From Syntrophaceae bacterium UBA5744 (GTDB taxonomy: Bacteria; Desulfobacterota; Syntrophia; Syntrophales; UBA2192): a stretch of DNA of 64,000 nt. Numbering within the stretch: position 1 is the first letter of the stretch; each line of letters starts with the position of its first letter. The stretch lies in contig DIFQ01000059.1 of NCBI GenBank assembly GCA_002419215.1, positions 2,220 to 66,219 of the forward strand, given 5' to 3'. A program made the translations under genes and the position numbers. The notes below the pieces were generated by a model. The model saw only the letters and a program-made list of their open reading frames with translations. It had not been told where the DNA came from and searched no databases. Of the stretch, positions 1 to 64,000 are shown one piece after another.

Positions 1-77
1 AAGGTAAAAGGACAAAGGAAACTTGCGAATCAAGAAACCCTTTTCACCTTTGACCTTTGACCTTTGACCTTTATCCT
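1..77. repeat. heptamer-array hairpin (CCTTTGA units)
   Basis: AAGGTAAAAGGACAAAGG - spacer - (CCTTTGA)x3-4. Left arm may be truncated by the window edge. Confidence 0.7.
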
Positions 78-94
78 ATTGACGGGAGGGCACG

Positions 95-553
95 ATGGAC
101 TTTGCGAGTTTAACGGATGCACTGATCTTTGCCATGGACAAGGAGAAAAAGGCCAACGAGCTCTACCTCCTGTTTCGCGGGAAAGTGAGGGACGACGGGG
201 CTAAAACCCTGCTCAAGGACCTGGCGGACCAGGAGCTGGGTCACTGGAAGATGATCCGGGAAGCCCTTTTGACCGGCACCGTCGAAGGCATCGGCGCGAA
301 GGCGAAGGGGCGAGACATCCAGGTGTCGGACTATATGGTGGAGATCGATCTCACCGCCGACAGCTCCCCGCAGGACATCATGGTCTTTGCCATGCAGATG
401 GAGAAGAAGGCCGTTGACTTCTACAACACTCTGCTTGCCCGGTACAGGGGGACGGAACTCGAGGCCCTCTTCAGCCGGCTCACCCGTGAGGAGATGCGCC
501 ACAAGGAAATCCTGGAAAAGGAATACGAGACGCACTTCGCGCAGTGGATGTAA
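95..553 (+). CDS. ferritin-like / rubrerythrin-family diiron protein
   Basis: 152-aa ORF with GGGAGGG Shine-Dalgarno upstream. Two ExxH motifs (QELGHW, EEMRHKE) in repeated helical halves are typical of rubrerythrin-type four-helix bundles. Confidence 0.85.
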   Translation: MDFASLTDALIFAMDKEKKANELYLLFRGKVRDDGAKTLLKDLADQELGHWKMIREALLTGTVEGIGAKAKGRDIQVSDYMVEIDLTADSSPQDIMVFAMQMEKKAVDFYNTLLARYRGTELEALFSRLTREEMRHKEILEKEYETHFAQWM

Positions 554-558
554 GAGCA

Positions 559-589
559 GGGTATCGGGTATCGGGTCTAGGGTATAGGG
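559..589. repeat. heptamer array (GGGTATC type), single arm
   Basis: GGGTATC GGGTATC GGGTCTA GGGTATA GGG, starting 6 nt after stop codon 553. Confidence 0.85.
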
Positions 590-606
590 CAAAGAAAGGA
601 AAGAAG

Positions 607-834
607 ATGAAGTTCAGAAAATATGTCGAAAAGCTGGTCGGCACGGTCGGCGAGCTGACGGCGGACGACGTCACCTACGTGTTGACCGTTCGTCCCGGCG
701 AGGAGCCGAAACACCCGGCGACGATTCTCAACGTGGATGAGGATTTTGTAACCGTAGAGGTGAAATTCCGGCGGACGAAAGTCCATCGGGTCATCCCCCT
801 CGGGGTTTTCTCCGTCTGCATTTCCGAGGAATGA
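607..834 (+). CDS. hypothetical small protein (75 aa)
   Basis: ATG at 607 follows a purine-rich stretch (AAGAAAGGAAAGAAG). Host-like GC3 codon usage. The longer ORF from 544 would translate the GGGTATC repeat array, so I prefer the internal start. Confidence 0.55.
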   Translation: MKFRKYVEKLVGTVGELTADDVTYVLTVRPGEEPKHPATILNVDEDFVTVEVKFRRTKVHRVIPLGVFSVCISEE

Positions 835-1450
835 TCATAAAAAAACGCGCCTGGTGGTCACCGTCTCGTCGCGGCGATCCACGGCACGTCATGCGGGATG
901 GATTGTACAGGCAGGTTCTATTCGATGATGGCGTAAAGCCAGGCGCCGACGATCGAAAAGCTGACTGTTATCACGAAGAGGTACTCGTACACTGCCATGC
1001 CTCCATGCATTTGCAAAGGCTGACCAGGATACCGTGCCAGACGAATACCCCAGTCAGTTTATGAACTCCCAGTCGGTAGCTTCCTCTATCAATGGTAACC
1101 GCGTTGCCCCCTCCCGGGGTGCTTTCCGGGTTCATCCTGAGGTGCTGAAGCTAGCGGGAGTGTCATTTCCCTTCAGCCTTATTATCGGCCGTCCCGGGCC
1201 CAACCTTTAGCGGGTTGGGAAATGCGATCTTTTTTATGAATGAAGATTTGCCAAAACCGTGCCACTTCCATGGCTTCGGGGATAGCCCAACGGGTGCCGC
1301 GCCTTTTTGCTCTACCGGGATCCCGCAGCAATGTATCGTGAAATCGAGAAGTTAAGAGGATGAGGGCCCATGGATGAAAAAGAACAGGATAAGGACCGGA
1401 CAGGAATTTCTCGATACGCCGATGCAGTCCGCAGCCATCCATCGGCCATC

Positions 1451-1479
1451 TTGACATAAAGGATGAGGTCATTTATCCT
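1451..1479 (+). promoter_or_regulatory. candidate sigma70 promoter of the PA2779-like operon
   Basis: TTGACA (1451-1456), 17-nt spacer, TATCCT (1474-1479), 47 nt upstream of ATG 1526. Confidence 0.4.
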
Positions 1480-1525
1480 TTTCACCGGCCGCAGGCTGAA
1501 TGAACCGTAATGAAGGAGATAAAAA

Positions 1526-1918
1526 ATGATATCGAGACTTCGAAAACCCCTCCTGGCGTTAGGAATCGCGATCTACCTGTCCTGCCTGTTCGTCTCACCG
1601 GCCCTTGCCGGCATGGTGGGCACGATGACGTCCCAGGGCTCCTCGTCCGCGCTCCGGCAGGACGAGATCAGCCGGATCCAGACGGCACTGGAGACGAAAA
1701 TGGTGGCGGAAAAGCTGAAGGCTTACGGGCTGACACCCGGAGAGATCGAGCAAAAGCTCCAGGGCCTCTCCGACGGGCAGATCCACATGCTCGCCCAGGC
1801 CTCGGATCCGATACTGGCAGGCGGAGACGCGCTGGGCGTCGTAATCGCCATCCTGGTGATCGTCCTCCTGGTTGTCCTGATCCTGAAGCTCTCGGACAAG
1901 ACGGTTGTGGTAAAATAG
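1526..1918 (+). CDS. PA2779-like secreted / C-terminally anchored protein
   Basis: GGAG SD 8 nt upstream. Signal peptide (LLALGIAIYLSCLFVSPALA), helical middle and C-terminal TM helix (VVIAILVIVLLVVLIL). Sits next to a C39-like peptidase, as in PA2779/PA2778 pairs. Confidence 0.7.
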   Translation: MISRLRKPLLALGIAIYLSCLFVSPALAGMVGTMTSQGSSSALRQDEISRIQTALETKMVAEKLKAYGLTPGEIEQKLQGLSDGQIHMLAQASDPILAGGDALGVVIAILVIVLLVVLILKLSDKTVVVK

Positions 1919-1982
1919 CGGCTGTTGACCGGGGGCGCATCCCGTTCGTTGCTTCGAGCCCGTTTTGCGACGCAAAGCCTGC

Positions 1983-2071
1983 GAAGATCGGAAGAGAAGA
2001 AGTGAGGAAGAGCGGATAAAAAAAGAATGACATCGACTCCGCTCTTCTGCTCTTCCGTGCTTCCTAACTTC
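1983..2071 (-). repeat. diverged GAAGAG-hairpin element, copy D
   Basis: GAAGATCGGAAGAGAAGAAGTGAGGAAGAGCGGA - AT-rich spacer - TCCGCTCTTCTGCTCTTCCGTGCTTCCTAACTTC. Same orientation as copy A. Confidence 0.75.
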
Positions 2072-2136
2072 TGCCCTTGAGGGTGCCTTGCATCTGGACA
2101 TTTTTGGACAGCCCGGGAAAGGTTTCCCATAGAACA

Positions 2137-2628
2137 TTGAAACGTTTTTTTATCCCGCTTTTCATACTGCTGGCTTCGAACGCCCTCGCTCTCGAGATCG
2201 AGGGCGTTCCTTTCATCCGACAGGAATCGCAGTTCTGCGGCCCCGCCTCGCTGGCCTCTGTCATGACGTTTTATGGGGCCCCTGAGGACCAGAAGAAGAT
2301 CGGCGCCGCAGTGTACAGCGAAAAACTCCAGGGGGCTCTCATCACCGATCTGGAGCAGTACGCCCGTCAGAAGGGGTTCGAGACGAAGTCCGGCCAGGGG
2401 ACCGTGGAAGGGCTGAAAGCTGAAATGGACCGGGGTCGGCCCGTCATGGTCCTTGTGGACCTGGGCTTCTGGGTTGTCTCGAAACCCCACTACCTTGTAG
2501 TCATCGGCTATGACGACGAGGGATTCACGGCCCACGACGGCTACACGCCGGCAAACCGCTACCCGTTCGCCCGTTTCAGCGAGGTCTGGGAAAAGATGGG
2601 GAATGTCTACCTTCTCGTGTACAAATGA
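2137..2628 (+). CDS. C39-like (papain-fold) cysteine peptidase, PA2778-like, secreted
   Basis: Signal peptide KRFFIPLFILLASNALA, then the Q..FCGPASLA catalytic-Cys context and a downstream His/Asp region (VVIGYDDEGFTAHDG). Start uncertain (TTG 2137 versus TTG 2077). Confidence 0.75.
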   Translation: MKRFFIPLFILLASNALALEIEGVPFIRQESQFCGPASLASVMTFYGAPEDQKKIGAAVYSEKLQGALITDLEQYARQKGFETKSGQGTVEGLKAEMDRGRPVMVLVDLGFWVVSKPHYLVVIGYDDEGFTAHDGYTPANRYPFARFSEVWEKMGNVYLLVYK

Positions 2629-2648
2629 TGGCGTAAGGCGAAGGGCAA

Positions 2649-3101
2649 ATGAAGAAATCCATTTTTTTGCTGGCTGTTCTCATCCTGGTGGGCTGTGCGA
2701 TGCCGAAGATCCCACAGATCATCGTGATCGACGACCCGCTGACGGCCCAGCAGCACAACGACCTCGGGGTGGCTTACGAGGAGAAGGGCGACTTCGTTCT
2801 TGCGGGGAAGGAATACGAGAAGGCCATCAAGAAGAACCGGGACTGGGTGATCCCCTACCTGAACCTGGGGCACCTCTATTACCGGCAGGACAAGCTCGAC
2901 CAGGCGGAAAGGGCTCTCCGGGAAGGCCTGCGAGTCAAAGGCGATCACCCCGATCTGCTGAATAACCTTGCATGGGTCCTCATGGAAAAGGGACAATACG
3001 ATCAGGCAACAGCCCTCATTGACAAGGCCATCGCCATTGAAGACAAGGAAGAATACCGGGACACCCGCCGGGAAATCATCGAAAGAAAGAAGGGAGAGTA
3101 G
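2649..3101 (+). CDS. TPR-repeat lipoprotein
   Basis: Lipobox LLAVLILVGC. Three TPR-like repeats (NDLGVAYEEKGDF.., YLNLGHLYYRQDKLDQA.., LNNLAWVLMEKGQYDQA..). Confidence 0.85.
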   Translation: MKKSIFLLAVLILVGCAMPKIPQIIVIDDPLTAQQHNDLGVAYEEKGDFVLAGKEYEKAIKKNRDWVIPYLNLGHLYYRQDKLDQAERALREGLRVKGDHPDLLNNLAWVLMEKGQYDQATALIDKAIAIEDKEEYRDTRREIIERKKGE

Positions 3102-3110
3102 CCCGAATAG

Positions 3111-3134
3111 AAAAAAGGGGACAGCCCCCTTTTC
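3111..3134 (+). terminator. rho-independent terminator (weak) after the TPR lipoprotein gene
   Basis: AAGGGG-acagc-CCCCTT stem followed by TTTT. Confidence 0.45.
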
Positions 3135-3325
3135 CCCGCCCAATGCCGACAGGATGTATCCATAGGCAGTCTCCCCGCTGCTGGTTCGGTTTTTGCTTCC
3201 CTGCTTGCCCATATAAGAAGAAATGGTCTCCTCATTGCCAGGAGATCGCCCGGAGTACCATGCAGTCATCTTTCGGGGCAGGGAAACGCTACGCATTCAG
3301 GCCTGAAGAGGCGGAGTCCGGCTCG

Positions 3326-4405
3326 ATGAAGGTCGGCATCTCGGGAATCCTGTCCCTGGAAACGGTGAAGGATTTTACGGCGGACGTGGAAGGGCTGCTG
3401 GACAGAACATCGGCCCCGACCTTGATCTTCGACCTCAACGGCATCGAATACCTGGACAGCACGGGCGCCCTGGCCCTCATCCTGTCCCGGGACAAGGCCG
3501 CCCGCAAATCCATCCACATCCGCATGAGCGGCATGAGCGCCGAAACCGGGCGCATGATCGGGATCGTCGATCCGGATGCCGACGGCTGCAGCGAGCCGCC
3601 GAAGCGGCCGGCCCCGAACGCATGGATGCGGGCGCAGGGCGTTGCGGCCCGCTTATCCGACCGGATGGATCTTCTCTGCCTGTTCATAGGGGACCTCGCC
3701 GCAGCCCTGGCCGCGAGCCTCGTCCGCCCGCGAAGCGTCCGCTGGGAAGCCGTCCTGTTCTATATGAAGCGGGCGGGGATGGAGGGCCTTCCCATCGTGG
3801 GTCTGATCAGTATCCTGCTGGGCTTGATCATGGCCTTCATGGCTTCCCTGCAGTTGCGCATGTTCGGGGCCAACCTGTATGTCGCCTCCCTCGTGTCGAT
3901 TTCCCTTGTGAAGGAACTTGGTCCGATCATGACCGCCATCCTCTTCGCGGGGCGTTCCGGCTCGGCATTTTCGGCGGAAATCGGGACGATGCGCGTGAAC
4001 GAGGAAATCGACGCCCTGTCGACGATGGGATTCGAGCCTGTCAATTTCCTCGTCGTGCCGAAGGTCATCGCCTCCATCCTCGTCGTGCCGATCCTGACGC
4101 TCTATGCCGACCTCCTGGGGATCCTCGGGGGGCTGTTCGTGGGCATCGCCGGGATGGACCTGACTGTCCAGTCGTATCTGCAGCAGACCAAGGAGAGTCT
4201 CGAAGTGTTCGACGTCGTTACGAGCCTGTTCAAATCCATGTGCTTTGCCGCCATGATTGCGGCCATCTCCTGTCACCATGGGTTCCAGGCAAAGGGGGGC
4301 GCGGAGGCCGTCGGTTCCGCCACCACCTCCGCGGTTGTGTCTTCGATCTTCCTGATCATCATCACGGATTCGGCATTCGCGATCATGCTGCATTACATCC
4401 GTTAG
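3326..4405 (+). CDS. ABC transporter permease, MlaE family, with N-terminal STAS (MlaB-like) domain
   Basis: N-terminal STAS-like segment (LIFDLNGIEYLDSTGALALIL) is fused to a multi-TM MlaE-type permease. Start could also be 3260 or 3143. Confidence 0.85.
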   Translation: MKVGISGILSLETVKDFTADVEGLLDRTSAPTLIFDLNGIEYLDSTGALALILSRDKAARKSIHIRMSGMSAETGRMIGIVDPDADGCSEPPKRPAPNAWMRAQGVAARLSDRMDLLCLFIGDLAAALAASLVRPRSVRWEAVLFYMKRAGMEGLPIVGLISILLGLIMAFMASLQLRMFGANLYVASLVSISLVKELGPIMTAILFAGRSGSAFSAEIGTMRVNEEIDALSTMGFEPVNFLVVPKVIASILVVPILTLYADLLGILGGLFVGIAGMDLTVQSYLQQTKESLEVFDVVTSLFKSMCFAAMIAAISCHHGFQAKGGAEAVGSATTSAVVSSIFLIIITDSAFAIMLHYIR

Positions 4406-4453
4406 GATCGCACGCCCCCACGAGGGAGACCGGGAGGCAGGAAAGGCAGCGAG

Positions 4454-5221
4454 ATGAAGGGTTCCGGACAGCCGGTCATCGACATACAGGGGATCTCCGC
4501 CTACTACAGGGACCACCGCGTCCTGGAGGATGTCAGCCTCCGGGTATTCCGGGGAGAGATCTTCGTGGTCGTCGGGGAGAGCGGTTGCGGAAAATCCACC
4601 CTGCTGAAATGCATGACCGGTCTGTACCGCCCCGATCAGGGCAGGGTCTTGATCCATGACACGGACCTGATCTCGGCCGATGATGAAGCCCTGCTCCAGG
4701 TGAAAAGGCTCTTCGGCGTACTTTTCCAGTCCGGTGCGCTGATCGGGTCCATGACCCTTGCGGAAAACATCGCGTTGCCGCTCACGGAGCACACGGATCT
4801 CGATCCGGGCTTCATCGACGAGATCGTCCGGATGAAGCTCCGCCTGGTCAACCTGGCCGGCTACGAGGACGCCTTTCCATCGGAGCTCTCGGGGGGGATG
4901 AAAAAGCGGGCAGGCATCGCGCGGGCCCTTGCGCTCGATCCGCAGATCCTGTTCCTGGATGAACTGTCGGCGGGCCTGGACCCGGTGACCTCGGCAGGGC
5001 TGGATCAGCTCGTAAAGGACATCAACGCGGGCATGGGAACGACCATGGTCATCGTGAGCCATGAGTTGAGCTCCATCATGTCGATCGCCGACCGGATCAT
5101 CATGCTGGACAAGAAAGCCAGGGGGATCATCGCGGAGGGCGATCCCCGCAAGATCAGTGAAAACGCCTCCGACCCGAGGGTTCACCGGTTTTTCAACCGA
5201 ATCCCCCCGAAAGGTTTCTGA
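4454..5221 (+). CDS. ABC transporter ATP-binding protein (MlaF-like)
   Basis: Walker A GESGCGKST, ABC signature LSGGMKKR, Walker B ILFLDE. Confidence 0.9.
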   Translation: MKGSGQPVIDIQGISAYYRDHRVLEDVSLRVFRGEIFVVVGESGCGKSTLLKCMTGLYRPDQGRVLIHDTDLISADDEALLQVKRLFGVLFQSGALIGSMTLAENIALPLTEHTDLDPGFIDEIVRMKLRLVNLAGYEDAFPSELSGGMKKRAGIARALALDPQILFLDELSAGLDPVTSAGLDQLVKDINAGMGTTMVIVSHELSSIMSIADRIIMLDKKARGIIAEGDPRKISENASDPRVHRFFNRIPPKGF

Positions 5222-5224
5222 GAC

Positions 5225-6043
5225 ATGGCCAAGAAAAAGACATCCAAGGTCTGGATCGGGTTGTTCGTGATCATCGGATCCGTCATCGGCGTGGGCTCGA
5301 TCGTGTGGCTCGGCGCCTCGAAATGCTTTGAGGGCGGAAAGGCCTACGTGGCCTATTTCGACGAATCCATCCAGGGTCTGCACCCCGATTCCAGCGTGAA
5401 ATTGAGGGGGGTCAACATCGGGCGAGTGGAACGAATCGGCGTGGAGCCGGAGACGGCCATGGTGGAAGTCGTCATGAAACTCAACGTCGACGAGCGCCTC
5501 AGAGAGGATCTCTGCGCCGAGCTGAAACTGGCGGGGCTCACCGGGATCGTCTACATCGACCTGGATCGAAAACGGGATGGGGAAACCCTGGAGGCGCCAC
5601 CCCACGGACGCACGCCGCCCTACCCGCTGATTCCCTCCCGGCCGTCCAGGACAAAGAAGCTGCTCGACAGGCTGGAATCCGCAACGGCCCATGTGGAAGG
5701 GACCTTCCACCACACGGACCGGCTGCTTGCCGGGGGAAGTGTCGATCACGTCCTGAACGGCACGAAAGACACCATCGCGGAAGCCCGCGCGACCCTCCAA
5801 AGCATCCGGACCGAGATGGAGGCCATGAAGCTGCGGGAAACGTCGGGTCAGGCGCAGAGACTCCTGGAAAGCCTGGAAACGGATTCACGCAGGATCTCGG
5901 TCGATCTGAAAGAGACCGCGGGGAATCTCCGCCAGGTCTCGGAAAATCTCGAGGGGCTCGTTGACAGGGTACAGGCCGACCCGTCTGAACTCCTCTTCAG
6001 CAGCGCACCTTCGCCCAGACCCCGTCAGGAGATCAAGCCGTGA
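5225..6043 (+). CDS. MlaD / MCE-domain substrate-binding protein
   Basis: N-terminal TM anchor, then an MCE-like domain (YVAYFDESIQGLHPDSSVKLRGVNIGRV) and a C-terminal helical region. Operonic with MlaE/MlaF. Confidence 0.85.
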   Translation: MAKKKTSKVWIGLFVIIGSVIGVGSIVWLGASKCFEGGKAYVAYFDESIQGLHPDSSVKLRGVNIGRVERIGVEPETAMVEVVMKLNVDERLREDLCAELKLAGLTGIVYIDLDRKRDGETLEAPPHGRTPPYPLIPSRPSRTKKLLDRLESATAHVEGTFHHTDRLLAGGSVDHVLNGTKDTIAEARATLQSIRTEMEAMKLRETSGQAQRLLESLETDSRRISVDLKETAGNLRQVSENLEGLVDRVQADPSELLFSSAPSPRPRQEIKP

Positions 6044-6753
6044 GAACGACACCCCGCAAACCGAGTTTCCGCCTTCATTTTTCCATGATTCGCCTTGCCC
6101 TGGGCCTGTGGGCCGCGGCGCTCCTCCTGGGCGGGTGCGCGGCAGGCGCGAAAACCTCCGCCGCCGCCGTCCGTCAATATGCCCTCGAATATCCGTCCCC
6201 GGCATTCGGGAACCTGGAACCGGTGTCTGACTCGATCCGCGTGGAGCCGCTTTCCATCGCCCGGGCCTTCAGCAACGCGTCCATGGTCTACCGTTCGAGA
6301 CCCTTCGTCTACGGCGATGATGCCTACAACCGCTGGAAGATCAAACCGTCGGTGATGATATCGGACCTGCTCCTTCGCGACATGAAGTCTGCGGGCCTGT
6401 TCGGCGGCGTGTTTTCCGGCAGCGACGCGGAAAGCGGGGATTATGCCCTCGGCGGGGTGATCGAGGAGCTTTACGAGCAGGAGGAAAGGGACGGCGGCAA
6501 GGCCGTTCTCTCCCTGAATGTGACCCTTCTCAACCGAAGCCGCCAGAACGCGGGAAGCCGCCTGATCTTCCAGAAGAACTACCGGTCCGTCCAGGCGTTG
6601 GAGACCGGTGATGCCGAATCCATGGCCCGGGCCGTAAGCAAGGCCATGGAAGCGCTGTCACGGGAGATCATCCTGGATGCCTATCAGGCGATGAGAGGAA
6701 ACGGAGAGACCGGGACGAAGGCGTCGCCCCCTCGCGGCCTCTCGGTTCGATAG
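6040..6753 (+). CDS. ABC-type transport auxiliary lipoprotein (PqiC/DUF330-like)
   Basis: GTG start overlaps the upstream stop (GTGA). Lipobox ALLLGGC. Position directly after the MCE gene is typical for the auxiliary lipoprotein. Confidence 0.75.
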   Translation: MRTTPRKPSFRLHFSMIRLALGLWAAALLLGGCAAGAKTSAAAVRQYALEYPSPAFGNLEPVSDSIRVEPLSIARAFSNASMVYRSRPFVYGDDAYNRWKIKPSVMISDLLLRDMKSAGLFGGVFSGSDAESGDYALGGVIEELYEQEERDGGKAVLSLNVTLLNRSRQNAGSRLIFQKNYRSVQALETGDAESMARAVSKAMEALSREIILDAYQAMRGNGETGTKASPPRGLSVR

Positions 6754-6789
6754 AGCCCGCAAGCGAATTACAGGCTCCCTGCAAGGCGC

Positions 6790-7428
6790 TCAAGACGGGG
6801 ACTGGGATTCCGAATCGCCCAGGAAAACCGCCATGACCGCCTCGGCCATGAGGCGGTAGCCCTCCACCGTCGGGTGCACCCCGTCGAACTGGACGAGTTC
6901 CTCGAAGTCGACGGCGCCGGACTGCACCTGCCGCCTCCAGTGCTCGTGCACCCGGGCCACGGGCAGGCCGAATTTTTCCGCCATCTCTTCGAGCTTCCCG
7001 TAGAAGAATTTCTCGATAAAGTCGAACGACTTCGGGTCGTCGAGCCAGACGGCCGTGACGAGGACGACCTCGGCCTGCGTGTTCTTCCGGATCCCGGCGA
7101 TCATCTCCTGGATGTTGCGGCCGAAGAGCTCCGAGGTGAAGCCGCAGAAGGCGTCGTTCAGGGCAAACTCCACGAGCACACAGTCCGGGTTGTAGAAATA
7201 GACGTCGGAGTCGACCCGGTCGAGGCCCCCCGAGGCCGTGTCGCCGGGGATGCCCTTGTTGACGATCTGGAAGGACGCCTTCGGGTAGCGCTTCCGGAGC
7301 ATTTCCTTCAGGAAATCGAGGTAGCCCTTGCTGACGAGCCAGCCATGGGTGAGGGAATCGCCGATGGCGACGATCTTCACGTCCTCGCCCGACTTCAGCT
7401 TCGCAATCGTCTTATCCGGCCGGATCAT
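6790..7428 (-). CDS. SGNH/GDSL-family hydrolase
   Basis: Block I motif IVAIGDSLTHGW; later GIPGDT and FDGVHPT blocks. Confidence 0.85.
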   Translation of the reverse strand: MIRPDKTIAKLKSGEDVKIVAIGDSLTHGWLVSKGYLDFLKEMLRKRYPKASFQIVNKGIPGDTASGGLDRVDSDVYFYNPDCVLVEFALNDAFCGFTSELFGRNIQEMIAGIRKNTQAEVVLVTAVWLDDPKSFDFIEKFFYGKLEEMAEKFGLPVARVHEHWRRQVQSGAVDFEELVQFDGVHPTVEGYRLMAEAVMAVFLGDSESQSPS

Positions 7429-7516
7429 GCATTTCGCTCCTTCTGTAAATGTTGCGGAAGCATACTCGATCTCTTCTTCCCTGTCGAGAACTAGATACCT
7501 TGCCGCGCAGCGGTCT

Positions 7517-7542
7517 CACCCGATACCCTATTCCCGATACCC
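7517..7542. repeat. heptamer array (CCCGATA type), single arm
   Basis: CACCCGATACCCTATTCCCGATACCC, in the divergent promoter region between the SGNH hydrolase and SPFH genes. Confidence 0.8.
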
Positions 7543-7611
7543 TTTTATGGAATGCATGCTTATTGCATGATGCAGTCTTAATTTCTTCATTCGAGCGGAG
7601 GGACACAGACG

Positions 7612-8718
7612 ATGGGGAACGACAATCTCATTTTCCTGGAAGTGCTGGAGTGGTTCGACGAGACGGGGCAGGAACTCGTGCACCGGCTCCCCGAGAAGGG
7701 CTCCGGCGAAATCAAGTACGGCGCCCAGCTCACCGTGCGGGAGAGCCAGTCGGCCGTCTTCTTCTATCAGGGAAAGGCCTATGACGCCTTCGGGCCCGGC
7801 CGTCACACCCTGTCGACGCTCAACATCCCCATCCTGACCAAGGTCCTCAGCTTCCCCTGGGGCATGACAAGCCCCCTGCGGGCGGAGGTCTATTTCGTCA
7901 ACATGAAGCTGTTCCCCAACCTCAAGTGGGGGACGCGCGACCCCGTGGCCTTCCGGGACTCCGAGCTGGGCCTCATCCGCCTGCGGGCCCACGGCGCATA
8001 CAGCATCCAGGTGCTGCAGCCGGCCCTGCTCATCAACCGTCTCGTCGGCACGCAGGGCATGTTCAGCACCCTGGAGATCGAGGACTACCTGAGCGAGGCC
8101 ATCGTATCGAGGTTCAACGACCTCATGGGCGAAACGATCGACACGGTCTTCAAGCTCCCGGGCCGCTACGAGGAGCTGTCGGCGGGACTTGTGAAACGGC
8201 TCCAGGAGGATTTCAGCCACTTCGGCCTGGGGCTGCAGGCCCTTTTCATCAATTCCATCACACCGCCCGCCGATGTGCAGAAGGCCATCGACGACAAGAG
8301 CCGCCTGGCCGTCTTCGACGACGTGAACAAGCTTCTCAAGGTGAAGGCCGCCATGGCTCTCGAGAAGGTCGCCGAGACGAAGTCCGAAGCGGGCGCCGGC
8401 CTCGGTATGGGCCTGGGTCTCATGATGCCCGCCTTCTACTCGGAGTACATGAAGCAGGGCGGAGACACGATGAAATGCCCCGACTGCCAGGGCCCCGTGA
8501 CGGCCGATTCGAAGTTCTGCCCGCGCTGCGGGCACCAGCTTGTCGTCTTGAGCCGCTGCCCCCGATGCGGCAAGAACCTGACGCCCCACGCGAAGTTCTG
8601 CTCGCGCTGCGGCAGCCCGGCCGGCGATGCTCCCGCGCCGAAGACGTGCCCGCAGTGCAAAACCGACAATCTGCCCGGCTCCGTATACTGTAACGGCTGT
8701 GGAAACAAGATCGGATAG
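7612..8718 (+). CDS. SPFH/band-7 domain protein with C-terminal multiple zinc ribbons (YdjI/COG4260-like)
   Basis: GGAGGG SD. N-terminal SPFH-like domain. C terminus carries four CxxC pairs (CPDCQG..CPRCG, CPRCGK..CSRCG, CPQC..CNGCG). Confidence 0.85.
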   Translation: MGNDNLIFLEVLEWFDETGQELVHRLPEKGSGEIKYGAQLTVRESQSAVFFYQGKAYDAFGPGRHTLSTLNIPILTKVLSFPWGMTSPLRAEVYFVNMKLFPNLKWGTRDPVAFRDSELGLIRLRAHGAYSIQVLQPALLINRLVGTQGMFSTLEIEDYLSEAIVSRFNDLMGETIDTVFKLPGRYEELSAGLVKRLQEDFSHFGLGLQALFINSITPPADVQKAIDDKSRLAVFDDVNKLLKVKAAMALEKVAETKSEAGAGLGMGLGLMMPAFYSEYMKQGGDTMKCPDCQGPVTADSKFCPRCGHQLVVLSRCPRCGKNLTPHAKFCSRCGSPAGDAPAPKTCPQCKTDNLPGSVYCNGCGNKIG

Positions 8719-9958
8719 CCGGCGCTGGTTCATCGATTTCCAGTGCCCCCGCTGCGCCGCGGCTGTCAGCCTCGAGGAGACGGAGCGGATCTTCACCTGC
8801 GCCTGGTGCCGCGTGAAGCTCTGCCTCGGCAGCCCCGGCCCCCTGCAGTGCTGCATCCTGCCGCCGTCCGCCACCGGCGAAGACGTCCTGTTTGCTCCCT
8901 ACTGGCGCCTGAAAGCCATGGTGTTCACCTGCACGCCGGGCGCAATCAGGGCGGGCGCCGTCGACATGAGCCACATCGCGCTTCACGCAGAAACGCTCCC
9001 GTGGTCCCTGGGAATCCGTCCTCAACTGGCAAGGCTCCATTTCCTCGATCCCGGCATCCAGGGGACCTTCCTTGCACCCTCCCTTACGATCGGGGAGTCC
9101 GTCACCGGCTACGAGACGAACATGAAACAGCTCGGCGTGTCCCCCTGGGCGGATGCCGTCCTGCACAGGGCCTGGATCGGCGAGCAGACAAGCCTTTTGT
9201 ACTACCCCCTGATGCGGCGCGGCGGACAGATCGTCGATGCCCTGCAGGACAGGATCGTTGAATCCGTCGCCACGTGGGAGGCCCGCGCCACGGCAGAGAG
9301 GCAACCGGACTTCCGGGTACGGTTCTATGCGGCAACCTGCCCCGACTGCGGGAGGGACCTCGACGGCGACCGGGACACCCTCGTGCTGACCTGCCGCAAC
9401 TGCGATCGGGCATGGAAGCGGGGATCGGAGGGTCTCGAGGAGATGCCGGTTTACGTGATCCCCGATAAGACCCGTGAAGACCGCGTCGGCCTTCCCTTCT
9501 GGCGAATCCGGATCGGCGTGGAGGGGTTTGCTCTGAGCACATTCGGCGACTTCGCCCGTTTCTGCAACCTGCCCCGGGCCATCACTCCGGCCATGGAGGA
9601 GGCCCCCTTCTTTTTCTGGGTGCCCGCTTTCAAGGTCAATGCGGAGCTCTACCTGATGCTGATCCGGCGGATAACACTCTTTCAGTGGCGCGGCGACTTC
9701 GAGCAGCGATTGGGTGGTCTCGACTGCCACCCGGTGACGCTGCCTGCCGAGGAAGGCGCTGAAAGCCTCAAAACGGCCATGGCCGACCTTGTCGCCGACA
9801 AGCGGACCTTCATGCCAAAGCTGGGGGATCTGGAGATTGCAATGAAGGAAGCCCTTCTGGTCTACCTGCCGTTCCGGGCAAGAGGCGGGGAACTCATCCA
9901 GCCGCAGATCCCGCTGGGGATCCAGCGGAAGGCGCTTCAGTTCGGATTGAATATCTGA
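8699..9958 (+). CDS. double zinc-ribbon protein of unknown function (YdjG-like?)
   Basis: Two internally repeated modules, each with CPxC..CxxC followed by a (Y/F)WR(L/I) motif. GTG start at 8699 overlaps the SPFH gene end. Followed by a rho-independent terminator. Confidence 0.7.
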   Translation: METRSDSRRWFIDFQCPRCAAAVSLEETERIFTCAWCRVKLCLGSPGPLQCCILPPSATGEDVLFAPYWRLKAMVFTCTPGAIRAGAVDMSHIALHAETLPWSLGIRPQLARLHFLDPGIQGTFLAPSLTIGESVTGYETNMKQLGVSPWADAVLHRAWIGEQTSLLYYPLMRRGGQIVDALQDRIVESVATWEARATAERQPDFRVRFYAATCPDCGRDLDGDRDTLVLTCRNCDRAWKRGSEGLEEMPVYVIPDKTREDRVGLPFWRIRIGVEGFALSTFGDFARFCNLPRAITPAMEEAPFFFWVPAFKVNAELYLMLIRRITLFQWRGDFEQRLGGLDCHPVTLPAEEGAESLKTAMADLVADKRTFMPKLGDLEIAMKEALLVYLPFRARGGELIQPQIPLGIQRKALQFGLNI

Positions 9959-9972
9959 CGGGCGCTGCGCGC

Positions 9973-10129
9973 GGGCTTCAGGCTTCAGGCATCGGGCTTC
10001 AGAAAAAGCAAAGGATCGGGGTGATTTTCCCGATCCTTTTTTTGTCTTGTTGCCTATTCTTCAATCAGACACTTATACACAGTCACTACTTCCTCCTCCC
10101 TGTACCCTATACCCTATACCCTATACCCT
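9973..10129. repeat. composite: (GGCTTCA)n array - terminator - AT-rich spacer - (CCCTATA)n array
   Basis: GGGCTTCAGGCTTCAGGCATCGGGCTTCAG (9973-10002) and CCCTGTACCCTATACCCTATACCCTATACCC (10098-10129). Confidence 0.85.
10011..10043 (+). terminator. rho-independent terminator after the zinc-ribbon gene
   Basis: AAGGATCGGG-gtgatttt-CCCGATCCTT stem followed by TTTTT. Confidence 0.8.
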
Positions 10130-10319
10130 GTCTTGAAATAGGAATGCCCCCCCGCCTCCACTCTCTCCTTGATGCTTCTGATCTCCCTGGTTATCCTCTC
10201 TCCTGCGAAAGAAAATATGAGGTGGGGGGGCATTATTCCTGATGAAGAGAACGGAGGAACAGGGTTTTCCCAAAGACCCCTGGAAACTGTCCAATACCGT
10301 TGCCGGGCAAGTAAGGATC

Positions 10320-10496
10320 TTATTTCGTCAGGAAAAACCTGGAACTTGCGCTCGAATCCCGGGGATCGTCCCCGTCTTTTTCGTCGTCGTTCCCTTCGAT
10401 TTCACCGTCCTCCAAGTCACTGATCCGCTTGAACTCGTCTAGAAATCTAAGCCTCTTCTCCAGGTTGCGAGTTGAGGCCTGGTCATGATGCTTCAT
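10320..10496 (-). CDS. possible small acidic protein (58 aa), below ORF-track cutoff
   Basis: ATG has a GGGAG SD 7 nt upstream. The start overlaps the stop of the 60-aa ORF 10493..10675 as ATGA. Lies in a low-GC non-coding island. No recognisable family. Confidence 0.3.
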   Translation of the reverse strand: MKHHDQASTRNLEKRLRFLDEFKRISDLEDGEIEGNDDEKDGDDPRDSSASSRFFLTK

Positions 10497-10750
10497 AAAA
10501 CGACTCCCAAAACCTGCATTTCCGCACCATCCTCACGCCGGATGTGTCGATCGCGTGCGATGGAGGGTCCCTCTCCCGTCCTCAAGCCCTCTGCGGAAAC
10601 TGTGGCACTTCTTTGTACCGCGAAAGCCTTTAGCCCAGATCGGCCAAAAAGGCAATATCGGATTAAGCCCGGCATAATGTCAGGTAATACCTGATATTAT
10701 TAGCGATCACACTATATTGGGAAGAGGTTTTACGGCCTTGCGGCGAATTA

Positions 10751-10787
10751 AAATTCCCCTCTTTCCCCCTTTTTCAAAGGGGGATTT
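10751..10787. repeat. AAATTCCCCTCTTTCCCCCTTTTTCAAAGGGGGATTT hairpin motif
   Basis: CCCCC-tttttcaaa-GGGGG hairpin. A related copy lies in inverted orientation at 22285-22321 (ATCCCCCCTTTTACAAAGGGGGACAGAGGGGGATTT). Confidence 0.75.
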
Positions 10788-10813
10788 GTTTCCTTGCACC
10801 TTGGTGTTTATAC

Positions 10814-10857
10814 CTTGTGGCTTGAGGCTTGAGGCTTGAGGCTTGTGGCTTGTGGCT
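10814..10857. repeat. heptamer array (CTTGWGG units, 6 copies)
   Basis: CTTGTGG CTTGAGG CTTGAGG CTTGAGG CTTGTGG CTTGTGG, abutting the PAS-LuxR stop codon. Confidence 0.9.
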
Positions 10858-13035
10858 TTAGAACGAAGACAACAGGTAGGACCTGAGATTCGCCTTCTTG
10901 TTCTTGATGCCCAGCTTGATCCGGATGTTGTCCCGATGGAAGTCGACGGCCCGGGCCGACACGCCCAGGATCTCCGCGATGTCCTTGCTCGTCTTCCCTT
11001 CCCGGATCAGGCTCGCCACCTGGATCTCCTTGGGCGTCAGGTTCAGGTACCGCGTCCCCAGGTTGCGAAGGAATGGGGACAGGATGTCCTGCAGGTGGTC
11101 GTCGAGGATCTCCACGTAGGAGGCCTGCTCGACTGTCAGCCTGCTCTTCTTGAGTTTTTCCACGTAGGGAACGACGAGTTTTTTCACGTTGGACAGGAGT
11201 CTTTCCTCCAGCTCGCTCTTGTCCTCTTCACGGTGTTTGAGCAGGACGCGAAGCGCCGTGTTCATCTCTTCGAGGTTTTGGGATTTGTGTTCCAGCTCTT
11301 CCTCGCGTTTCCTGAGGGCCTCCTCCATCCGGCGCCTCTCCGTGATATCCCGGATCGACTCGATGGCCCCGATGAGATTCCCCGCCGAGTCCCTCAACAC
11401 GCTCGCCGTCCCGTGCAGGTAGACATCGCCCCCCTTGAGGGCCGGCATGTAAGCCTCCCCGATCAGAACCGTTTCCCCGCGTTCCGTCGAGACGTAGGTT
11501 GCCTCGTACCGCCTGTCGGGTTTCAGGGCAAGGTCGATGAGGATGGGCCTGCGCTCGCCGTAGAAGGGGATGGCATGCTCATAGTTCCCCTTTCCGATCA
11601 TCTCCGCAGCCGCCACCCCCGTCATTTCCTCGATGGCGCGGTTCCAGGCGATGACCTTCCCGTCGCCGTCGATGACGAAGGTGGCATCGGGCAGGAAATC
11701 GATCACGTCCGCAAGAAACCGTTCAGATTCCTTGAGCCTTTCCTCGGCCTGCTTTCGCACCGTGATGTCCATGAGGGAGGCCACGCTTTTTTTCGTTCCC
11801 GGGATCATGGAGACCGTCATGGTAACGCTGCGGACCCGGCCGCTGCGATCCCGGAAACGGACCTCGTAGATGCGGGGCACCGTCTCCGGGTCGATCCGGC
11901 GCCGGGTGTGGAACTCCTTCATCTGCTCCAGGTCCTCCCCGTGGATGAATTCGGTCCAGCGCCGCTTTCCCTCAATCTCATCCTTGGAAAATCCCGATTC
12001 CTTTTCGAATTCGGCGTTCACCATGGAGATGGTCATGTCCTCCTCGACGATCATCGTGGCTGTGCCCGTCGTCTCGAAGATCGCCCGGTATCGGGCCTCC
12101 GAATCAGAAACGGCCTGCTGGGCCCTGCGGCGTTCCGTGATGTCGTCGACCATCTCGATGGCCGCCGTCACGCGCCCGTCCCGGTCCATCACGGGGGACG
12201 AGACGATCCGGTAGTGCCTCACGCCGTCGCCGGAAGGCGTCTCGGTGACGGACTCGTGGACCTGCCCGTCCCGGAGTGTTTTCGCCGTCGGGCACCAGGG
12301 GCAGATTTCGTGCCTGGGCGGGACGTTAAAAGCTCGGTGACAGACCGGTTTTTGCGCCACGTCGATCCCGGGGAACCAATTCCGCATTTGCCGGTTCAGG
12401 GCGAGGATCTCCATGCTCGGGCTGATCAGCGAGATGCCGATCCCGACGTTGTCGATCACGCTGCGGTACCGGTCCTCAGAGGCCGCCAGGGCCTCTTCGA
12501 CCCGCTTCCGGTCGCCGATTTCTTCCATGAACTGCCGGTTCTTCATCTGCAGCTCCGCCGTCCGGATCTCCACCTCGTGCTCGAGCCGGTCCAGGGCGTG
12601 CTTCAGGTCGCTCTCGGTCCTCTTCGTCTCGGTGATGTCCCGGATCAGGGCCTGCTTGGAGAGGGTGCCGTCGGGATTGCGGATGGGCGCATTGACAATG
12701 GAGTACCATCGCCGGTCCTTCGGGCTCTGGATCTCCCATTGCACGGTTTCGCCGGCGAAGACACGCTCGTTGATGCACCAGGGACAGACCTCATCACGGT
12801 CGTGGAGCGCCGCGTAGCAGAACTCCCCCGTGGCATCGCGGCCCGTCCGCGCGATGAGGAGCTCGTTCATGTATTCGATGCGGTAGTCCCGGGAACAGAC
12901 ATAGATGAAACCGTCGAATGCATCGATCGTGGCGCGAAGCCGCGCCTCGGTCACAGCCGGACTCATGCCTTCGCCGTAATGCATGCGCGTTTCGGAGGGG
13001 GGTCTTTTTCCTTTTTTCGCTTCCGTCTTCGCCAC
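10858..13035 (-). CDS. multi-PAS domain LuxR/FixJ-family transcriptional regulator
   Basis: At least four PAS-like modules separated by coiled coils. C-terminal HTH LTPKEIQVASLIREGKTSKDIAEILGVSARAVDFHRDNIRIKLG. Confidence 0.9.
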   Translation of the reverse strand: MAKTEAKKGKRPPSETRMHYGEGMSPAVTEARLRATIDAFDGFIYVCSRDYRIEYMNELLIARTGRDATGEFCYAALHDRDEVCPWCINERVFAGETVQWEIQSPKDRRWYSIVNAPIRNPDGTLSKQALIRDITETKRTESDLKHALDRLEHEVEIRTAELQMKNRQFMEEIGDRKRVEEALAASEDRYRSVIDNVGIGISLISPSMEILALNRQMRNWFPGIDVAQKPVCHRAFNVPPRHEICPWCPTAKTLRDGQVHESVTETPSGDGVRHYRIVSSPVMDRDGRVTAAIEMVDDITERRRAQQAVSDSEARYRAIFETTGTATMIVEEDMTISMVNAEFEKESGFSKDEIEGKRRWTEFIHGEDLEQMKEFHTRRRIDPETVPRIYEVRFRDRSGRVRSVTMTVSMIPGTKKSVASLMDITVRKQAEERLKESERFLADVIDFLPDATFVIDGDGKVIAWNRAIEEMTGVAAAEMIGKGNYEHAIPFYGERRPILIDLALKPDRRYEATYVSTERGETVLIGEAYMPALKGGDVYLHGTASVLRDSAGNLIGAIESIRDITERRRMEEALRKREEELEHKSQNLEEMNTALRVLLKHREEDKSELEERLLSNVKKLVVPYVEKLKKSRLTVEQASYVEILDDHLQDILSPFLRNLGTRYLNLTPKEIQVASLIREGKTSKDIAEILGVSARAVDFHRDNIRIKLGIKNKKANLRSYLLSSF

Positions 13036-13045
13036 GCTTCCCCCT

Positions 13046-13324
13046 TTAATGCACGGAGTCCGGGAAGTTCGCCTCGCCCGCTTTCAACTCCGACGCATCG
13101 GTCCCTTCGGCACGGTACTGCGTCAATTCCCAGCGATCGTCGCCGCGACCGTAGCGCAGCACATACACCCCGCCGTCGTCGGCGCGCACCTTGAAGTAAT
13201 CGTGGTCCTCTCCGTACCAGCGATCCAGCAGATCCACCACCTCCCGCTTTTTCGAACCGATATGAAACCGCAGGGGCCTCTCGCAGGCCCGGTAACCGTC
13301 ATAGCTCTCGACACGGATCTTCAT
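13046..13324 (-). CDS. hypothetical small protein (92 aa)
   Basis: Host-like codon usage. Ends 10 nt before the PAS-LuxR start, so probably co-transcribed. No family recognised. Confidence 0.6.
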   Translation of the reverse strand: MKIRVESYDGYRACERPLRFHIGSKKREVVDLLDRWYGEDHDYFKVRADDGGVYVLRYGRGDDRWELTQYRAEGTDASELKAGEANFPDSVH

Positions 13325-13340
13325 GGCAGGAAGTCCTGTA

Positions 13341-13438
13341 CATGGCTAACGGCATATGGCTCAGGGCTTGTGGCAATAGGGAATGACTTCTCGTTTTCGA
13401 AATCACCTTGTGCCTTGTTCCTGCGCCGTAAGCCTGTC
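13341..13438. repeat. paired same-strand arrays (GGCT/CTTGTG type) around an AT-rich spacer
   Basis: CATGGCTAACGGCATATGGCTCAGGGCTTGTGGC - AATAGGGAATGACTTCTCGTTTTCGAAATCA - CCTTGTGCCTTGTTCCTGCGCCGTAAGCCTGTC. Confidence 0.7.
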
Positions 13439-13516
13439 TTTTTGTAATCGTATCAGCCTGAGAGAAAATGTCAAGGCGGGCCTCCGGTGCGGCAGCCGCC
13501 TGCCGGGGCAAAAAGG

Positions 13517-13551
13517 AAAAGCCGCCCCTCGTTCCGAGCGGGCGGCTTTTT
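13517..13551 (-). terminator. rho-independent terminator after ltaE (bidirectional shape)
   Basis: AAAAGCCGCCC-12 nt loop-GGGCGGCTTTT, with an A-run and a T-run on either side. Confidence 0.75.
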
Positions 13552-13594
13552 CACACGGAGGTACTTTACGATGTCTGCGGCTCCTCGCCCCGGG

Positions 13595-14632
13595 TCACCT
13601 CCGCCGGAGCGCGTTGCCGATCGTATCCAGGATGAACGAAATGTCCCGGGCCAGGATGTCATGGTGGGTCACCATCCGGAGCGTATGCTCCGAACAGACT
13701 TTGACCTTGATCCCGCAGCCGTTCAGCCGATCCGCAAAGGGGGAGGCTTTCCATCCTGCGGAGCTTACATCCAGATTGACGATGTTGGTGAGGGCCCCGC
13801 CCCGATCGACCCGGATGCCCAGCGCTTCGAGGCCCGATCTTATCTTCTCGGCATTCTCGTGATCCTCGGGCAACCGCTCAACCATCCTCGTCAGGGCAAG
13901 AATGCCGGGGGCGGCGATCACCCCCGCCTGTCTCATGCCGCCTCCGATCCGCTGCCGCATCCGCCTGGCCTCGTCGATAAAATCCCTGGAACCCACCAGC
14001 ATGGAGCCGAGAGGGGCCGCCAGGCCCTTGCAGAGACAGACATCCACGGCGTCGCAGAAGCTTACCAGATCGGCGACTGTCGTGTTCAAGGCAACGGCTG
14101 CGTTGAAAATCCTCGCACCGTCCATGAAGATGGGGAGATCGTGTTTCCGCGCGATGGCGATCGTATCCGCATACCGGCTCTTTTCCACGGCCAGCCCCCT
14201 GTTCAGGTGAAAGGTATTCTCCAGGCAGATCAGGCGGGTCCTTGCCCTCTGGACACCGGGCGGCATGATCGCCTCGCCGAGTTCCCCCGTGTCGTAGGTT
14301 CCCGAATCGCTTTTCAGGGGCCGCGGCTGGGCCCCCGACAGCGCGGAGATCCCCCCGGTTTCCAGGTTATAAAGATGGGAATCGGCAAACACGACGATTT
14401 CATCGCCGGGTTTCGTATAGACCATGACGGCGATCTCGTTGCTCATCGTCCCGGAGATCGTCAGCAGGGCCGCTTCCTTTCCGAAGATCCCCGCCGCCAG
14501 TTCCTCGAGTTCGATGACCGTGGGGTCGTCCCTCAGGATGTCGTCCCCGACAACAGCGTTTTTCATGGCTTCCCGCATCTCGGCGGTGGGCTTCGTTACC
14601 GTATCGCTTCTCAGGTCAAGGATTCTCTCCAC
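13595..14632 (-). CDS. ltaE: low-specificity L-threonine aldolase
   Basis: N-terminal LRSDTVTKPT, GTMSNEIAV, and the PLP-lysine context CLCKGLAAPLGS. Confidence 0.9.
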   Translation of the reverse strand: MERILDLRSDTVTKPTAEMREAMKNAVVGDDILRDDPTVIELEELAAGIFGKEAALLTISGTMSNEIAVMVYTKPGDEIVVFADSHLYNLETGGISALSGAQPRPLKSDSGTYDTGELGEAIMPPGVQRARTRLICLENTFHLNRGLAVEKSRYADTIAIARKHDLPIFMDGARIFNAAVALNTTVADLVSFCDAVDVCLCKGLAAPLGSMLVGSRDFIDEARRMRQRIGGGMRQAGVIAAPGILALTRMVERLPEDHENAEKIRSGLEALGIRVDRGGALTNIVNLDVSSAGWKASPFADRLNGCGIKVKVCSEHTLRMVTHHDILARDISFILDTIGNALRRR

Positions 14633-14787
14633 AGCGTTCCTCCAGCGATTTCAACCGGTTGCATTCGTCCTTTCCCGTAGCCGGTCTTGCAGTTTTCCCG
14701 GTACGGGCCAGGCTCCGGGTCCTGTATCACATCCCGAATGAAAATTCCGCACTTTGATGCATCATCCTCAAGCAGGGTTTCCGCATG

Positions 14788-14813
14788 GAAAAGGCCTCTC
14801 TTTTGGAGAGGCC
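14788..14813 (-). terminator. rho-independent terminator after the DUF3106 gene
   Basis: GGCCTCTC-ttttg-GAGAGGCC. On the minus strand the stem is followed by TTTTCC. Confidence 0.65.
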
Positions 14814-14846
14814 CGGAGAGGGGTGGAAAGGGAGAGAGGTTGGGGT

Positions 14847-15356
14847 CTATCTATTTTTTCCCTTGAAGTAATTCCTCTTTTCGTCGGGCGTCATGGAGCG
14901 GAACTTCTGTCTCGTGTCCTGGCGCTCGCCCGGCGTCATTTGCTGATACTTTTCACGGATCGTCCGGCGCTCCTCCTGGGGGAGTTCCCGGTACCACTTC
15001 GACCGCTCGCGGATGCGCTGCTGCTCATCGGGCGGAAGCTTCTTGAATTCATCGTGGCGCTTGCGGATCGTGTCCCTGCGCTCGGGTGGGAGCTCTCGCC
15101 ATTTCCGGTATCGCTGATTGGCCTGGTCCCGCTCTGCCGGCGTCATCCGCTGCCAGCGGTCGGCCCCCTTCCGGATGCGGTCCTGGCGCTCGGGCGTCAT
15201 GCTGTTCCAGCGGTCCTGGAAGGGTTTGAGCGTCTTCTGCTCCTCGGGGGTGAGCCGGTCCCAGGTTGTGCCGCCGGACTGACCCCAGGCAAGCCCCGCG
15301 AGAGACAGGATGAAAACCGCCACGAGGATTGCGATCCGTCTATTCATTTCCGACAT
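14847..15356 (-). CDS. DUF3106-like secreted repeat protein
   Basis: Signal peptide, then repeated W..(L/M)(T/P)PE(E/R) helical motifs (RWNSMTPERQ, RWQRMTPAERD, KWRELPPERR). Downstream of the ECF sigma/DUF3619 pair. Confidence 0.75.
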   Translation of the reverse strand: MSEMNRRIAILVAVFILSLAGLAWGQSGGTTWDRLTPEEQKTLKPFQDRWNSMTPERQDRIRKGADRWQRMTPAERDQANQRYRKWRELPPERRDTIRKRHDEFKKLPPDEQQRIRERSKWYRELPQEERRTIREKYQQMTPGERQDTRQKFRSMTPDEKRNYFKGKNR

Positions 15357-15506
15357 CCCATTCGCTGGTTTTCTCCTTTGTACGGAACCAATTCTTTTTT
15401 TCGGCCGGTTTTTCCGTTTTCGTCCTGTCCGTTTCAGGCTGCCCGAGAGCAAGGGGGTCCAGAGCCTGCGGGGACTTGGGGCATTACCGGGGCGATGAGG
15501 ACCAGG

Positions 15507-15890
15507 CTAGCTGCTGCTGCCGTTGCCCGTGCCTGCGAGCCACTCGTAGAAGTCCAAATCCTCATAAATATCCATGTTGTCCACGCTGTCCACATTGAGC
15601 ACGATCTCGATATCGTCGATATTCTTCACGGGCAGCTCCTGCCTCGGCGTGTCGACCCAGATCGTGAAAACCATCACTGCGGCAACGGCCGTGGCAAAGG
15701 CCCCGGCTCGCATCCAGTTCGGAATCCGGAAGAACCCCCGTCCGCGTGCGTCTGCGGCCTCGACGGCCCTCACGCGGGCCTCGCGAAGCCGCGAAAGCGT
15801 TCCGGCATCGAGATGCTCCTCACTGGCAAGGAGGCCCTGCCGGGCTTTCTCCAGGAAGCGTGCCTCTTTTCCGCTGAGCTTCTCGTTCAT
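15507..15890 (-). CDS. DUF3619-like membrane protein (possible anti-sigma component)
   Basis: Single TM (AGAFATAVAAVMVFTIWV). Start overlaps the sigma-factor stop by 4 nt. This gene order is typical of ECF sigma/DUF3619/DUF3106 trios. Confidence 0.7.
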   Translation of the reverse strand: MNEKLSGKEARFLEKARQGLLASEEHLDAGTLSRLREARVRAVEAADARGRGFFRIPNWMRAGAFATAVAAVMVFTIWVDTPRQELPVKNIDDIEIVLNVDSVDNMDIYEDLDFYEWLAGTGNGSSS

Positions 15891-16393
15891 GGCTGAAATT
15901 CCTCCAGCTTGATCTGCAGGGCATGCACCGCCCGGGAGTAGTGCGTCTTGACGCTGCCTTCCGAACAGCCCATGGCCTGTGCCGTCTGCGCCGTGTCGAA
16001 CCCTTCCCAGGCGCGAAGGACGAAGGCCTGCTGCTGCCTGAGCGGGAGCTTCCTCAGGGCCGCCTGCAGGGCCCCGGTGAATTCCCGCCTCATGACTCCC
16101 TCGGCCGGGTCCGGCGAGGTCGAATCCGCCACCCGGGCCATGGGGTCTTCCTCGTCGGCCTCATCGTCCCGGGGTTTGCCGAACCAGTCGTGAAACCGCC
16201 GCCGGACGGCCGTGCGGCGATACCAGTCGGTGATCCGGCTGTGCAGGATCTTGTAGAACAGGACGTTCCACTCCCCCTCGGGCCGACTGGCATAAAGCCG
16301 GGCAAAGTGGAGCATCGTATCCTGCACGATGTCCAGGGCATCGTCAGGATTCCCTGAGGCCATCCGGGCCATCCCGAACGCTCGCCTCTCCAC
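15887..16393 (-). CDS. ECF-type RNA polymerase sigma-70 family factor
   Basis: Region 2 (DALDIVQDTMLHFARLY, ITDWYRR) and region 4 HTH (QQQAFVLRAWEGFDTAQTAQAMGCSEGSVKTHYSRA). The N terminus looks short when started at GTG 16393 (see findings). Confidence 0.85.
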   Translation of the reverse strand: MERRAFGMARMASGNPDDALDIVQDTMLHFARLYASRPEGEWNVLFYKILHSRITDWYRRTAVRRRFHDWFGKPRDDEADEEDPMARVADSTSPDPAEGVMRREFTGALQAALRKLPLRQQQAFVLRAWEGFDTAQTAQAMGCSEGSVKTHYSRAVHALQIKLEEFQP

Positions 16394-16489
16394 CTGGGCC
16401 AGGAACCGGTTCAGTGCCGCGCTTTGGTCCAGTCTCTCATTCTCCCCGCCCCCTCGGCGACAGGCAGCCGCAAGGAAGCATTCAGTGAA

Positions 16490-16518
16490 TTAAACGAACA
16501 GGTTATCGTTTGGTTGAC
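16490..16518 (-). promoter_or_regulatory. candidate ECF-type (autoregulated) promoter
   Basis: On the minus strand: GTCAACC..(AAC-N16-CGT)..CGTTTAA, upstream of the ECF sigma gene. Confidence 0.35.
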
Positions 16519-16527
16519 ACAAATACT

Positions 16528-17553
16528 TTACATTCTCAGGACCTTGGCGCCCCGGATCTTCCGCTCCCTCAGTTCGATGAGGGCGCCGTTCGCCCCGGCA
16601 AGCGGGTATTCCCGCACCTCCGGCAGCAGGGGGATCGTGGCGGCCAGTTCCAGGAATTCCCCGACATCGGCCCTCGTCACGTTGGCGACGCTCTTGATCT
16701 CCTTCTCGAGCCAGAGATGGGCAGGATAGTCCAGTTGCAAAAGCCGGTCCCGGTCGCTGTCCTCCTTGCGGATTGCGTTGATCACGAGCCGGCCCCCGCT
16801 TTTGAGGTTCTTCAGCGCCTCCACGACGGGCCCCCAGGCAGGGGTGGTGTCGATGACGGCATCGCAGGGCTCCGGCGGCCGTTCTGCCGCATCCCCCGCC
16901 CAGGCGGCGCCCAGTTCCCGGGCAAAGTCCCTCTCCGAGATGCTCCGGGCAAAAACGAAGATCTTCGACCGGGGGTAGAGGCGCCGGGCGGCCTTGAGGA
17001 CGAGATGCCCCGAGGCCCCGAAGCCGGTGAGCCCCAGGGTCTGCCCGTCTCGAAGGCCCGCCAGCCGCAGCGATCTCCATCCGACGGACCCGGCGCAAAG
17101 AAGCGGTGCGGCCTGGAAGTCGGAAAACACCTCCGGGATGGGGACGGCAAAGGCCTCGGGCACGGCCATGTACTCGGCGTAACCGCCGTTTGCGTCACGC
17201 CCCGTCGCCCGGAAACCGGCACAAAGGTTCTCACGGCCGCCGAGACAGTGCTCACAGGCCCCGCAGGCCGAAAAGATCCAGGCCACCCCTACCCGGGCCC
17301 CGACACGGAAGCGCCTCGCCCCGGGGCCGTTCTCCACGACCCGGCCCACTACCTGGTGGCCCGGGATGACCGGAAACCGGGGCGGGGGGGTCCGCCCCTC
17401 GATTTCATCGAGCTCCGTGTGGCACACCCCGCAGGCCGCAACCCGGATCAGGGTTTCCCCGTCGTTCGGCCGGGGCACGGGGAGCTCCACAAGGCGCAGA
17501 GGTTCGCTGTCTTCGGCCATGTTCACAATCCTGTCGAGGATCATCGCTCTCAT
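16528..17553 (-). CDS. zinc-dependent alcohol dehydrogenase family protein
   Basis: GAGGGG SD. Zinc signature ACGVCHTELDEIEG..PGHQVVGRV, structural-zinc cysteines (CGACEHC..C), Rossmann GFGASGH. Confidence 0.9.
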   Translation of the reverse strand: MRAMILDRIVNMAEDSEPLRLVELPVPRPNDGETLIRVAACGVCHTELDEIEGRTPPPRFPVIPGHQVVGRVVENGPGARRFRVGARVGVAWIFSACGACEHCLGGRENLCAGFRATGRDANGGYAEYMAVPEAFAVPIPEVFSDFQAAPLLCAGSVGWRSLRLAGLRDGQTLGLTGFGASGHLVLKAARRLYPRSKIFVFARSISERDFARELGAAWAGDAAERPPEPCDAVIDTTPAWGPVVEALKNLKSGGRLVINAIRKEDSDRDRLLQLDYPAHLWLEKEIKSVANVTRADVGEFLELAATIPLLPEVREYPLAGANGALIELRERKIRGAKVLRM

Positions 17554-17725
17554 GAGAAAACCCCTCGGCGCTGAAGATTGCCCGTTGTTCCGGACCCGGA
17601 TTATAGCCCTGCCGGAACGGCATTTCACGCAAAAAAGCGCGGGAAGTCTCCGGCACGCATCTTGCTAGCACTTCGGATAGAGCTTCTTATCTTGACTATA
17701 ATACGTAAGCCTAAGGAGAGTCGCA

Positions 17726-17977
17726 ATGCAGAGGGGCTGTCTCACGAAGGACGACGTAGAGAGATTCGAAGGCGAACTGGGAAAGCTCATCGTGGTGAAG
17801 AAGGCCCTCGAGCTTGCCCTCATCAACCCCGCGATCCGGGACGATCAGAAAATGACTTACAGCAGGGCGCTCCTGCAGTGCGAACGGACGCAGAGGGAGT
17901 TTCGGCGCGCGCTGATCGCCATGAAGGTCGGACTGGCCCGCTGGGCCTCGAAGGGGCGGATCGTACAGGCGGCCTGA
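17726..17977 (+). CDS. hypothetical small helical protein (83 aa)
   Basis: Strong AAGGAG SD 8 nt upstream and a TATAAT box at 17697-17702. No family recognised. Confidence 0.6.
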   Translation: MQRGCLTKDDVERFEGELGKLIVVKKALELALINPAIRDDQKMTYSRALLQCERTQREFRRALIAMKVGLARWASKGRIVQAA

Positions 17978-18047
17978 AACCGTCCCGACGTCATTCGTCC
18001 CGGTTGCAGCCTGCCACTTCAAGGAAAATTCAGAATCTCCGCCTGTA

Positions 18048-18149
18048 AAGATCGGAAGAGCGGAAGCTCGGAAGAGCGGGCGGCAAATGGAATGAACGCG
18101 TCGGACCGTTTCTGATTATTCTCTCATCTGCCCTTCCTGACTTCCAGTC
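18048..18149 (-). repeat. diverged GAAGAG-hairpin element, copy E
   Basis: AAGATCGGAAGAGCGGAAGCTCGGAAGAGCGGG - spacer containing AATGGAATGAACG - CTCTCATCTGCCCTTCCTGACTTCCAGTC. Confidence 0.65.
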
Positions 18150-18211
18150 ATTACGTTTTCTGCCTTTTCTCTCCTCGCGGAGGCGGCATTGCCCGCCTGC
18201 CGGAGACGGGG

Positions 18212-18239
18212 TTGCAATCTGCCCGATTTGTGGTATCTT
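18212..18239 (+). promoter_or_regulatory. candidate sigma70 promoter of tatA
   Basis: TTGCAA (18212-18217), 16-nt spacer, TATCTT (18234-18239). Confidence 0.4.
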
Positions 18240-18271
18240 ATCCCCTCGTAAATTTTGGAGGTACGTGTTCC

Positions 18272-18454
18272 ATGCCCAATATCGGATTGCCCGAACTGCT
18301 TATCATCATTGTCATCGCGCTGGTATTCTTCGGCCCCGGCAAGCTCCCGGAAATGGGAAGCGCCGTGGGGAAGGCCATCCGCGGCTTCAAGAAATCCATG
18401 TCCGACCCCGACAGCAAGACGGACAAGGAACCGGAGAAGACAGAGAAGCCATGA
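18272..18454 (+). CDS. tatA: twin-arginine translocase subunit TatA/E
   Basis: MPNIGLPELLIIIVIALVFFGPGKLPEMG is a canonical TatA N terminus. GGAGG SD. Confidence 0.9.
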   Translation: MPNIGLPELLIIIVIALVFFGPGKLPEMGSAVGKAIRGFKKSMSDPDSKTDKEPEKTEKP

Positions 18455-19413
18455 CGATCTTTCGCCTCACCCGATCTTTTTTCAGCCGGATCCTGCATGT
18501 CGTCAATCATGAGCCTGCCCCGGGACATGAACCTGCATGCGGGCACTCGAAGCCCACCGGCCCCGACGACATCGCCGGCGGCCAGGCCGTTATCGAGGGG
18601 GTTATGATGCGCCACGGCAACCGGATTGCCGTGGCCGTGCGCACACCCGCCAAGGACATCATCGTCAAGGAACAGGACTACGTCCCCTTCACGAAGCGCT
18701 ACCCCGTGCTGGGCATCCGCATCGTCCGCGGCGCCGTGACGCTCGTGGAGATGATGGTCCTCGGCATCAAGACTCTCCTTTACTCCGCCGAGGTCGCCAT
18801 GCCGGAAGGGGAGAAAAAACCGCAGGGCTGGGAGATCGCGCTTTCGCTCTGCCTGAGCTTCGGAATGGCGCTGACCCTCTTCGTCCTGATCCCGGCCTAC
18901 TGCTTCGCATTCCTGCGGGACTTCATCGAAAACACGATCCTGCTCAACATCGTCGAAGGCATGATCCGGCTCGGGATCTTCCTGGCCTTCCTGACCACGA
19001 CCCTGCTCATGGCGGACATGCGGCGCGTCTTCATGTACCACGGGGCCGAGCACAAGACCGTTTTCGCCTGGGAGCACGGGCAGGATCTCACTATCGAGAA
19101 CATCAAGCACTTCTCGACGCGTCACCCCCGATGCGGCACGAGCTTCATCCTGGTGGTGTTCGTGATTTCGATCCTGGTCTTCTCGCTGCTGGGGCGTCCC
19201 GATTTCCTGATGCGGGTCGCCTACAAGCTCTCTCTCTTCCCCATCATCGCGGGGATTTCCTACGAGATCATCCGGTTCAGCGGGAAGCACAAGGATAAAG
19301 GCTGGGTGCAGATGATCAGCTGGCCGGGGCTTCTGCTGCAGAAAATCACGACGCGCGAGCCCACCGACGACCAGATCGAGGTGGCGGTGGCGGCGATGAA
19401 GAAAGTGATATGA
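18451..19413 (+). CDS. DUF1385-domain membrane protein (YqhQ-like)
   Basis: ATG overlaps the tatA stop (ATGA). Motifs GGQAVIEGVMMR, HGAEHK, HPRCGTSF are characteristic of DUF1385. Confidence 0.85.
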   Translation: MTIFRLTRSFFSRILHVVNHEPAPGHEPACGHSKPTGPDDIAGGQAVIEGVMMRHGNRIAVAVRTPAKDIIVKEQDYVPFTKRYPVLGIRIVRGAVTLVEMMVLGIKTLLYSAEVAMPEGEKKPQGWEIALSLCLSFGMALTLFVLIPAYCFAFLRDFIENTILLNIVEGMIRLGIFLAFLTTTLLMADMRRVFMYHGAEHKTVFAWEHGQDLTIENIKHFSTRHPRCGTSFILVVFVISILVFSLLGRPDFLMRVAYKLSLFPIIAGISYEIIRFSGKHKDKGWVQMISWPGLLLQKITTREPTDDQIEVAVAAMKKVI

Positions 19414-19415
19414 GA

Positions 19416-19499
19416 AGTGCCTGAGTGTCTAAGTGTCTGAGTGCAAAAGAAGATTTCATCCTTCACTGAAGCACTTATCCACTTCTTCACTTAGACACT
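19416..19499. repeat. array hairpin (GAGTGYCT units) between convergent genes
   Basis: AGTGCCTGAGTGTCTAAGTGTCTGAGTGC - AAAAGAAGATTTCATCCTTCACTGAA - GCACTTATCCACTTCTTCACTTAGACACT. Confidence 0.85.
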
Positions 19500-19521
19500 A
19501 TTTTGGGTGCCTGGCAGGATG

Positions 19522-20121
19522 CTACTTCGAGCGAATCTCCACGGTGCCCGTTTTCTCGGGATGCCTGCCGGTGACCGTGGCGTAGAAGCCGAGGATTTCT
19601 GCCATGTCGGCCTCGAAATCGCCGGTGGGATGCAGGATGGGCCCGAGCCCCCCTTCCTTGCGGGCATAGTCCAGGAAGGCCAGCACCAGGGGCACGCCGG
19701 CCCCGCAGGCGATGTGATAGAACCCCGTCTTCCAGCGGGTGACTTTCTTCCGGGTCCCCTCGGGCGCGATCAGCAGCACCAGTTCCGCCCGTCTTTTCAG
19801 CTCTTCGACCATCTGGGTCACCACGTCCGTCGACTTCGTCCGGTCGATGGGGATCGCCCCCAGCCATCTCATGACCCCCCGGAAGGGCCATCGGAAAGCG
19901 GTGTGCTTGACGAGCCAGTGCGCCTTGAACCGGAAGGCGAACGCCATGGCAAGCGCGATCGGCGCATCCCAGTTGGAGGTGTGGGGGGCCGCGATCATGA
20001 CGCAGCGGGGAATATCGGCCAGGCTGCCGACCCTTCGCCACCCGATGATTTTCAGATAAAATTTCGACAGCCCGCACAGCAGGCCGCCCCAGAAAGGACT
20101 CTCGAACACGGTTCCGGCCAT
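19522..20121 (-). CDS. lysophospholipid (1-acyl-glycerol-3-phosphate-type) acyltransferase family protein
   Basis: HxxxxD-type block (APHTSNWD) and PEGTR block. GAGGGA SD before ATG 20121. Confidence 0.8.
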   Translation of the reverse strand: MAGTVFESPFWGGLLCGLSKFYLKIIGWRRVGSLADIPRCVMIAAPHTSNWDAPIALAMAFAFRFKAHWLVKHTAFRWPFRGVMRWLGAIPIDRTKSTDVVTQMVEELKRRAELVLLIAPEGTRKKVTRWKTGFYHIACGAGVPLVLAFLDYARKEGGLGPILHPTGDFEADMAEILGFYATVTGRHPEKTGTVEIRSK

Positions 20122-20324
20122 GGATATCCCTCGCGCCATCCTTAAGGAAGAAAAACCAAAGTAGCCACTAATAACGGAAATGCCCATTTGTCAAGGGCGA
20201 TTCCGCAAGCGATTTTCGCACGTCCGATTTGGCTTGAAAGCGACGGGTTTTTGTGCAAGGGTGTGCCCCGTCAATGGTGTCCATCCGACCCGTCAGGGCC
20301 GAATCGGGAACCGGGGAGGAACCA

Positions 20325-22163
20325 ATGAGCGACACACACCTGGCCCGCATGGTCCACAACCGCGCCGCCCGTTACGGGGGCAAGACCGCCCTTCGATACA
20401 AATCAGGCGATCACTGGCACGACCTGTCCTACCACCACCTCGGGGAGCTCATCCGCACTGCCGCAAAGGCCCTCCTGGAACTTGGCGTCCGGAAGGGCGA
20501 GATGGTGGGCATCTACTCGGGAAACCGCCCCGAGTGGACCATCTCCGACTTTGCGATCCTGAGCACAGGCGCCGTCTCCGTGCCCATCTACGCCACCAGC
20601 ACGGCCGGACAGGCCGGCTACATCGTCCACGACGCGGATATCCGGGTCGTGTTCGCGGGAAACCAAACCCAGTACGACCGCATCACCGGCATTCCGAAGC
20701 AATCATCGCCCCCGGCGGCGATCATCGTGTTCGACGAAGAGGTGGATCTCCGGGGAAACACGAGGGGAATCTCCTGGCGGGAATTCCTGGAAAAAGGACG
20801 GGCATCGGCGCGGGATGCCGAACTCGACGAAAGGCTTCAGAGCGCATCCACGGACGATGTAGCCACGCTCATCTACACCTCGGGCACGACCGGGGAGCCC
20901 AAGGGGGTCATGCTCCACCACTCGAATTTTCACCACTCCTTCATCGCCCACGACAGGCGCCTCAACGTGAGCGACCGGGACGTGTCGCTTTGCTTCCTGC
21001 CCCTGGCGCATGTCTACGAGCGGGCCTGGAGCTACTACGTGACCGGCCACGGCATGACGAATGCCTACGTGGATGACATGTCGAAAGTGATCGATTACCT
21101 CCGGCAGATCAAGCCCACGATCATGTGCGCCGTGCCCCGTTTCTACGAAAAGATCTACATGTCCGTCTTCGAAAAGCTCGACGCCGACGAACCCTGGCGC
21201 AAGAAACTCTTTCTCTGGGCCCTCGGCGTGGGAGAGGCGGTCTATCTGCGCAGGAAGGAAAAACAGATCCTGACTCCCGCGCTGTGGCTCCAGTGGCTCG
21301 CGGCCGAGGCCCTCGTCCTGAGAAAGCTGCAGGGAATCGTGGGGGGGAGGATCCGGTTTTTGCCCTGCGCCGGGGCGCCGCTGGCCAGGAAGATCGAGGA
21401 GTTCTTCCACTCGGCCGGCATCCACATCACCTACGGCTACGGCCTCACGGAGACGACGGCCACCGTCACCTGCCACGAGGACTATCACTTCAGGCCGGGT
21501 ACGGTGGGAAAGCCCATCGACGGGGTGGAGGTGAAGATCGCGCCCAGCGGCGAGATCCTCGTCCGGGGCGAAACGGTCATGTCGGGCTATTACCGGAAAC
21601 CGGAGGCAACGGCCGAGGCCTTCGAGGACGGCTGGCTCAAGACGGGCGACGTGGGCGTGATGGAGGACGGGTACCTGACGATCACGGACCGCATCAAGGA
21701 GCTCATGAAGACCTCCGGCGGCAAGTACATCGCCCCCCAGTATGTCGAATCGACACTGGCCGGCGACCCCTACATCGAGCAGCTCATCGTCATTGCCGAC
21801 GGGCGCCCTTACGCAACGGCACTCATCGTCCCTGCCTTCGATGCGCTGGAAGCCTACGCGAAGACCTGGAACATCGCAACCTCATCCCGCGAGGAGCTGG
21901 TGAGGGACCCGATCCTCGTGCGCTTTTTCGAGGGGCGGATCGAAGCCCGCCAGAAGGACCTGGCGGGGTACGAGAAGGTGAAGCGAATCGCACTGCTGCC
22001 CCGGCCCTTCAGCCAGGAGGCAGGCGAGATTACACCGACCCTGAAGGTCAGGCGACGAGTCATTATCGAGAAATATCACGACCTGATCGACGCGATGTAC
22101 GCAAGGGAAAAGGAAGCCTCCACCCCGGCACCCGAATCGGACCTGTCCTTCTCGGCACCATGA
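20325..22163 (+). CDS. long-chain fatty acid--CoA ligase (AMP-forming)
   Basis: AMP-binding signature LIYTSGTTGEPKGVML; GYGLTET; GWLKTGDVG; GGKYIAP. Confidence 0.9.
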   Translation: MSDTHLARMVHNRAARYGGKTALRYKSGDHWHDLSYHHLGELIRTAAKALLELGVRKGEMVGIYSGNRPEWTISDFAILSTGAVSVPIYATSTAGQAGYIVHDADIRVVFAGNQTQYDRITGIPKQSSPPAAIIVFDEEVDLRGNTRGISWREFLEKGRASARDAELDERLQSASTDDVATLIYTSGTTGEPKGVMLHHSNFHHSFIAHDRRLNVSDRDVSLCFLPLAHVYERAWSYYVTGHGMTNAYVDDMSKVIDYLRQIKPTIMCAVPRFYEKIYMSVFEKLDADEPWRKKLFLWALGVGEAVYLRRKEKQILTPALWLQWLAAEALVLRKLQGIVGGRIRFLPCAGAPLARKIEEFFHSAGIHITYGYGLTETTATVTCHEDYHFRPGTVGKPIDGVEVKIAPSGEILVRGETVMSGYYRKPEATAEAFEDGWLKTGDVGVMEDGYLTITDRIKELMKTSGGKYIAPQYVESTLAGDPYIEQLIVIADGRPYATALIVPAFDALEAYAKTWNIATSSREELVRDPILVRFFEGRIEARQKDLAGYEKVKRIALLPRPFSQEAGEITPTLKVRRRVIIEKYHDLIDAMYAREKEASTPAPESDLSFSAP

Positions 22164-22284
22164 GCGTTCATCGAGCCGCAGACAAGAAAAATCCCCCTTT
22201 GCCGCCCGGATCCGCTTCGCGGGGTGGCCCGGCAAGGAGAGAACCAGGCATGGTTGCGCACCCTGACGGGATGAGCCCCCGGTC

Positions 22285-22321
22285 ATCCCCCCTTTTACAA
22301 AGGGGGACAGAGGGGGATTTC
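22285..22321. repeat. inverted copy of the CCCCCTTT..AAAGGGGG motif
   Basis: Its reverse complement AAATCCCCCTCTGTCCCCCTTTGTAAAAGGGGGGAT matches 10751-10787 closely. Confidence 0.75.
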
Positions 22322-22333
22322 TGCTTCTTCCTT

Positions 22334-22364
22334 CCCTAACCCCGAGACCCTACACCCGATACCC
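22334..22364. repeat. heptamer array (CCCNANA type)
   Basis: CCCTAAC CCCGAGA CCCTACA CCCGATA CCC, ending 9 nt before the stop of the minus-strand membrane protein gene. Confidence 0.85.
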
Positions 22365-22372
22365 TTCTTTTC

Positions 22373-23641
22373 TCATTCCCCAATCGCCTTCCGGGTGAGC
22401 GCAAACAGGTAGGTCACCTCCGCCTCGTCGAGCCCGGCCGCGAACTCGACGACGGCCTTGTCGCTGCGGGCGGTAATGCCCCTGGATCCCGCCATTTTCA
22501 TCAGTGAAAGGAGAAAACGGGGCACGGGCCGCCCGTCGGGCATCCGGGGGGTCTCCGTGTCGCCCAGGGGGACCTTCTTTACCCCGGGCACCTCGATCGT
22601 GTCCATGACGGATCGGATCGTGGGCGCCACGAGGTCCTCCAGCTCGTCGACGGGAATCTCCGCCGCGGTTCGCCTGCCCTGCTTCAGCGCCTCCACGCGC
22701 AGGAAGGCCTTCGTGACGGTGACGCGCTCGAACTGGTTTTTCAGGCGAAGCAAATTCAGGAGCGCCGAGACGACGGGAGCCGCGATGAAAATAAGGCCGG
22801 TCAACCCCAGAAAGACATAGCGAATGAAGTCGGGCATCGGAAGCGTGAGCAGCGCGGGCAGGAAAAACCACGCAACGGCCCCTGCGAAGGCGACGGGGAA
22901 AAGCACGGGGAGGTAATGACGGGCGCTCAGCGACGGCCCGGGGATGTGGAAGACAACTCCATCGCCAGTTCGTTCCACCCGCGTGCGCATCCCGGGGGGC
23001 TCGGGCGGCACGGGGGCCGCGCCCTCCTGCGTCCTGCGCACACGGTCGCGCCAGGACTCGTCGAGGTGTTCGGGGTCGCGGGTCACCCGCTCGCCCGTGG
23101 ACGAATCCACCAGCGGTTTTCGCAGGAACCGCGCAAGCTCCTCGGCCACCTGCCTCGCCTCGGCGAAGTCCACCGGTTGCGCGATGGTGATCGGCTTCGG
23201 GATCCCCTCGCCGGAGAGCTTCACGGGCCAGGTGTCGGCCGAGTCTTTGTCGCCGCGGGAAAAGTCCATCTCCACCTGCCGGATTGCATCCAGCAGGTGC
23301 TCCACGCGCTTCATCGGCACGAGAAGCCCCCACCACTGAACGATCCGCCCCCGCCCCCGGTCGAGGATGATCCCGCTGCGCCCGAAGACGAGAGCGGACC
23401 CGACGGCGGCGAACACGGAGCCGAACAGGACGATGAAAGTGGAAAAGAGGGGCCCCTCGGGGCGGTCCTCGACGGGGATGAGCCCGAGGGGAATCTGCAT
23501 GATGAAGAGTCCCGCCAGCAGGAAGGGGAGCCCGAAGACCGAGATGCAGCCGCCCCCGCTGCGAAGCTCGAGGGTACCCGCATCCCTGTAGAAAAAGGGG
23601 CTCTTGCCGCTCCCCGCGGCCGCCTGCTTGAATAAACGCAT
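22373..23641 (-). CDS. hypothetical membrane protein with duplicated 2-TM + beta-rich (bPH-like?) modules
   Basis: 422-aa ORF with GAGGGGG SD. Two TM hairpins, each followed by a soluble segment. No family confidently recognised. Confidence 0.7.
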   Translation of the reverse strand: MRLFKQAAAGSGKSPFFYRDAGTLELRSGGGCISVFGLPFLLAGLFIMQIPLGLIPVEDRPEGPLFSTFIVLFGSVFAAVGSALVFGRSGIILDRGRGRIVQWWGLLVPMKRVEHLLDAIRQVEMDFSRGDKDSADTWPVKLSGEGIPKPITIAQPVDFAEARQVAEELARFLRKPLVDSSTGERVTRDPEHLDESWRDRVRRTQEGAAPVPPEPPGMRTRVERTGDGVVFHIPGPSLSARHYLPVLFPVAFAGAVAWFFLPALLTLPMPDFIRYVFLGLTGLIFIAAPVVSALLNLLRLKNQFERVTVTKAFLRVEALKQGRRTAAEIPVDELEDLVAPTIRSVMDTIEVPGVKKVPLGDTETPRMPDGRPVPRFLLSLMKMAGSRGITARSDKAVVEFAAGLDEAEVTYLFALTRKAIGE

Positions 23642-23694
23642 CGATCGGCCCCCTCAGGTCAAGGGCGACGCGGGCCGACGCGGCCCGCAGGAAA

Positions 23695-24186
23695 TCAGTA
23701 CGCCTTGCCGACCATGGCCTGTACAAACTCCGCGGCTTCCTTCAGATCCGCCGCATCGGGGTTGCCGTCGGCCCCCCGGGCCTCCTCGGCCCAGACCTTG
23801 TGCTCGGGTTTCTTCATGAGGGCATCGATGACCTTCGGGTCCACCTTTCCCCGGCAGCCGAACTGCCCCAGGACCTTCAGGTTGGCGGCAAGACTCGCCG
23901 CGCTCTCGAAGGCCTGTCTCGGGAGCTGGCCGCCGCGCAGGGACCCGTGGGTTGCAAAGAAGGCCACTTTCTGGCCCTTGGGAAGCGTCTTGATGAATTC
24001 CGCCATCTTTCCCGGAACACTGTGCGCCTGGACGGGGAACCCGCAGAATACGAGATCGTACCCGGCCAATGCCTTGACCTCCGACACGGGCAGAATCTCT
24101 TTCTGCACGTTTACTGCTTCGTAAACGGCCTTGGCGACCTTTCCCGTGTTCCCCGTCTGCGTGTAGTACGTAACGAGAACCTTCAT
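23695..24186 (-). CDS. flavodoxin family protein
   Basis: MKVLVTYYTQTGNTGKVA is an FMN-binding loop. About 160 aa. GAAGGGGG SD. Confidence 0.85.
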   Translation of the reverse strand: MKVLVTYYTQTGNTGKVAKAVYEAVNVQKEILPVSEVKALAGYDLVFCGFPVQAHSVPGKMAEFIKTLPKGQKVAFFATHGSLRGGQLPRQAFESAASLAANLKVLGQFGCRGKVDPKVIDALMKKPEHKVWAEEARGADGNPDAADLKEAAEFVQAMVGKAY

Positions 24187-24401
24187 GCCCACCCCCTTCT
24201 CTTTCGTGGAGCCGATGATGAATCCGGGATGCGGAGGCCGCACCCCGCGCCGCCGATTTCTTATCGTTGATCCCCACATTCTGTCAACGAAAAATCAACC
24301 CATCAACCGCCGCGAGGCCCTTCTCTACCCAACCCCGACCAGCCCTTTCGCGCCGACACCATTGCTGCATGGGGAATTTTTCAGTACCTTTTATTTTTTT
24401 C

Positions 24402-24429
24402 TTGACAAATAGAACGATCGTTCTATAAA
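24402..24429 (+). promoter_or_regulatory. lexA promoter with embedded LexA box
   Basis: TTGACA (24402-24407), 16-nt spacer, TATAAA (24424-24429). The perfect 18-bp palindrome ATAGAACGATCGTTCTAT (24409-24426) contains GAAC-N4-GTTC. Confidence 0.75.
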
Positions 24430-24441
24430 CTGCAGGCACAA

Positions 24442-24508
24442 GGTCCGAGGAGCGAGGACCGAGGCAACAAACAAAAAACCTCGAGCCTCGTACCCCGATC
24501 CTCGATCC
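24442..24508. repeat. heptamer-array hairpin (GNNCGAG / CCTCGNN) in the lexA 5' leader
   Basis: GGTCCGAGGAGCGAGGACCGAGG - CAACAAACAAAAAA - CCTCGAGCCTCGTACCCCGATCCTCGATCC. Confidence 0.8.
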
Positions 24509-24527
24509 TGCGAATGGAAACGAGCAC

Positions 24528-25115
24528 ATGAGAGGAAACAGGACCATCAAGAGCGTTGAGAAGGACCTGGCCGGCTTCTACCGGAACCAGAGGCGAATGC
24601 CCACCTACTCGGAGATGCTGACCCTCCTGGGGGTTCGTTCCAAGGCCGTTGTCCACTTCTGGGTGCGGAAGTTGCTGGCCGAGGGGGTCCTGGAAAAGGA
24701 TACCCGGGGATTCCTGCACCCCTCGCGCAGGGCTTTCGGGCTGCCCATGGTGGGGGATGTGGCCGCGGGGTTCCCCTCCCCTGCCGAGGAAGAACTCCGG
24801 GACGTCATCTCCTTCGACGAGTACCTCATCACGAAGCCCGGCACATCTTTTCTGCTGCGTGTGTCGGGGGACTCCATGATCGACGAGGGGATCCACCCGG
24901 GCGATCTGGTCGTTATCGAAAAAGGCCGCGAGCCGAAATCAGGCGACATCGTGATCGCCGAGGTCGACGGCGAGTGGACACTGAAATTCTTCCGGAACAA
25001 GGGAAAGGACGTATTCCTGGAGGCAGCCAATCCGAAGTACCCGCCCATCCGCGCCCGGTCCGAGCTGCGGGTCGGGGGCGTAGTGAGCGCGGTCATCCGC
25101 AAATACCCGGGCTGA
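24528..25115 (+). CDS. lexA: LexA repressor (S24 peptidase)
   Basis: N-terminal wHTH. Cleavage region (VAAGFPSPAEE), catalytic SGDSM and a downstream Lys (EWTLKFF). A palindromic box lies in its own promoter. Confidence 0.9.
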   Translation: MRGNRTIKSVEKDLAGFYRNQRRMPTYSEMLTLLGVRSKAVVHFWVRKLLAEGVLEKDTRGFLHPSRRAFGLPMVGDVAAGFPSPAEEELRDVISFDEYLITKPGTSFLLRVSGDSMIDEGIHPGDLVVIEKGREPKSGDIVIAEVDGEWTLKFFRNKGKDVFLEAANPKYPPIRARSELRVGGVVSAVIRKYPG

Positions 25116-25179
25116 CGGTCTCCCCGATGTCCGGACCGGCAGCACCCTGACAAGAAAAACACTTCAAAAGGAGTCCGTG

Positions 25180-25416
25180 ATGAATACGACGGTTATCGAT
25201 CATTTAAGCGGCGCTGAAGACTTCAGAGGGCTTCGTGTCAGGAAGGCCTCCCGCCGGGTATCCCCAATCCGCCGCTTCAGGAGCTTCATCGAATTGAGCG
25301 ACTGGGACGATGCCATTCTGAGGCACGGCAGAGAAATCGACGCCTTCTGCTGGATGCTCGCCGTCGGAACGGCCATACTGCTCATTCCGGTGTCGTTCCT
25401 CGTGATGAAGGGCTGA
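25180..25416 (+). CDS. hypothetical small membrane protein (78 aa) downstream of lexA
   Basis: AAAGGAG SD 6 nt before the ATG. Single C-terminal TM (AFCWMLAVGTAILLIPVSFLVM). Confidence 0.55.
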   Translation: MNTTVIDHLSGAEDFRGLRVRKASRRVSPIRRFRSFIELSDWDDAILRHGREIDAFCWMLAVGTAILLIPVSFLVMKG

Positions 25417-25436
25417 CAACCTGTTGGCCGGCGGCA

Positions 25437-25593
25437 CATCCCGATGAATGCCTAACATTCGTCTTCAAGCATCAAGGCTGTGAAGATCGGAAGAGCAGAA
25501 GTGAGGAAGAGCGGATAAGAGAAGAAATAATACCAACCACTCCGATCTTCCGCTCTTCATAACTTCCTCACTTCGCAATCTTATCCGGGGGCC
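25437..25593 (-). repeat. 157-bp GAAGAG-hairpin element, copy A (MITE/REP-like)
   Basis: Its reverse complement is identical to 44032-44188 at 155 of 157 positions (aligned by hand). Internal inverted arms GAAGATCGGAAGAGCAGAAGTGAGGAAGAGCGG / CCGATCTTCCGCTCTTCATAACTTCCTCACTTC. Confidence 0.9.
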
Positions 25594-25683
25594 TTGCATC
25601 CGGCCGCATTTGAACAGCCTGGCATGGATAATACCGTCTGCGGCTTGCGAAGCTTCCTTGCCCGATTCCCCTCAGGAGAGCTC

Positions 25684-25727
25684 TTGACATATATGCATAA
25701 TATATGCATATATATGCATATCATAAT
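25684..25727 (+). promoter_or_regulatory. vapBC promoter/operator
   Basis: TTGACA (25684-25689), then three copies of the palindromic decamer TATATGCATA (25690, 25701, 25711) and CATAAT (25722-25727). SD GAGGGG precedes ATG 25741. Confidence 0.7.
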
Positions 25728-25740
25728 CTGAGGGGATCCA

Positions 25741-25932
25741 ATGAGGACTACACTGAATATCGAGGACAGCCTGATCGACAAGGCATCCAGGATGACCGGT
25801 ATCAAAGAGAAAACCAAATTGGTCAAACTGGGACTGGAGGCCTTGATCGCGAGAGAAAGCGGAAAGAGGCTGGCACAGCTGGGGGGGACAGAGAAACAGC
25901 TCAAGCCGATACCCAGAAGAGGCAATCCGTAA
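25741..25932 (+). CDS. vapB: type II antitoxin, VapB family (DUF2191-like)
   Basis: MRTTLNIEDSLIDKA N terminus. 63 aa. Its stop lies 1 nt before the PIN toxin start. Palindromic operator repeats lie upstream. Confidence 0.8.
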   Translation: MRTTLNIEDSLIDKASRMTGIKEKTKLVKLGLEALIARESGKRLAQLGGTEKQLKPIPRRGNP

Positions 25933-25933
25933 C

Positions 25934-26305
25934 ATGGTTCTGGTAGACACATCCGTATGGGTAGCGCATTTGCGGCAGGGGCACACCGGTCTTGCAAGTC
26001 TGCTTAATGATGGAGAAGTTGCCTGCCACCCCTTTGTTGTCGGCGAGCTTGCCTGTGGAAATCTGAAAAACAGGGCTGTCATCCTGTCACTTTTGGAAGC
26101 CCTCCCGATGGAGGCTGCAGTGGAGCACGAAGAAGTGCTCGCGTTCATTGAGAGCCACGATCTCATGGGGAAGGGGTTGGGCTACGTGGATGTTCACCTC
26201 CTTGCGTCTGCCGTGCTGTCCCGGCTTCTCCTCTGGACGCTCGACAGGAAACTCCAACAGGTTGCCGATGTGCTGCATGTTCGTTATCTGAATGATATCG
26301 TGTAA
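25934..26305 (+). CDS. vapC: type II toxin, VapC (PIN-domain ribonuclease)
   Basis: MVLVDTSVWV (first acidic residue), later E and D residues (VVGELACG, GYVDVHLL). 123 aa. Confidence 0.85.
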   Translation: MVLVDTSVWVAHLRQGHTGLASLLNDGEVACHPFVVGELACGNLKNRAVILSLLEALPMEAAVEHEEVLAFIESHDLMGKGLGYVDVHLLASAVLSRLLLWTLDRKLQQVADVLHVRYLNDIV

Positions 26306-26359
26306 GCATTCCGGACACCACAACCCCGCACATTGCACGTTGCCCGCCATGCCGGGAGC

Positions 26360-27097
26360 TTACTTCCGAAAGAAAAAGTACTCGTGGCAGTCCTTCGGGC
26401 CGTCGAGGTCCCTCACCGAGCCCAGGAGCGTGAAGCCCGTCCCGGCAAGGAGAGCCGAGAACTCTTCGGTGGTGAAGGATGTCATGTAGATGACATTTTT
26501 CGCGTAGTCTCCATCCTTCTGCCTGAGCTTCTCGGACCCGTCGAAGTAGCGCACCTGCACAAGTCCATGACCCCCTTTGCGCAGGAGGCCCGCCGCGGTC
26601 TCCAGGATTTCTTTCGTGTAGGCCTTAGAGGGGAAGTGCTGAAACACGGCGACGGAGAAGAAGAAATCTACGGCTTCCCGCCCAACGCGATCCAGCAACT
26701 GCCTCGGGCGGGCCGCGTCAGCCAGAACCGCCTCGAAATTGGAAAGGCCGCCCCGGTTCAGCTGACGCGCACACTCGTCGAGAGTGGGCTGCGAAATGTC
26801 GACACCGACGACACGGTTAAAATAGCGGCACAGGGCGCTCATGTTTGCCCCGCCGCCGCATCCCCAGTCCAGGGCCGCCTTCGAAGCAAAGCCCACGGCC
26901 GCCTCCGAAGGGGCAAACTGCCGGAAGAAGGTTTCTACCAGGCCGAAGTTGAACTCCCCGTACTCGAGCCATCTCTGCCTCGGCCACCGTGCCGAACCGG
27001 CCCAGTGTGACTGGTCCTGCACCCGCTCGTCATGCCGGCTCAGGCTCCAGTACAGACCCGCGTCTTTCTCAAGGTTTCTCTTCATGTATTTTCTCAA
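26360..27097 (-). CDS. class I SAM-dependent methyltransferase
   Basis: Motif I ALDWGCGGGANM; post-I VVGVDIS. Confidence 0.85.
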   Translation of the reverse strand: MRKYMKRNLEKDAGLYWSLSRHDERVQDQSHWAGSARWPRQRWLEYGEFNFGLVETFFRQFAPSEAAVGFASKAALDWGCGGGANMSALCRYFNRVVGVDISQPTLDECARQLNRGGLSNFEAVLADAARPRQLLDRVGREAVDFFFSVAVFQHFPSKAYTKEILETAAGLLRKGGHGLVQVRYFDGSEKLRQKDGDYAKNVIYMTSFTTEEFSALLAGTGFTLLGSVRDLDGPKDCHEYFFFRK

Positions 27098-27108
27098 CCG
27101 AAATCCGT

Positions 27109-27189
27109 GGGGTCAGGCCTGATTATTGACATTTCGAAAAGAATCGTGTTGCTGAGCGATTTAAAATGTCAATAATCAGGCCTGACCCC
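27109..27189. repeat. perfect 26-bp inverted repeat with 29-nt loop
   Basis: GGGGTCAGGCCTGATTATTGACATTT (27109-27134) and its exact reverse complement AAATGTCAATAATCAGGCCTGACCCC (27164-27189). Confidence 0.95.
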
Positions 27190-27192
27190 GGG

Positions 27193-27236
27193 CCCTACTG
27201 TCTGCTGTCTGCTTTCACCCTATACCCGATAACCTA
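27193..27236. repeat. heptamer arrays (CTGTCTG then CCCTATA type)
   Basis: CCCTACTGTCTGCTGTCTGCTTTCACCCTATACCCGATAACCTA, overlapping the ChaN stop codon. Confidence 0.8.
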
Positions 27237-28082
27237 TTGAAGCACCAGGTAATCGGCATCCTCCGCAGTGACCTTCTCCCGATCCCCCTTCCCCCCCTGC
27301 GCAGGCAGGATGACCGAGACCGTCACATCGGGCCTCATCGTTGCGATCTGGCGGGGGATGGCACGCTTCCAGGCATGCACAGAACCCGCCAGGATGACGA
27401 TCCGGCTACCGGGGTTTTTGTCGAGGTATTCGAGGGCATAGATCGCCATGGCCGTGTCCCAGACCATCTGCGCTTCGCAGAAATGCTCGAAGGAACGCCC
27501 CGATGCGTGGGCGTGCTCCGTGAACGTGCTGCGGATGAACGACCGGTAGGCTTCGTCCAGGGTGCAGGTAAGTCCAGGCGGAAGTTTCTTTCTTTCGGCC
27601 TCCGTCAGCGCGGCAAAGCCTTCAAGCGCCACTTTCGCGATGACTTCCCGCGGCACGTTGAGGCCCAACAGGGGGATCCTCTTCTGCCGGGCATAGAGGA
27701 AGATGTCCCGGTAGAGAACCCAGGGCATCCCCCAGTTTTCCCGGTAGAGCGCCTCGAACTGCTCCGTCGGCATCCCCCAGCGCCACCACTTGTCCAGCAA
27801 CTCCTGGCTCTCGGCCCTGAACATCTCGAGACCGACCGCCAGCGGAGCACCGCCCTCGTAGAGCGTCCGGATGATCTTGAGCTGCAGGTCGTGGTGGGCC
27901 TGGTTGTCATGGGTTTCTCCGATGACGATGACCCGGCTCTTCGAGACCTCCCCGACCATCCGGTCGAAGGGAATCGTAGCCCGGTCCTTCAGCCGTACGA
28001 CGCCACCGTCCTGGCAGCCTGCCAAAAGAGGCGTCGCTGCGGCCATGATCCAGAGCAGGACGATTCGAAAAATGAAATTCAT
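27234..28082 (-). CDS. ChaN-family (haem-binding/Tiki-like) lipoprotein
   Basis: Lipobox PLLAGC. VIVIGETHDNQAHH and GLEMF motifs as in ChaN/DUF399 proteins. Confidence 0.8.
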   Translation of the reverse strand: MNFIFRIVLLWIMAAATPLLAGCQDGGVVRLKDRATIPFDRMVGEVSKSRVIVIGETHDNQAHHDLQLKIIRTLYEGGAPLAVGLEMFRAESQELLDKWWRWGMPTEQFEALYRENWGMPWVLYRDIFLYARQKRIPLLGLNVPREVIAKVALEGFAALTEAERKKLPPGLTCTLDEAYRSFIRSTFTEHAHASGRSFEHFCEAQMVWDTAMAIYALEYLDKNPGSRIVILAGSVHAWKRAIPRQIATMRPDVTVSVILPAQGGKGDREKVTAEDADYLVLQ

Positions 28083-28339
28083 AGGGATTCCCTGCTTTCC
28101 TGTCGTCCATATGAATCGGTACGTGACAAATTGTCAAGAAGATGTATAACGCATCGACATGTAAAGACTTCCGACACTCGGGGGAAATGACCGGCGGTCA
28201 TGTTCTGAATTATTACGATATTTTAGCTTGACAAAAATCATCAACATCATTACTGAAAGAACGTTGCTCTGGTAATATCTGATGATTGCATTGCACTTGA
28301 TGCAATCGAAATATAGATACGATAGAGTAGAAACGCAGG

Positions 28340-29398
28340 ATGATTACCGGATCAGCGCCTTCACTTCGTCCCGATTCAGCACGGGACATGAAGGGCCGAC
28401 AAGGGGAGGTGGTTTCCATCTACACGAGAAGATTGTCCAGGCAGATCCTCGGTTTAATCATGATCCTTCTTCGCGGGCCCTTGCTGGTCGCGCTGTCCGC
28501 GTGCCGACTTTTCAAGTTCAACTGTATCTTCACCGTCTACCCCGGCTCCCAGAAGGACATCGATGGATACCTGCCGCCCGGCTTCAAATGGGCGAAGCAC
28601 CTCGCTTCGGGCAAACCGTTTGTCGCCGGGGTCATCACGACCGGCAACGGACTGGGGCGCGGCCTCGTCCTGGCCGTTCCAAACACCGTGGAACAGTTCA
28701 AAACCGACCGAAAACTCGTCGGGAACATCATGAAACGCCTCAAGCTCACCAAGACCGTGACGGGCGCAAAAACGATCGCCGTCGCAGGACAGGGCCCGCG
28801 CTTCTTCAAGTCCCATTTCCCTTACGAGCAGCCCTTTGTCTACGGCCTGAGGGGCAGGGTTTTCTCCGTCGTGGAGACGGTGGAGAGAGTGGCGGAAAGG
28901 CACAACCTTCCCAAGGCCGGGTCCACGGTCGCCATCCTGGGTGTGGGGGAGATCGGCGAAGCGATCATCCGGAATCTCGAGGAAAAAGGTTACCGGGCCG
29001 TCGGGATCGATATCCAGATAAAAGACGGACGGGTGCAGTTGTGCAGTGAGGGGTTGAAAAGGCTGAAAGAGGCCGATCTGGTCGTTGTCCAGACGCCCCG
29101 CGGCGACGATGTCGTGCCGTACTATGCGGACCTGAAGAAAACGGCGATCCTGGTGGATGATGCTCATCCCCGGATCACCGTCAAGCCGGACGAAGTCAGA
29201 TTCTACAAGGTCGCCATCGGCCGCGCCGGCGTCGAGTTCAAGCCTCCGCTTCCCGGGTACGAGAAGTACTGGATCCCCGGATGCGTCCACGAGTCGCTGG
29301 TCGTTGCAGAATCCGGGAAGGCCGACATGTCGCAGGAGGAATTCAACCGGAGATCGAGAGAGCTTGGCTTCTTCGCCCACCTGGTCGACGACCGCTAG
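28340..29398 (+). CDS. NAD(P)-binding Rossmann-fold protein of uncertain function
   Basis: Dinucleotide fold VAILGVGEIGEAI..GYRAVGID. Overall layout vaguely recalls shikimate-dehydrogenase-like or acyl-ACP-reductase-like enzymes. Start uncertain (28340/28388). Confidence 0.65.
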   Translation: MITGSAPSLRPDSARDMKGRQGEVVSIYTRRLSRQILGLIMILLRGPLLVALSACRLFKFNCIFTVYPGSQKDIDGYLPPGFKWAKHLASGKPFVAGVITTGNGLGRGLVLAVPNTVEQFKTDRKLVGNIMKRLKLTKTVTGAKTIAVAGQGPRFFKSHFPYEQPFVYGLRGRVFSVVETVERVAERHNLPKAGSTVAILGVGEIGEAIIRNLEEKGYRAVGIDIQIKDGRVQLCSEGLKRLKEADLVVVQTPRGDDVVPYYADLKKTAILVDDAHPRITVKPDEVRFYKVAIGRAGVEFKPPLPGYEKYWIPGCVHESLVVAESGKADMSQEEFNRRSRELGFFAHLVDDR

Positions 29399-29527
29399 GG
29401 ACAGGCTAAAGGCGACAGGCCACAGGCTACAGTAGTAAAAAAGGCGAAGAAACAAGTTCCTCGCCTTTATTCATTTTCTTTTCTTACACCCGATACCCTA
29501 TACCCGATACCCAATACCCAATACCCA
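29398..29527. repeat. composite: (GCNACAG)n array - terminator hairpin - (CCCRATA)n array
   Basis: GGGACAGGCTAAAGGCGACAGGCCACAGGCTACAG (29398-29432) and CACCCGATACCCTATACCCGATACCCAATACCCAATACCCA (29487-29527). Each array abuts a stop codon of one of the convergent genes. Confidence 0.9.
29435..29480. terminator. bidirectional terminator-like hairpin between convergent genes
   Basis: AAAAAAGGCGA-13 nt loop-TCGCCTTTATTCATTTTC, embedded between two heptamer arrays. Confidence 0.5.
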
Positions 29528-29530
29528 TTT

Positions 29531-29989
29531 TCATTGGCCGTTGCCGTTCGCAGCCCCGATGCGGTCGATGGTCGTCAGCACCTTGAGCCCGTCGAAGTCC
29601 ACGTAAAAGCCGCCCTCCCTGACGGGGATGCCCATCGCCTTCTCATCGCCCGCCTCGGCAGCCGCCGAGTTGCAGATCCCGACGCTTGCGAAATAACACA
29701 GGGCATCGTTTCGCTCGGCGTGCTCCAGGTTATAGAAGACTTCCCTGTCGTCGGAGAGCCTCCCCTTGTTCGGGTAGACATCGGTCCGGACGACGACGAA
29801 GCACAGCCGGCCGTTCTTTCTTGCGACGATCTGCGGCGTCATGGCAAGCGACGGGTTCGCGCCGAGAATCTCATAGCCGTCCCTGACCATCTCCTCGTAG
29901 ACAATCTGGACCCCGAAGTCCTGGATCTCTTCCCGTGTCAGCCATTCATTTCTTTCCACGAATCGATCTCCCGCAGTGTCATCGGACAC
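29531..29989 (-). CDS. hypothetical protein (152 aa)
   Basis: Host-like codon usage. Ends 7 nt upstream of the hybrid kinase ORF end. No family recognised. Confidence 0.6.
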   Translation of the reverse strand: MSDDTAGDRFVERNEWLTREEIQDFGVQIVYEEMVRDGYEILGANPSLAMTPQIVARKNGRLCFVVVRTDVYPNKGRLSDDREVFYNLEHAERNDALCYFASVGICNSAAAEAGDEKAMGIPVREGGFYVDFDGLKVLTTIDRIGAANGNGQ

Positions 29990-29996
29990 GCAATGC

Positions 29997-32702
29997 CTAA
30001 GCCGCCTTGTCGAGTTCCACCCGGACAGCGACGGCGATCTTTTCCAGCGTGTAAGGCTTTTTCAAGTACTGTCCGGCACCCAGTTTCTGGGCTTCCTTGA
30101 CGCGGTCCGTCTCGGCAAAGCCGCTCACGATGATGGCCTTCTGCCCCGGACGATGCCGCGTGATCTTCCGGTAGGTTTCGAGGCCGTCGATCCCCGGGTC
30201 CATGATCATGTCCAGGATGACGAGGCTCGCCGGCTTGTTCTTCAGGTACTCGACGGCCTCTTCCCCGCTGGCGAGGGTCTCGGTTCTGTAGCCCAGCTTC
30301 CGCAGCATGGCCGAGGCCAGTTCCCTCTGCTCCGCCACGTCATCGACAACCAGGATGGTCTCCCCCTTCGACAGGAATTGCTCGATGGGAATCTTCCGGT
30401 CCTCCGGTTTCACGGCGGAGCGATTCACGGGGAAGTAGAGGCTGAACGTCGACCCCTTCCCTTCGACGCTCTCGATGTCGATGTATCCCTTGTGGTCCTT
30501 CACGGTACCCCAGACAACGGCCATGCCCAGGCCCGTGCCGCTTCGCCCCATGATCTTCTTCGTGTAAAAGGGCTCGAAGATCTTCTTGATGTCCTTCTGC
30601 GCGATCCCGATGCCCGTATCGGAGACCCTCATGACGATGTACTCGCCCTCGGCGACCTGGTCGTAGCCGCGGATCGTTGTGTCCACGTACTGGTTCGTGG
30701 TTTCGATGCGGATGGTGCCGCCGCAGGGCATGGCCTCGGCTGCATTGGAAACAAGATTCATCACAACCTTGGAGAGGTGCACCGAGGAGCCCTGGATGGG
30801 GAGAAGATCCTCGGCGAGATCGTTCTCGATCGTGATTGCGGGATGGAACGAACGGAGCTTTTGGAATTCGGGGCTGCGAAGGTAATCCGTGACGATGCGG
30901 TTCAGTCCCACGGGCTCCATGACAGGCACGCCGCGCCGCGCGAGGGTCAGCAGGTCCTGGACAATGGCGGCGGCCTTCTCGCCCGAGTTCTTGATCGTGA
31001 TGATGCCCCTGCGCAGGGGGCTTTCCTCGGGCAGCTCCATCAGGAGCAGGTCGGGGTAGCCGACGATCCCGCCGAGGATGTTGTTGAGGTCATGGGCCAC
31101 ACCGCCCGCGAGGGTGCCGATGGCCTCCATCTTTTCCGAACGGGCCAGCCTCTCCTCAAGGGCTTTCTTTTCCCGCTCGCTGCGCTTCTTTTCCGTGATG
31201 TCGCGAATGGTTGTGAGAATGGCCTCCTGCCCGGTCAGGGCGATCCTGCTGGCGCAGATCTCGATGTCGACGATGTCCCCGTCTCTCCGGATGTCCCGGA
31301 TCTGGTAGGAACGGAGGTCGTGGTTCGGCCATGTCTGCCTGCGCTCCACGAGAATGTGGCGGTCATCGGGGTGGATGAATTCCATGACATCCCTGCCCAG
31401 GATCTCGCCCTTGTCCTTGTACCCGTGCAGGGAAAGCCAGGCCGGGTTGACGTCGATCATCCTGCCGGCGCGGGAGACGCTCATCGCCTCCACGGAGTCC
31501 TCGAAAAGGGTCCGGTACTTTCTCTCCGAATCCATAAGCGCATTCTCGGCCGCCTTGCGGTCGGTGATGTCCCTCAGGATGGTCAACACCGCCGTCGGGT
31601 TGCCGTTTTCATCCCGCAGGGCCACGTTGGCGGCACAGTGGAAGAAGCCCTCCTGCCCCTGCCGCGTCGTGAGTGTCGTGTCGCTGCTGTGGATCTCCCC
31701 GTCCCGGAATGTCCGGAGCGCGTAGCAGGGATAGGGCTCGCAGGGCCACTGCCGCCTGCAGAGCATCTCGTGGCATTTCACGCCTTCACGGCCCAGAGCG
31801 AAAGATTCTTTTGCCTTTTCGTTAAACCAGACGACGTTCAGGTCCCGGTCGATCATGATCATGGCGTCACCGACGGACCGGAGCATGGCGTTGAGCTTGC
31901 CCTCGCTCGCCCGGAGCGCTTCCTCGGAGCGCTTGCGCTCTTCCATCTCGCCCGCCAACTGGAGGTTCGCCCGATAGAGTTGCGCGGTGCGCTCCTCCAC
32001 CCGCTGCTCGAGCTGTTCGCCCGCCTTGCGCAGTTTCTCCTCGGTATCCTGCAGGGCGGACACGGCGCTCTTGAGCTCCGCGTTGACGCCTTCGAGCTTC
32101 ATCGTGGCCTTCTCGCGGGTCCTTTCGAAAAAGTAGGCAAACGCAGTGATGACCAGGAATGAGGGGATGAAGCGCAGCTTGAAATCCCGCGAGTAGATCG
32201 TGAAGGGGCTCGGCGGGTTCTCCCACATGAAGAAAACAACAGCCGGGACGAGCATCAGCAGCGTTGCGGCAAGCCCCGGCCGGGAGCCGAGGATGAACGA
32301 CGCGATCAGGGGAAAGGTGAAGTACCAGACGTGGGCCGTGTTGTTCACCCCGCCTGTGAAGAGCAGGTAATAATAGAGCACCCCCACGACACCGACCCCG
32401 CAATGGAAGGCCGTTTTGTAGTCCTTCGTCCTGCGGAGGTAGACGATCAGACAGGCGAGCACAAAGGCGGCACAGTAATCCAGCGCGGCGAGCCAGGGGT
32501 TTCTCTGGAAATAGGCAAGCGTTCCCAGCAGGACGAGGTTGAGGATGCCGATCAGGGAGAAGGCGTTGAAGACGATGATCTTGCGTGACATATCACGCCC
32601 CCGATCGTCGCTTATCCCGCCGCTGATCAGGTCGAAGGAGATCCTCTTCAGTTCCTGCACGTTCACGGTCATGGTCTCGTCCCGGCCCCCCCGGACTGGC
32701 AT
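29997..32702 (-). CDS. hybrid sensor histidine kinase / response regulator with membrane sensor and PAS domains
   Basis: About six N-terminal TM helices, coiled coil, PAS repeats, H-box (GGVAHDLNNIL), HATPase_c (GTGLGMAVV), C-terminal receiver (ILVVDDV..LVILDMIMP). Confidence 0.9.
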   Translation of the reverse strand: MPVRGGRDETMTVNVQELKRISFDLISGGISDDRGRDMSRKIIVFNAFSLIGILNLVLLGTLAYFQRNPWLAALDYCAAFVLACLIVYLRRTKDYKTAFHCGVGVVGVLYYYLLFTGGVNNTAHVWYFTFPLIASFILGSRPGLAATLLMLVPAVVFFMWENPPSPFTIYSRDFKLRFIPSFLVITAFAYFFERTREKATMKLEGVNAELKSAVSALQDTEEKLRKAGEQLEQRVEERTAQLYRANLQLAGEMEERKRSEEALRASEGKLNAMLRSVGDAMIMIDRDLNVVWFNEKAKESFALGREGVKCHEMLCRRQWPCEPYPCYALRTFRDGEIHSSDTTLTTRQGQEGFFHCAANVALRDENGNPTAVLTILRDITDRKAAENALMDSERKYRTLFEDSVEAMSVSRAGRMIDVNPAWLSLHGYKDKGEILGRDVMEFIHPDDRHILVERRQTWPNHDLRSYQIRDIRRDGDIVDIEICASRIALTGQEAILTTIRDITEKKRSEREKKALEERLARSEKMEAIGTLAGGVAHDLNNILGGIVGYPDLLLMELPEESPLRRGIITIKNSGEKAAAIVQDLLTLARRGVPVMEPVGLNRIVTDYLRSPEFQKLRSFHPAITIENDLAEDLLPIQGSSVHLSKVVMNLVSNAAEAMPCGGTIRIETTNQYVDTTIRGYDQVAEGEYIVMRVSDTGIGIAQKDIKKIFEPFYTKKIMGRSGTGLGMAVVWGTVKDHKGYIDIESVEGKGSTFSLYFPVNRSAVKPEDRKIPIEQFLSKGETILVVDDVAEQRELASAMLRKLGYRTETLASGEEAVEYLKNKPASLVILDMIMDPGIDGLETYRKITRHRPGQKAIIVSGFAETDRVKEAQKLGAGQYLKKPYTLEKIAVAVRVELDKAA

Positions 32703-32893
32703 CGCTTGGGCGATGTCCTAAAAATACCTTTTAACTAGCAGGGACCATGCCACTTCGCCTCACCTTCAGAAAAAAGGGGTCCTTACAAAAGCATGTAATT
32801 TCAGTTAGTTAGCGAAGCATTCGGGGTGCATGGCGGTCGGCTTTCAGGGATGGCACTCCGGCACCTCGCCATGTTCTTGACACACGGGAGAAA

Positions 32894-32961
32894 GTGACTG
32901 AGTGTCTGAGTGCTTGAGTGCCTGAGTGAAGAAAGAAGGGGGTCGGGAGTCAGGATGCAGG
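32894..32961. repeat. paired arrays (TGAGTGYN then GGRNKCR units)
   Basis: GTGACTGAGTGTCTGAGTGCTTGAGTGCCTGAGTG - AAGAAAGAA - GGGGGTCGGGAGTCAGGATGCAGG. Confidence 0.8.
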
Positions 32962-32995
32962 ATTTTCCAATTAATGCGTGCGGTCGCGGGTAGGG

Positions 32996-33946
32996 CTAGA
33001 GGTTGGTGGACAGTTGGGCTTCAATCTGCCGGAGAAGACGGGCCTGTTCGCGGTAGAACCCATGTGCCTCCTCGAGAGTCACCCTCTGGAACCGCACCCG
33101 GTTGCCGGGCACGGCCTGGGCGATCTTCGAAAGGTCCGTTGAGATGACCGTGGCAATCTTCGTGTATCCTCCCGTCGTCTGCTCGACAAGCAGGATGATG
33201 GGCTGGCCGTCGGCGGGCAGCTGAACATTGCCCGGCACGGTGGGCTCCGAAATAATGCTCTGCGGAAAGCCCTCGTCGTGATGGACGGGCGGCCCCTTGA
33301 GACGATACCCCATGCGGTCCGCCTCGGATGTCACCTCGTAGACCCCGCCGAAGAAGGTCTCGAGACCGGAGGCGAACACTTCCTCCTGGGGACCCTCAAT
33401 GGCCCTCAACATGATCTCCGGCAGGTACGATGGGATAAAGTCTGCGGGCAGCGTCCGGAGCCTGGAGAGGGGTTCCGCGGAAAGCCTGGCGAGCACGTCG
33501 TCTTTCCTCAGAGTTCTGCCCCCTACACCGCCTATCCTTGCCTTCACGCAGGTGGCCCGGCTCCCCATGACCGGGGGAACGTGGATGCCTCCCGTGACGG
33601 CAAGGTAAGAACGACAACCGCTTTTCGCCTGGCGGATGCGGACGACGTCCCCTTTGCTCAAGCGGATCGTCTGCCACATCGGTGCAGCGGTCTGGTTCAC
33701 CGTGACGGCCATGTGGGCCCCTGTCAGGGCCACATCGGCTTCCCCGAGGACCTCCAGGGCGGGCCCCATCACGGTGATCTCGAGGACAGCGGCATCGGCA
33801 GGATTACCCACCAGGAGGTTGGCAATCCTGTATGCGTATGGATCCAGCACCCCCGACGGGGGAACGCCGCGGTCGATGAAGCTGTAGCGGCCCCTGTCCT
33901 GGACCGTCGTGAAGGAACCCGGAGAGATCACACGGAAGGCGTCCAT
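32996..33946 (-). CDS. pxpC: 5-oxoprolinase subunit C (biotin-independent carboxyltransferase-like, KipA/AHS2)
   Basis: AHS2-type sequence (FTTVQDRGR.., GAIQLPADGQPIILL-like segment). ATGA overlap with pxpB. Confidence 0.88.
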   Translation of the reverse strand: MDAFRVISPGSFTTVQDRGRYSFIDRGVPPSGVLDPYAYRIANLLVGNPADAAVLEITVMGPALEVLGEADVALTGAHMAVTVNQTAAPMWQTIRLSKGDVVRIRQAKSGCRSYLAVTGGIHVPPVMGSRATCVKARIGGVGGRTLRKDDVLARLSAEPLSRLRTLPADFIPSYLPEIMLRAIEGPQEEVFASGLETFFGGVYEVTSEADRMGYRLKGPPVHHDEGFPQSIISEPTVPGNVQLPADGQPIILLVEQTTGGYTKIATVISTDLSKIAQAVPGNRVRFQRVTLEEAHGFYREQARLLRQIEAQLSTNL

Positions 33947-34650
33947 CAGGTGCCCTCCTTCACGCGGATGCGATCGTATTCCCCGCCCGTGACAGGCACA
34001 AAACGGATACGGTCCCCTGCCTCGTAGAGGAAGGGGGTTTCCCGCTCGGGCGCGAAAAGTCGAAGCGGCGTGCGGCCGATGATCTGCCAGCCGCCGGGGC
34101 TGTCTACGGGGTACATGCCCGTCTGGGACTCGGCGATCCCGACGGAGCCGCCGGGCAGCAGCGTCCGCGGTGTCTTTCGCCTCGGCGTGTGGATCCGCCT
34201 GTCGAGCCCGCCCAGGTAGCAGAAGCCGGGGGTGAAACCGATCATGTAGATGGGGTAGTCCGTCCCCGCGTGGATGGCAATGACCTGCTCAGCGGTCAGT
34301 CCGTTGTGCTGCGCCACGATCGCGAGGTCGGGGCCGAACTCGCCGCCATACAGGACGGGGATCTCGACGATCCGGGGAGGCGGGATCTCGATCTCGTGAA
34401 TCCGTGCTTCCAATCCCTGAACGAGTGAGAGGAGTTTCGCCGGCGATGTGAGCAGGGGATCGTAGAGGAGCGACAGGTTGCGGTAGGCGGGGATGACGGC
34501 CTCGACGCCTTCGGGAAGCCCCGTCTTCAGGAGTGCCGCCATGGCACGGACCTTTTCGTTGACGGCCGGGTCGATTGCGTCGCCGTACTCCACGAGCACG
34601 GCCCGGTCGCCGCTGATGCGAATGCGGGGCTTTTCGAATAGGTGAGACAT
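33946..34650 (-). CDS. pxpB: 5-oxoprolinase subunit B (KipI/AHS1)
   Basis: AHS1-type sequence (AVLVEYGD.., IPVLYGGEFGPDL, GFTPGFCYLGGLD). Confidence 0.88.
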   Translation of the reverse strand: MSHLFEKPRIRISGDRAVLVEYGDAIDPAVNEKVRAMAALLKTGLPEGVEAVIPAYRNLSLLYDPLLTSPAKLLSLVQGLEARIHEIEIPPPRIVEIPVLYGGEFGPDLAIVAQHNGLTAEQVIAIHAGTDYPIYMIGFTPGFCYLGGLDRRIHTPRRKTPRTLLPGGSVGIAESQTGMYPVDSPGGWQIIGRTPLRLFAPERETPFLYEAGDRIRFVPVTGGEYDRIRVKEGT

Positions 34651-34717
34651 GCAGTCTACCTGGCCCGATCGGTGTTCCTGCGATACCCTCACAGGCAACG
34701 GCTTCGCGGCCGGATTC

Positions 34718-34831
34718 GGGTCTCGGGGATCGGGGATCGGGTATCGGGTATCGGGGTGGAATAAGATTTCATCTATAAAAAAGATTGAGTACCTTCAGCC
34801 CCTATACCCGAAACCCAATACCCAATACCCC
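34718..34831. repeat. GGGTATC/CCCTATA heptamer hairpin between pxpA and pxpB
   Basis: GGGTCTCGGGGATCGGGGATCGGGTATCGGGTATCGGGG - TGGAATAAGATTTCATCTATAAAAAAGATTGAGTACCTTCAG - CCCCTATACCCGAAACCCAATACCCAATACCCC. Confidence 0.9.
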
Positions 34832-34832
34832 T

Positions 34833-35612
34833 TCACTTGACGAACTTGCCCATGGGAACAACGGCGATCCCCTCCCCCTCGATGGCGGAGCGGATATTCC
34901 TCACCAGCTCCACGGCCGAGGGGTTGTCGCCGTGGACGCAGATCGTGTCGATCTGCATCGCGAGAACACTGCCATCGGTCGTGATGATCTTTCCTTCCTT
35001 CGCCATGCGAAGGGCCCTCTCTGCAGCCACCTTCGGGTCCTTGATGACGGCGCCCGGCTGGCTTCGCGGTGCAAGCTTGCCCTCCGGCGTGTAGGCTCGG
35101 TCGGGAAAGGCCTCGAAGGCCACCCGGATGCCCGCCTGCCAGGCAATCCGGGTCACAAGCGGCGCCTGGGCGCCGCCGAGGGCCAGGTAGATCACGTTTT
35201 TATCGACGCCCGCAATGGCTTCCACGATGGCGCGGATCAGCGCCTCGTTGCCCACGCTCATGTTGTAGAGGCTCCCGTGTGGCTTCACGTGCTGGAGCGG
35301 TACGCCGTGAATGGCGCAGAAGGCCTTCATGGCCCCGATCTGGTAAGCCACGTAGTCGCGGACCTCCTCGGGCGAGCAATCCATATTTCGCCGCCCGAAG
35401 CCCACGAGGTCCGGGTATCCCGGGTGGGCGCCCACGCCCACTCCGTGGTCCTTTGCGAGCTGAACCGTCTTGTACATCACGTGGGCATCACCTGCGTGGT
35501 ACCCGCAGGCGATGTTTGCCGAGGTGACGTGACGGATCACCTCGCCGTCCATCCCCATGCTCCAGGCGCCGAAGCTTTCGCCCATGTCGCAGTTGAGATC
35601 GATCTTCTTCAT
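34833..35612 (-). CDS. pxpA: 5-oxoprolinase subunit A (LamB/YcsF family)
   Basis: MKKIDLNCDMGESFG..ANIACGYHAGD..VKPHG are canonical LamB/YcsF motifs. Confidence 0.9.
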   Translation of the reverse strand: MKKIDLNCDMGESFGAWSMGMDGEVIRHVTSANIACGYHAGDAHVMYKTVQLAKDHGVGVGAHPGYPDLVGFGRRNMDCSPEEVRDYVAYQIGAMKAFCAIHGVPLQHVKPHGSLYNMSVGNEALIRAIVEAIAGVDKNVIYLALGGAQAPLVTRIAWQAGIRVAFEAFPDRAYTPEGKLAPRSQPGAVIKDPKVAAERALRMAKEGKIITTDGSVLAMQIDTICVHGDNPSAVELVRNIRSAIEGEGIAVVPMGKFVK

Positions 35613-35629
35613 ATCCGATTCCCTTTTCG

Positions 35630-36934
35630 CTACTTCATCTTGCCGGGTAGGTACATGGCGATGTCGGGGAAGACCGTGAGCAGCACCGTCGCCAGCAGCA
35701 TGAGCAGAAAGAAGGGAAAGGCCGCCTTGCCGATGGTGAACAGGTCGTCGTTGTTGAGCCCGCTGATGACGAAGAGATTGAACCCCACGGGGGGAGTCAC
35801 CTGTGCCAGCTCGATCATGACAACGAGGTAGATGCCGAACCACACGAGGTCGAACCCGGCCGCGTCGATCAGGGGAAGCACCAGGGGCGCCGTCATGACG
35901 ATCATGGAGAAGCCGTCGATGAGGCACCCGAGGAACAGGTAGAGAATTGTCAGGATGAAGATGAGCATATAGGGGGAAAGCTTCATCGAGACGACATATT
36001 GCGTGAGGGCCCTCGTGATCCCCAGGAATCCCATGACATTGGAAAGGTAGGAGGCGCCCATGACGATGAGCATGATCATGCAGCTCGTTTTCACGGAATT
36101 GATCAGGCTCACCTTGAAGACGTCCACGGTGAGGCTCCGGGTGATGGCGGCAAAGAAAAAGGCCCCCACGACCCCCACGGCGCCGGCCTCCGTCGGCGTG
36201 GCCCATCCCATGTAAATGCTCCCCAGTACCATGAGCACCAGGATGACGACCGGCGCGATGGCGGGGACGGCCTGGATGCGATCCGTCCAGGAGTAATGAT
36301 CCTCTCCCCTGGGAGCGAGGGCCGGGTTGACGAGGCAGCGCAGGGTGATGTAGCCGCTGAAGAGGCCCGCGATCATGAAGCCGGGGATGAAGCCCGCGAT
36401 GAAGAGCTTTCCGATGCTCACGTCGCCGATGATCCCATAGACGAGCATCATCATGCTGGGCGGGATCATGAAGCCCAGTGTCCCCGCGCCGGCCAGCGAC
36501 CCGATGGAGAGGGCGTGGTCGTACTTGCGCCGCGCGAGCTCCGGGACGGTGATCTTCCCCACGGTGGCCGTCGTGGCCGCCGACGAGCCGCTCACGGCGG
36601 CGAAAAAGGTGCAGGCCATGATGTTCACGTGAATGAGCCGCCCCGGTATCGCGTCCATCCAGGGCGCCAGGCCCCGGAAAAGGTCCGACGAGATGCGGCT
36701 CCTGAACAGGATCTCCCCCATCCAGATGAAGAAGGGCAGGGCCATCATGGCCGAGCCGCTCGTGTTGTTCCAGGCCACGTTCGCGATGATCGAGCCGAAG
36801 GCCACGTCGCTGTAGAAAAAGAACCCGCCGATCCCCACGAGGAACAGGGAAATGCCGATCCAGACGGAGCCGCCCAGAAACAGGATGAGCAGCCCGCAGA
36901 CCGTTGCCGACACGGGTCCCATATCAAGTTGCAT
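35630..36934 (-). CDS. dctM: TRAP transporter large permease (DctM family)
   Basis: 434-aa polytopic protein with a DctM-type sequence. In an operon with DctQ/DctP. Confidence 0.9.
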   Translation of the reverse strand: MQLDMGPVSATVCGLLILFLGGSVWIGISLFLVGIGGFFFYSDVAFGSIIANVAWNNTSGSAMMALPFFIWMGEILFRSRISSDLFRGLAPWMDAIPGRLIHVNIMACTFFAAVSGSSAATTATVGKITVPELARRKYDHALSIGSLAGAGTLGFMIPPSMMMLVYGIIGDVSIGKLFIAGFIPGFMIAGLFSGYITLRCLVNPALAPRGEDHYSWTDRIQAVPAIAPVVILVLMVLGSIYMGWATPTEAGAVGVVGAFFFAAITRSLTVDVFKVSLINSVKTSCMIMLIVMGASYLSNVMGFLGITRALTQYVVSMKLSPYMLIFILTILYLFLGCLIDGFSMIVMTAPLVLPLIDAAGFDLVWFGIYLVVMIELAQVTPPVGFNLFVISGLNNDDLFTIGKAAFPFFLLMLLATVLLTVFPDIAMYLPGKMK

Positions 36935-37010
36935 GATTATACGATCTCCATGATCTGCAGGAACCGAGCATGCTTCGGTGGCCTGAAAACGTCTCGCGAA
37001 TTCCTGTTCT

Positions 37011-37046
37011 TTCCGCGCTTCCGGTCTTCCGCGCTTCCGGTCTTCC
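37011..37046. repeat. 16-bp tandem duplication in the dctQ-dctM spacer
   Basis: TTCCGCGCTTCCGGTC x2, then TTCC. Confidence 0.85.
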
Positions 37047-37056
37047 TGTCGTCACA

Positions 37057-37593
37057 TCACCGCCCCAGGTCATCCGCTTCCTCGAGAATCCGAAGCCCTT
37101 CCGCGTCCTGGCGCAGCAGGGCAAAACCCTTCAGGAACTCGGCCGCAAACTGGAGCGTCAGGAGGAACGAACCGATCGGCAAAAAAGCCTGCGGGATCGC
37201 GAGATAGGTCTCCGAGACCTGCATCGACTGGGACTCGCTGACGACGGAGTCCCAGAAGAACTCCCAGGTGAACCAGGTCAACCCCGCACAAAACAAAAAA
37301 CCCACCGTAAAACAGACCATGTTGTAGATGACGTGGGCCCTGCCCTTGAGGATGTGGGGCAGGAACATCATCCGGATGTGGCCGCGCTCGCGAAGCGTGT
37401 AGGCAAGCCCCATGAAGGTGAGCATCGCCATGAGGTAGCCCGTGAACTCGTCGGCAACGTACAGGGTACTGTTCAGAAAGCTCCGGAAGACGATCTCGCC
37501 GACGGACAGCATGAGTCCGATGGCCATGAGGATTCCCGCCACCCAGCCCCCGATGCCGGACAGAGTGTCGATCAGGATGATCAGCTTTTTCAT
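37057..37593 (-). CDS. dctQ: TRAP transporter small permease (DctQ family)
   Basis: 178-aa 4-TM protein between DctP and DctM genes. Confidence 0.85.
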   Translation of the reverse strand: MKKLIILIDTLSGIGGWVAGILMAIGLMLSVGEIVFRSFLNSTLYVADEFTGYLMAMLTFMGLAYTLRERGHIRMMFLPHILKGRAHVIYNMVCFTVGFLFCAGLTWFTWEFFWDSVVSESQSMQVSETYLAIPQAFLPIGSFLLTLQFAAEFLKGFALLRQDAEGLRILEEADDLGR

Positions 37594-37702
37594 ATCTCTC
37601 TCAGTGCCTGTCAACGCTGATGAATGCCCCAATGAAACAGGGACCACGGATCTCGTCACGAGCCGTGGTCCCCGCTATCGCCTTATGTCGAACTTCGAAC
37701 CC

Positions 37703-38698
37703 CTAGCGGCCGACCTTCTTCAGGAAGTCCGCATAAATCTTCTTGCCCTCGGGCGGCGCATCCTTGACCCAGTCGGCGCGAATTTTCTGCGTAATCTTCT
37801 CGAGATCCGCGATCATCTGCTTGGAGGGTTTCACCGTCTCGATGCCATTCTTGTTCGAGATGGCCTCCATGTCTTTGTCCCACTTGGGGCCGCGCTCCCA
37901 CATGACCGTCTCCATTTCCTTGCCGGCCTTCACCAGGGCATCCTGCTGGGCCTTGGGGAGCTTCCGGAAGGCGGCCAGGTTGACGGTCACCATGTTCGTG
38001 GCGATCGTGATGTTCAGGGGCTCGAAGTACTTGAGCACTTCCCAGAACTTGGCATCCACGGCGGTGGGTGTCGAGGTCATGACGGAGTCGATGACACCGG
38101 TCTGCAGCGACGTGTAGACCTCGCTGAAGGGAAGCGCCAGCGGGGTTGCCCCGACGGCTTCCATCACGAGGGCGCCGTTCTTGTCGTAGGTGCGGGTCTT
38201 GAGGCCCTTCAGGTCGGCAACGGAGGTGATCTTCTTTTTCGTCCACAGACCGGCTCCCGGCCAGGGCGCGATGTAGAGGATCTTCTGCTTCCACTTGCCC
38301 TCGGCCGCCTTGTCGAAGGCGGGCCGGGAGATGTCGATGAGCGTCTTCAGTTCCTTGAAGTCCCGGACGAGGAAGGGGAGCGTCACGATCTGGAAGACCT
38401 TCTCGTCGCCGGCCACGCCGCTGATGAGCATGTCGGAGACGGGCACCAGGCCGTCCCGGACGACCTTCAGCAGTTCGGGCCCCTTGTAGCCCAGGGCGCC
38501 GCCGCTGCTCACCACCAGTTCGAGCTCGCCGTTGGTTGCCTTCTTCACCTTCTCGGCAAATTCCGTCAGCCCGACGCTGTGGTTGTTCTTCGGGGGCCAT
38601 ACCGAGTTTGCGTTCCACGTGGTCTTCGCGAGGCAGGGCGTAGCCAGAAACGCCGCTGCGACGACCGTGACGATCATGAGCGTCCAGGTCTTCTTCAT
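37703..38698 (-). CDS. dctP: TRAP transporter substrate-binding protein (DctP family)
   Basis: Signal peptide, periplasmic binding-protein sequence. First gene of the TRAP-pxp operon. Confidence 0.88.
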   Translation of the reverse strand: MKKTWTLMIVTVVAAAFLATPCLAKTTWNANSVWPPKNNHSVGLTEFAEKVKKATNGELELVVSSGGALGYKGPELLKVVRDGLVPVSDMLISGVAGDEKVFQIVTLPFLVRDFKELKTLIDISRPAFDKAAEGKWKQKILYIAPWPGAGLWTKKKITSVADLKGLKTRTYDKNGALVMEAVGATPLALPFSEVYTSLQTGVIDSVMTSTPTAVDAKFWEVLKYFEPLNITIATNMVTVNLAAFRKLPKAQQDALVKAGKEMETVMWERGPKWDKDMEAISNKNGIETVKPSKQMIADLEKITQKIRADWVKDAPPEGKKIYADFLKKVGR

Positions 38699-39015
38699 AG
38701 GTCGCCTCTCCTTTTTTGAATGAGATTTCGATGGGTGCCCGAACAGGGGCGGTATCCTGTCAAAAACGGCGCTGATTATAGAAGGTTGCCCCTTTCAAAG
38801 CAAGCCCAAACTGAAAAGAAATAGCCTTGTCTATTCAAGAAGTTGAGTCAATCACGGGCCGGTGGAAGCCGAAGCGCCCGTTTCAATTTTGTCACGGTTT
38901 GTGGCTCGCCCCGGATCGAACGGGATCCTTTATGGACAGCAGCGTTGATCCGATATAGGAAGAGAAGGGCGCCGATCGCGAAGAAGATGAACTCGGCGCT
39001 ACAGCAGGGATAAGA

Positions 39016-39753
39016 ATGAAGAAAGGACTCATCGCCGCCGGTGTCCTGCTGGCGCTTGTCATTATCGCCTCCGTCGCTCTCGTCGTGAGGCTCGACGGAC
39101 TGATCACGAAGGCCGTCAACACCTACGGCCCGGAGATCACGGGGACGGAGATCCTTGTCGACGACGTGCGCGTGTCCTTCCTTTCCGGCGAGGCAACGAT
39201 CAGGAATTTCATCATGACCAACCCGAGGGGTTTTCGTTCGCCCCGGGCCATGAAGGTGGCCTCCGTCTCCGTGAGCCTGGAGCTGACCTCCCTGCTGTCC
39301 GACACGGTCGTCATCCGGCGTCTCGAGATCGTGGAGCCGGATATCACCTACGAGAAGCGCGGCGGCACGGACAACTTCAAGACCATCGCGAAACACGCCG
39401 AGCAGAAGGCGAAAGAGGCGGGGATTGTCTCCGGGGAAACCGTTGAAGGAATACCGGGGAAGAAACTTCGGATCCGGGAGTTCATCATGCGGGGAGGACG
39501 GGTGACCCTGCACACGCCGGACCTGCCGTCGGGCACGGCCGGCGCGGCGCTGCCCGACATCCGGATGCGGGATGTCGGCAAGGACGGTGCGCCCCCCTCG
39601 GAGGTCTTCAGCCGGATCCTGGCCGTGCTGGTTGACCGCCTGACGATGCCCATCGTCGCGGACACGCTCAACCGCAGTCTTCTCGAAGCCCGCAAGTCGG
39701 CCGAAAAAGGCACCCGCACCCTCACGGACAAAATCAAGGACTTCTTCAAATAA
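39016..39753 (+). CDS. hypothetical N-terminally anchored protein (AsmA/DUF748-like?)
   Basis: N-terminal TM (LIAAGVLLALVIIASVALVV) followed by a beta-rich segment. Family assignment is tentative. Confidence 0.65.
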   Translation: MKKGLIAAGVLLALVIIASVALVVRLDGLITKAVNTYGPEITGTEILVDDVRVSFLSGEATIRNFIMTNPRGFRSPRAMKVASVSVSLELTSLLSDTVVIRRLEIVEPDITYEKRGGTDNFKTIAKHAEQKAKEAGIVSGETVEGIPGKKLRIREFIMRGGRVTLHTPDLPSGTAGAALPDIRMRDVGKDGAPPSEVFSRILAVLVDRLTMPIVADTLNRSLLEARKSAEKGTRTLTDKIKDFFK

Positions 39754-40165
39754 AAAATCCCCCTTCTTTACATCGCCTCTGCCTTTCGTGCATCCCCACA
39801 CGCTGCGGCGGTTTCCTTGCGGCTGACCCTTTCACCTGCGAGTTCTTGACCGGGGGCGCCTGTGAAAGACCCTATTCCTTAATCTTCCTCTCCCTTGAGC
39901 GGAGAGCCCTTCGATAAACTCAGGGCCGTGAGCTTGTCGAACGGGACAGAGGTGAGGGTGAATCGCGCCCTTCCTCAGGTATCCGGGAGCGCAACCATGA
40001 ACGGTTCTTTTCTTGCCGGGAAGCCCCGCCCTGCGGGCGGGGGGCTTCACATTGCAGGGTGAGTCACATTGAGGAAACCCTGTTGGAAACAGTCGCGCCT
40101 GCAGCAGCCAGTCAGGAGATGTCCCACGTTTGATTTTCCTGCTGATCGGAAGAGACGGGTAAGCG

Positions 40166-40205
40166 GGTTGCCAGACAATTGGCTGGTTGCAACCTGGGTT
40201 TTTTT
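40166..40205 (+). terminator. terminator/attenuator-like hairpin upstream of the second TRAP operon
   Basis: GGTTGC..(17 nt, itself a small hairpin)..GCAACC, then TGGG and seven T residues, 65 nt before dctP ATG 40270. Confidence 0.45.
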
Positions 40206-40269
40206 CGGGTAGTGTAACGCAGAAAAAGATGAATAGAAGCGCCAGGAAAATGAGAAAGGAGGAATCGCT

Positions 40270-41274
40270 ATGAGTACGACAATACACGGAAAGGTTGCAA
40301 AATGCGCGGTCCTGTTGTTCGCGGCCGTGATCCTGATCGGTTTTTCGAGCAACGCGTTTGCCGTCACGCTGACGCTCGGCCACGGGGCCTCGCCCGGGAA
40401 TCCACGCACCATCGCCGCAGAGGCATTCGCGAAGATGGTTTCGGAGCGCACGAAAGGCAGTGTCACCATCAAGATTGCCGGCGCCGAACAGCTCGGAAAC
40501 GACGTCGCCATGCTGACATCCCTGCGAATCGGCGCGCTCGACTTGACGGCGAACAGCCAGGGCCCGGCCGCCGGCCTGGTTCCGGAAGTTGCCGCCCTGG
40601 GCCTGCCCTTTCTGTTTTCCGATGCCGACGCCGCCCACAAGGTGCTCAGCGGGCCCGTCGGTGAGCGTTTGAACAAGAGGTTCGCCGAAGTGGGAATCGT
40701 GGTCCTGGACTGGTGGGACAACGGGATCCGACACATCACGAATTCCAAGCGGCCCATCAACATGCCGGCCGACCTCAAGGGGCTCAAGATCCGCACCCCG
40801 GCCGATCCGATGACCGTGGATATTTTCCAGGCGCTCGGCGCGGCAACCCAGCAGATCGCCTTCGGCGAGCTGTACGTCGCCCTCCAGCAGGGCGTCGTCG
40901 ACGGCCAGGAGAACCCGCTTGCGAACATCGCCAGCAACAAGCTCTACGAAGTGAACAAGTACATCTCCCTTTCCGGCCACAAGTGGGAGTCCACCCCGTT
41001 CCTGATGTCGCAGATGGCGGTCAAGAAGGTCAAACCGGCCGAGCTCGAAGTCATCAAAAAGGCCGCGAAAGAGGCGGGGGCCCTCCAGCGCCGGCTGATG
41101 GCCGAGACGGACAAGAAACTGCTCGCGGAGTTCAAGGCGAACCCCAACGTTGCCGTCAACCAGGCAAACCGGGCGGCGTTCCAGGCGGCGACTGCGAGTG
41201 TCGTCGAAAAGTGGCAGGCGAAACCCTTCGGCTCCTTCGTCACGGAGCTCGTGGCCGCGGCGAAGAAGAAGTGA
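40270..41274 (+). CDS. dctP: TRAP transporter substrate-binding protein (DctP family)
   Basis: AAAGGAGG SD. Signal peptide. DctP motifs (LGHGASPGNP.., DGQENPL). Confidence 0.9.
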   Translation: MSTTIHGKVAKCAVLLFAAVILIGFSSNAFAVTLTLGHGASPGNPRTIAAEAFAKMVSERTKGSVTIKIAGAEQLGNDVAMLTSLRIGALDLTANSQGPAAGLVPEVAALGLPFLFSDADAAHKVLSGPVGERLNKRFAEVGIVVLDWWDNGIRHITNSKRPINMPADLKGLKIRTPADPMTVDIFQALGAATQQIAFGELYVALQQGVVDGQENPLANIASNKLYEVNKYISLSGHKWESTPFLMSQMAVKKVKPAELEVIKKAAKEAGALQRRLMAETDKKLLAEFKANPNVAVNQANRAAFQAATASVVEKWQAKPFGSFVTELVAAAKKK

Positions 41275-41281
41275 TCGCCGC

Positions 41282-41854
41282 ATGACGGGTGTTCATGGCG
41301 GGGACCCGCCCGTCAAAGGGTCTGCCGGCCGGCGCATCGCTTTTGCCGCGGCGAGCGGCATCGATCGTCTCATCACGCGTCTGTGCCGTTTCATCGTTCT
41401 GGTGACGGGGATCGCGCTGACGGTGATTCTGACGGGCAACGTTGTCGCGCGCTACGTGTTGGCAAGCGGCGGCATCGATGCCGCGCAGGAGCTCCCGGAG
41501 CTCCTGTTTCCATGGTTCATCGTCGCGGGGATCGCACTGGCCGCGCAGGCAGGCGGGCATCTGGGTGTTGACTGGCTCTACGACCGGCTCGGGCCGCGCG
41601 GTCGTGTCTGGTTCCTGCATCTCGTGAACGCGATCGTGATCGCGTCCTACCTGATCCTCTGCGGGCAGTCGCTGCTCCTGGCGGAGAGCACGTGGGTGCA
41701 AGTCAGTCCCGTACTCAAAATTCCGACCAGCCAGGGGTACATGGCTGTGGCGCTGGGCTGTCTGCTCCTGGCTCTTGCAGCGGCATGTTCCTCCGTGCGC
41801 ATTGCGTCGACCGGGCCCGAAACGCGTTTCACGCTCACCTATAAAGAGACCTGA
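41282..41854 (+). CDS. dctQ: TRAP transporter small permease (DctQ family)
   Basis: 4-TM protein between DctP and DctM genes. Start taken at ATG 41282. Confidence 0.8.
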   Translation: MTGVHGGDPPVKGSAGRRIAFAAASGIDRLITRLCRFIVLVTGIALTVILTGNVVARYVLASGGIDAAQELPELLFPWFIVAGIALAAQAGGHLGVDWLYDRLGPRGRVWFLHLVNAIVIASYLILCGQSLLLAESTWVQVSPVLKIPTSQGYMAVALGCLLLALAAACSSVRIASTGPETRFTLTYKET

Positions 41855-41856
41855 CC

Positions 41857-43116
41857 ATGAGTTTTGTCCTCACCCTTGCGTTTATCGCGCTCATGCTGCT
41901 CGCCGTTCCGGTGGGGCACGGGATGGTCATCGCGGCAGCCGTGGCGGTCCTGTGGGACGGGACCCTGCCGCTCATGATTGTGGCCCAGCAGCTGTTTCAG
42001 CAGACCCAGTCGTTTCCGATGCTGGCCCTGCCTTTCTTCATGCTGGCGGGAAGCCTGATGATGGGCGGCCGGCTTGGAAAGGAACTCCTGATGTTCGCGT
42101 CCGAGTTCATGAAGCGCTTCACGGGGGGCGAGCTCTCCACCACCGTGGTGGCCTCTGCCGTCTTCGGCGGCGTTTCCGGAAGCGCCGTCGCCAACTCCTC
42201 GGCTCTCGGTCCGGTCCTCATCCCGTGGCAGAAAAAGTGCGGTTACCCCGCCGGCCTGTGCGCGGCCAATATGGCGACGTCGTCCGTCCTTGATATCCTG
42301 ATCCCGCCGTCGATCCCCATGATTCTCTACTCCCTGATCAGCGGCGTGAGCGTGGCCGACCTCTTCATCGCCGGCGTCCTTCCGGGCCTGCTCATGGCGG
42401 GAAGCTTCATCTTCCTGTGCTGGTGGATCTCCAGGCGCCGGGGTTACAAGAACACCGGTTCGGCGATCGGGAAACGGGAATTGCTTCGACTCGCCCTCAG
42501 ATCGCTCCCCGCGCTCGCCATGCCGGTCTGGATCCTCGTCTTCCTGCGTTTCGGGGTTGCGACGCCGACCGAGGTGGCCGTGCTTGCCGTCGTCTACTCC
42601 ATCCTGCTGAGCGTCATCCTGTACAGGGACCTCAACTGGGCCCGCTTCAAGGAGGCGATGGTCGAGGCCGGGATTGCCACCGGCATCGTGATGCTGGTGA
42701 TCATGGGCAGCGCGGCCTGCGGCTGGCTTTTGACGTTCGACGAGGTGCCGGCGCGATTTGTCGCCTGGGTGTCCGCGACGATCCAGAGTCCCTGGCTTAT
42801 TTTGATGGCGATGAACGTGGTGCTGCTCGTTGTCGGCATGCCCCTCGATCTGCCGCCGGCCCTGCTTCTTTTCGGGCCCATCTTCGTGCCGTTGGGATTG
42901 TCTCTCGGTCTGGATCCCGTCCAGCTCGGGCTGATCATGGTCATCAACCTGGGAATCGGCGTCTACACGCCGCCTGTGGGAACCACGCTGTTCATCTCCA
43001 CGAGCATCGCCAAGTGTTCGCTGGACGAGACGACCCGGGAGCTCTGGCCGTTTTTCTTCGCCGCTTGTCTTCTGTTGCTTGCGGTGACGTACATCCCTGC
43101 GCTGACGCTTTACTGA
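41857..43116 (+). CDS. dctM: TRAP transporter large permease (DctM family)
   Basis: 419-aa polytopic DctM-type sequence. Confidence 0.9.
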   Translation: MSFVLTLAFIALMLLAVPVGHGMVIAAAVAVLWDGTLPLMIVAQQLFQQTQSFPMLALPFFMLAGSLMMGGRLGKELLMFASEFMKRFTGGELSTTVVASAVFGGVSGSAVANSSALGPVLIPWQKKCGYPAGLCAANMATSSVLDILIPPSIPMILYSLISGVSVADLFIAGVLPGLLMAGSFIFLCWWISRRRGYKNTGSAIGKRELLRLALRSLPALAMPVWILVFLRFGVATPTEVAVLAVVYSILLSVILYRDLNWARFKEAMVEAGIATGIVMLVIMGSAACGWLLTFDEVPARFVAWVSATIQSPWLILMAMNVVLLVVGMPLDLPPALLLFGPIFVPLGLSLGLDPVQLGLIMVINLGIGVYTPPVGTTLFISTSIAKCSLDETTRELWPFFFAACLLLLAVTYIPALTLY

Positions 43117-43195
43117 GACGTGCCGGGGCGCGGAAACCCGATCCTGCAGCGTGTCGGGCAGAAACGATTACGAAACAAAAGGAGACGATAAAGAG

Positions 43196-43954
43196 ATGTC
43201 GTTTGAAAAGAGAGTTGCGATCGTCACGGGTGCAGGCTCACCGAGAGGGATCGGACGCGCGATTGCCCTGACCCTGGCGAAAAGAGGTGCCGATGTGGTT
43301 GTCGGCGATATGGATCTGGCAGGCGCGGAAAGAGTGGCCGAGGAAATCAGAGCCATGAAGCGCAGCGCCATTGCCGTCAAAGTCGATGTAACCAGGCAAA
43401 CGGACGTAGCCGAACTCGTTCGCACGGCGCTCGACCGCTTCGGCAGGATCGACATCCTGGTGAACAACGCGGGGATCACCCAGCCGATCAAGGTGGTGGA
43501 CATGACGGAGAAAGACTGGGACCGCATCCTGGCGGTCAACCTGAAAGGAACGTTTCTTTGCTCCCAGGCTGTTCTCGCCACGATGATCAAGCAAGGGTAC
43601 GGCCGCATCGTCAACATGAGCTCTGTCTCGGCAAAGAGGGGCGGGGGCGTGTTCGGCGGGGCGCACTACAGCGCGGCGAAGGCAGGCATCCTCGGATTTG
43701 CCAAGGCCCTGGCGCGGGAGGTTGCCGCCCACGGGATCACCGTCAACTCCGTTGCCCCCGGGCTGATTGCCACGGACATCCGCGGAGGCCTCGAATCGCC
43801 CGAGCGGCAGAAGGAGATGTCCAGGGACATCCCATGCCAGAGAATCGGAACGCCCGAAGAGGTGGCTGCAACGGTCGCTTTTCTGGCGTCGGAGGAAGCC
43901 GCTTACATTACCGGCGAGGATATCGATATCAACGGCGGTTCGCACATGGATTAG
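43196..43954 (+). CDS. short-chain dehydrogenase/reductase (FabG-like)
   Basis: TGAGSPRGIGRA cofactor motif, NNAG, catalytic YSAAK. Confidence 0.9.
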   Translation: MSFEKRVAIVTGAGSPRGIGRAIALTLAKRGADVVVGDMDLAGAERVAEEIRAMKRSAIAVKVDVTRQTDVAELVRTALDRFGRIDILVNNAGITQPIKVVDMTEKDWDRILAVNLKGTFLCSQAVLATMIKQGYGRIVNMSSVSAKRGGGVFGGAHYSAAKAGILGFAKALAREVAAHGITVNSVAPGLIATDIRGGLESPERQKEMSRDIPCQRIGTPEEVAATVAFLASEEAAYITGEDIDINGGSHMD

Positions 43955-44031
43955 CTTCACGGCCCTTGATGCGCCCCCGGTCACCAGCCTTGCTTACGTC
44001 TCCCGGGCTGGTCAAAAAGGTGCAAACGCCA

Positions 44032-44188
44032 GGCCCCCGGATAAGATCGCGAAGTGAGGAAGTTATGAAGAGCGGAAGATCGGAGTGGATGGTATTATTT
44101 CTTCTCTTATCCGCTCTTCCTCACTTCTGCTCTTCCGATCTTCACAGCCTTGATGCTTGAAGACGAATGTTAGGCATTCATCGGGATG
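44032..44188 (+). repeat. 157-bp GAAGAG-hairpin element, copy B
   Basis: 155/157 identical to the reverse complement of 25437-25593. Flanked by direct repeats of GGCTGGTCAAAA(A)GG..TGCAA at 44007-44025 and 44219-44246. Confidence 0.9.
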
Positions 44189-44278
44189 CCCCCGGTCAAC
44201 CGCCCATTTTCCTCCTCAGGCTGGTCAAAAGGGGTTGGCTGCAAGGGGTGCGAGCACGAAGGCCAAGGAAGAGGATCC

Positions 44279-44353
44279 TTCACCCTCACCCCGGCCCTCT
44301 CCCCTCGAGGGAGAGGGAGCCTGCAGGGTGAATTTCCCCCGGAGAGGGGGAAA
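44279..44353. repeat. TTCACCCTCACCCC..CTCTCCCCTCGAGGGAGAGGG nested hairpin repeat plus a second small hairpin
   Basis: Outer stem TTCACCCT/AGGGTGAA, inner stem CCCTCTCCCCTC/GAGGGAGAGGG, then TTTCCCCC-ggagag-GGGGAAA. Related copies lie at 54357-54408 and, inverted and diverged, at 39888-39962. Confidence 0.8.
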
Positions 44354-44359
44354 TAGATA

Positions 44360-44797
44360 TTAAAACACCTGCCAGCCGCTGTACATCCTCGCCATCTCGA
44401 TCACCCGGCTGTAAACCCGCTCCAGGGGTTTCCACTCCTCGGGAACGGCATAGCCCCAGCTCATGGGGAAGGTCGCTTCGCCCCCGCTGCCGGCCAGCGT
44501 GAGTTCGCGTATCAGTGCCTCGTTTCCTTTTTGCGGTTTCTTGTCGTTGAGCGGGTTTACCGAATCGGGCAGGATGCCGAACAGCGCCTTCCCGTCCTTG
44601 ACGGGCACCTTGTATTTCTTGCGCTGACCGCCCCAGGAGAGCAGCAGCTCGAACTCGTCTTCCTCGAACAGCGGCAGGTTGGCCCGCGTGAGCCGTATCT
44701 CCGCCACGGGGCCCAATTCCTTCAGTCGGACCCTGATCTCCGATGTTTCGAGCGCCTTCAGATCGATCTTGCCGGCAGGCTGTTTTCGACGGGCCAT
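44360..44797 (-). CDS. hypothetical protein (145 aa)
   Basis: Host-like codon usage. No family recognised. Confidence 0.6.
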   Translation of the reverse strand: MARRKQPAGKIDLKALETSEIRVRLKELGPVAEIRLTRANLPLFEEDEFELLLSWGGQRKKYKVPVKDGKALFGILPDSVNPLNDKKPQKGNEALIRELTLAGSGGEATFPMSWGYAVPEEWKPLERVYSRVIEMARMYSGWQVF

Positions 44798-44946
44798 ATC
44801 AATACACCCCCCCCGGGAAATGATTGGTCGTCAAATCAGGAAAAAGAACGTTACTCGATCCCTATCACAGCTCGAGGAAGAAGAGAAGGGTTCAGAATGA
44901 AGCGGGCGTGATATAATGATAATTATTGCGCTGCCGGCAGGAGAGA

Positions 44947-45840
44947 ATGAACGCAATGAGTTCACCCGGACGATTCGGTTATCTCTACGTTGCCCTGTCT
45001 GCGCTGCTGTTCGCCATCTCGGGGACGGCCTCCAAGTTCCTCTTTCTCCAGGGCGTCACACCGTATCAACTTGTCCAGATCCGCACGGTCATCGCCTCGG
45101 CGGTCCTCCTGGCATGGATTGCGATCGCGGATCCCTCCACCCTGAAGATCTCCCGGCAGAGCCTGCCCCGCTTCATCCTCCTGGGATTCGTGCTTGCGGC
45201 GACCATGTTCGCCTACTTCTACGCCATCAGCAAGATCCAGGTGGCGGCTGCGATCCTGCTCCAGTATCAGTCGCCGGTGCTCGTTGCCGCATACGCCCTG
45301 GCCTTTTCGGGAGAGCGACATTCCACTTCGACCCTTCTGGCCATTGCCGGCTCGGGCCTCGGCTGCTATCTGGCTGTCGGCGCCTATACGCTAGACCTGC
45401 TGAGCCTCAACAAAGCGGGGATCATCGGCGGACTGGGCGCGGCGGCCTTCCTGACCTGTTATACCTTCCTGAGCGAGTCGGCCCTGCATCGATACAAGCC
45501 CTGGACGGTTCTCTTCTATGCGTCGCTTTTCGCCGCCGCAGCCTGCAACATCCTGCTTTCGCCTTTCGAAGGGCTGACCCGATCCTACAACGCCACCCAG
45601 TGGTTCTGGATCCTGTTCATCAGCACAGCCGGCACGGCGGTTTCGCTGGGGCTCTACAACAAGGGCCTGCGCATGATCCGATCCACCCACGCCAGCGTCA
45701 CGGCAACCCTGCAGCCCATCGCCGCCACCGTCATCGCCTTCTTTTTTCTCGACGAAATCATGAGGCCCTGGCAGGTCGTGGGCGTTCTCCTCGTCGTCTC
45801 ATCCATCATTCTCCTGCAGGTCGGGAAAGAAAAGAGGTAG
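44947..45840 (+). CDS. EamA/DMT-family transporter
   Basis: Ten predicted TM helices in two EamA-like halves. Confidence 0.85.
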   Translation: MNAMSSPGRFGYLYVALSALLFAISGTASKFLFLQGVTPYQLVQIRTVIASAVLLAWIAIADPSTLKISRQSLPRFILLGFVLAATMFAYFYAISKIQVAAAILLQYQSPVLVAAYALAFSGERHSTSTLLAIAGSGLGCYLAVGAYTLDLLSLNKAGIIGGLGAAAFLTCYTFLSESALHRYKPWTVLFYASLFAAAACNILLSPFEGLTRSYNATQWFWILFISTAGTAVSLGLYNKGLRMIRSTHASVTATLQPIAATVIAFFFLDEIMRPWQVVGVLLVVSSIILLQVGKEKR

Positions 45841-45933
45841 ATGCACAGCCCTCAGCCAAACACCTCCATTTTTTCATACATCAAAGGAGATTCGGGGTCG
45901 AGAGGTAAACCCTTTCCGGGGGCTCTGAGCATA

Positions 45934-45956
45934 GGGTATCGGGTAAAGGGATCAGG
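45934..45956. repeat. short GGGTATC-type array
   Basis: GGGTATC GGGTAAA GGGATCA GG, between the convergent EamA and protease genes. Confidence 0.7.
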
Positions 45957-45991
45957 AATGCCCCTCACAGGCCACGCGCTACACGCTTCTT

Positions 45992-47083
45992 TTAATGTGC
46001 CGCGGCGTCGCGTGCCGCCGTTGTAGCGAGGATGCTCGTATCAAGGGTTTCCGGGGCGGCCAGCTGCGAAAGCGGGTAGGGATTTTTCACGGCGAGAGCC
46101 GACAGCCGGGCCGCCGGGGTGGCAAACCCCAGCCGGTTGTCCTGCTTGTCGCCCCCCCAGAAGATCGCAACCACCTCGCCCCGCGAATTGCAGACGGGGC
46201 TTCCGCTTGCCCCGTAGGTCAACGGCGTGGCAAGGCGGATCCCCATCCAGGGATGGGTAGACGAGGGGGCAAGGGTCCCTTCGGCCAGGGCCTCGGTGAA
46301 GACCTTGTGGCGGCTGACGACTAAAACCCGGTCGCCCGCATCGGAGGAGACGTTCACGGTCAGGGCCCTCACGTCGTCCCGGGGGATGCCCGTTGCAAGC
46401 ACGATGAGGTCGTTTGCGGCATCCTCGGCCGCGATGCCGCGCACGGGGTATCTCTGGCCCTGGTGCGTGACGATCTCGGCATGGTCCACCCCGCGCATCA
46501 CGTGATGGTTGGTAACCACAAGGCCCTCGCCACCGTAGAAAAACCCCGTGCCGTAGCCCTTGCCGGGGCAGCTGACGAGAACGACGGAGGGCGCGACCTT
46601 GCGCTGGAGATCCTGGTCGGTGAGCGCATAAACGGTCTCCCGCTGCGGTGTCGTCATCTTCACAACGACCCTCTGGGCGGCATTCTTGACCCGCTTGGCA
46701 AACTGGTACTCGCGGCTGCCGCTGAGGAACTCGCGCAGCGATGAGAAATGATGACCGGCGACGCTGCAGGTGATGATGCCGAGGACGATGACCATGGACA
46801 GCACGACGCGGCGGCGCAGGAGCTTCCTGAGTCTCCGGTAGAAGAGCACCGTGAGCAGGATGGTGATGTAGAACGGCCCCCGGATGATGATGGAGGGCTT
46901 CTGGGTCATCTCGATGGCTTCGCGCAGGATGAAATAGTCGCACCAGGCGAAGGCGAACCCCATGAGGGCAAGGACCGCGCCGAGGAAAAACAGGGCCCTG
47001 CGGCTGAAAGATTCCCTCAGCTTCCGGTAGAAGATCACAGCGAACAGGAGTGTGGTGAGAAAAAACGCCGCAACGATGATCAC
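45992..47083 (-). CDS. membrane-anchored trypsin-like (S1) serine protease
   Basis: N-terminal TM region with an internal repeat (FYRKLR../FYRRLRK..). Triad contexts VVTNHHV, ANDLIVL, GASGSPV. Confidence 0.8.
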   Translation of the reverse strand: MIIVAAFFLTTLLFAVIFYRKLRESFSRRALFFLGAVLALMGFAFAWCDYFILREAIEMTQKPSIIIRGPFYITILLTVLFYRRLRKLLRRRVVLSMVIVLGIITCSVAGHHFSSLREFLSGSREYQFAKRVKNAAQRVVVKMTTPQRETVYALTDQDLQRKVAPSVVLVSCPGKGYGTGFFYGGEGLVVTNHHVMRGVDHAEIVTHQGQRYPVRGIAAEDAANDLIVLATGIPRDDVRALTVNVSSDAGDRVLVVSRHKVFTEALAEGTLAPSSTHPWMGIRLATPLTYGASGSPVCNSRGEVVAIFWGGDKQDNRLGFATPAARLSALAVKNPYPLSQLAAPETLDTSILATTAARDAAAH

Positions 47084-47284
47084 CCGGGCCTCCGCCTAAA
47101 TACCGTTTTGGATGGAACCCTCCCGCAGCGGGCGGCTCCCTTATCTCTTATCGGCAGAGTTCGACGGAAATTGAGGGAAAAGCAATCGGTTGGAGGGAAA
47201 CCACTACGCGGCGGGCATCAGGAACCCGAAGCCCGCAGACGACCCCCCTTTGGCTCCCACCTTATGACTCAGGTGGATCCTGAC

Positions 47285-47320
47285 GGGATAGACTGAATAG
47301 ACGGAACAGACCGAATAGAC
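47285..47320. repeat. nonamer array (NGAAYAGAC x4)
   Basis: GGGATAGAC TGAATAGAC GGAACAGAC CGAATAGAC, ending 9 nt before the stop of protease gene 47329..48636. Confidence 0.9.
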
Positions 47321-47328
47321 TCTTGATT

Positions 47329-48636
47329 TTAGCGCTGCGCCCTCAGCTTGGCCGCCTGGCGGAAATATTCCTGGGCAATATCCTGGCGGCCCCGCTTCTG
47401 CTGGATGATGCCCATCTGCTCGAGACAGACCGCCATGCCCTGCGCCTCCCCCAGGCCCCGGAAGATCTGGAGGGCTCTTTCGAATTGGCCGAAAGCGATT
47501 TCCTGGCGATCGAAGCTCATATTGTGCCTCGCCTTGTCGAGAAGGTCGGCCGCTTCGCCGAGCTGCTGTTCGCGCCACCGCCTGCGCTCCTCCTGGACCC
47601 TTGCCTGCTGTTCCAGGACCCTGCGCCGTTCCTCTTCCATCCTGCGCTGCACATCGCCCGGCTGCGGCACCGGATCGCCTACCACCACCCCTTGCCCGGC
47701 GTAAAGGACGGGAAGGCTCGCCACGGGGAATGGAGAGGCTGGGGTCAGGCCCGAGATGATTTCCCCCGGCACGGCGATCCCGATGTGGGAGGCCTGACGG
47801 TGGACGCGCGTCGCGATGCCGACAACCTCACCCTTCGTGTTCACAACGGGGCTCCCGCTCGAGCCCGGGGAGATAGGCGCCGAGATCTGGATCAGCCGCT
47901 TGCCGCCGGCCACCGGGCGAATCGCGGAAACGAGGCCGTCGGTGATGGTCTGCGCCAGTTGGGGGTGGTAGGGAGTCCCGATGACCACGATCTTGTCGCC
48001 CACCTGCGGAAGGGAAGGGGTCATTTTGAGGGTCCGGATGCTGTCAATGGGCAGGACAGCGGACAGGATGACGACATCGTTCTCCGCGTCGGAGGCGGCG
48101 ATTCCCCTGATGTCCATCGTCGCGCCGCTTTTCGTCTTGATCTTGAGTGACGACGCCCCCTCGACGACATGATAATTGGTTGCCACCATCCCCCAGGGAT
48201 CGATGAAAAACCCCGTCCCGTGACCGCGTATCTGCCCGGATTCATTGATGTTGTATACCACGACGACGGAAGGGCTGACCCTCTCATAGATCTCCTGCAC
48301 GCTCAGGGCACCCTCCCCTGCCGTCGTCTGCCTCAAAGGGGCGCCGGGGGTTGCGTCGTTGGGGGTGATGACGGTCTGCACGGGCACTTCGGCATCGGGA
48401 AGGTCCGCCTTGCCTGCCGAGACGGCTGCCGTGCCCGCCTTGCCTCTGTCCGCAAACCCCATCCAGGCGGCAGCGCCGGAGAGACCCACGATGATCGCCA
48501 GCAGGACAGCCATGCCGCCGGCGCTGAGCGCCTCCTTGAGCTTGTTGAAGAAAAGGACAACGAATAACAGCAGGATCAGGATGAGGCCGATGAGGATTTT
48601 CAGCATCTTCTGCGCTCCGGTTTCAATGGCAGGCAA
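47329..48636 (-). CDS. membrane-anchored trypsin-like (S1) serine protease with C-terminal coiled-coil/TPR-like tail
   Basis: Two N-terminal TM helices. Triad contexts VATNYHVV, ENDVVIL, PGSSGSPVV. Arg/Glu-rich coiled coil and a TPR-like end. Confidence 0.8.
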   Translation of the reverse strand: MPAIETGAQKMLKILIGLILILLLFVVLFFNKLKEALSAGGMAVLLAIIVGLSGAAAWMGFADRGKAGTAAVSAGKADLPDAEVPVQTVITPNDATPGAPLRQTTAGEGALSVQEIYERVSPSVVVVYNINESGQIRGHGTGFFIDPWGMVATNYHVVEGASSLKIKTKSGATMDIRGIAASDAENDVVILSAVLPIDSIRTLKMTPSLPQVGDKIVVIGTPYHPQLAQTITDGLVSAIRPVAGGKRLIQISAPISPGSSGSPVVNTKGEVVGIATRVHRQASHIGIAVPGEIISGLTPASPFPVASLPVLYAGQGVVVGDPVPQPGDVQRRMEEERRRVLEQQARVQEERRRWREQQLGEAADLLDKARHNMSFDRQEIAFGQFERALQIFRGLGEAQGMAVCLEQMGIIQQKRGRQDIAQEYFRQAAKLRAQR

Positions 48637-48859
48637 GGGGTCGTTCCTCGAATACCCGCCGGCCTCGGAAAGGAATCCACTGTTTATTGTCGGCTGATTC
48701 CAGATAAAATTTAGGGCGTGCCGTTGAAGTAATCCTGATGCGGAATGGTTTCATGGGAAGGGGAGCCCGAATAAAGCAGACAGGCCCCAAAAGGCGAGGT
48801 TGATTTTGAACTACGCAGGGTATGCAAAAACCTGCGAATAATGCTGCAGGCAAGGCTCT

Positions 48860-48920
48860 GGTCTGTTCTGTCTATTCGATCTGCTCCTTCACTTCCTTCA
48901 CTGTTGCCACTTCTGTCACT
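48860..48920. repeat. inverted nonamer array (GTCTRTTCN x2) plus (NNNNTCACT)x4 array
   Basis: GGTCTGTTCTGTCTATTCG is the reverse complement of the GAAYAGAC units at 47285-47320. It is followed by CTCCTTCACT TCCTTCACT GTTGCCACT TCTGTCACT. Confidence 0.85.
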
Positions 48921-48934
48921 GCCGCAATGCGGCA

Positions 48935-49390
48935 TCACTTGAACTCCCCCGTCTCGTCGAATGGGATCCGGAAGGACGGGGCGCCCGTGTGAATCGACCC
49001 CTTGAGCCGGTACTTGAATCCCGAGGCGTAGCTTCCCTTCTTGGCCTCGGAGAGTTGCCGCAGGATGCTGATGAGCCCCGTGTAGGCATCCACCTGGACG
49101 AGTTGGGTGCTCAGGCGCTCGACCTTCAGGCTCTGGTTGGAGACCCCCCGGGCGAAGGGCTGCCCGTTGATCTCGAGTTCGAAGGACATGCCGGTGATGT
49201 CCAGGTCCGTCTCGGTGGGGTTCTGGATGCGGAGTTCCATCAGGAACGTCTGCTCCAGGAGCCGCATCTCTTTCGGCGTGACGTTCACGATGTCGACGTG
49301 GGGCTTCTCCCCCATCCAGAACAGCGAGGCGCATCCGGAAACCAGGACCACAAGGATCACGATCCAGGCCGAAACAACGTGTCTCCTCAT
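48935..49390 (-). CDS. LEA_2 (late-embryogenesis-abundant type 2 / WHy-like) lipoprotein
   Basis: Lipobox VLVSGC. Beta-sandwich-type sequence (LELRIQNPT..DLDITGMSFELEINGQPFA). Confidence 0.7.
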   Translation of the reverse strand: MRRHVVSAWIVILVVLVSGCASLFWMGEKPHVDIVNVTPKEMRLLEQTFLMELRIQNPTETDLDITGMSFELEINGQPFARGVSNQSLKVERLSTQLVQVDAYTGLISILRQLSEAKKGSYASGFKYRLKGSIHTGAPSFRIPFDETGEFK

Positions 49391-49499
49391 ATCTTCCGCC
49401 TCCTTTCTCATCCTTTGAACGAAAATTAGATTACCAGAAATCAACCGGGAATGAAACAGAGGACAATGAAGACCCCTGGGACGATTCCGGCCAGTCATC

Positions 49500-50501
49500 T
49501 CAGTTCATCGGCCTGACTGCCAGACCGCCTCGCTCCCTTTCCGTCAGCAGGCACCCCTCCAGGCATCGCGGACCGCAGGACCCATCGCAGGGTTCGATGT
49601 GGGTGGTGACGCTCGCGCCGGGGAAACGCTCCCGGATCTCCCGGGCAAACTCCTGCGTGATGCGGTGGGAGGCCTCGACGGTCATCCCCGAGTCCACCTT
49701 GATGTGAACCTCGACGAAGCGGAAATGCCCGGACTTCCGGGTTCGCAGCTGGTGGTAGCCCTTCACGACGGGTTTTCGCTGCAGGATCAACGATTCGATC
49801 CACGCGATCTCTTCGCCCGGCAGCTGGGCGTCCAGGAGATCGCGCGCCGACTGCCTCGTCAGGTCCCAGGCCGCCTTGATGATGAGCAGGGCGACCCCGA
49901 TGCCCGCCGCGGGGTCCACCCAGTGCAGATCGACCTCCGGGGCAAAGATATCCGCGGCCCAGATCACGGCCAGGGCGGCCATGACGCCGGCCGAGGTATA
50001 CACGTCGGTCCGCAGGTGCCACCCGTCGGCAATCAGGGCAACCGAATCGGTCTCCTTCCCCACCTGGAAGAGCTTCCGGGAGACGAACGTGTTGACGACA
50101 GCCGACAGCAGCATGACGGCGACGCCCCATGCGGCCATCCCCAGGGGCTCCGGACGGATGATCTTCTGCGCCGCCTCGTAGAGGATCCAGCCGGCGGCCA
50201 GAAAAATGAGGATGGCCTCGACGGTCCCGGAAATGTTCTCGATCTTGCCGTGCCCGAAGGGGTGCTCCCGGTCGGCGGGGATGCCCGAGGTGCGGACGGA
50301 ATACCAGGCGATCCCGGAGGCAACGAGATCGACGCCGGAGTGGATCGCCTCGGAAATGACGGAAACGGCGCCGATCGCAAGGCCCACGGCAAGCTTCAGC
50401 ACGACGAGCGTCGTGTTGGAGATGACCGAAAGCAGCGCAACCTGCCTTTTCCTCTGATCCGCTTCCAAGATAGGGGGCTCCATCGTCTGACGAATCATCA
50501 T
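49500..50501 (-). CDS. cation diffusion facilitator (CDF) family transporter
   Basis: Six TM helices with HSGVD and HLRTD metal-site motifs. C-terminal cytoplasmic domain. Confidence 0.9.
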   Translation of the reverse strand: MMIRQTMEPPILEADQRKRQVALLSVISNTTLVVLKLAVGLAIGAVSVISEAIHSGVDLVASGIAWYSVRTSGIPADREHPFGHGKIENISGTVEAILIFLAAGWILYEAAQKIIRPEPLGMAAWGVAVMLLSAVVNTFVSRKLFQVGKETDSVALIADGWHLRTDVYTSAGVMAALAVIWAADIFAPEVDLHWVDPAAGIGVALLIIKAAWDLTRQSARDLLDAQLPGEEIAWIESLILQRKPVVKGYHQLRTRKSGHFRFVEVHIKVDSGMTVEASHRITQEFAREIRERFPGASVTTHIEPCDGSCGPRCLEGCLLTERERGGLAVRPMN

Positions 50502-50611
50502 ACCCGACCGGACCGTCCGGGAAAAGAGATTTTCCCCTTCTTACGGCTTGCTTTTTCGGGGCCCCTTCCGTATGTTTCCGGCAGGCTTCGTATCAGGCGG
50601 GTGGCAACAAC

Positions 50612-51847
50612 ATGATCAGCAACGAAAAGAAAATCATCCTCTTTCCCGTGGCATCCCACTTTCTGTTCCACTTCTACGAGATCGCCTTCCCTGCGCTCGC
50701 CATCCCGCTGACGCTGTCGCTGAACATGAGCCTCAAGGACGTCCTCGCACTGGGATTCCCCATGTACCTCATGTTCGGCCTCTGCGCGCTTCCCTGGGGT
50801 TTTTTTGCCGATCACACGAGCAACCGTCTCGCCCTCATGATCGGTTTTTTCGGCTGCGCCGCGGGTTCCTTCCTCACGGCCTTCTCATCGACCCCCTCGG
50901 GGATCCTGTGGTCGCTTGCGTTGATCGGGGTCTTCTCCTGCATCTGCCACCCGGCCGGCATGGGACTCATCTCCCACGGGGCGAAAAACCGGGGGCAGGC
51001 CCTGGGTATTTTCAGCGTGGCGGGAACCGTCGGGCTCATCACGGGGCCTTTCCTGGCGGGGCTCATGAACTGGCTGGCGGGCTGGAAGGTGGCCTACGCC
51101 GTCATGGGCGCCGTGAGCCTCCTGTGGGGCATAGCACTCATCTTTATCCAGATCGACGAAACCCCCGTCACACAGGAAAGCGCCCCTGCCGGCGGCGGGA
51201 GGAACAACAACTCCTTCCCGTTGGGGACCGTCATCCTCTTCTTCTGGATTGTCACGCTGGGAGGCCTCGTCTACCGGATCAACATCGTGGCCCTGCCGGC
51301 CTTCCTCGAGTTCAAGGCGGGGTTCCTCTCGCGGGCCTTCCACGATATTCTGAATATCCCGGACATGGCGGCCACGACGACGATGGCTGCCGCCACCCTG
51401 ACCTCCCTGATCTATGTCGCGGGAATCTTCGGCCAGCTCTGGGGAGGCCGGATCGCCGATCGCCACGAGCTGAAGCGGCTCTACATCATCTTCAACGCCG
51501 CCATCCTGCCCCTGGCGCTCTTCATGGCTTTCCTCACGGAGCAGTACCTGGTCGCCGCGGCAGCGGCCTACGTGTTCTTTGCATTGGGGATCCAGCCCAT
51601 CGAGAACAGCCTCATCGCAACCTTCACCCCCCCGCGCTGGCGCAGCACGGGATACGGCCTTGCGGCCATCCTGATCTTCGGCGTGGGGGCGCTTGCGGTC
51701 TACCTCGTCGGCTGGGTCTCGACGCGCTGGTCGCTGGGAACGGTCTACCTCTTCTCGAGCGCCCTGCTCGCGCTCATCGTCGTAAACATCGTCTTCCTGT
51801 TCCGTGCGACGCGCGGGCGAGATCTGCACAACAGGCGCCTGTCCTGA
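50612..51847 (+). CDS. MFS transporter
   Basis: 411 aa, 12 predicted TM helices in two six-helix halves. Confidence 0.88.
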   Translation: MISNEKKIILFPVASHFLFHFYEIAFPALAIPLTLSLNMSLKDVLALGFPMYLMFGLCALPWGFFADHTSNRLALMIGFFGCAAGSFLTAFSSTPSGILWSLALIGVFSCICHPAGMGLISHGAKNRGQALGIFSVAGTVGLITGPFLAGLMNWLAGWKVAYAVMGAVSLLWGIALIFIQIDETPVTQESAPAGGGRNNNSFPLGTVILFFWIVTLGGLVYRINIVALPAFLEFKAGFLSRAFHDILNIPDMAATTTMAAATLTSLIYVAGIFGQLWGGRIADRHELKRLYIIFNAAILPLALFMAFLTEQYLVAAAAAYVFFALGIQPIENSLIATFTPPRWRSTGYGLAAILIFGVGALAVYLVGWVSTRWSLGTVYLFSSALLALIVVNIVFLFRATRGRDLHNRRLS

Positions 51848-51876
51848 TCGCAGGGATGTCGGATCGTGGCGGGATC

Positions 51877-52299
51877 TCAGGAGCTTGCGGCCGAGAGCTT
51901 CACCCGCTCCCCGCCGATCTCCAGGGTGGTCTTGGAGTACGTGTATTTCTTGATGATCAACCCGTCCCGGAAGTGCATCACGTCTACGCCGCGGCGCCTC
52001 TCGGGCTTGCCCTCGCGGCCCTTCTCCGTGGATGGCCAATCGAGGGACCAGCGGAAGAGGACCTTTTCGGCCTTCTCGTCGACAAAGAGATCCTCCGTCG
52101 TGAATCGAAAGCCGCCGTGACAGGCGAACCAGGGCGCCCAGGCCTGCCGCAGGGCCTCTTTGCCCCTGACGCGGCCTGACGTCCAGTTCTCGAACTCCAC
52201 CTCGTCGTGGAGGAGTTCCATGACGCGATCGAGGTCATGATCGTTCCAGGCGTCGTTCCAGCGGGACAACCGCTCAATGATCTGTTCTCTATCCAGCAT
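51877..52299 (-). CDS. SnoaL-like / NTF2-fold protein
   Basis: RWNDAWNDHDLDRVMELLHDEV.FENW is a typical SnoaL-like N terminus. Confidence 0.8.
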   Translation of the reverse strand: MLDREQIIERLSRWNDAWNDHDLDRVMELLHDEVEFENWTSGRVRGKEALRQAWAPWFACHGGFRFTTEDLFVDEKAEKVLFRWSLDWPSTEKGREGKPERRRGVDVMHFRDGLIIKKYTYSKTTLEIGGERVKLSAASS

Positions 52300-52328
52300 C
52301 GCAGCCTGCCTGGTCTGAGCAGCCCAAA

Positions 52329-52435
52329 GGGTATCGGGTATCGGGGCTCAGGTATCGGGATGGAATAGGATTTTGTCTATAAATCATCTTCTTCCTTCCC
52401 TATACCCTATACCCTATACCCTATACCCTATACCC
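52329..52435. repeat. GGGTATC/CCCTATA heptamer hairpin between two minus-strand genes
   Basis: GGGTATCGGGTATCGGGGCTCAGGTATCGGG - ATGGAATAGGATTTTGTCTATAAATCATCTTCTTCCTTC - (CCCTATA)x5 CCC. The spacer is homologous to that of 34718-34831. Confidence 0.9.
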
Positions 52436-52457
52436 GGTGCCCTGAAGCAGGCTTTGC

Positions 52458-52832
52458 CTACTTCAGAATGAGCTTCGAATCCGGGGCCTGTGCGTTGGGA
52501 ACGATGATGCGCGACTGCTCCTGGCGCTGCGCCTCCTTGATTTCTTCGGCCAGCTTTGCCAGGAACTGATCCATCACTTCGGGGAATTTCTCGGCCGCTT
52601 CCTGGAGGTTTTTCGCCTCGATGGGAAACTGGACCGGCAGAGGCCCCTGGGGGGACATGATATTCGTCTGCCCGACGAAGACGTATTTGCGCGTCTTGTC
52701 GATCTCGCCGTTGGGCTTGACGGGCGTGAGCTGGCGGACGGCCGCAGTGCGCATGTCCGTGTACATCTCTTCCTTGTAGAGGTTCTGCAGGTTGACCTTG
52801 ACCTTGCCCTTTGGTGTATCTTCCATGTTCAT
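52458..52832 (-). CDS. hypothetical protein (124 aa)
   Basis: GGAG SD before ATG 52832. Host-like codon usage. No family recognised. Confidence 0.62.
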   Translation of the reverse strand: MNMEDTPKGKVKVNLQNLYKEEMYTDMRTAAVRQLTPVKPNGEIDKTRKYVFVGQTNIMSPQGPLPVQFPIEAKNLQEAAEKFPEVMDQFLAKLAEEIKEAQRQEQSRIIVPNAQAPDSKLILK

Positions 52833-52948
52833 GATTTCTCCTTGCAGTTCGGTCCGGAAACGTACGTGATGCCGCTCAATAGCACATTCCCTGCCCCGGG
52901 ACAATCATTTGGTTGCGCGTCAGGGCCGGTGACATATCCGGAGGTAAG

Positions 52949-53058
52949 CCCCCGGTTCAAGATTGCGAAGTGAGGAAGTTAGGAAGAGCAGAAGATCGGA
53001 GTGGATGTCCGGATCATTTCTTTATCCGCTCATCCTCGCTTCCGCTCTTCCGATCTTC
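52949..53058 (+). repeat. diverged GAAGAG-hairpin element, copy C
   Basis: CCCCCGGTTCAAGATTGCGAAGTGAGGAAGTTAGGAAGAGCAGAAGATCGGAGTGGATG..CCGCTCTTCCGATCTTC aligns with copy B at roughly 80% by eye. Confidence 0.75.
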
Positions 53059-53102
53059 GTGAATTCGACGTCCCCGCGGCTCGCGACGGGGAAAGACGGT
53101 TT

Positions 53103-53140
53103 CCCTATACCCTACACCCTCGTCCCTGGTCCCTAGTCCC
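53103..53140. repeat. heptamer array (CCCTNNN x6)
   Basis: CCCTATA CCCTACA CCCTCGT CCCTGGT CCCTAGT CCC. Confidence 0.85.
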
Positions 53141-53256
53141 TTTCTTCTACAATGGCCGCAGGCCTGCGCTGCTTCGCGCTCGCCATCGTCTTTGAGACTC
53201 GAATCATCGTCATGGCGCGGCAGCGCCAAAGGGCGTCGAGATGGGTGCCGCCCTTC

Positions 53257-53922
53257 CTATTTCTCCTCGTAACCGAGCGGCATCACGTAGAGGGGGATCG
53301 CCGTATTTGACAGGTTCAGGCCCTTGCGGATTGCCCCCTCGTCGATGCCCGCGACGAGACAGGTCCCGACCCCCCGGGCTGTGCCCATGAGGTACACGTT
53401 CTGCGCGATGGCCCCCGCCGTGGCGTGGGCCCAGCGCAGACGATCTTCGCTGCCGGCAAATAACCCGGGGATTTTCCCGCTGTCGGCCACCAGGACAAGC
53501 ACGTGGGAGGCCCGCCCGACGAAGCGCTGGCTCGTGAGGCGCTCCTTGAGGCCTGCCGGGGCGGCGGCCGTCAGTCGATGGGCCATTGCGTCATAGCGCC
53601 AGGCGCCCTCGTCGCTCACCACGTAGATCTCGAGGTAGTCATTGCCAAAGGCCGCCGGAGCCGTGCGCCTTCCGTAGTCACGGTTTACGCCGTTTGCCGC
53701 CCAGAGGATCGCGGAGAGGTCCTGAGTGCCGAGTTTTTCCGATCGATAGTCCCTCACGGACTTGCGTTTCTCCAGGGCCGACACGAGGTCCGACTGAACG
53801 GATGCCGGCCGCTTCGGCAGGGCAATGTCCTGCGGTCCCGCACCGAATGCGGGAAAAGCCAGGAGGATGATTGGCAGGGACATGGCAATCCGCCTGATCC
53901 ATCGGGCATGAGTCCTTTCCAT
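53257..53922 (-). CDS. secreted nitroreductase-family (SagB-type dehydrogenase-like) protein
   Basis: Signal peptide. KRKSVRDYRSEKL..ILWAANG nitroreductase motif. Start uncertain (53922/53883/53973). Confidence 0.8.
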   Translation of the reverse strand: MERTHARWIRRIAMSLPIILLAFPAFGAGPQDIALPKRPASVQSDLVSALEKRKSVRDYRSEKLGTQDLSAILWAANGVNRDYGRRTAPAAFGNDYLEIYVVSDEGAWRYDAMAHRLTAAAPAGLKERLTSQRFVGRASHVLVLVADSGKIPGLFAGSEDRLRWAHATAGAIAQNVYLMGTARGVGTCLVAGIDEGAIRKGLNLSNTAIPLYVMPLGYEEK

Positions 53923-54018
53923 TGCTCCTGGAACCCTCCTTTCCACGGTCTTTCTGTTGCTGAATGATCCCACAGAAACCCCTCGATGAAAAGCAAAACC
54001 CCGGGGACAAAAGAGCGC

Positions 54019-54047
54019 TTGACAAGAAATATCAGGAGGAGTTTAAT
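54019..54047 (+). promoter_or_regulatory. strong sigma70-like promoter with no downstream plus-strand gene
   Basis: TTGACA (54019-54024), 17-nt spacer, TTTAAT (54042-54047), in an AT-rich patch. Confidence 0.4.
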
Positions 54048-54053
54048 AAATGT

Positions 54054-54188
54054 AAATCAAAACATCGATCGAATTGTCTTTCTTCTTCGACCTGCCTTTG
54101 TATTTCCCGTAGCCGATTAACCTTCTGACTGCAGCAGGCTTTTTCCCCTGTTTTTCCATGATGGGCCCGATATCGGGTCCCATTTTTC
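54054..54188 (+). ncRNA. candidate small RNA (about 135 nt), family unknown
   Basis: Bounded by the promoter at 54019-54047 and the terminator at 54161-54188. No convincing ORF. Both flanking genes are on the opposite strand. Confidence 0.3.
54161..54188 (+). terminator. rho-independent terminator (orphan, plus strand)
   Basis: Near-perfect palindrome ATGGGCCCGAT/ATCGGGTCCCAT followed by TTTTT. Confidence 0.6.
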
Positions 54189-54356
54189 CGGGCCGGACCC
54201 AATTTCACCCTAACACCCCCCAAGGGCGCGCGCGGCCCGACGGGGATGGTTCCATAGCAGGGGGGCTTCCGCTCTGGGGTTTCGCGGAAGCCCTCCTCGC
54301 ATGTCAGGCGCCAGCCTTCGCTTCGCTCTGGATGAGCAGGATCGAGGAATGGGATT

Positions 54357-54408
54357 TTCACCCTCACCCCGACCCTCTCCCCTCAAGGGAGAGGGAGACT
54401 AAGGTGAT
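54357..54408. repeat. TTCACCCTCACCCC..CTCTCCCCTCAAGGGAGAGGG hairpin repeat, second copy
   Basis: TTCACCCTCACCCCGACCCTCTCCCCTCAAGGGAGAGGGAGACTAAGGTGA, just downstream of the HD-domain gene. Confidence 0.8.
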
Positions 54409-54413
54409 GGCCT

Positions 54414-54974
54414 CTAGAGGCCGAGCCGGTCGCTGATTTCCCTCATCGCCGTCAGGGAAAGTTCCACAAATTCTTCCAGCGGGATGCCGATTTTTTCGCA
54501 CTCGAGAATGTTCTCGCGTCTCACCGAGGCGGCAAAGGCCTTTTCCTTCATCCGCTTGACCACCGACTTTCCCTTCACGCCGGCGATCTTCCTGTCGGGG
54601 TAGACCATGGTGGTTGCGATGATGAGGCCCGTGACCGTTTCGCCCGCCGCGAGGGCGTGCTGGAACTCCGTGCTGCGCTTTCTCCCGGCGACCCTCTCGT
54701 TGTGCATCTTGATGGCGTCGATGATCTCGGCATCCAGGCCTTTTCCCTTCAGGATCCTCTCCGTCTCGAGGCAGTGGACGTTGAGGTCGGCGCTGCAGAG
54801 CTCCACATCCAGATCGTGCAGCAGTCCCGCCAGGCCCCACTTTTCCTCGTCGCGCCCCAGCCTCCGTGCAAGGGCCCGCATGACGGCCTCCGAGGCCAGG
54901 CAGTGGTTGATCATCCTCTCGTTCCTGATGTGCTGCCCGAGCAGCGCAAGCGCTTCATCCCGCGTCATGGACAT
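54414..54974 (-). CDS. HD/HDIG-domain metal-dependent phosphohydrolase
   Basis: H..HD motif (NHCL..GLLHDLD) and a later H/D pair. Confidence 0.85.
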   Translation of the reverse strand: MSMTRDEALALLGQHIRNERMINHCLASEAVMRALARRLGRDEEKWGLAGLLHDLDVELCSADLNVHCLETERILKGKGLDAEIIDAIKMHNERVAGRKRSTEFQHALAAGETVTGLIIATTMVYPDRKIAGVKGKSVVKRMKEKAFAASVRRENILECEKIGIPLEEFVELSLTAMREISDRLGL

Positions 54975-55006
54975 GGCTCTGCCTTCCTGGTCATCGCTGC
55001 TTCCGT

Positions 55007-55999
<993 letters not shown>

Positions 56000-56019
56000 C
56001 TGTGAACCCCTTTCCGGAC

Positions 56020-56340
56020 TCAACCTGCCTTCACGGCCGTGCCGCTCACGCTGACCATGAGCATGCCGTTCTTCTCGCCGAGGACCTCGTAGTCGATGTC
56101 GACGCCAACGACGGCGTTGGCCCCGCGGGCGCTGGCCGCCTCCTCGAGTTCCTGGAAAGCGATCTCCCGGGCGCGCCGCAGCTCCTTCTCGTAGGAGCCC
56201 GAGCGCCCGCCCACGATGTCTCGCACACCCGCGAAAAGGTCCCGGAAGATATTGGCCCCGAGAACGGCCTCGCCGGTGACGACTCCCAGATACTCGCGGA
56301 TGGGTTTCCCCTCGATGCCGGGCGTGGTGGTAACGATCAT
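56020..56340 (-). CDS. ybjQ: YbjQ-family (UPF0145) protein
   Basis: [29 protein letters not shown] is a canonical YbjQ sequence. Confidence 0.9.
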
Positions 56341-56421
56341 GGCCTGCCTCCTCTACCGGTTTATTGTCTGAAGATTCCCACAAATCGCCCGATCGATCAA
56401 CCACGGGTTTCACACCCCGCC

Positions 56422-56450
56422 TTGCATCCCCTCCGATGACTTGCTATAGT
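56422..56450 (+). promoter_or_regulatory. candidate sigma70 promoter of the outer-membrane protein gene
   Basis: TTGCAT (56422-56427), 17-nt spacer, TATAGT (56445-56450). Confidence 0.45.
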
Positions 56451-56483
56451 CTTGAGGCAATTCGCCAGAGAGGAGCATTCTTC

Positions 56484-57413
56484 ATGCGCATCCGCACCAT
56501 TTTCCCGGCAGTCCTGTCCGCAGCCCTGCTGTTCACCTTCCTCGCCCCCTGCGCCCAGGCGCAGCCTGCCGGTCCCGGGGACGCGAACCGAACGGTGTAC
56601 TCCTTCTCGTTTGCACCGATCTACCAGTTCGAGTCCGACTTCGACCATGGCGGCAGCTTCAGCGTGCAGCGTTACGCGTTCAACTTCGACACATCGACAC
56701 CCGTCACGAGCGCGCTGCGCGCCGGCATCAGCCTGGGCTACGAGTTCGATGGCTATGACTTCTCCGGCACGACGGCCTTCGCGGGGGCGGACCCCTGGAG
56801 CGACATCCACCGGTTCTCCGCCGGGCTGCCCGTCAGCTACCGCATGACCGACAGCTGGTCGGTCTTCGTCTCCCCCCAGGTGGAGTGGTATGGCGAATCG
56901 GGTGTCGGCAACTGGGACGACGCCTTCGGCTACGGGGCCGTCTTTGCCGTGTCCTACCGCGTCAGCCCCGCGTTCACACTGGGCGCAGGGGCGGGTGTGT
57001 TCCGCCGCACGGAGGAAACGAAGGGCTTTCCCTACATCGCCGTCGACTGGAAGATCACCGAGGATCTTCGCCTGAGCAACCCCTTCCGCACGAGCCCCTC
57101 CGGTCCGGCAGGCCTGGAGCTTTCCTGGCGGATCTCCGATCGCTGGGAGATCGCGGCGGGGGGCGCTTACCGGTCGTTCCGTTTCCGGCTCGATGACAGC
57201 GGGGTGGCGCCCGACGGGGTCGGCGAACAGGAATCGACGGTGGGCTATGCACGGCTGACGTACCGGATGGGCAGGGACCTCAAGTTGGATCTTTACGGAG
57301 GGGCGGCCTTCAACGGGAAGATGAGGATCAACGATCGCAACGGCAACGAACTGGGTTCCGACGACTTCGAAACAGCCCCTTTGGCGGCCCTGTCCCTGAC
57401 GCTGAATTTCTGA
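56484..57413 (+). CDS. hypothetical outer-membrane beta-barrel protein
   Basis: Signal peptide (AALLFTFLAPCAQA). Alternating beta-strand pattern. C-terminal LSLTLNF aromatic terminus. Confidence 0.7.
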   Translation: MRIRTIFPAVLSAALLFTFLAPCAQAQPAGPGDANRTVYSFSFAPIYQFESDFDHGGSFSVQRYAFNFDTSTPVTSALRAGISLGYEFDGYDFSGTTAFAGADPWSDIHRFSAGLPVSYRMTDSWSVFVSPQVEWYGESGVGNWDDAFGYGAVFAVSYRVSPAFTLGAGAGVFRRTEETKGFPYIAVDWKITEDLRLSNPFRTSPSGPAGLELSWRISDRWEIAAGGAYRSFRFRLDDSGVAPDGVGEQESTVGYARLTYRMGRDLKLDLYGGAAFNGKMRINDRNGNELGSDDFETAPLAALSLTLNF

Positions 57414-57534
57414 CCCCCCGGCGGCCTCCGGACGTCCGGCAGGCGGCACAAGGCATCTTTCTTGCTATGGAAGTACCCCGTCCCCGGCCCATCGCCAGGC
57501 GAGCCTGCGAAACATGCCCGGGGCGAGGTGACCC

Positions 57535-58398
57535 ATGCAGTACCGAATGCTTGCAGCCATCGTCCTGATTCTTTGCGTGGCAGCCTGCACCAGCGTGAAG
57601 GACGAACCCCTTCCGCTCAGCCGCGAAAACATCGAGAAGTATGCCGCCGCCGTGGGCAAAAGCTCCCGGAAGCTCGAGCCCGATGCAGGCAGCGTCATCG
57701 AACGGGTAGACGTCCTCTACCGCTCCCCCCTCGAGAACCACCTCGGCTACAGCTTCGACCGGACGCTGCGACACTACTTCGTCAACCGGGCCGGCATCAC
57801 GGCAGACCCGGAGTCCCGGGTCTTCGCCGATCTGATCACGCCGGGGGCCCAGGCCGTTCTCATGAACGCGGACGAGGCCCTGAGGGCGGGGCTGATTTCC
57901 ACGCGGACCCGAGACCTGCTTTCGGTTCTCTCCAAGTTCCGCTGCGACCACGCCCTGCTGCTCAGCGGCGGGGAATGGGAGCGGATGGCGGGATTTCTGA
58001 CTCTCGTGGCGGATTGCTCGAAACTCGAGGGCGGGGCCTGCTCGGCAGGCACGCTGATGGAAATGGCGCTCCAGCAGGGCATCACCCCGCTGGAAGAGCC
58101 GCTGGACGAATCGAGCACCGGCAGTCGGGAGCCCGCGATTGACGTCCGTGAGGCGCTCTACAGAAAGTTCAACCTCGCCCGCTGGGACGGTACCGGCCTG
58201 TTTATCGGCTCAGACGCCGAAGAGATCGACGCTTCCTCCCTCCTGGATGACCCGGACCGGCGGTTCACCGTCAACGAGCGGGTCGTTTATTTCGCCGATC
58301 AGTACTCGAAGATGGTCAGGGAGGAGCAGGGTCTCGCCCCCGGGGGCGGCCGCGGGCTTCAACAGGGCAAAAGCGTCGCTGCGGGAAACCGATCCTGA
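57535..58398 (+). CDS. hypothetical lipoprotein
   Basis: Lipobox ILCVAAC. No family recognised. Confidence 0.68.
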   Translation: MQYRMLAAIVLILCVAACTSVKDEPLPLSRENIEKYAAAVGKSSRKLEPDAGSVIERVDVLYRSPLENHLGYSFDRTLRHYFVNRAGITADPESRVFADLITPGAQAVLMNADEALRAGLISTRTRDLLSVLSKFRCDHALLLSGGEWERMAGFLTLVADCSKLEGGACSAGTLMEMALQQGITPLEEPLDESSTGSREPAIDVREALYRKFNLARWDGTGLFIGSDAEEIDASSLLDDPDRRFTVNERVVYFADQYSKMVREEQGLAPGGGRGLQQGKSVAAGNRS

Positions 58399-58453
58399 CA
58401 GACTCCCGGTGAAGTTCGAAGCGCAGAAGCTTTGAAGTTCCCCCTTCCCCGCC

Positions 58454-58482
58454 TTGACACCGGAACCAATTCCCCCTAGACT
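58454..58482 (+). promoter_or_regulatory. candidate sigma70 promoter of the MaoC-like gene
   Basis: TTGACA (58454-58459), 17-nt spacer, TAGACT (58477-58482). Implies a leader of about 120 nt. Confidence 0.4.
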
Positions 58483-58606
58483 GCCGATGGCGGCGCGAAT
58501 CCCGCTGTACGGCCCATGGCCGGGGTTGCGCTTGCAATGACGGGGTAAGGGGCAATGTCGCGTAACCTCGCCGGTTGCGGATCCATGACTGAAGGAGGGA
58601 GCTGTC

Positions 58607-59446
58607 ATGACGCTGGACCTGTCGGCCATCGGCCGTCCCATCGGCCCCATCGTCCGGGAATACGGGTGGAAGGACGTCATCCTGTACGCCCTGTCGGTGG
58701 GAGCGGGCTTTGACGAACTCGAGTACACCTGGGAGAAGAACCTCAAGGTCATCCCCACTTTTTCCGTCGCCACGATCTTCGACTTCTTCTGGGCCGTGGC
58801 GAAGAATTCCAACCTCAACCCGAAGGGGGCCCTTCACGGCGAGCAGGAGATCCTCTTCCACAACCCCATTCCCGTCTCGGGGACACTCACCACCACCGGA
58901 ACCGTCACGAACTGCTTCGACAAGGGCAGGAAGGGCGCCGTCATCCGGGGCCGGAGCGTCACCCTCCACTCCAGCGGGGCAAAGCTCTATACCAACACGA
59001 TGAGCATCTTCAGCCGGCTCGACGGCGGCTTCGGCGGCGAGGAAGGTCCCTCACGGACCGTCGAGTTCCCCGGACGCGGCCCCGACTACACCGTCGAAGC
59101 AGGGACCTCGCCCGACCAACCCCTGCTCTATCGCCTCACGGGTGACTTCTTCTCCCTGCACGTGGACCCCGAATTCGCCCGGGCCTCGGGCTTCGAGAAA
59201 CCGATCATGCACGGCCTGTGCACCTTCGGCTTTGCCTGCCGGGCGCTGCTGAAATGCCTTATCCCCGGCGAGCCCGAGCGCACCCGGCGAATGGCCTGCC
59301 GGTTCACGCGGCCCCTCTATCCCGGTGAGCCCATCCGGACGCTCGTCTGGAAGACTGATGAAGGCAGGGCCCTCTGGCGGGTCGTCCACGCGGCCACGGG
59401 CCAGAGCGTCATCGACGGCGGGGAGTTCGAGTACGGCGACCGCTGA
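58607..59446 (+). CDS. MaoC-like double hot-dog (R)-hydratase/dehydratase
   Basis: GGAGGG SD. N-terminal pseudo-hot-dog and a C-terminal MaoC segment (YRLTGDFFSLHVDPEFA..GFEKPIMHG). Confidence 0.85.
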   Translation: MTLDLSAIGRPIGPIVREYGWKDVILYALSVGAGFDELEYTWEKNLKVIPTFSVATIFDFFWAVAKNSNLNPKGALHGEQEILFHNPIPVSGTLTTTGTVTNCFDKGRKGAVIRGRSVTLHSSGAKLYTNTMSIFSRLDGGFGGEEGPSRTVEFPGRGPDYTVEAGTSPDQPLLYRLTGDFFSLHVDPEFARASGFEKPIMHGLCTFGFACRALLKCLIPGEPERTRRMACRFTRPLYPGEPIRTLVWKTDEGRALWRVVHAATGQSVIDGGEFEYGDR

Positions 59447-59457
59447 ACGACCGCAGC

Positions 59458-59739
59458 CTACTTGTAGTAGCAGACGTAGGAGGCGTCAGCGGGCACGTCG
59501 AGCTGAAATTTTTGGTTCGCCTCCACCTCGAACCGGTCATAGGGCTTGCAGGTCCTCCACTGAGCCTGGCCGGGGAGTTTTACCTTCAGGACGCCCGTGG
59601 TGACGACCATGATCTCCTTTTGGGAGGTCCCGAACTCATAGCTGCCCTTTGCCATCACCCCGACCGTAGCCGGCCCTTCGCTCGTCGTGAGCGAAATGGA
59701 CTTCACGTTGCCCTCGAAATACTCGTTCACCTTCAGCAT
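59458..59739 (-). CDS. ppnP: pyrimidine/purine nucleoside phosphorylase PpnP (DUF1255)
   Basis: [15 protein letters not shown].., 93 aa cupin-like sequence typical of PpnP/YaiE. Confidence 0.85.
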
Positions 59740-60182
59740 GCCCTGCCTCCCGGGATTATTTTGCATGATCCTATGGGGTGACGCCGCACCCGTCAACAAA
59801 AATGATGATCCGTAAATTATCCACAGGGCGGGTGATCGTGCAACCAATGTCCGGTTATCTAATGCCCGCGGTATTAGATTTCGGCCTTTTCCCCCTAATG
59901 CTCTTTTCGTATTTTTTGAAACGCCGCATTTCGCACTTTACATTTCGAAAGGTCGGGTTGTAGATTTTCGCAATCCCCCTTCCACAACCTGCAACGCAAG
60001 AGCAGGACCGCCTGCCCGTATGGATCGGATGGCTGCCGCCTGAACGCGTGAAGGTTCACTGTCCGCCTGCGGGACGCCGCACGTCACAGGAAGTCAATGA
60101 ACGCCGTGACGGTGTCTCCGGTTCTTTCGTACGGGGTGGATGCGAACGCGAAGCGGGTTCGAAAAAAAGAAGGAGGGTTCAC

Positions 60183-60575
60183 ATGATTCGCCATTTCACG
60201 AAGAAAAGGGGACAGAAGGGCTTCACGCTGATCGAGCTCATGATCGTCGTGGGCATCATCGCCATCCTTGCGGCCATCGCCATCCCGCAGTTCGTCAACT
60301 ACAGAAATCGCGCTTTCCGGGCCGAGCTCAATTCAGATCTGAGGAACGCATTCACGGCGGCACAGGCCTATTTTTCCGATTACCCGGGCGCGATGATCGA
60401 CGGCATCTTGAAGCTTACGAGCGCCGGATATCTGCCCTCTCCCCATGTGAGCTGGAGTTCCGGCAACCTGAAGGTCGATTCCGGTTCGATCTCGTTTACC
60501 CATGGCCAGCTTCCTGCCACGAAAAACACAGGGTCCGTCGACAACGTGGGCAAGATTACCATGCCCGGCACATGA
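60183..60575 (+). CDS. type IV pilin (prepilin N-terminal methylation domain)
   Basis: GAAGGAGGG SD. Leader ..KG|[24 protein letters not shown], then NYR and SDLRN as in Geobacter-type PilA. Followed by a strong terminator. Confidence 0.85.
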
Positions 60576-60622
60576 GTTTCCGCCATGCCTGCCCGGGAAA
60601 CGCCGACCATGCCGTCCGCTCA

Positions 60623-60655
60623 ACGGGGCAGCGCGTTTTGGCTGCCCCGTTTTTA
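60623..60655 (+). terminator. rho-independent terminator after the pilin gene
   Basis: ACGGGGCAGC-gcgttttg-GCTGCCCCGT followed by TTTTT. Confidence 0.85.
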
Positions 60656-60672
60656 TACCGCCGGAAGACCGT

Positions 60673-61944
60673 TCACTCCCAGCCCTTCTTCCACATGTCC
60701 TCGTCGTCGTATACTTTCTCGTCCGCAGCGTGGGCCTCGGCGGCGTCAGCCTCGTAGTCGCGGGGGAGCCGCCCTTTCCGCTCGAAGTGCTCCCGGTACC
60801 ACTCGTGGGCCGCGATCAGGGACATGACCTCGCTGGTGCCCGTCCAGATCGAGGCCAGGCGGATGTCGCGGAAGATCCGCTCGACGGGGAAGACGTTCGT
60901 GTAGCCGATGCCGCCCATGACCTGCATGGCGTTGTGGGCGGCTTTCTGGCAGGACTCGGTGATGAACTTCTTCGACTCGGAGACGAGCCTGCGGATCAGG
61001 TTCACGTTCACCCCCGCATCAACGGCTCGGGCCGTCATGTTGGCCATGGCGCGGCAGGCATCGAGCAGCATGGCCGCCTCGGCCACCTGGAAGCTCACGC
61101 CCTGGAACTGGTTGATCACCTGGCCGAAGGCCTTGCGCCGTGTCGTGTAGGCCGTGGCCACGTCGAGGGCGGCCCGGGCCGAGCCGATCGTCATGGCTGC
61201 CGTGCCGAGCCGCTCGGGGATCATCATCGTGTTGAAGACCTCGAAGGCCCCGTCGACCTTCCCCACCACGTTTTCCTTCGGGACCCTGACGTTTTTGAAC
61301 ACGAGACGGCCCGTCCCGCCGCCGCGGCAGCCCATGAGGCCGTAAAGATATTTCGTCTCGACGCCGGGTCCCCGCTCCACGATGAGGCACGAGAGCGCAT
61401 CCTGGGGTTTTGCCGCGGGGTTGGTCCGGGCGTAGACGAGGAAGAAGTCCGCTCCCTCGGCCCCCACGATGAAGCGCTTCTGGCCGTTGAGAAGGAAGTG
61501 GTCGCCCCGATCCTCGGCCTTCGTCGTCGCGCCGAAGAAGTCGGAGCCGCCGCGAGGCTCGGTGAGGCACTCGGCGGCGAAGCGCTCGCCCCGGAGCAGC
61601 GGCATCACGTAGCGCTCCTTCTGGGCATCCGTGCCATGCCGGATGATGGCGTCGCAGACCAGTTCCGCCCCCACGCCGAAGACGCAGGCAAGTTCGTAGC
61701 CCAGCGTGCCGATCTCCTCCATGAGCAGGCAGGTGGTGACCCAGTCCATGCCCCGGCCGCCCCACTTCACCGGGTAGCGGCACCCCAGGAGGTTCCGCCT
61801 TCCCGCCTCCTGGAGAAACTCCTTCGGGAACTTGATCGCGTCCGTGTCCATGTCGAGGATCATCTGCCGGGGGACCCACTTCACGAAGTCCCGCGCCTCG
61901 TCCCGGATCCGCCGCTGCTCTTCCGTCAGCAGAAAGTCGTACAT
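60673..61944 (-). CDS. acyl-CoA dehydrogenase family protein
   Basis: 423 aa with the ACAD N-terminal helical, middle beta (CLTEPRGGSD) and C-terminal helical domains. Confidence 0.9.
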   Translation of the reverse strand: MYDFLLTEEQRRIRDEARDFVKWVPRQMILDMDTDAIKFPKEFLQEAGRRNLLGCRYPVKWGGRGMDWVTTCLLMEEIGTLGYELACVFGVGAELVCDAIIRHGTDAQKERYVMPLLRGERFAAECLTEPRGGSDFFGATTKAEDRGDHFLLNGQKRFIVGAEGADFFLVYARTNPAAKPQDALSCLIVERGPGVETKYLYGLMGCRGGGTGRLVFKNVRVPKENVVGKVDGAFEVFNTMMIPERLGTAAMTIGSARAALDVATAYTTRRKAFGQVINQFQGVSFQVAEAAMLLDACRAMANMTARAVDAGVNVNLIRRLVSESKKFITESCQKAAHNAMQVMGGIGYTNVFPVERIFRDIRLASIWTGTSEVMSLIAAHEWYREHFERKGRLPRDYEADAAEAHAADEKVYDDEDMWKKGWE

Positions 61945-62062
61945 CGCCTCCTGTCCTCCCTTCGTGTTGAAGCATCAACGTCCGTTCTATCTGCCACAAA
62001 CCGCGGGCAAAAGGAAGGGGCGGACAAAGGCGGTTCGTTGGCTCCAATGGTTCAATCCAATG

Positions 62063-62089
62063 AAAAAGCCGCCCCTGTCGTGGGCGGCT
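62063..62089 (-). terminator. rho-independent terminator after the secreted-protein gene
   Basis: AGCCGCCC-ctgtcgt-GGGCGGCT preceded by AAAAA on the plus strand, which is a T-run on the minus strand. Confidence 0.75.
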
Positions 62090-62169
62090 CCTTCAAGCTC
62101 GCAGCCGGAAATCAATCGCAGACGTTCCGCTTCTCCGACCTTCTTACCCTCAAACCCTCTTACGCTCTG

Positions 62170-62643
62170 TCACTTGGATACCTCCTGCCAGCCCGCTGCG
62201 GGTGTGTACTTGATCCAGGGGCCGTTGAGTGTCTTCACCCTGGCGTAATCCTTCGTCAGCTCGAAATTCGTCTTGAGCATCCCGGTGCCGTCGTCGGCGC
62301 CGCGCTTCTTGTAGGTGAACCACTGGTGCTTGCCGTAATCGTAGAGGGACACCTCGTGGAGGCCCGCGGCCAGCGCAAAGTTGTCATTGACCATGTTGAC
62401 GAACCCCTCCACCTTGCCACGGGTGATGGTCGTCATCTTGTGGAATTGCCACTTTTTCGCGGAGCCGTCGTAGACCGAGGCTCCCAGGAAGCCGTACTTG
62501 AGGGTCATGTTCATGGACTTGCTCTGAATCGGCTTGAAGGCGGGAGTGCCCACATGGGCCGGGTCCTGCTGCGCATGGCCGGCGAGAGCGCCGAAAGTCA
62601 TCACGGCGCTCACGAGAACAAGGACAAAAAGACTTTTCTTCAT
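62170..62643 (-). CDS. hypothetical secreted protein
   Basis: Signal peptide (LFVLVLVSAVMTFGALAGHA). Followed by a terminator at 62063-62089. No family recognised. Confidence 0.7.
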   Translation of the reverse strand: MKKSLFVLVLVSAVMTFGALAGHAQQDPAHVGTPAFKPIQSKSMNMTLKYGFLGASVYDGSAKKWQFHKMTTITRGKVEGFVNMVNDNFALAAGLHEVSLYDYGKHQWFTYKKRGADDGTGMLKTNFELTKDYARVKTLNGPWIKYTPAAGWQEVSK

Positions 62644-62714
62644 GAAATACCTCCTGCTGGGTTCTGGGTGATGAGGGGAAAGTTGCAAGGGCCGTGCCCG
62701 GCGGAAAGCACCCG

Positions 62715-63560
62715 TCAGCCGAAGGCCCGGGGGGTGATGGCCTCGTACAGGACTTCCCGGTCGAACCCGGGAGGCGTCTCGCCTTTTTTGGCATACTGGT
62801 ACAGGGCCGCCTGGAAGATTCCCTGCAGGGCGGCCTGCACGACGGAGAGCGCGATGACATAGATCACCGCGACGGCGACAAATCCGATCGCCAGAAACCC
62901 CTTGCCGCTCGCCACCCCCGCGGCGATCAACAGAACGGCCGGCAGCGACAGCGCAAAAAAGATGAGCCCGAAGCTGAAGCCGCCGATCAGCTCCTCGCCC
63001 CAGGTTTTCTTGATCAGGCGCGCCGACTCCCGGAAGGCCTCCATGGGACCCTTGCGCTCGTTGACGAGGATCGGGATGACGAGGTAGCTCGTGATGCCCC
63101 AGGCCATGCCGAGCAGGCCCGCGATGATGCGACCGATCAGTTTCGAGCGCTCTTCGATCACCCGGAGGATCATGCCGACGCTGGCCGACACGAGGGCCCA
63201 GCCGGCGATCTCGAAGACACGCTCACCCGATGCCTGCAGGCCGTCGCCCACCGTGGGGTTGCCGCCCCGCATCCGGATGGTGGCGCAGGCCACGATGGCC
63301 GTGTTAAAGAAGATGACGATGAAATAGTTGATGAAATAGAACGCGAAGAGAACCACCAGGTTTCCCACCGTTCCATTGTGGCGGGCAATCCGCTGGACGG
63401 TGTCGATGCCGCCCAGGGCGAAGATGGGAACGACGAAGGAAGCCATGATCAGGATCAGCGCAATGCCCGAAATCGCAGGGAACACCAGGATCTCCTTGTC
63501 CTGCCTGAGCACGTCCCAGGAGGCCCTCATGATCTGCCACGACCGCTCGAACTTTTCCAC
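62715..63560 (-). CDS. hypothetical polytopic membrane protein (DUF6159-like)
   Basis: N terminus MEKFERSWQIMRASWDVLRQDKEIL and about six TM helices resemble DUF6159 proteins. Confidence 0.72.
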   Translation of the reverse strand: MEKFERSWQIMRASWDVLRQDKEILVFPAISGIALILIMASFVVPIFALGGIDTVQRIARHNGTVGNLVVLFAFYFINYFIVIFFNTAIVACATIRMRGGNPTVGDGLQASGERVFEIAGWALVSASVGMILRVIEERSKLIGRIIAGLLGMAWGITSYLVIPILVNERKGPMEAFRESARLIKKTWGEELIGGFSFGLIFFALSLPAVLLIAAGVASGKGFLAIGFVAVAVIYVIALSVVQAALQGIFQAALYQYAKKGETPPGFDREVLYEAITPRAFG

Positions 63561-63609
63561 TCTTCGCCCTTTCTGCTGCTTGTCTTCTTCTGTTGGCTGT
63601 CGGCTTTCT

Positions 63610-64000
63610 TTATCCCCTGCTCATGACCTGCGCCTTGACCTTCTCCACCCGGGCGATGATACCGGGCACATCGGCGGCGACCTCCTCGTGGCTGTACAGG
63701 AGGTCCTCCAGGTGGACATAGGCGCGCAAGTCGTCGGGACAGAGGTCCACGGCGGCCATGAACGCCCTCGCCGCCTCGTCGTAGCGGCCTTGTCCCTGGA
63801 GCGCGAGTCCCAGGTTTCTCAAGGCGTTGTGGCGCCGGGGGGCAATGTCGAAGGCGGCCCGGCAGTAGGATTCGGCCTCGCGGTGGCGCCCGCAGCGAAT
63901 CAGCGCGTGGCCGAGGTTGTTGTAGATGGAATACCAGGTGTCGTTTCGCGAAGGCGTCAGGTGGATCGCTTCCGAATAAGCGGCCGCGGCGGCCGCGTAA
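63610..64000 (-). CDS. TPR-repeat protein (C-terminal part; gene runs off the window)
   Basis: The reading frame stays open to position 64000. TPR-like repeats (NLGLALQGQGRYDEAARAF..). Confidence 0.7.
   Translation of the reverse strand, partial: YAAAAAAYSEAIHLTPSRNDTWYSIYNNLGHALIRCGRHREAESYCRAAFDIAPRRHNALRNLGLALQGQGRYDEAARAFMAAVDLCPDDLRAYVHLEDLLYSHEEVAADVPGIIARVEKVKAQVMSRG

Follow-up and report, generated by a model that had tools for sequence, protein, structure and literature searches.

Tandem arrays of 7-9 nt units downstream of stop codons in an uncultured Syntrophales bacterium and their remodelling among relatives

Short tandem arrays were found in the intergenic DNA of an uncultured Syntrophales (Desulfobacterota) bacterium. 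Where an array abuts a gene, it lies after the stop codon and not before the start codon, and its G-rich strand is the mRNA strand. The arrays fall into the heptamer class of long simple sequence repeats, with three to seven copies of a 7-9 nt unit, and this class is known from earlier work on Xanthomonas, Nostoc, and Geobacter. The reading favored here, held with a little more confidence than doubt, is that these repeats are born by slippage after stop codons and kept as 3'-end or intercistronic structure, with one family, designated B, having also dispersed.

The window analyzed was the whole 64-kb stretch of DNA, of which 11.6 kb is intergenic. Arrays were detected with TRF, and the weaker ones at 7517, 13341, 22334, 27198, 45933, and 48860 by direct inspection of the sequence (Table 1). 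Genes were mapped from codon usage with a crude, purpose-made caller, which placed 67 genes over 82% of the window; 40 of the 67 predicted proteins were scanned against Pfam. Loci of relatives at 75-94% identity (L001-L008 and L081-L095, independent assemblies from different projects) were compared, so that the statistical base consisted of the 64 kb window and about 100 kb of relatives' DNA, partly orthologous. As a chance control, arrays of at least 20 nt were counted in 100 dinucleotide-preserving shuffles of the identical intergenic segments.

Table 1. Tandem arrays of the window, with their units, gene context, and predicted folds.
Position	Strand	Array	Context and fold
1-72	+	weak purine-rich 7-mers AAGGTAA/AAGGACA/AAGGAAA (1-21), 20-nt spacer, CCTTTGA x4.4 (42-72)	upstream of gene 95-553; hairpin dG -17.9, z -3.2
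558-589	+	solitary GGGTATC-type, 5 G-tracts	4 nt past stop of rubrerythrin-like gene 95-553; 17 nt ahead of next start (607); no hairpin
1983-2074	+	family B copy: 8-mers GAAGATCG/GAAGAGAA/GAAGTGAG/GAAGAGCG, A-rich loop, inverted CTCTTC-type arm	hairpin dG -38.2
7517-7542	-	GGGTATC GGGAATA GGGTATC GGG, 4 G-tracts on - strand	divergent intergenic region; by eye
9974-10129	+	GGCTTCA x4.1 (9974-10002), CCCTATA x4.6 (10098-10129)	15 nt past stop of gene 8699-9958; canonical bidirectional terminator hairpin (10010-10039) between
10814-10858	+	CTTGWGG x6.4	abuts stop of PAS-LuxR gene 10858-13035(-)
13341-13438	-	weak inverted pair: GG-periodic 7-mers (13341-13381), CC-periodic 7-mers (13404-13438)	between terminator (~13520-13545) and start of gene 13046-13324(-); hairpin dG -36.7, z -4.7
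18048-18079	+	half copy of family B: AAGATCGG AAGAGCGG AAGCTCGG AAGAGCGG	TRF
19415-19493	+	inverted 8-mer pair: RAGTGYCT x3.6 (19415-19443), 28-nt AT-rich spacer, CACTTNNN x2.8 (19472-19493)	between convergent genes; 1 nt past stop 19413; hairpin dG -30.5, z -4.6
22334-22364	-	GGGTATC GGGTGTA GGGTCTC GGGGTTA GGG on - strand	8 nt past stop of gene 22373-23641(-); purine linker and REP-like hairpin (22288-22305) next
24441-24509	+	inverted 7-mer pair: AGGACCG-type x3.4 (24441-24464), 14-nt A-rich loop, CCTCGAT-type x4.4 (24479-24509)	5' leader of LexA-like gene 24528-25115; TTGACA...TATAAA promoter upstream; hairpin dG -30.9
25482-25576	+	family B copy, 8-mer arms	TRF part 25482-25515; core of ~200-nt dispersed palindromic element, roughly 25420-25625
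27198-27233	-	short arrays: CAGACAG x2, then GGGTATA GGGTGAA on - strand	immediately past stop of gene 27234-28082(-)
29400-29527	both	convergent 3'-end module: GACAGGC x4.7 (+, 29400-29432), GGGTATY x6 (-, 29488-29527)	1 nt past stop 29398 (+) and 3 nt past stop 29531 (-); conserved bidirectional terminator hairpin 29440-29468 between
32893-32928	+	AGTGNCTG x4.5	TRF; solitary
34716-34830	-	inverted GGGTATY / RATACCC pair (34716-34756/34800-34830), 43-nt AT-rich spacer	2 nt past stop of gene 34833-35612; ahead of pxpB (33946-34650); hairpin dG -54.7, z -6.7
37011-37050	-	solitary 8-mer array GGAAGACC/GGAAGCGC x4-5	6 nt past stop of gene 37057-37593; ahead of dctM; no hairpin
44049-44143	-	family B copy, reverse orientation	TRF part 44110-44143; hairpin dG -43.5
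45933-45956	+	short array AGGGTATC GGGTAAA GGGATCA GG	~90 nt past stop of gene 44926-45840; by eye
47282-47321	+	9-mer array GACNGRAYA x3.8	7 nt from stop of peptidase gene 47329-48636(-); inverted counterpart 48860-48886 beyond that gene
48860-48922	+	GGTCTGTTC TGTCTATTC GATCTGCTC (inverse of 47282 units), then NNNNTCACT 9-mers	TRF and by eye
52329-52443	-	inverted pair GGGTATC x4.4 (52329-52359) / CCCTATA x5.4-6 (52398-52443), 38-nt AT-rich spacer	between two - strand genes; hairpin dG -50.8, z -5.6
52965-53141	-	family B copy (52965-53058; TRF part 53025-53058), then CCCTATA CCCTACA CCCTCGT CCCTGGT CCCTAGT CCC (53102-53141)	CCCTATA-type array: 6 G-tracts on - strand
62138-62168	-	solitary 8-mer array, AAGAGGGT-type on - strand	1 nt past stop of gene 62170-62643(-); terminator hairpin ~50 nt further; array itself without predicted fold

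TRF identified 25 intergenic arrays of period 7 or 8 and at least 20 nt in the 11.6 kb, whereas the shuffles contained 0.26 +/- 0.50 (maximum 2), and no such array was found in the coding DNA of the window. The frequency was about 100-fold over chance, in non-coding DNA only. Set against the gene map, period-7 arrays comprised 15 intergenic and no coding cases, and period-8 arrays 11 intergenic cases and a single coding one, a 19-nt match of 2.4 copies. A period of 7 was the commonest, followed by 8, with few arrays of 9-10. All arrays reported by a first-pass annotation of this DNA were recovered by TRF or, for the weaker ones, by direct inspection. Its statement that the arrays mark almost every gene boundary was too strong: 16 of the 53 intergenic regions with a length of at least 25 nt contained TRF arrays (11 of 33 tandem, 4 of 10 convergent, and 1 of 10 divergent), and the proportion rises to about 20 of 53 when weak arrays seen by eye are included. 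An assembly artefact is refuted by the presence of arrays at orthologous sites in the independent assemblies (L001-L008, L081-L095) and in the finished isolate genome of Geobacter metallireducens.

At least eight unrelated unit cores occur within this single 64-kb window, and the units combine a fixed core with a variable rest (GGG+N4, GAAG+N4, AGTG+N4, CACTCA+N2). Paired arrays are separated by spacers of 14-95 nt with a mean GC of 0.35, compared to 0.54 for total intergenic DNA. Additionally, 12 G4 motifs were intergenic and four were coding, though coding DNA is 4.5-fold larger; heptamer arrays made up nine of the 12.

Closeness to stop codons, also noted in the first pass, was pronounced, as 11 arrays of the window had a stop at most 15 nt away and no start was that close to any array. 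With L001-L008 included, the arrays at this distance from a gene end comprised 17 post-stop arrays that were G-rich on the sense strand, two that were C-rich, and one at a start, although some of these sites are orthologous and not all are independent. The autocorrelation of G in the 50 nt after stops was 1.21 at lag 7 and 1.17 at lag 14, it was absent at these lags before starts in the window, and the relatives behaved alike in both respects. Exceptions to the orientation rule at or near stops were observed at 10814, where the array is C-rich on the sense strand of gene 10858-13035(-), at 32893, where the sense strand of the minus-strand genes on either side has CACTCAGN, and at 47282. Among neighboring pairs with a clear skew, the G-rich array came first in 15 of 18 and the C-rich array in three. 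In the convergent module at 29400-29527, each gene has one sense-strand G-array, and the GACAGGC and GGGTATY units are non-complementary.

Stop-proximal arrays usually precede a linker rich in A and G, after which comes a hairpin. This hairpin can be an independent terminator or REP-like stem-loop; otherwise the array itself forms it by pairing with a C-rich inverted array over an AT-rich spacer. Thirteen stop-proximal arrays of the window were inspected, comprising 11 TRF arrays and those at 22334 and 27198, and in 11 of them a terminator, a REP-like hairpin, or the array's own inverted arm followed within about 100 nt; the array at 558-589 had no downstream hairpin, and that of 37011-37050 was doubtful. 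Predicted folds of paired arrays ranged from -30 to -55 kcal/mol in dG and from -4 to -7 in z, while none was predicted for the solitary arrays at 558, 37011, 62138, and 32893. The array hairpins have no U-tract and hence are not canonical intrinsic terminators, which are scarce in the window. Strong termination is unlikely at arrays located inside probable operons, namely from gene 37057-37593 (from its position, presumably dctQ, the small TRAP component) to dctM and from gene 34833-35612 to pxpB. The sense stems were no stabler than the antisense ones, with three of eight favoring sense, and therefore gave no sign of selection specifically on mRNA fold. A three-tetrad G4 is not possible for units other than the GGG type.

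Comparison with relatives at 75-94% identity revealed retention of the array at its site with changes of unit, of copy number by whole units, or of the entire module. For example, a post-stop G-array with differing units was kept at four orthologous sites across 4-10 species. After one shared stop codon, the GGGNNNN unit occurs in six copies in the window, five in L089, four in L002, and seven in L094; length differences at this site are multiples of 7, and the spacer-proximal units and flanks are conserved. L001 has one extra 8-nt unit at 32893, and L094 includes blocks of identical units, GGTCCAG x3 followed by GGTACAG x3. Paired arms co-vary, as L002 carries AGTGGCT.../...TCACTGA in place of the window's GGGTATC, and at a family B site L094 has other 8-mers in both arms with complementarity retained. 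Unit turnover and arm covariation, both proposed as checks in the first pass, were seen at orthologous sites. Larger changes included a non-homologous array replacement at a retained post-stop site in L002 and the replacement of whole modules between genomes 93-94% identical in coding DNA. The pair at 24441-24509 is near-identical in L001 and L002 and absent from L003, and in L001, L008, and L086 the array includes the stop codon. G-bearing phases were invariant in 53 of 61 cases versus 47 of 87 for other phases (Fisher p = 3e-5). In other Desulfobacterota, this architecture was built from very different units.

At least family B has also been dispersed, in the form of a palindromic element of about 200 nt that has GAAGAGCG/GAAGATCG 8-mer arrays as its core. 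About five copies are found in the 64 kb, two of them (25400-25640 and 43980-44220) being about 95% identical by eye with non-array flanks included, and L002 has one further copy. This dispersal would suit a model of MITE- or REP-like elements that transpose into terminator-proximal DNA and have all the arrays as their ends or cores, as would the wholesale replacement of modules between close relatives and the 22-nt spacer core common to both GGGTATC pairs (the spacer of 52329-52443 is homologous to that at 34758-34779). The model is scarcely credible, however, as a general account: beyond the unit, most arrays have nothing in common, orthologous sites vary by whole-unit copy number with conserved flanks, and the outer flanks at the family B site also occur in relatives without the 8-mer core, so that neither a clean empty site nor a target-site duplication was observed among the relatives compared. 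No transposase or RAYT was identified among the 40 Pfam-scanned proteins of the 67 predicted in the window. The first-pass view that the arrays do not represent one mobile sequence therefore stands for most of them, which change in place, but not for family B with its conserved flanks and perhaps not for the two GGGTATC pairs with a homologous spacer. A role of the arrays in protein binding is also very unlikely, whether the binder is a nucleoid-associated or regulatory protein (IHF/HU) or a multimeric RNA-binding protein reading a short core every 7-8 nt. Every unit does consist of a conserved core and a variable remainder, opposite-strand pairs occur at variable distance as in G. metallireducens, and HutP, which reads UAG-N4 triplets with a 7-nt period, would be a precedent. 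Nevertheless, with at least eight unrelated cores per 64 kb and others at the same sites in relatives, either many readers or none would be needed, and contiguous 7-bp units would turn by about 240 degrees each on B-DNA, off one face of the helix and unfavorable for cooperative duplex binding. The periodicity-reading protein suggested in the first pass thus found no support.

The favored slippage account places the origin of the arrays at the sites themselves. Whole-unit gains and losses suggest that they arise and are remodelled through replication slippage, and MutS-type mismatch repair is inefficient on loops of 7-9 nt; in inverted pairs, arm-to-arm copying may contribute too. Since any gain or loss of a 7- or 8-nt unit changes the frame, arrays would not survive in reading frames and would accumulate in the least constrained transcribed DNA, from the stop codon to the terminator or next gene. 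A purely neutral model, with slippage where constraint is lowest, accounts for most of the positional data. We infer that a role in 3'-end or intercistronic structure is likely, in which the retained arrays may act as pause, partial-termination, or 3'-end-protecting stem-loops, REP-like, as suggested for cyanobacterial STRR, with G-quadruplexes also possible in the GGGNNNN family.

It is possible, though well short of probable, that the arrays are instead functionless slippage products that build up and turn over after stops, their G-rich sense bias being due to a mutational asymmetry linked to transcription, for example expansion favored by G-rich untranslated RNA prone to R-loops. Such a by-product would explain the outright swapping of modules between genomes 93-94% identical in coding DNA, the stems without a sense advantage, the scarcity of arrays in constrained DNA (coding and divergent promoter regions), and the stop codons within arrays, as if these had grown into the gene ends; moreover, Rehm et al. 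2015 (PMC4692102) could assign no function to GGGNATC-type repeats. It is opposed by the persistence of post-stop arrays at the same sites in 4-10 species despite complete sequence change, the L002 replacement included, by the preferential invariance of G phases, by the sustained complementarity of arms, and by the G-first order of skewed pairs, yet self-perpetuating slippage and arm copying could mimic all four. A functional alternative, considered unlikely, treats the arrays as strand-asymmetric Rho pads: the G-rich, C-poor mRNA strand would keep Rho off untranslated intercistronic RNA, while the C-rich, G-poor complements would be rut sites where Rho loads onto antisense or read-through RNA, insulating each gene end in a direction-specific manner as a backup to the central hairpin terminator. 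In its favor, the order of G-rich array, AT-rich spacer or hairpin, and C-rich array is identical on both strands, convergent genes have their own sense G-arrays with non-complementary arms around a shared terminator (29400-29527 and 9974-10129), C-arrays together with their pyrimidine linkers make up segments of 40-60 nt that are poor in G, canonical terminators are scarce, and some arrays lie in probable operons, where anti-polarity would be useful. Rut sites, however, generally have a C spacing of about 12 nt, unlike the array period of 7. In many cases the C-array is the complement of the G-array that precedes it, and a hairpin would conceal it; some arrays (37011-37050) are not G-poor on the antisense strand.

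The pattern, of which the first pass knew no description for such anaerobes, is known from other systems. GGGNATC-type heptamer repeats were reported in Xanthomonas and Nostoc within 50 bp of stop codons on the coding strand, being rare between divergent genes and constant in site while length and sequence vary between species (Rehm et al. 2015, PMC4692102). The GGGTATC family of the window matches these G-quadruplex-forming repeats, the positional rule included. The related anaerobe G. metallireducens has 49 elements of four GGGACCG heptamers, such as TAA-GGGACCG GGGACCA GGACCG GGGACCA-ACA-ATG, together with opposite-strand pairs of 3-5 tandem 8-, 9-, or 7-mers (24, 21, and 8, respectively) at variable distance, for which IHF/HU binding was guessed (Aklujkar et al. 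2009, PMC2700814). Both its stop-GGGACCG x4-start elements and its opposite-strand paired arrays are of the same types as those in the window. Similarly, the STRR heptamer repeats of cyanobacteria, named as the nearest analogue in the first pass, are a fair one, and the functional ideas published for them are the same as those proposed here.

Tandem arrays of short units were abundant in the intergenic DNA of the window and nearly missing from its genes. TRF identified 15 intergenic arrays of period 7, 11 of period 8, two of period 9, and four of period 10, compared to none of period 7 and a single one of period 8 (of any length) in coding DNA. At a length of at least 20 nt, 25 intergenic arrays were found against 0.26 +/- 0.50 in 100 dinucleotide-preserving shuffles of the intergenic segments, and coding DNA had none of period 7 or 8. 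The density was about one array per 460 nt of intergenic DNA. An array was recovered at every site where the first-pass annotation had placed one (by TRF, or by eye for the weaker arrays), and the excess over shuffled controls and the closeness to stop codons that it had proposed were both evident, with arrays within 15 nt of 11 stops and no starts in the window alone. The AT-rich spacers that it described between paired arrays measured 14-95 nt, with 35% GC compared to 54% for all intergenic DNA. However, its statement that arrays mark almost every gene boundary was too strong, as they occupied only 16 (TRF) to about 20 (by eye) of the 53 intergenic regions of at least 25 nt. These included 11 of 33 regions between tandem genes, four of 10 between convergent genes, and one of 10 between divergent genes.

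An assembly artefact, which had been considered from the start, was rejected: the same features were present in independent assemblies and in a finished isolate genome, so the arrays are genuine. A CRISPR array was also ruled out, as the units directly adjoin one another and are too short for it. Phase-variation contingency loci are an unlikely explanation, since the arrays lie after stop codons and not in promoters or gene 5' ends, and their neighbors are ordinary metabolism and transport genes.

The window has a GC content of 61%, and a gene map based on codon usage assigned 67 genes to 82% of its length, leaving 18% as intergenic DNA. Its gene content includes a Mla-type lipid ABC system, TRAP transporter components, 5-oxoprolinase subunits, an acyl-CoA dehydrogenase, a LexA-like repressor, and a VapBC pair. 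Orthologs of the 901-aa PAS histidine kinase/receiver protein (29997-32702, - strand) were 91-92% identical in MAGs labelled Syntrophaceae/Syntrophales, and synteny extended over about 20 kb with L001-L008, a set of loci from relatives. Neither tRNA nor tmRNA genes were found in the window, and it had no Rfam match at gathering thresholds. A permissive Rfam scan of the GGGTATC regions and of family B, a dispersed palindromic element, returned only sub-threshold matches to miRNA-precursor hairpins, as generic hairpins would give.

The arrays demonstrated a clear preference in position and strand. Within 15 nt of a gene boundary in the window and L001-L008, where some sites are orthologous and hence not all independent, 17 arrays were G-rich on the sense strand after a stop codon, two were C-rich on the sense strand after a stop codon, and one was at a start codon. 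The autocorrelation of G in the 50 nt after stop codons peaked at lags 7 (1.21) and 14 (1.17), with a similar pattern in the relatives, and no peak at lag 7 or 14 was found before start codons. Among neighboring arrays with a clear skew, from this clade and other loci, the G-rich array preceded its partner along the strand being read in 15 of 18 cases. Phases of the unit that bear G were also more often invariant within arrays (53 of 61, compared to 47 of 87 other phases, p = 3e-5; p = 0.002 in the relatives), and a clustering of unit mismatches in particular phases was borderline (p about 0.05). Canonical G4 motifs numbered 12 in intergenic DNA and four in the much larger coding fraction, and nine of the 12 were GGGNNNN heptamer arrays.

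Stop-proximal arrays were mostly followed by an A/G-rich linker and then by a hairpin, as observed for 11 of the 13 inspected in the window (11 from TRF plus those at 22334 and 27198); no hairpin followed the array at 558-589, and one was doubtful for 37011-37050. The hairpins took three forms (Table). For paired arrays, the predicted stems had a dG of -30 to -55 kcal/mol and z of -4 to -7, and the array hairpins were heterogeneous, with lengths of 75-125 nt. The solitary arrays at 558, 37011, and 62138 had no predicted fold. A T-run was not found after the 3' arm of the array hairpins, and their identity as ordinary intrinsic terminators was rejected because these U-tracts are missing. A scan for consensus terminators yielded few convincing candidates and a weak enrichment over shuffles (31 vs 18.5, 23 vs 16.4, and 16 vs 16.7). 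Selection specific to the RNA strand was without support, as sense stems were no more stable than antisense stems. A spacer core of 22 nt with clear homology is common to two GGGTATC pairs (34758 and 52362). A loop core AAGATTTCATC shared by pairs of different units (19450 and 34763) was not above chance at one mismatch and was dropped.

Coordinates and strands of arrays, hairpins, dispersed elements, and associated genes in the window
Feature	Coordinates	Strand	Remarks
G4 motifs in GGGNNNN arrays	559, 7519, 10098, 22334, 29489, 34718, 34799, 52398, 53103		4-7 G-tracts
Hairpin form 1, canonical terminator	10010-10039; 29440-29468		Between arrays, separate features
Hairpin form 2, REP-like palindrome	22288-22305		CCCCCTTT...AAAGGGGG
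Hairpin form 3, array plus inverted C-rich array	19415/19472, 24441/24479, 34716/34800, 52329/52398, family B		
Family B copies	about 1920-2120; 25420-25625; 43990-44210 (reversed); 52900-53062; 18048 (half copy)		
13-mer AGATCGGAAGAGC in family B	18049-18061, 25484-25496, 44129-44141(-), 53044-53056(-)		Exact; also L002 14661-14673(-)
REP-like palindrome TCACCCTCACCCCGNCCCTCTCCCCTCRAGGGAGAGGGA	44280-44318; 54358-54396		Copies 93% identical
REP-like palindrome CCCCCTTTnnCAAAGGGGG	10765-10782; 22288-22305		Flanked by AAATCCCCC/GGGGGATTT
Inverted repeat GGGGTCAGGCCTGATTATTGACAT ... ATGTCAATAATCAGGCCTGACCCC	27109-27189		24 nt, perfect; 33-nt centre
Stretch without confident gene	9959-10857		899 nt, between convergent genes
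LexA-like (Peptidase_S24) gene	24528-25115	+	Upstream region 24402-24527
VapB-VapC (PIN) toxin-antitoxin pair	25741-26305	+	ATATATGCAT x3.2, period 10, upstream at 25689-25721
Trypsin-like peptidase with TPR repeat	47329-48636	-	Inverted 9-mer arrays at 47282-47321 and 48860-48886
Probable operon	32996-38698	-	TRAP transporter plus 5-oxoprolinase
Presumably dctP (not covered by the Pfam scan)	37703-38698	-	First gene of the probable operon
Presumably dctQ (outside the Pfam scan)	37057-37593	-	Hairpin upstream; 8-mer array downstream, then dctM
dctM		-	Pfam DctM
Presumably pxpA (outside the Pfam scan)	34833-35612	-	GGGTATY hairpin pair next, before pxpB
pxpB, pxpC		-	Pfam CT_C_D and CT_A_B

Orthologous intergenic regions were compared in eight GTDB representatives and seven metagenome contigs located via a conserved terminator hairpin (loci within L001-L008 and L081-L095, from independent assemblies). 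The comparison revealed the turnover of units and the joint change of both arms of a pair that the first-pass annotation had envisaged. For example, after the stop codon of a 152-aa gene (29531-29989), the number of GGGNNNN units was six in the window, five in L089, four in L002, and seven in L094, and among these closest relatives the spacer-proximal units and flanks were conserved and all differences were multiples of 7 nt. Other loci had four to five units (L003, L008, and L086), three (L095), or about none (L005). The convergent gene across the same hairpin was followed in nearly all these species by three to five copies of NNNNAGG units, in which GG alone was conserved. At three more sites (after 22373, 27234, and 34833), a post-stop G-array was present in four to six species with differing units (GGGTATC, GGGTTCA, GGGACCG, and GGTAACA), and at one of these L002 holds an unrelated inverted pair, AGTGGCT.../...TCACTGA, instead. 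Whole modules differed even at 93-94% coding identity, and L094 included blocks of identical units within one array (GGTCCAG x3, then GGTACAG x3). Such differences are the signature of slippage, with rapid turnover at persistently occupied sites.

At the same site (29488-29531 in the window), the stop codon of the 152-aa gene lies inside the GGGNNNN array in L001 (13170-13207), L008 (about 2500-2540), and L086/L093 (e.g., GGGTCTAG). Array growth thus alters annotated C-termini, since the reading frame of these relatives runs into the array.

Beyond this clade, most of the 80 loci compared (Desulfobacterota and others) had no array of period 7 or 8, and arrays were numerous in several unrelated lineages, including L070 (Ca. 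Desulfatibia vada), L021, L033, L064, L020, and L035. The trait is patchy across the phylum. These six loci carry paired arrays of 7-, 8-, or 16-nt periods with other units, and the units in unrelated Desulfobacterota included GGTTGCA/CTGTAAC (up to 12 copies), GGTTCAA/AACCTTG, and TGGAATAT/CATTCCAA. The order of G-rich arm, spacer, and C-rich arm was kept in the unrelated lineages.

Family B differs from this pattern of change in place. Its 8-mers (GAAGATCG/GAAGAGCR/GAAGTGAG) lie in the middle of a palindromic element about 200 nt long. Two copies, compared by eye, were about 95% identical across about 190 nt, flanks outside the arrays included. A copy was also found at an orthologous site in L002, where L001, L003, and L094 keep the outer flanks around a different interior; in L094, this interior includes different 8-mers that are still complementary. 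A target-site duplication was not recognized at this site in L001, L003, or L094, and no clean empty site was found, because relatives lacking the 8-mers keep the flanks and L094 has other complementary 8-mers.

Four exact copies of the 13-mer AGATCGGAAGAGC occur in family B copies of the window, where 0.11 matches would be expected at one mismatch. The 13-mer is the common start of Illumina TruSeq adapters. Adapter contamination was rejected as the source of family B, because the 13-mer runs on into repeat rather than adapter sequence, the surrounding element of about 200 nt is conserved, and the 13-mer is present again in L002. Its presence could lead trimming programs to clip reads and fragment assemblies.

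Several other palindromes were observed. In L001, L003, L004, and L094, the REP-like palindrome CCCCCTTTnnCAAAGGGGG also immediately follows heptamer arrays at several orthologous sites. The long inverted repeat GGGGTCAGGCCTGATTATTGACAT ... ATGTCAATAATCAGGCCTGACCCC occupies the place of the heptamer arrays or REP-like hairpin of the relatives, and may represent a protein-binding site or another kind of small palindromic element. The stretch without a confident gene is bounded by GGCTTCA and GGCTTGW arrays on the same strand. Within it are a CCCTATA array, a terminator, and REP-like palindromes, and the stretch may represent a decayed gene, an unrecognized small gene, or an RNA.

Repeats were also associated with particular genes. 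The LexA-like gene has a near-consensus promoter (TTGACA...TATAAA) that overlaps a likely SOS box, the perfect palindrome TAGAACGATCGTTCTA (GAAC-N4-GTTC), conserved in L001-L005. Between this promoter and the start codon, the leader carries an inverted heptamer pair that L003 lacks. The ATATATGCAT block upstream of VapB-VapC is probably the operator of this pair, and it was absent from the orthologous place in L001. The inverted 9-mer arrays (GAAYAGACN and its complement), about 1.5 kb apart, flank the whole peptidase gene, and L001 has a 9-mer array at the orthologous 3' site (84-117).

From the whole-unit differences, we infer an origin of the arrays by slippage, which is well supported, and their exclusion from coding DNA is explained by frame disruption. 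A structural role at 3' ends and between cistrons is the favored function, in which the arrays would cause pausing or partial termination and protect 3' ends, as REP elements do. It is favored because position and strand are fixed while the hairpin partner is constant, because the feature persists through complete turnover of its sequence, and because arrays occur between the cistrons of a probable operon. The main rival is that the arrays are a neutral by-product of slippage where constraint is lowest. With position, strand, and partner hairpin kept while the sequences turn over, the hypotheses to be tested come down to neutral slippage on one side and 3'-end structure or insulation on the other. 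A variant that is more specific, and also more novel, would invoke strand-asymmetric exclusion and loading of Rho.

Binding of a protein to the arrays is less likely. Transposition is also less likely as a general explanation. Near-identical copies with the inverted-repeat layout of a MITE were found in family B only, and the target duplication and clean empty sites of a MITE were found not even at its orthologous site. The claim of the first-pass annotation that no single mobile sequence had spread therefore holds for most arrays, which change in place, but not for family B, which is dispersed; overall, its observation stands and its interpretation does so only in part. It is a speculative and rather improbable reading that Desulfobacterota, Geobacter, Xanthomonas, and heterocystous cyanobacteria share a general, direction-specific insulation of gene ends, based on sequence-flexible, periodic G-tract arrays after stop codons (on the mRNA/non-template strand) with C-rich mirrors. 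The arrays would be read single-stranded, as an RNA or DNA G4 or R-loop pause or as a Rho-proof sense and Rho-loading antisense strand, and would be continually renewed by slippage and copying between arms, such that function but not sequence is conserved.

STRR made heptamer-class repeats known more than 30 years ago; surveys followed in 2007 and 2015, with no function demonstrated. With the window, an anaerobic, GC-rich lineage of very high array density joins them, along with a comparative picture in which the post-stop position, the G-rich strand in mRNA, and the partner hairpin persist from species to species, whereas units, copy number, and whole modules turn over even at 93-94% identity. 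The arrays also break intergenic alignments and can extend or truncate annotated C-termini. The probable operon of TRAP transporter and 5-oxoprolinase genes is a good natural test case for arrays setting differential expression inside an operon, and the same elements occur in the culturable G. metallireducens and Xanthomonas. The interest of the window arrays is moderate, mainly as comparative material and as a pointer to these culturable carriers.

Among known systems, the arrays are heptamer-class long simple sequence repeats that include a G3N4 sub-family of the type found in Xanthomonas and Nostoc, pairs of the Geobacter type, and one dispersed family. The units specific to the systems compared below do not occur in tandem in the window, where GGGTATC and GGGTATA do. 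As summarized in PMC4679880 and PMC4692102, long simple sequence repeats have units of 5-11 nt, most commonly heptanucleotides, in a patchy set of taxa, typically non-pathogens whose genomes are large and GC-rich; coding DNA excludes units with a length other than a multiple of three, and slippage was proposed as the origin of the repeats (Mrazek et al., 2007). The window arrays likewise consist of head-to-tail units of 5-11 nt beyond chance, predominantly heptamers, outside coding DNA. Unlike the window, the survey as summarized there has no module of stop codon, G-array, and hairpin and no inverted pairing.

STRR are tandem heptamers that form intergenic hairpins, e.g., between hupS and hupL in heterocystous cyanobacteria, and they have been proposed to act in transcript stability, translational coupling, or termination. 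The window arrays resemble them as hairpin-forming tandem 7-bp units in intergenic DNA, but the host lineage is different, and STRR families are few and genome-wide whereas the window units are many. STRR units reportedly include CCCCAGT, TTGGTCA, and CAACAGT, none of which is in tandem in the window. REP elements stabilize upstream mRNA segments and give partial termination. Like the REP/BIME of enterobacteria and pseudomonads, the window has intergenic palindromic units after stop codons and between cistrons, including separate REP-like palindromes. In contrast, REPs are single imperfect palindromes of 20-40 nt in one or a few RAYT-mobilized families, while the arms in the window are tandem arrays, and a Pfam scan of 40 window proteins (of 67 genes) revealed no RAYT. 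In marine Beggiatoaceae, TAACTGA direct repeats occur in 2-6 intergenic copies with a suspected post-transcriptional action (MacGregor, 2015; PMC4679880). They are one fixed unit just upstream of starts and almost never inverted, whereas the window arrays follow stops, are often inverted, and comprise many units; the window has no repeats of TAACTGA.

Intergenic heptamers of the GGGNATC type were described in Xanthomonas (GGGAATC) and Nostoc (GGGGAYT), with four units preferred (Rehm et al., 2015; PMC4692102). These form G4s in vitro, are transcribed, and are rare between divergent genes; two species carry them at the same sites but with differing length and sequence, inverted copies exist, and no function was assigned. 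A subset of the window arrays matches this type, as GGGTATC fits GGGNATC and these arrays have 4-7 G-tracts. Post-stop, sense-G-rich arrays that are rare between divergent genes, inverted copies able to form stem-loops, and orthologous sites occupied in relatives with extensive variation in length and sequence are further similarities. However, the host is a Desulfobacterota anaerobe, and the units in tandem are GGGTATC and GGGTATA but never the exact Xanthomonas or Nostoc unit. In addition, G3N4 was found in only about 12 of about 28 window arrays, the remainder being GG- or G-periodic 7-, 8-, and 9-mers unable to make three-tetrad G4s, and stop-proximal arrays in the window are mostly followed by a hairpin. 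In the literature searched, such arrays were not reported from sulfate reducers or Syntrophales, and the 2015 work had not been followed up functionally.

In Geobacter metallireducens, which like the present host is an anaerobe of the former Deltaproteobacteria, 49 copies of Gmet_H4 (four GGGACCG heptamers) were described, along with 24, 21, and 8 pairs of three to five tandem 8-, 9-, or 7-mers on opposite strands at variable distance (Aklujkar et al., 2009; PMC2700814). The pairs were named 'global regulator binding sites' of classes 1-3, with binding of IHF/HU as the authors' guess. In Geobacter, the copies of each class have a fixed unit and can be aligned by BLAST as one multicopy family, and H4 copies are in part intragenic, whereas the window units are far more heterogeneous and none is in a CDS; here, family B is alignable in this way and the GGGTATC pairs partly so, while most other arrays share only the unit or nothing. 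The pairs of hairpin form 3, with spacers of 14-95 nt, are of the Geobacter type, with arrays on opposite strands at variable distance and the purine-rich arm first. The copy Gmet_H402 reads TAA GGGACCG GGGACCA GGACCG GGGACCA ACA ATG (PMC2700814, supplementary alignment), and positions 554-606 of the window have the same layout of stop codon, G-rich heptamers, and next start codon. The relatives use this very unit after a stop codon, as in TAG GGACCGG GGACAAG (L001), GGGACCG GGACCAG (L003), and also L008.

Follow-up and report, generated by a model that had tools for sequence, protein, structure and literature searches.

Two near-identical 157-bp sequences lie in opposite orientation on either side of an 18.4-kb block of genes in the window, the 64,000-nucleotide stretch of the Syntrophaceae bacterium UBA5744 genome analysed here. 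This arrangement raises three questions: whether the repeats delimit a mobile island, how two members of a repeat family came to be so alike, and whether recombination between them inverts the enclosed block.

The inverted pair and the enclosed block

Copy A (25437–25593, plus strand) matches the reverse complement of copy B (44032–44188, minus strand) at 155 of 157 positions, as established by direct reading, repeat search and alignment. The mismatches, 25536(A)/44089(T) and 25577(A)/44048(G), leave exact stretches of 99, 40 and 16 nt, and the match extends one base further, to 25594. The pair is thus as first described, both differences included. Assembly artefact was considered and rejected, since contigs from other samples and other assemblers carry both copies and their 60-nt flanks at 100% identity, both mismatches included. 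The two junctions are exactly reproduced, in the parental orientation, in independent assemblies from at least six samples.

Both copies belong to a hairpin-repeat family that occupies 95 loci in the 3.47-Mb metagenome-assembled genome. Among the 1747 family pairs that could be scored (alignments of 100 nt or more), the median identity is 77.3% and the 95th percentile 85.3%; A and B, at 98.7%, rank first, and the runner-up reaches 95.6%. Their similarity is no chance match. Such an exceptional outlier calls for recent duplication or homogenisation, as the preliminary description had proposed, and equally identical copies scattered through the genome, which would have weakened that proposal, are lacking among the 95 loci. 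The other copies in the window are clearly less similar to the pair, at 75% (about 1975–2116), 84% (52938–53058) and 86% over 37 nt (18043–18079), a range that bears out the lower similarity first noted for them.

The enclosed block (25594–44031, with no strand assigned as a whole) contains vapBC, a methyltransferase gene, a ChaN gene, a dehydrogenase-like gene, a hybrid histidine kinase gene, pxpC/pxpB-type genes, a first TRAP transporter, an AsmA-like fragment, and a second TRAP transporter with an SDR gene. Pfam searches recovered PIN/VapBC, methyltransferase, ChaN, hybrid kinase and pxpC/pxpB-type carboxyltransferase domains together with the two TRAP transporters and the SDR, so the genes initially listed for the block are essentially correct. 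On the left the block is flanked by a LexA-like S24 peptidase gene and a 78/79-aa ORF (24528–25416, plus strand), and on the right by a 145-aa gene on the minus strand and an EamA transporter gene on the plus strand (44360–45840).

The block had been described as accessory-looking, a view that the comparison with related genomes does not sustain. The order and orientation S24-hyp79-...-MTase-ChaN-DH-HK-pxpCB-TRAP1-...-hyp145-EamA are kept between the same flanking genes in seven congeneric species (G005, G012, G008, G016, G009, G014 and G017), and the GC content of the block, 57–64%, is like that of its flanks. The orientation seen here is probably ancestral for the genus, as all seven sampled species agree in a comparison that includes no outgroup. 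The sole part of the block that varies in presence or orientation is the TRAP 2–SDR operon (40270–43954, plus strand), which has the same orientation in G005 and G012, is inverted in G008, G015 and G004, and is absent from G016, G009, G014 and G017.

That the copies might bound a composite transposon or a genomic island was suggested by their inverted geometry around a set of genes and by the vapBC cassette lying immediately inward of copy A. Against this, the 157-nt units hold no ORF, and Pfam scans found no transposase, integrase or invertase/recombinase gene in the block and no recombinase domain beside it. The block has a normal GC content and keeps its synteny across the genus whether or not the repeats are present, and copy B is younger than the block. 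Moreover, copy A is ancestral and copy B lineage-specific (see below); the two are therefore not the ends of a segment acquired as a single unit. We therefore regard an island or composite transposon as extremely improbable. The block is ordinary, genus-conserved chromosome, and a false lead is thereby removed from this locus.

Origin of the two copies

In copy A a left arm is followed by a palindromic, purine-rich/pyrimidine-rich core and then by a right end, as judged from alignment and folding. The full extent of family homology around it, about 200 nt, was delimited from a conservation profile across 94 copies; element A so defined occupies 25420–25622 on the plus strand, with a left flanking module ending in TTGGCCGGCGGCA and a right module, TGCATCCGGCCGCATTTGAACAGCCTGG. 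It starts a few bases 3' of the stop codon of the 78/79-aa ORF, downstream of the lexA-like gene. Orthologues of copy A are present at the same site in G005 (94.9% identity) and G013 (95.5%), and half copies remain there in G010 and G012. Copy A is thus ancestral, common to sister species, and it is an old, slowly evolving sequence. Beside the half copy in G012 lies a 2.6-kb insert that encodes a lipoprotein and a 429-aa protein.

Copy B is found only in this species among the comparable genomes. It was not found between the SDR gene and the 145-aa gene in G005, G012 or G013, where the spacers hold flanking modules. The inner module of B (44003–44031, minus strand) is orthologous to a core-less sequence in G005 and is therefore older than the core that now adjoins it; the outer module (CCCCCGGTCAACCGCCC; 44189–44205, minus strand) is likewise orthologous to a core-less sequence in G012. 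The head modules duplicated around B were considered as an insertion footprint, but this was rejected, because both are present without a core in G012 and so predate B. Within the central unit, B carries the lineage-specific GCCTAAC and CTGTG states of A, unlike the orthologues of A, and the divergence between A and B (1.3%) is smaller than that between orthologous copies (4.5–10%). Copy B is lineage-specific and derived from A. Given its absence from the matching site in three species and its possession of A's lineage-specific bases, B most probably originated recently as a local copy of the central unit of A, although the absence in G005, G012 and G013 could also reflect a single loss if the present species is the outgroup.

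We consider it probable that A and B are the most recently related pair of the family, that B was copied from A, and that the block between them is ordinary chromosome. In this lineage, A's central unit of about 157 nt would have been copied in inverted orientation to a site at a distance of 18.4 kb, where flanking modules already stood on either side. For the mechanism, we infer a local, transposition-like hop of one discrete unit in preference to gene conversion. As a by-product, the two copies together form a substrate for homologous recombination that could invert the block.

The alternative is that both sites held old, diverged members of the family and that a conversion tract between the inverted copies overwrote the central 157 nt of one with that of the other and left the modules diverged. 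The flanking modules of A and B are only 43–80% identical, as against 94–100% in three sub-regions of the central unit, and this abrupt end of near-identity inside the family homology of about 200 nt is what a conversion tract would also produce. A and B are in addition chromosomal neighbours within the family, as conversion favours, same-contig neighbours making up only 48 of the 4465 possible pairs, and the family gives no other sign of recent transposition. However, the B site is core-less in three syntenic species, which obliges homogenisation to assume one more gain or loss. The three family pairs that rank highest in similarity share high identity over the same 157-nt span, and it falls in the modules on either side; two of these pairs are unlinked, and shared boundaries are unlike the random end points of conversion. 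The modules are also too diverged to offer good homology for initiation. Taken together, homogenisation appears unlikely, while deserving serious consideration.

Several observations weigh against transposition. None of the 1747 scored pairs other than A/B is near-identical, so the family is not visibly active, and no transposase is linked to it. The motif CCGGGGG stands on both sides of the 157-nt unit, but it is conserved family sequence, and hence no target-site duplication is demonstrable. Insertion of the core into a host repeat was also considered and was rejected as unsupported, a solo TGACCGGGGGCCTTGCAT target site being absent from the genome. Even so, copying of a discrete unit from A to B accounts best for the core-less relatives and the recurrent boundaries.

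The repeat family

Each of the 17 genomes sampled from the genus contains the family. Its copies are intergenic (81 of 93 overlap crude gene calls by at most 30 nt) and lie mostly downstream of genes, with 20 spacers between convergent and 10 between divergent genes; some directly follow stop codons, and their orientation is biased with transcription, 44 versus 19. Copy A folds at −68.8 kcal/mol (z = −3.7), and family copies fold about 12 kcal/mol better than shuffled sequences. RNAalifold returned no consensus structure from the family alignment; when base pairs were counted on copy A's own fold, the core arms proved nearly invariant, which renders covariation uninformative. The build is mosaic, since both at C64:14276 and, in relatives, at the B site the right-hand module accompanies a different core. 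Orthologous copies change more slowly than synonymous sites, a degree of conservation that would be explained if the element served the lexA-ORF79 transcript as a 3' stabiliser or terminator.

Two further members in the window illustrate gain or loss between species. The copy at 1919–2150 (plus strand, modules included) is absent from G013, G005, G009 and G010, where about 30 nt separate the conserved flanks and the empty site lies cleanly, right after a stop codon. The copy at 52938–53059 (minus strand) is present only in G000 and G013, with about 90% identity in the latter, and the site lacks it in G005, G010 and G009. At the one clean filled/empty site, nothing beyond a 4-nt ATAG repeat was observed. 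With the 1919–2150 copy missing so cleanly from four species, the family appears to behave as an insertion element.

The family resembles REP/BIME-type repeats or MITEs, being genus-wide, intergenic, hairpin-forming and mosaic. Intergenic mosaic repeats of the REP/BIME type occur in Proteobacteria, for example the BIMEs of E. coli and the RIMEs of Rhizobium. The present family is like them in being dispersed, of high copy number, intergenic and imperfectly palindromic, in its preference for sites downstream of genes, directly after stop codons and in a transcription-biased orientation, and in combining the same flanking modules with different hairpin cores. It differs in its unit of 157 nt (about 200–230 nt with modules) as against the 20–40 nt of a REP, in its purine-rich/pyrimidine-rich core, in the lack of any match in Rfam or the literature, and in its host, an uncultured Syntrophaceae genus. 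Rfam gave no family at gathering thresholds, and relaxed E-values yielded only chance-level matches to miRNA hairpins; the literature was also searched for REP elements in Syntrophaceae, without result.

In REPIN-RAYT systems, a domesticated IS200-like transposase of the Y1 type mobilises REP doublets. The present family has a comparable hairpin doublet architecture, and seven homologues of Y1_Tnp (PF01797) are encoded in the genome. Unlike RAYT genes, however, no Y1_Tnp gene is flanked by or near a family copy; around the seven loci in this fragmented assembly, the nearest copy lies 5 kb or more from the gene, or the contig carries none. Near-identical copies are usually numerous in REPIN populations; the present family has a single such pair. 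With MITEs the family shares a size of 150–230 nt, the absence of coding capacity, an extended palindrome, presence or absence between species with a clean empty site, and one young copy. It is unlike them in its lack of a demonstrable target-site duplication and in being old overall, with a median identity of 77%.

We therefore describe an apparently uncatalogued family of intergenic hairpin repeats from an uncultured Syntrophaceae genus of methanogenic hydrocarbon-degrading consortia. Its traits of interest are orthologues that evolve more slowly than synonymous sites, gain and loss between species, and one demonstrably young local copy.

Possible inversion of the block

Chromosomal inversions by homologous recombination occur between inverted rrn operons, IS copies and REP clusters, and the 99-nt exact stretch shared by A and B exceeds the minimum that RecA recombination usually requires. 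The suggestion that the pair could serve as a recombination substrate is plausible for a 157-bp repeat with 99 nt of exact identity. The locus is like known cases in having an inverted, near-identical pair and one contig with the predicted junction, and unlike them in that the repeat is far below the usual length of IS or rrn substrates and that all but one assembly are parental.

The exceptional contig, L130, comes from JGI 3300000032, the NapDC 454+Illumina hybrid assembly (PMC5029510). It runs from the outer flank of B (reverse complement of 44332–44189) through the inverted repeat into the inner flank of A; the repeat carries A-type bases and is followed by vapBC-MTase-ChaN-HK. This is exactly the junction predicted for an inverted block, and 454 reads are long enough to cover 157 nt. 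The neighbouring TRAP 2–SDR operon has itself been inverted during the history of the genus. On the other hand, the CLC assembly of the same NAPDC culture (3300002446) has both junctions in parental form on one 61-kb contig, and all other contigs that cross either repeat are parental, from samples including ERZ27315046, ERZ27315034, ERZ922797, 3300000568, 3300002219 and ERZ27315059. The reciprocal junction, hyp79-IR-SDR, was looked for among public assemblies and was not found. A wrong path through the repeat node would yield an identical contig, and L130 has indels typical of a lower-quality assembly. Logan contigs break at the repeat, and a 41-mer specific to A and B had no hit in a metagenome-wide scan, from which near-identical records appear to have been withheld. 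L130 thus represents a true inversion variant or else a wrong path taken by the assembler, and inversion of the block is a possibility. A genuine polymorphism for the orientation of the 18.4-kb block, driven by the pair in natural or enrichment populations through RecA recombination within the 99-nt stretch, is a tentative reading that we hold to be rather doubtful. Such a polymorphism is compatible with either origin of the pair.

A bolder proposal is that the 157-nt unit is a still-active, protein-less mobile unit that copies locally into existing modules, and that its newest copy sustains a real inversion polymorphism of which L130 is the first trace; this may be so, but we think it distinctly unlikely. 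A programmed switch, in which site-specific recombination at the repeats regulates the flanking genes, has nothing beyond the inverted geometry to recommend it. The block neither contains nor adjoins a gene for an invertase or recombinase, the repeats are generic representatives of a family with 95 copies, no evident promoter would be shifted relative to a gene by inversion, and the orientation is constant across species. Such a switch would be most surprising.

If L130 is real, the locus provides a simple natural case of repeat-mediated inversion; otherwise, it represents ordinary repeat biology. The host syntroph occurs in alkane- and naphtha-degrading methanogenic cultures.

The inverted pair and its repeat family

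The segment at 25437–25593 on the forward strand (copy A) is the reverse complement of 44032–44188 (copy B) at 155 of 157 positions, both by direct reading and in a repeat search of the window. The mismatches, 25536(A)/44089(T) and 25577(A)/44048(G), are the two reported in the preliminary description, and they leave exact common runs of 99, 40, and 16 nt. The 157-nt segment forms an internal hairpin (fold −68.8 kcal/mol; z = −3.7 versus shuffles). BLAST with the 157-mer against the whole draft assembly (154 contigs, 3.47 Mb, 60% GC, the window being its contig C151) identified 95 loci that match 80 nt or more of the unit. Among the 1747 pairs of family members with alignments of 100 nt or more, A and B rank first at 98.7% identity, followed by a pair at 95.6%; the median is 77.3% and the 95th percentile 85.3%. 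The two copies are also neighbouring family members on the chromosome, a relation held by 48 of the 4465 possible pairs as same-contig neighbours. That the most similar pair is a neighbouring one implies a local process.

Alignment of 94 copies with their flanks resolved three layers: a palindromic purine-rich/pyrimidine-rich core (about 25481–25575 in copy A; 80–99% conservation per column), less conserved arms, and flanking modules, with full family homology of copy A extending over about 25420–25622. The same modules also occur with other cores, indicating a mosaic build. Most copies are intergenic, 81 of 93 overlapping crude gene calls by no more than 30 nt. Convergent spacers hold 20 copies versus 10 in divergent ones (background 354 versus 339), and in tandem contexts 44 copies are co-oriented with transcription versus 19 opposed. 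Copy A and the copy at 1919–2150 both begin no more than a few bases from a stop codon. Relatives were gathered through a LexA-like protein, all being MAGs labelled Syntrophaceae, Syntrophales or 'delta proteobacterium'. All sampled genomes of the genus contain the family; it occurs once in a sister genus, and was not found in the sampled genomes of other families of the order. Rfam gave no match for the unit, and a literature search for REP elements in Syntrophaceae found none. Being mostly intergenic, hairpin-forming, mosaic, and multi-copy, like REP, BIME, and MITE elements, the family is of this kind, and it is apparently uncatalogued for this lineage.

The 1919–2150 copy is absent in four sister species, where the empty site is clean and lies directly after the stop codon; comparison of filled and empty sites reveals a possible 4-nt ATAG duplication. 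Its best within-genome match is only 79% and no source copy is visible; either loss of the source or a gap in the 88%-complete assembly may account for this.

Age, direction, and manner of copying

Full orthologues of copy A occupy the equivalent site in the congeneric genomes G005 (94.9%) and G013 (95.5%); G010 and G012 each carry a 3′ half copy there. Nearby sequence is less conserved (lexA third codon positions, 79%; the small gene ORF79, 72–76%; the adjacent spacer, 70–80%), so the element, judged by these comparisons, is evolving under stronger constraint than its surroundings, a possible sign of a function, for example as a 3′-end RNA structure. A further orthologous pair of the family, at 52938, shows about 90% identity.

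In G005, G012, and G013 the spacer between SDR and the small gene ORF145 lacks a counterpart of copy B. The flanking modules of B do have orthologues in that spacer: the inner head module in G005, and the outer module plus the next head module in G012. The place of the core in the window's genome is taken up in G012 by only about 10 nt. Copy B carries A's states GCCTAAC and CTGTG where the A orthologues differ, and the A–B divergence (1.3%) is below every orthologue divergence (4.5–10%). Copy B therefore descends from copy A or its immediate lineage, and arose after speciation. The proposed alternative of recent duplication or homogenisation stands, with the evidence leaning towards duplication from A to B.

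A–B identity over three sub-regions of the unit is 100%, 99%, and 94%, and drops to 43–80% in the homologous modules either side. On one reading, copy B would have arisen by copying of a discrete, roughly 157-nt unit in between pre-existing modules. High identity inside the unit and a drop in the modules also fit a gene-conversion tract between two older inverted copies, which we consider unlikely. Copying of a discrete unit is supported by the next two most similar family pairs, both unlinked, whose identity tracts have the same boundaries as those of A and B, and by clean gain and loss of family copies between species; local duplicative copying is accordingly our favoured reading, held with some confidence, over conversion of an old copy. 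Ordinary transposition was considered and is counted against on four grounds. No target-site duplication is demonstrable around the unit, since the flanking CCGGGGG is conserved family sequence; the genome contains no solo target sites; no transposase is linked to the family, the seven Y1_Tnp loci of the genome lying away from its copies; and no other young copy occurs among the 1747 scored pairs.

Synteny and orientation of the enclosed block

The intervening 18.4 kb (25594–44031) had been described as accessory-looking and possibly a composite mobile or island structure, a reading contradicted by the following data and rejected. Pfam scans of all credible ORFs of the block detected no transposase, integrase or invertase, and GC is 57–64% within the block and 60–64% outside. 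In a tblastn comparison of the window's proteins with the orthologous regions of other genomes of the genus, the gene order S24(LexA-like)-ORF79-[small variable slot]-MTase-ChaN-dehydrogenase-like-ORF152-hybrid kinase-pxpC-pxpB-TRAP1-...-ORF145-EamA is conserved. Order and orientation are constant in G005, G012, G008, G016, G009, G014, and G017, with or without the repeats. The window's orientation is therefore probably ancestral, on the agreement of seven congeneric species with no outgroup used.

The exact run of 99 nt could plausibly serve as a substrate for RecA. Exact-protein look-ups in public assemblies recovered essentially clonal contigs (99.7–100% identity) from methanogenic hydrocarbon-degrading cultures and related samples, including NAPDC, SCADC, Iso3TC, ERZ27315034/046/059, and ERZ922797. 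All contigs crossing copy A or B have the window's junctions with both mismatches intact, except one of 6995 bp (Draft_c0025534, JGI 3300000032) from a 454+Illumina hybrid assembly of the NAPDC culture. It runs from the reverse complement of 44332–44189 (B's outer flank) through a repeat that is A-type at both diagnostic positions into A's inner flank and vapBC-MTase-ChaN-...-kinase, exactly the junction that inversion of the block would create. Real inversion heterogeneity is a possible source of this contig, but we regard it as rather doubtful: wrong traversal of the repeat node would yield an identical contig, this contig has indels relative to all other assemblies, and the SDR contig of 3300000032 breaks off within the repeat, at 44130, and has B-type bases. 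Moreover, in the CLC assembly of the NAPDC culture (3300002446) a single 61-kb contig carries both window-type junctions, and the reciprocal junction was not found among the contigs recovered. Block inversion is thus mechanistically plausible, with one ambiguous trace.

Variable parts and other repeats

Only two parts of the block vary. The slot just inside copy A (25594–26359) is occupied by vapBC in the window and by a 2.6-kb lipoprotein pair in G010 and G012, contains almost nothing in G009, and is empty in others; it is a small cassette hotspot. The 2.6-kb pair encodes a 216-aa lipoprotein and a 429-aa protein (locus L013, 2943–5650) and lies between two direct copies of the right-hand module of the element. 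The 3.7-kb TRAP2+SDR operon (40270–43954) is absent in G016, G009, G014, and G017, inverted with respect to the neighbouring genes in G008, G015, and G004, and in the window's orientation in three species, G005 and G012 among them. In the window it is bracketed by inverted copies, 72–87% complementary, of a different repeat, TTCACCCTCACC...GAGGGAGAGGG (39884–39975 and 44266–44319), which may have mediated the older inversion of the operon. At the G005 locus (L011+L012, about 18487–23498) the 145-aa gene is duplicated, one copy each side of TRAP2+SDR and each with 93–94% amino-acid identity to the window's protein, which suggests that the operon was inserted or rearranged there through duplication.

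The intergenic spacers also contain an abundant second repeat type that has no relation to the 157-nt family. It is built from CCCTATA/GGGTATC heptamers in tandem, which often pair as hairpins; its arrays in the window lie at 7517–7556, 10075–10142, 22325–22364, 29480–29533, 34791–34830, 52382–52449, and 53101–53140. Seven homologues of the IS200/RAYT-type transposase Y1_Tnp (PF01797) occur in the genome contigs (C5:14395, C27:5293 and 5674, C24:26616, C100:6638, C138:38246, and C41:4192), none adjoining a copy of the 157-nt family. They are open frames of 124–349 aa and might belong to another repeat family, such as the heptamer arrays.
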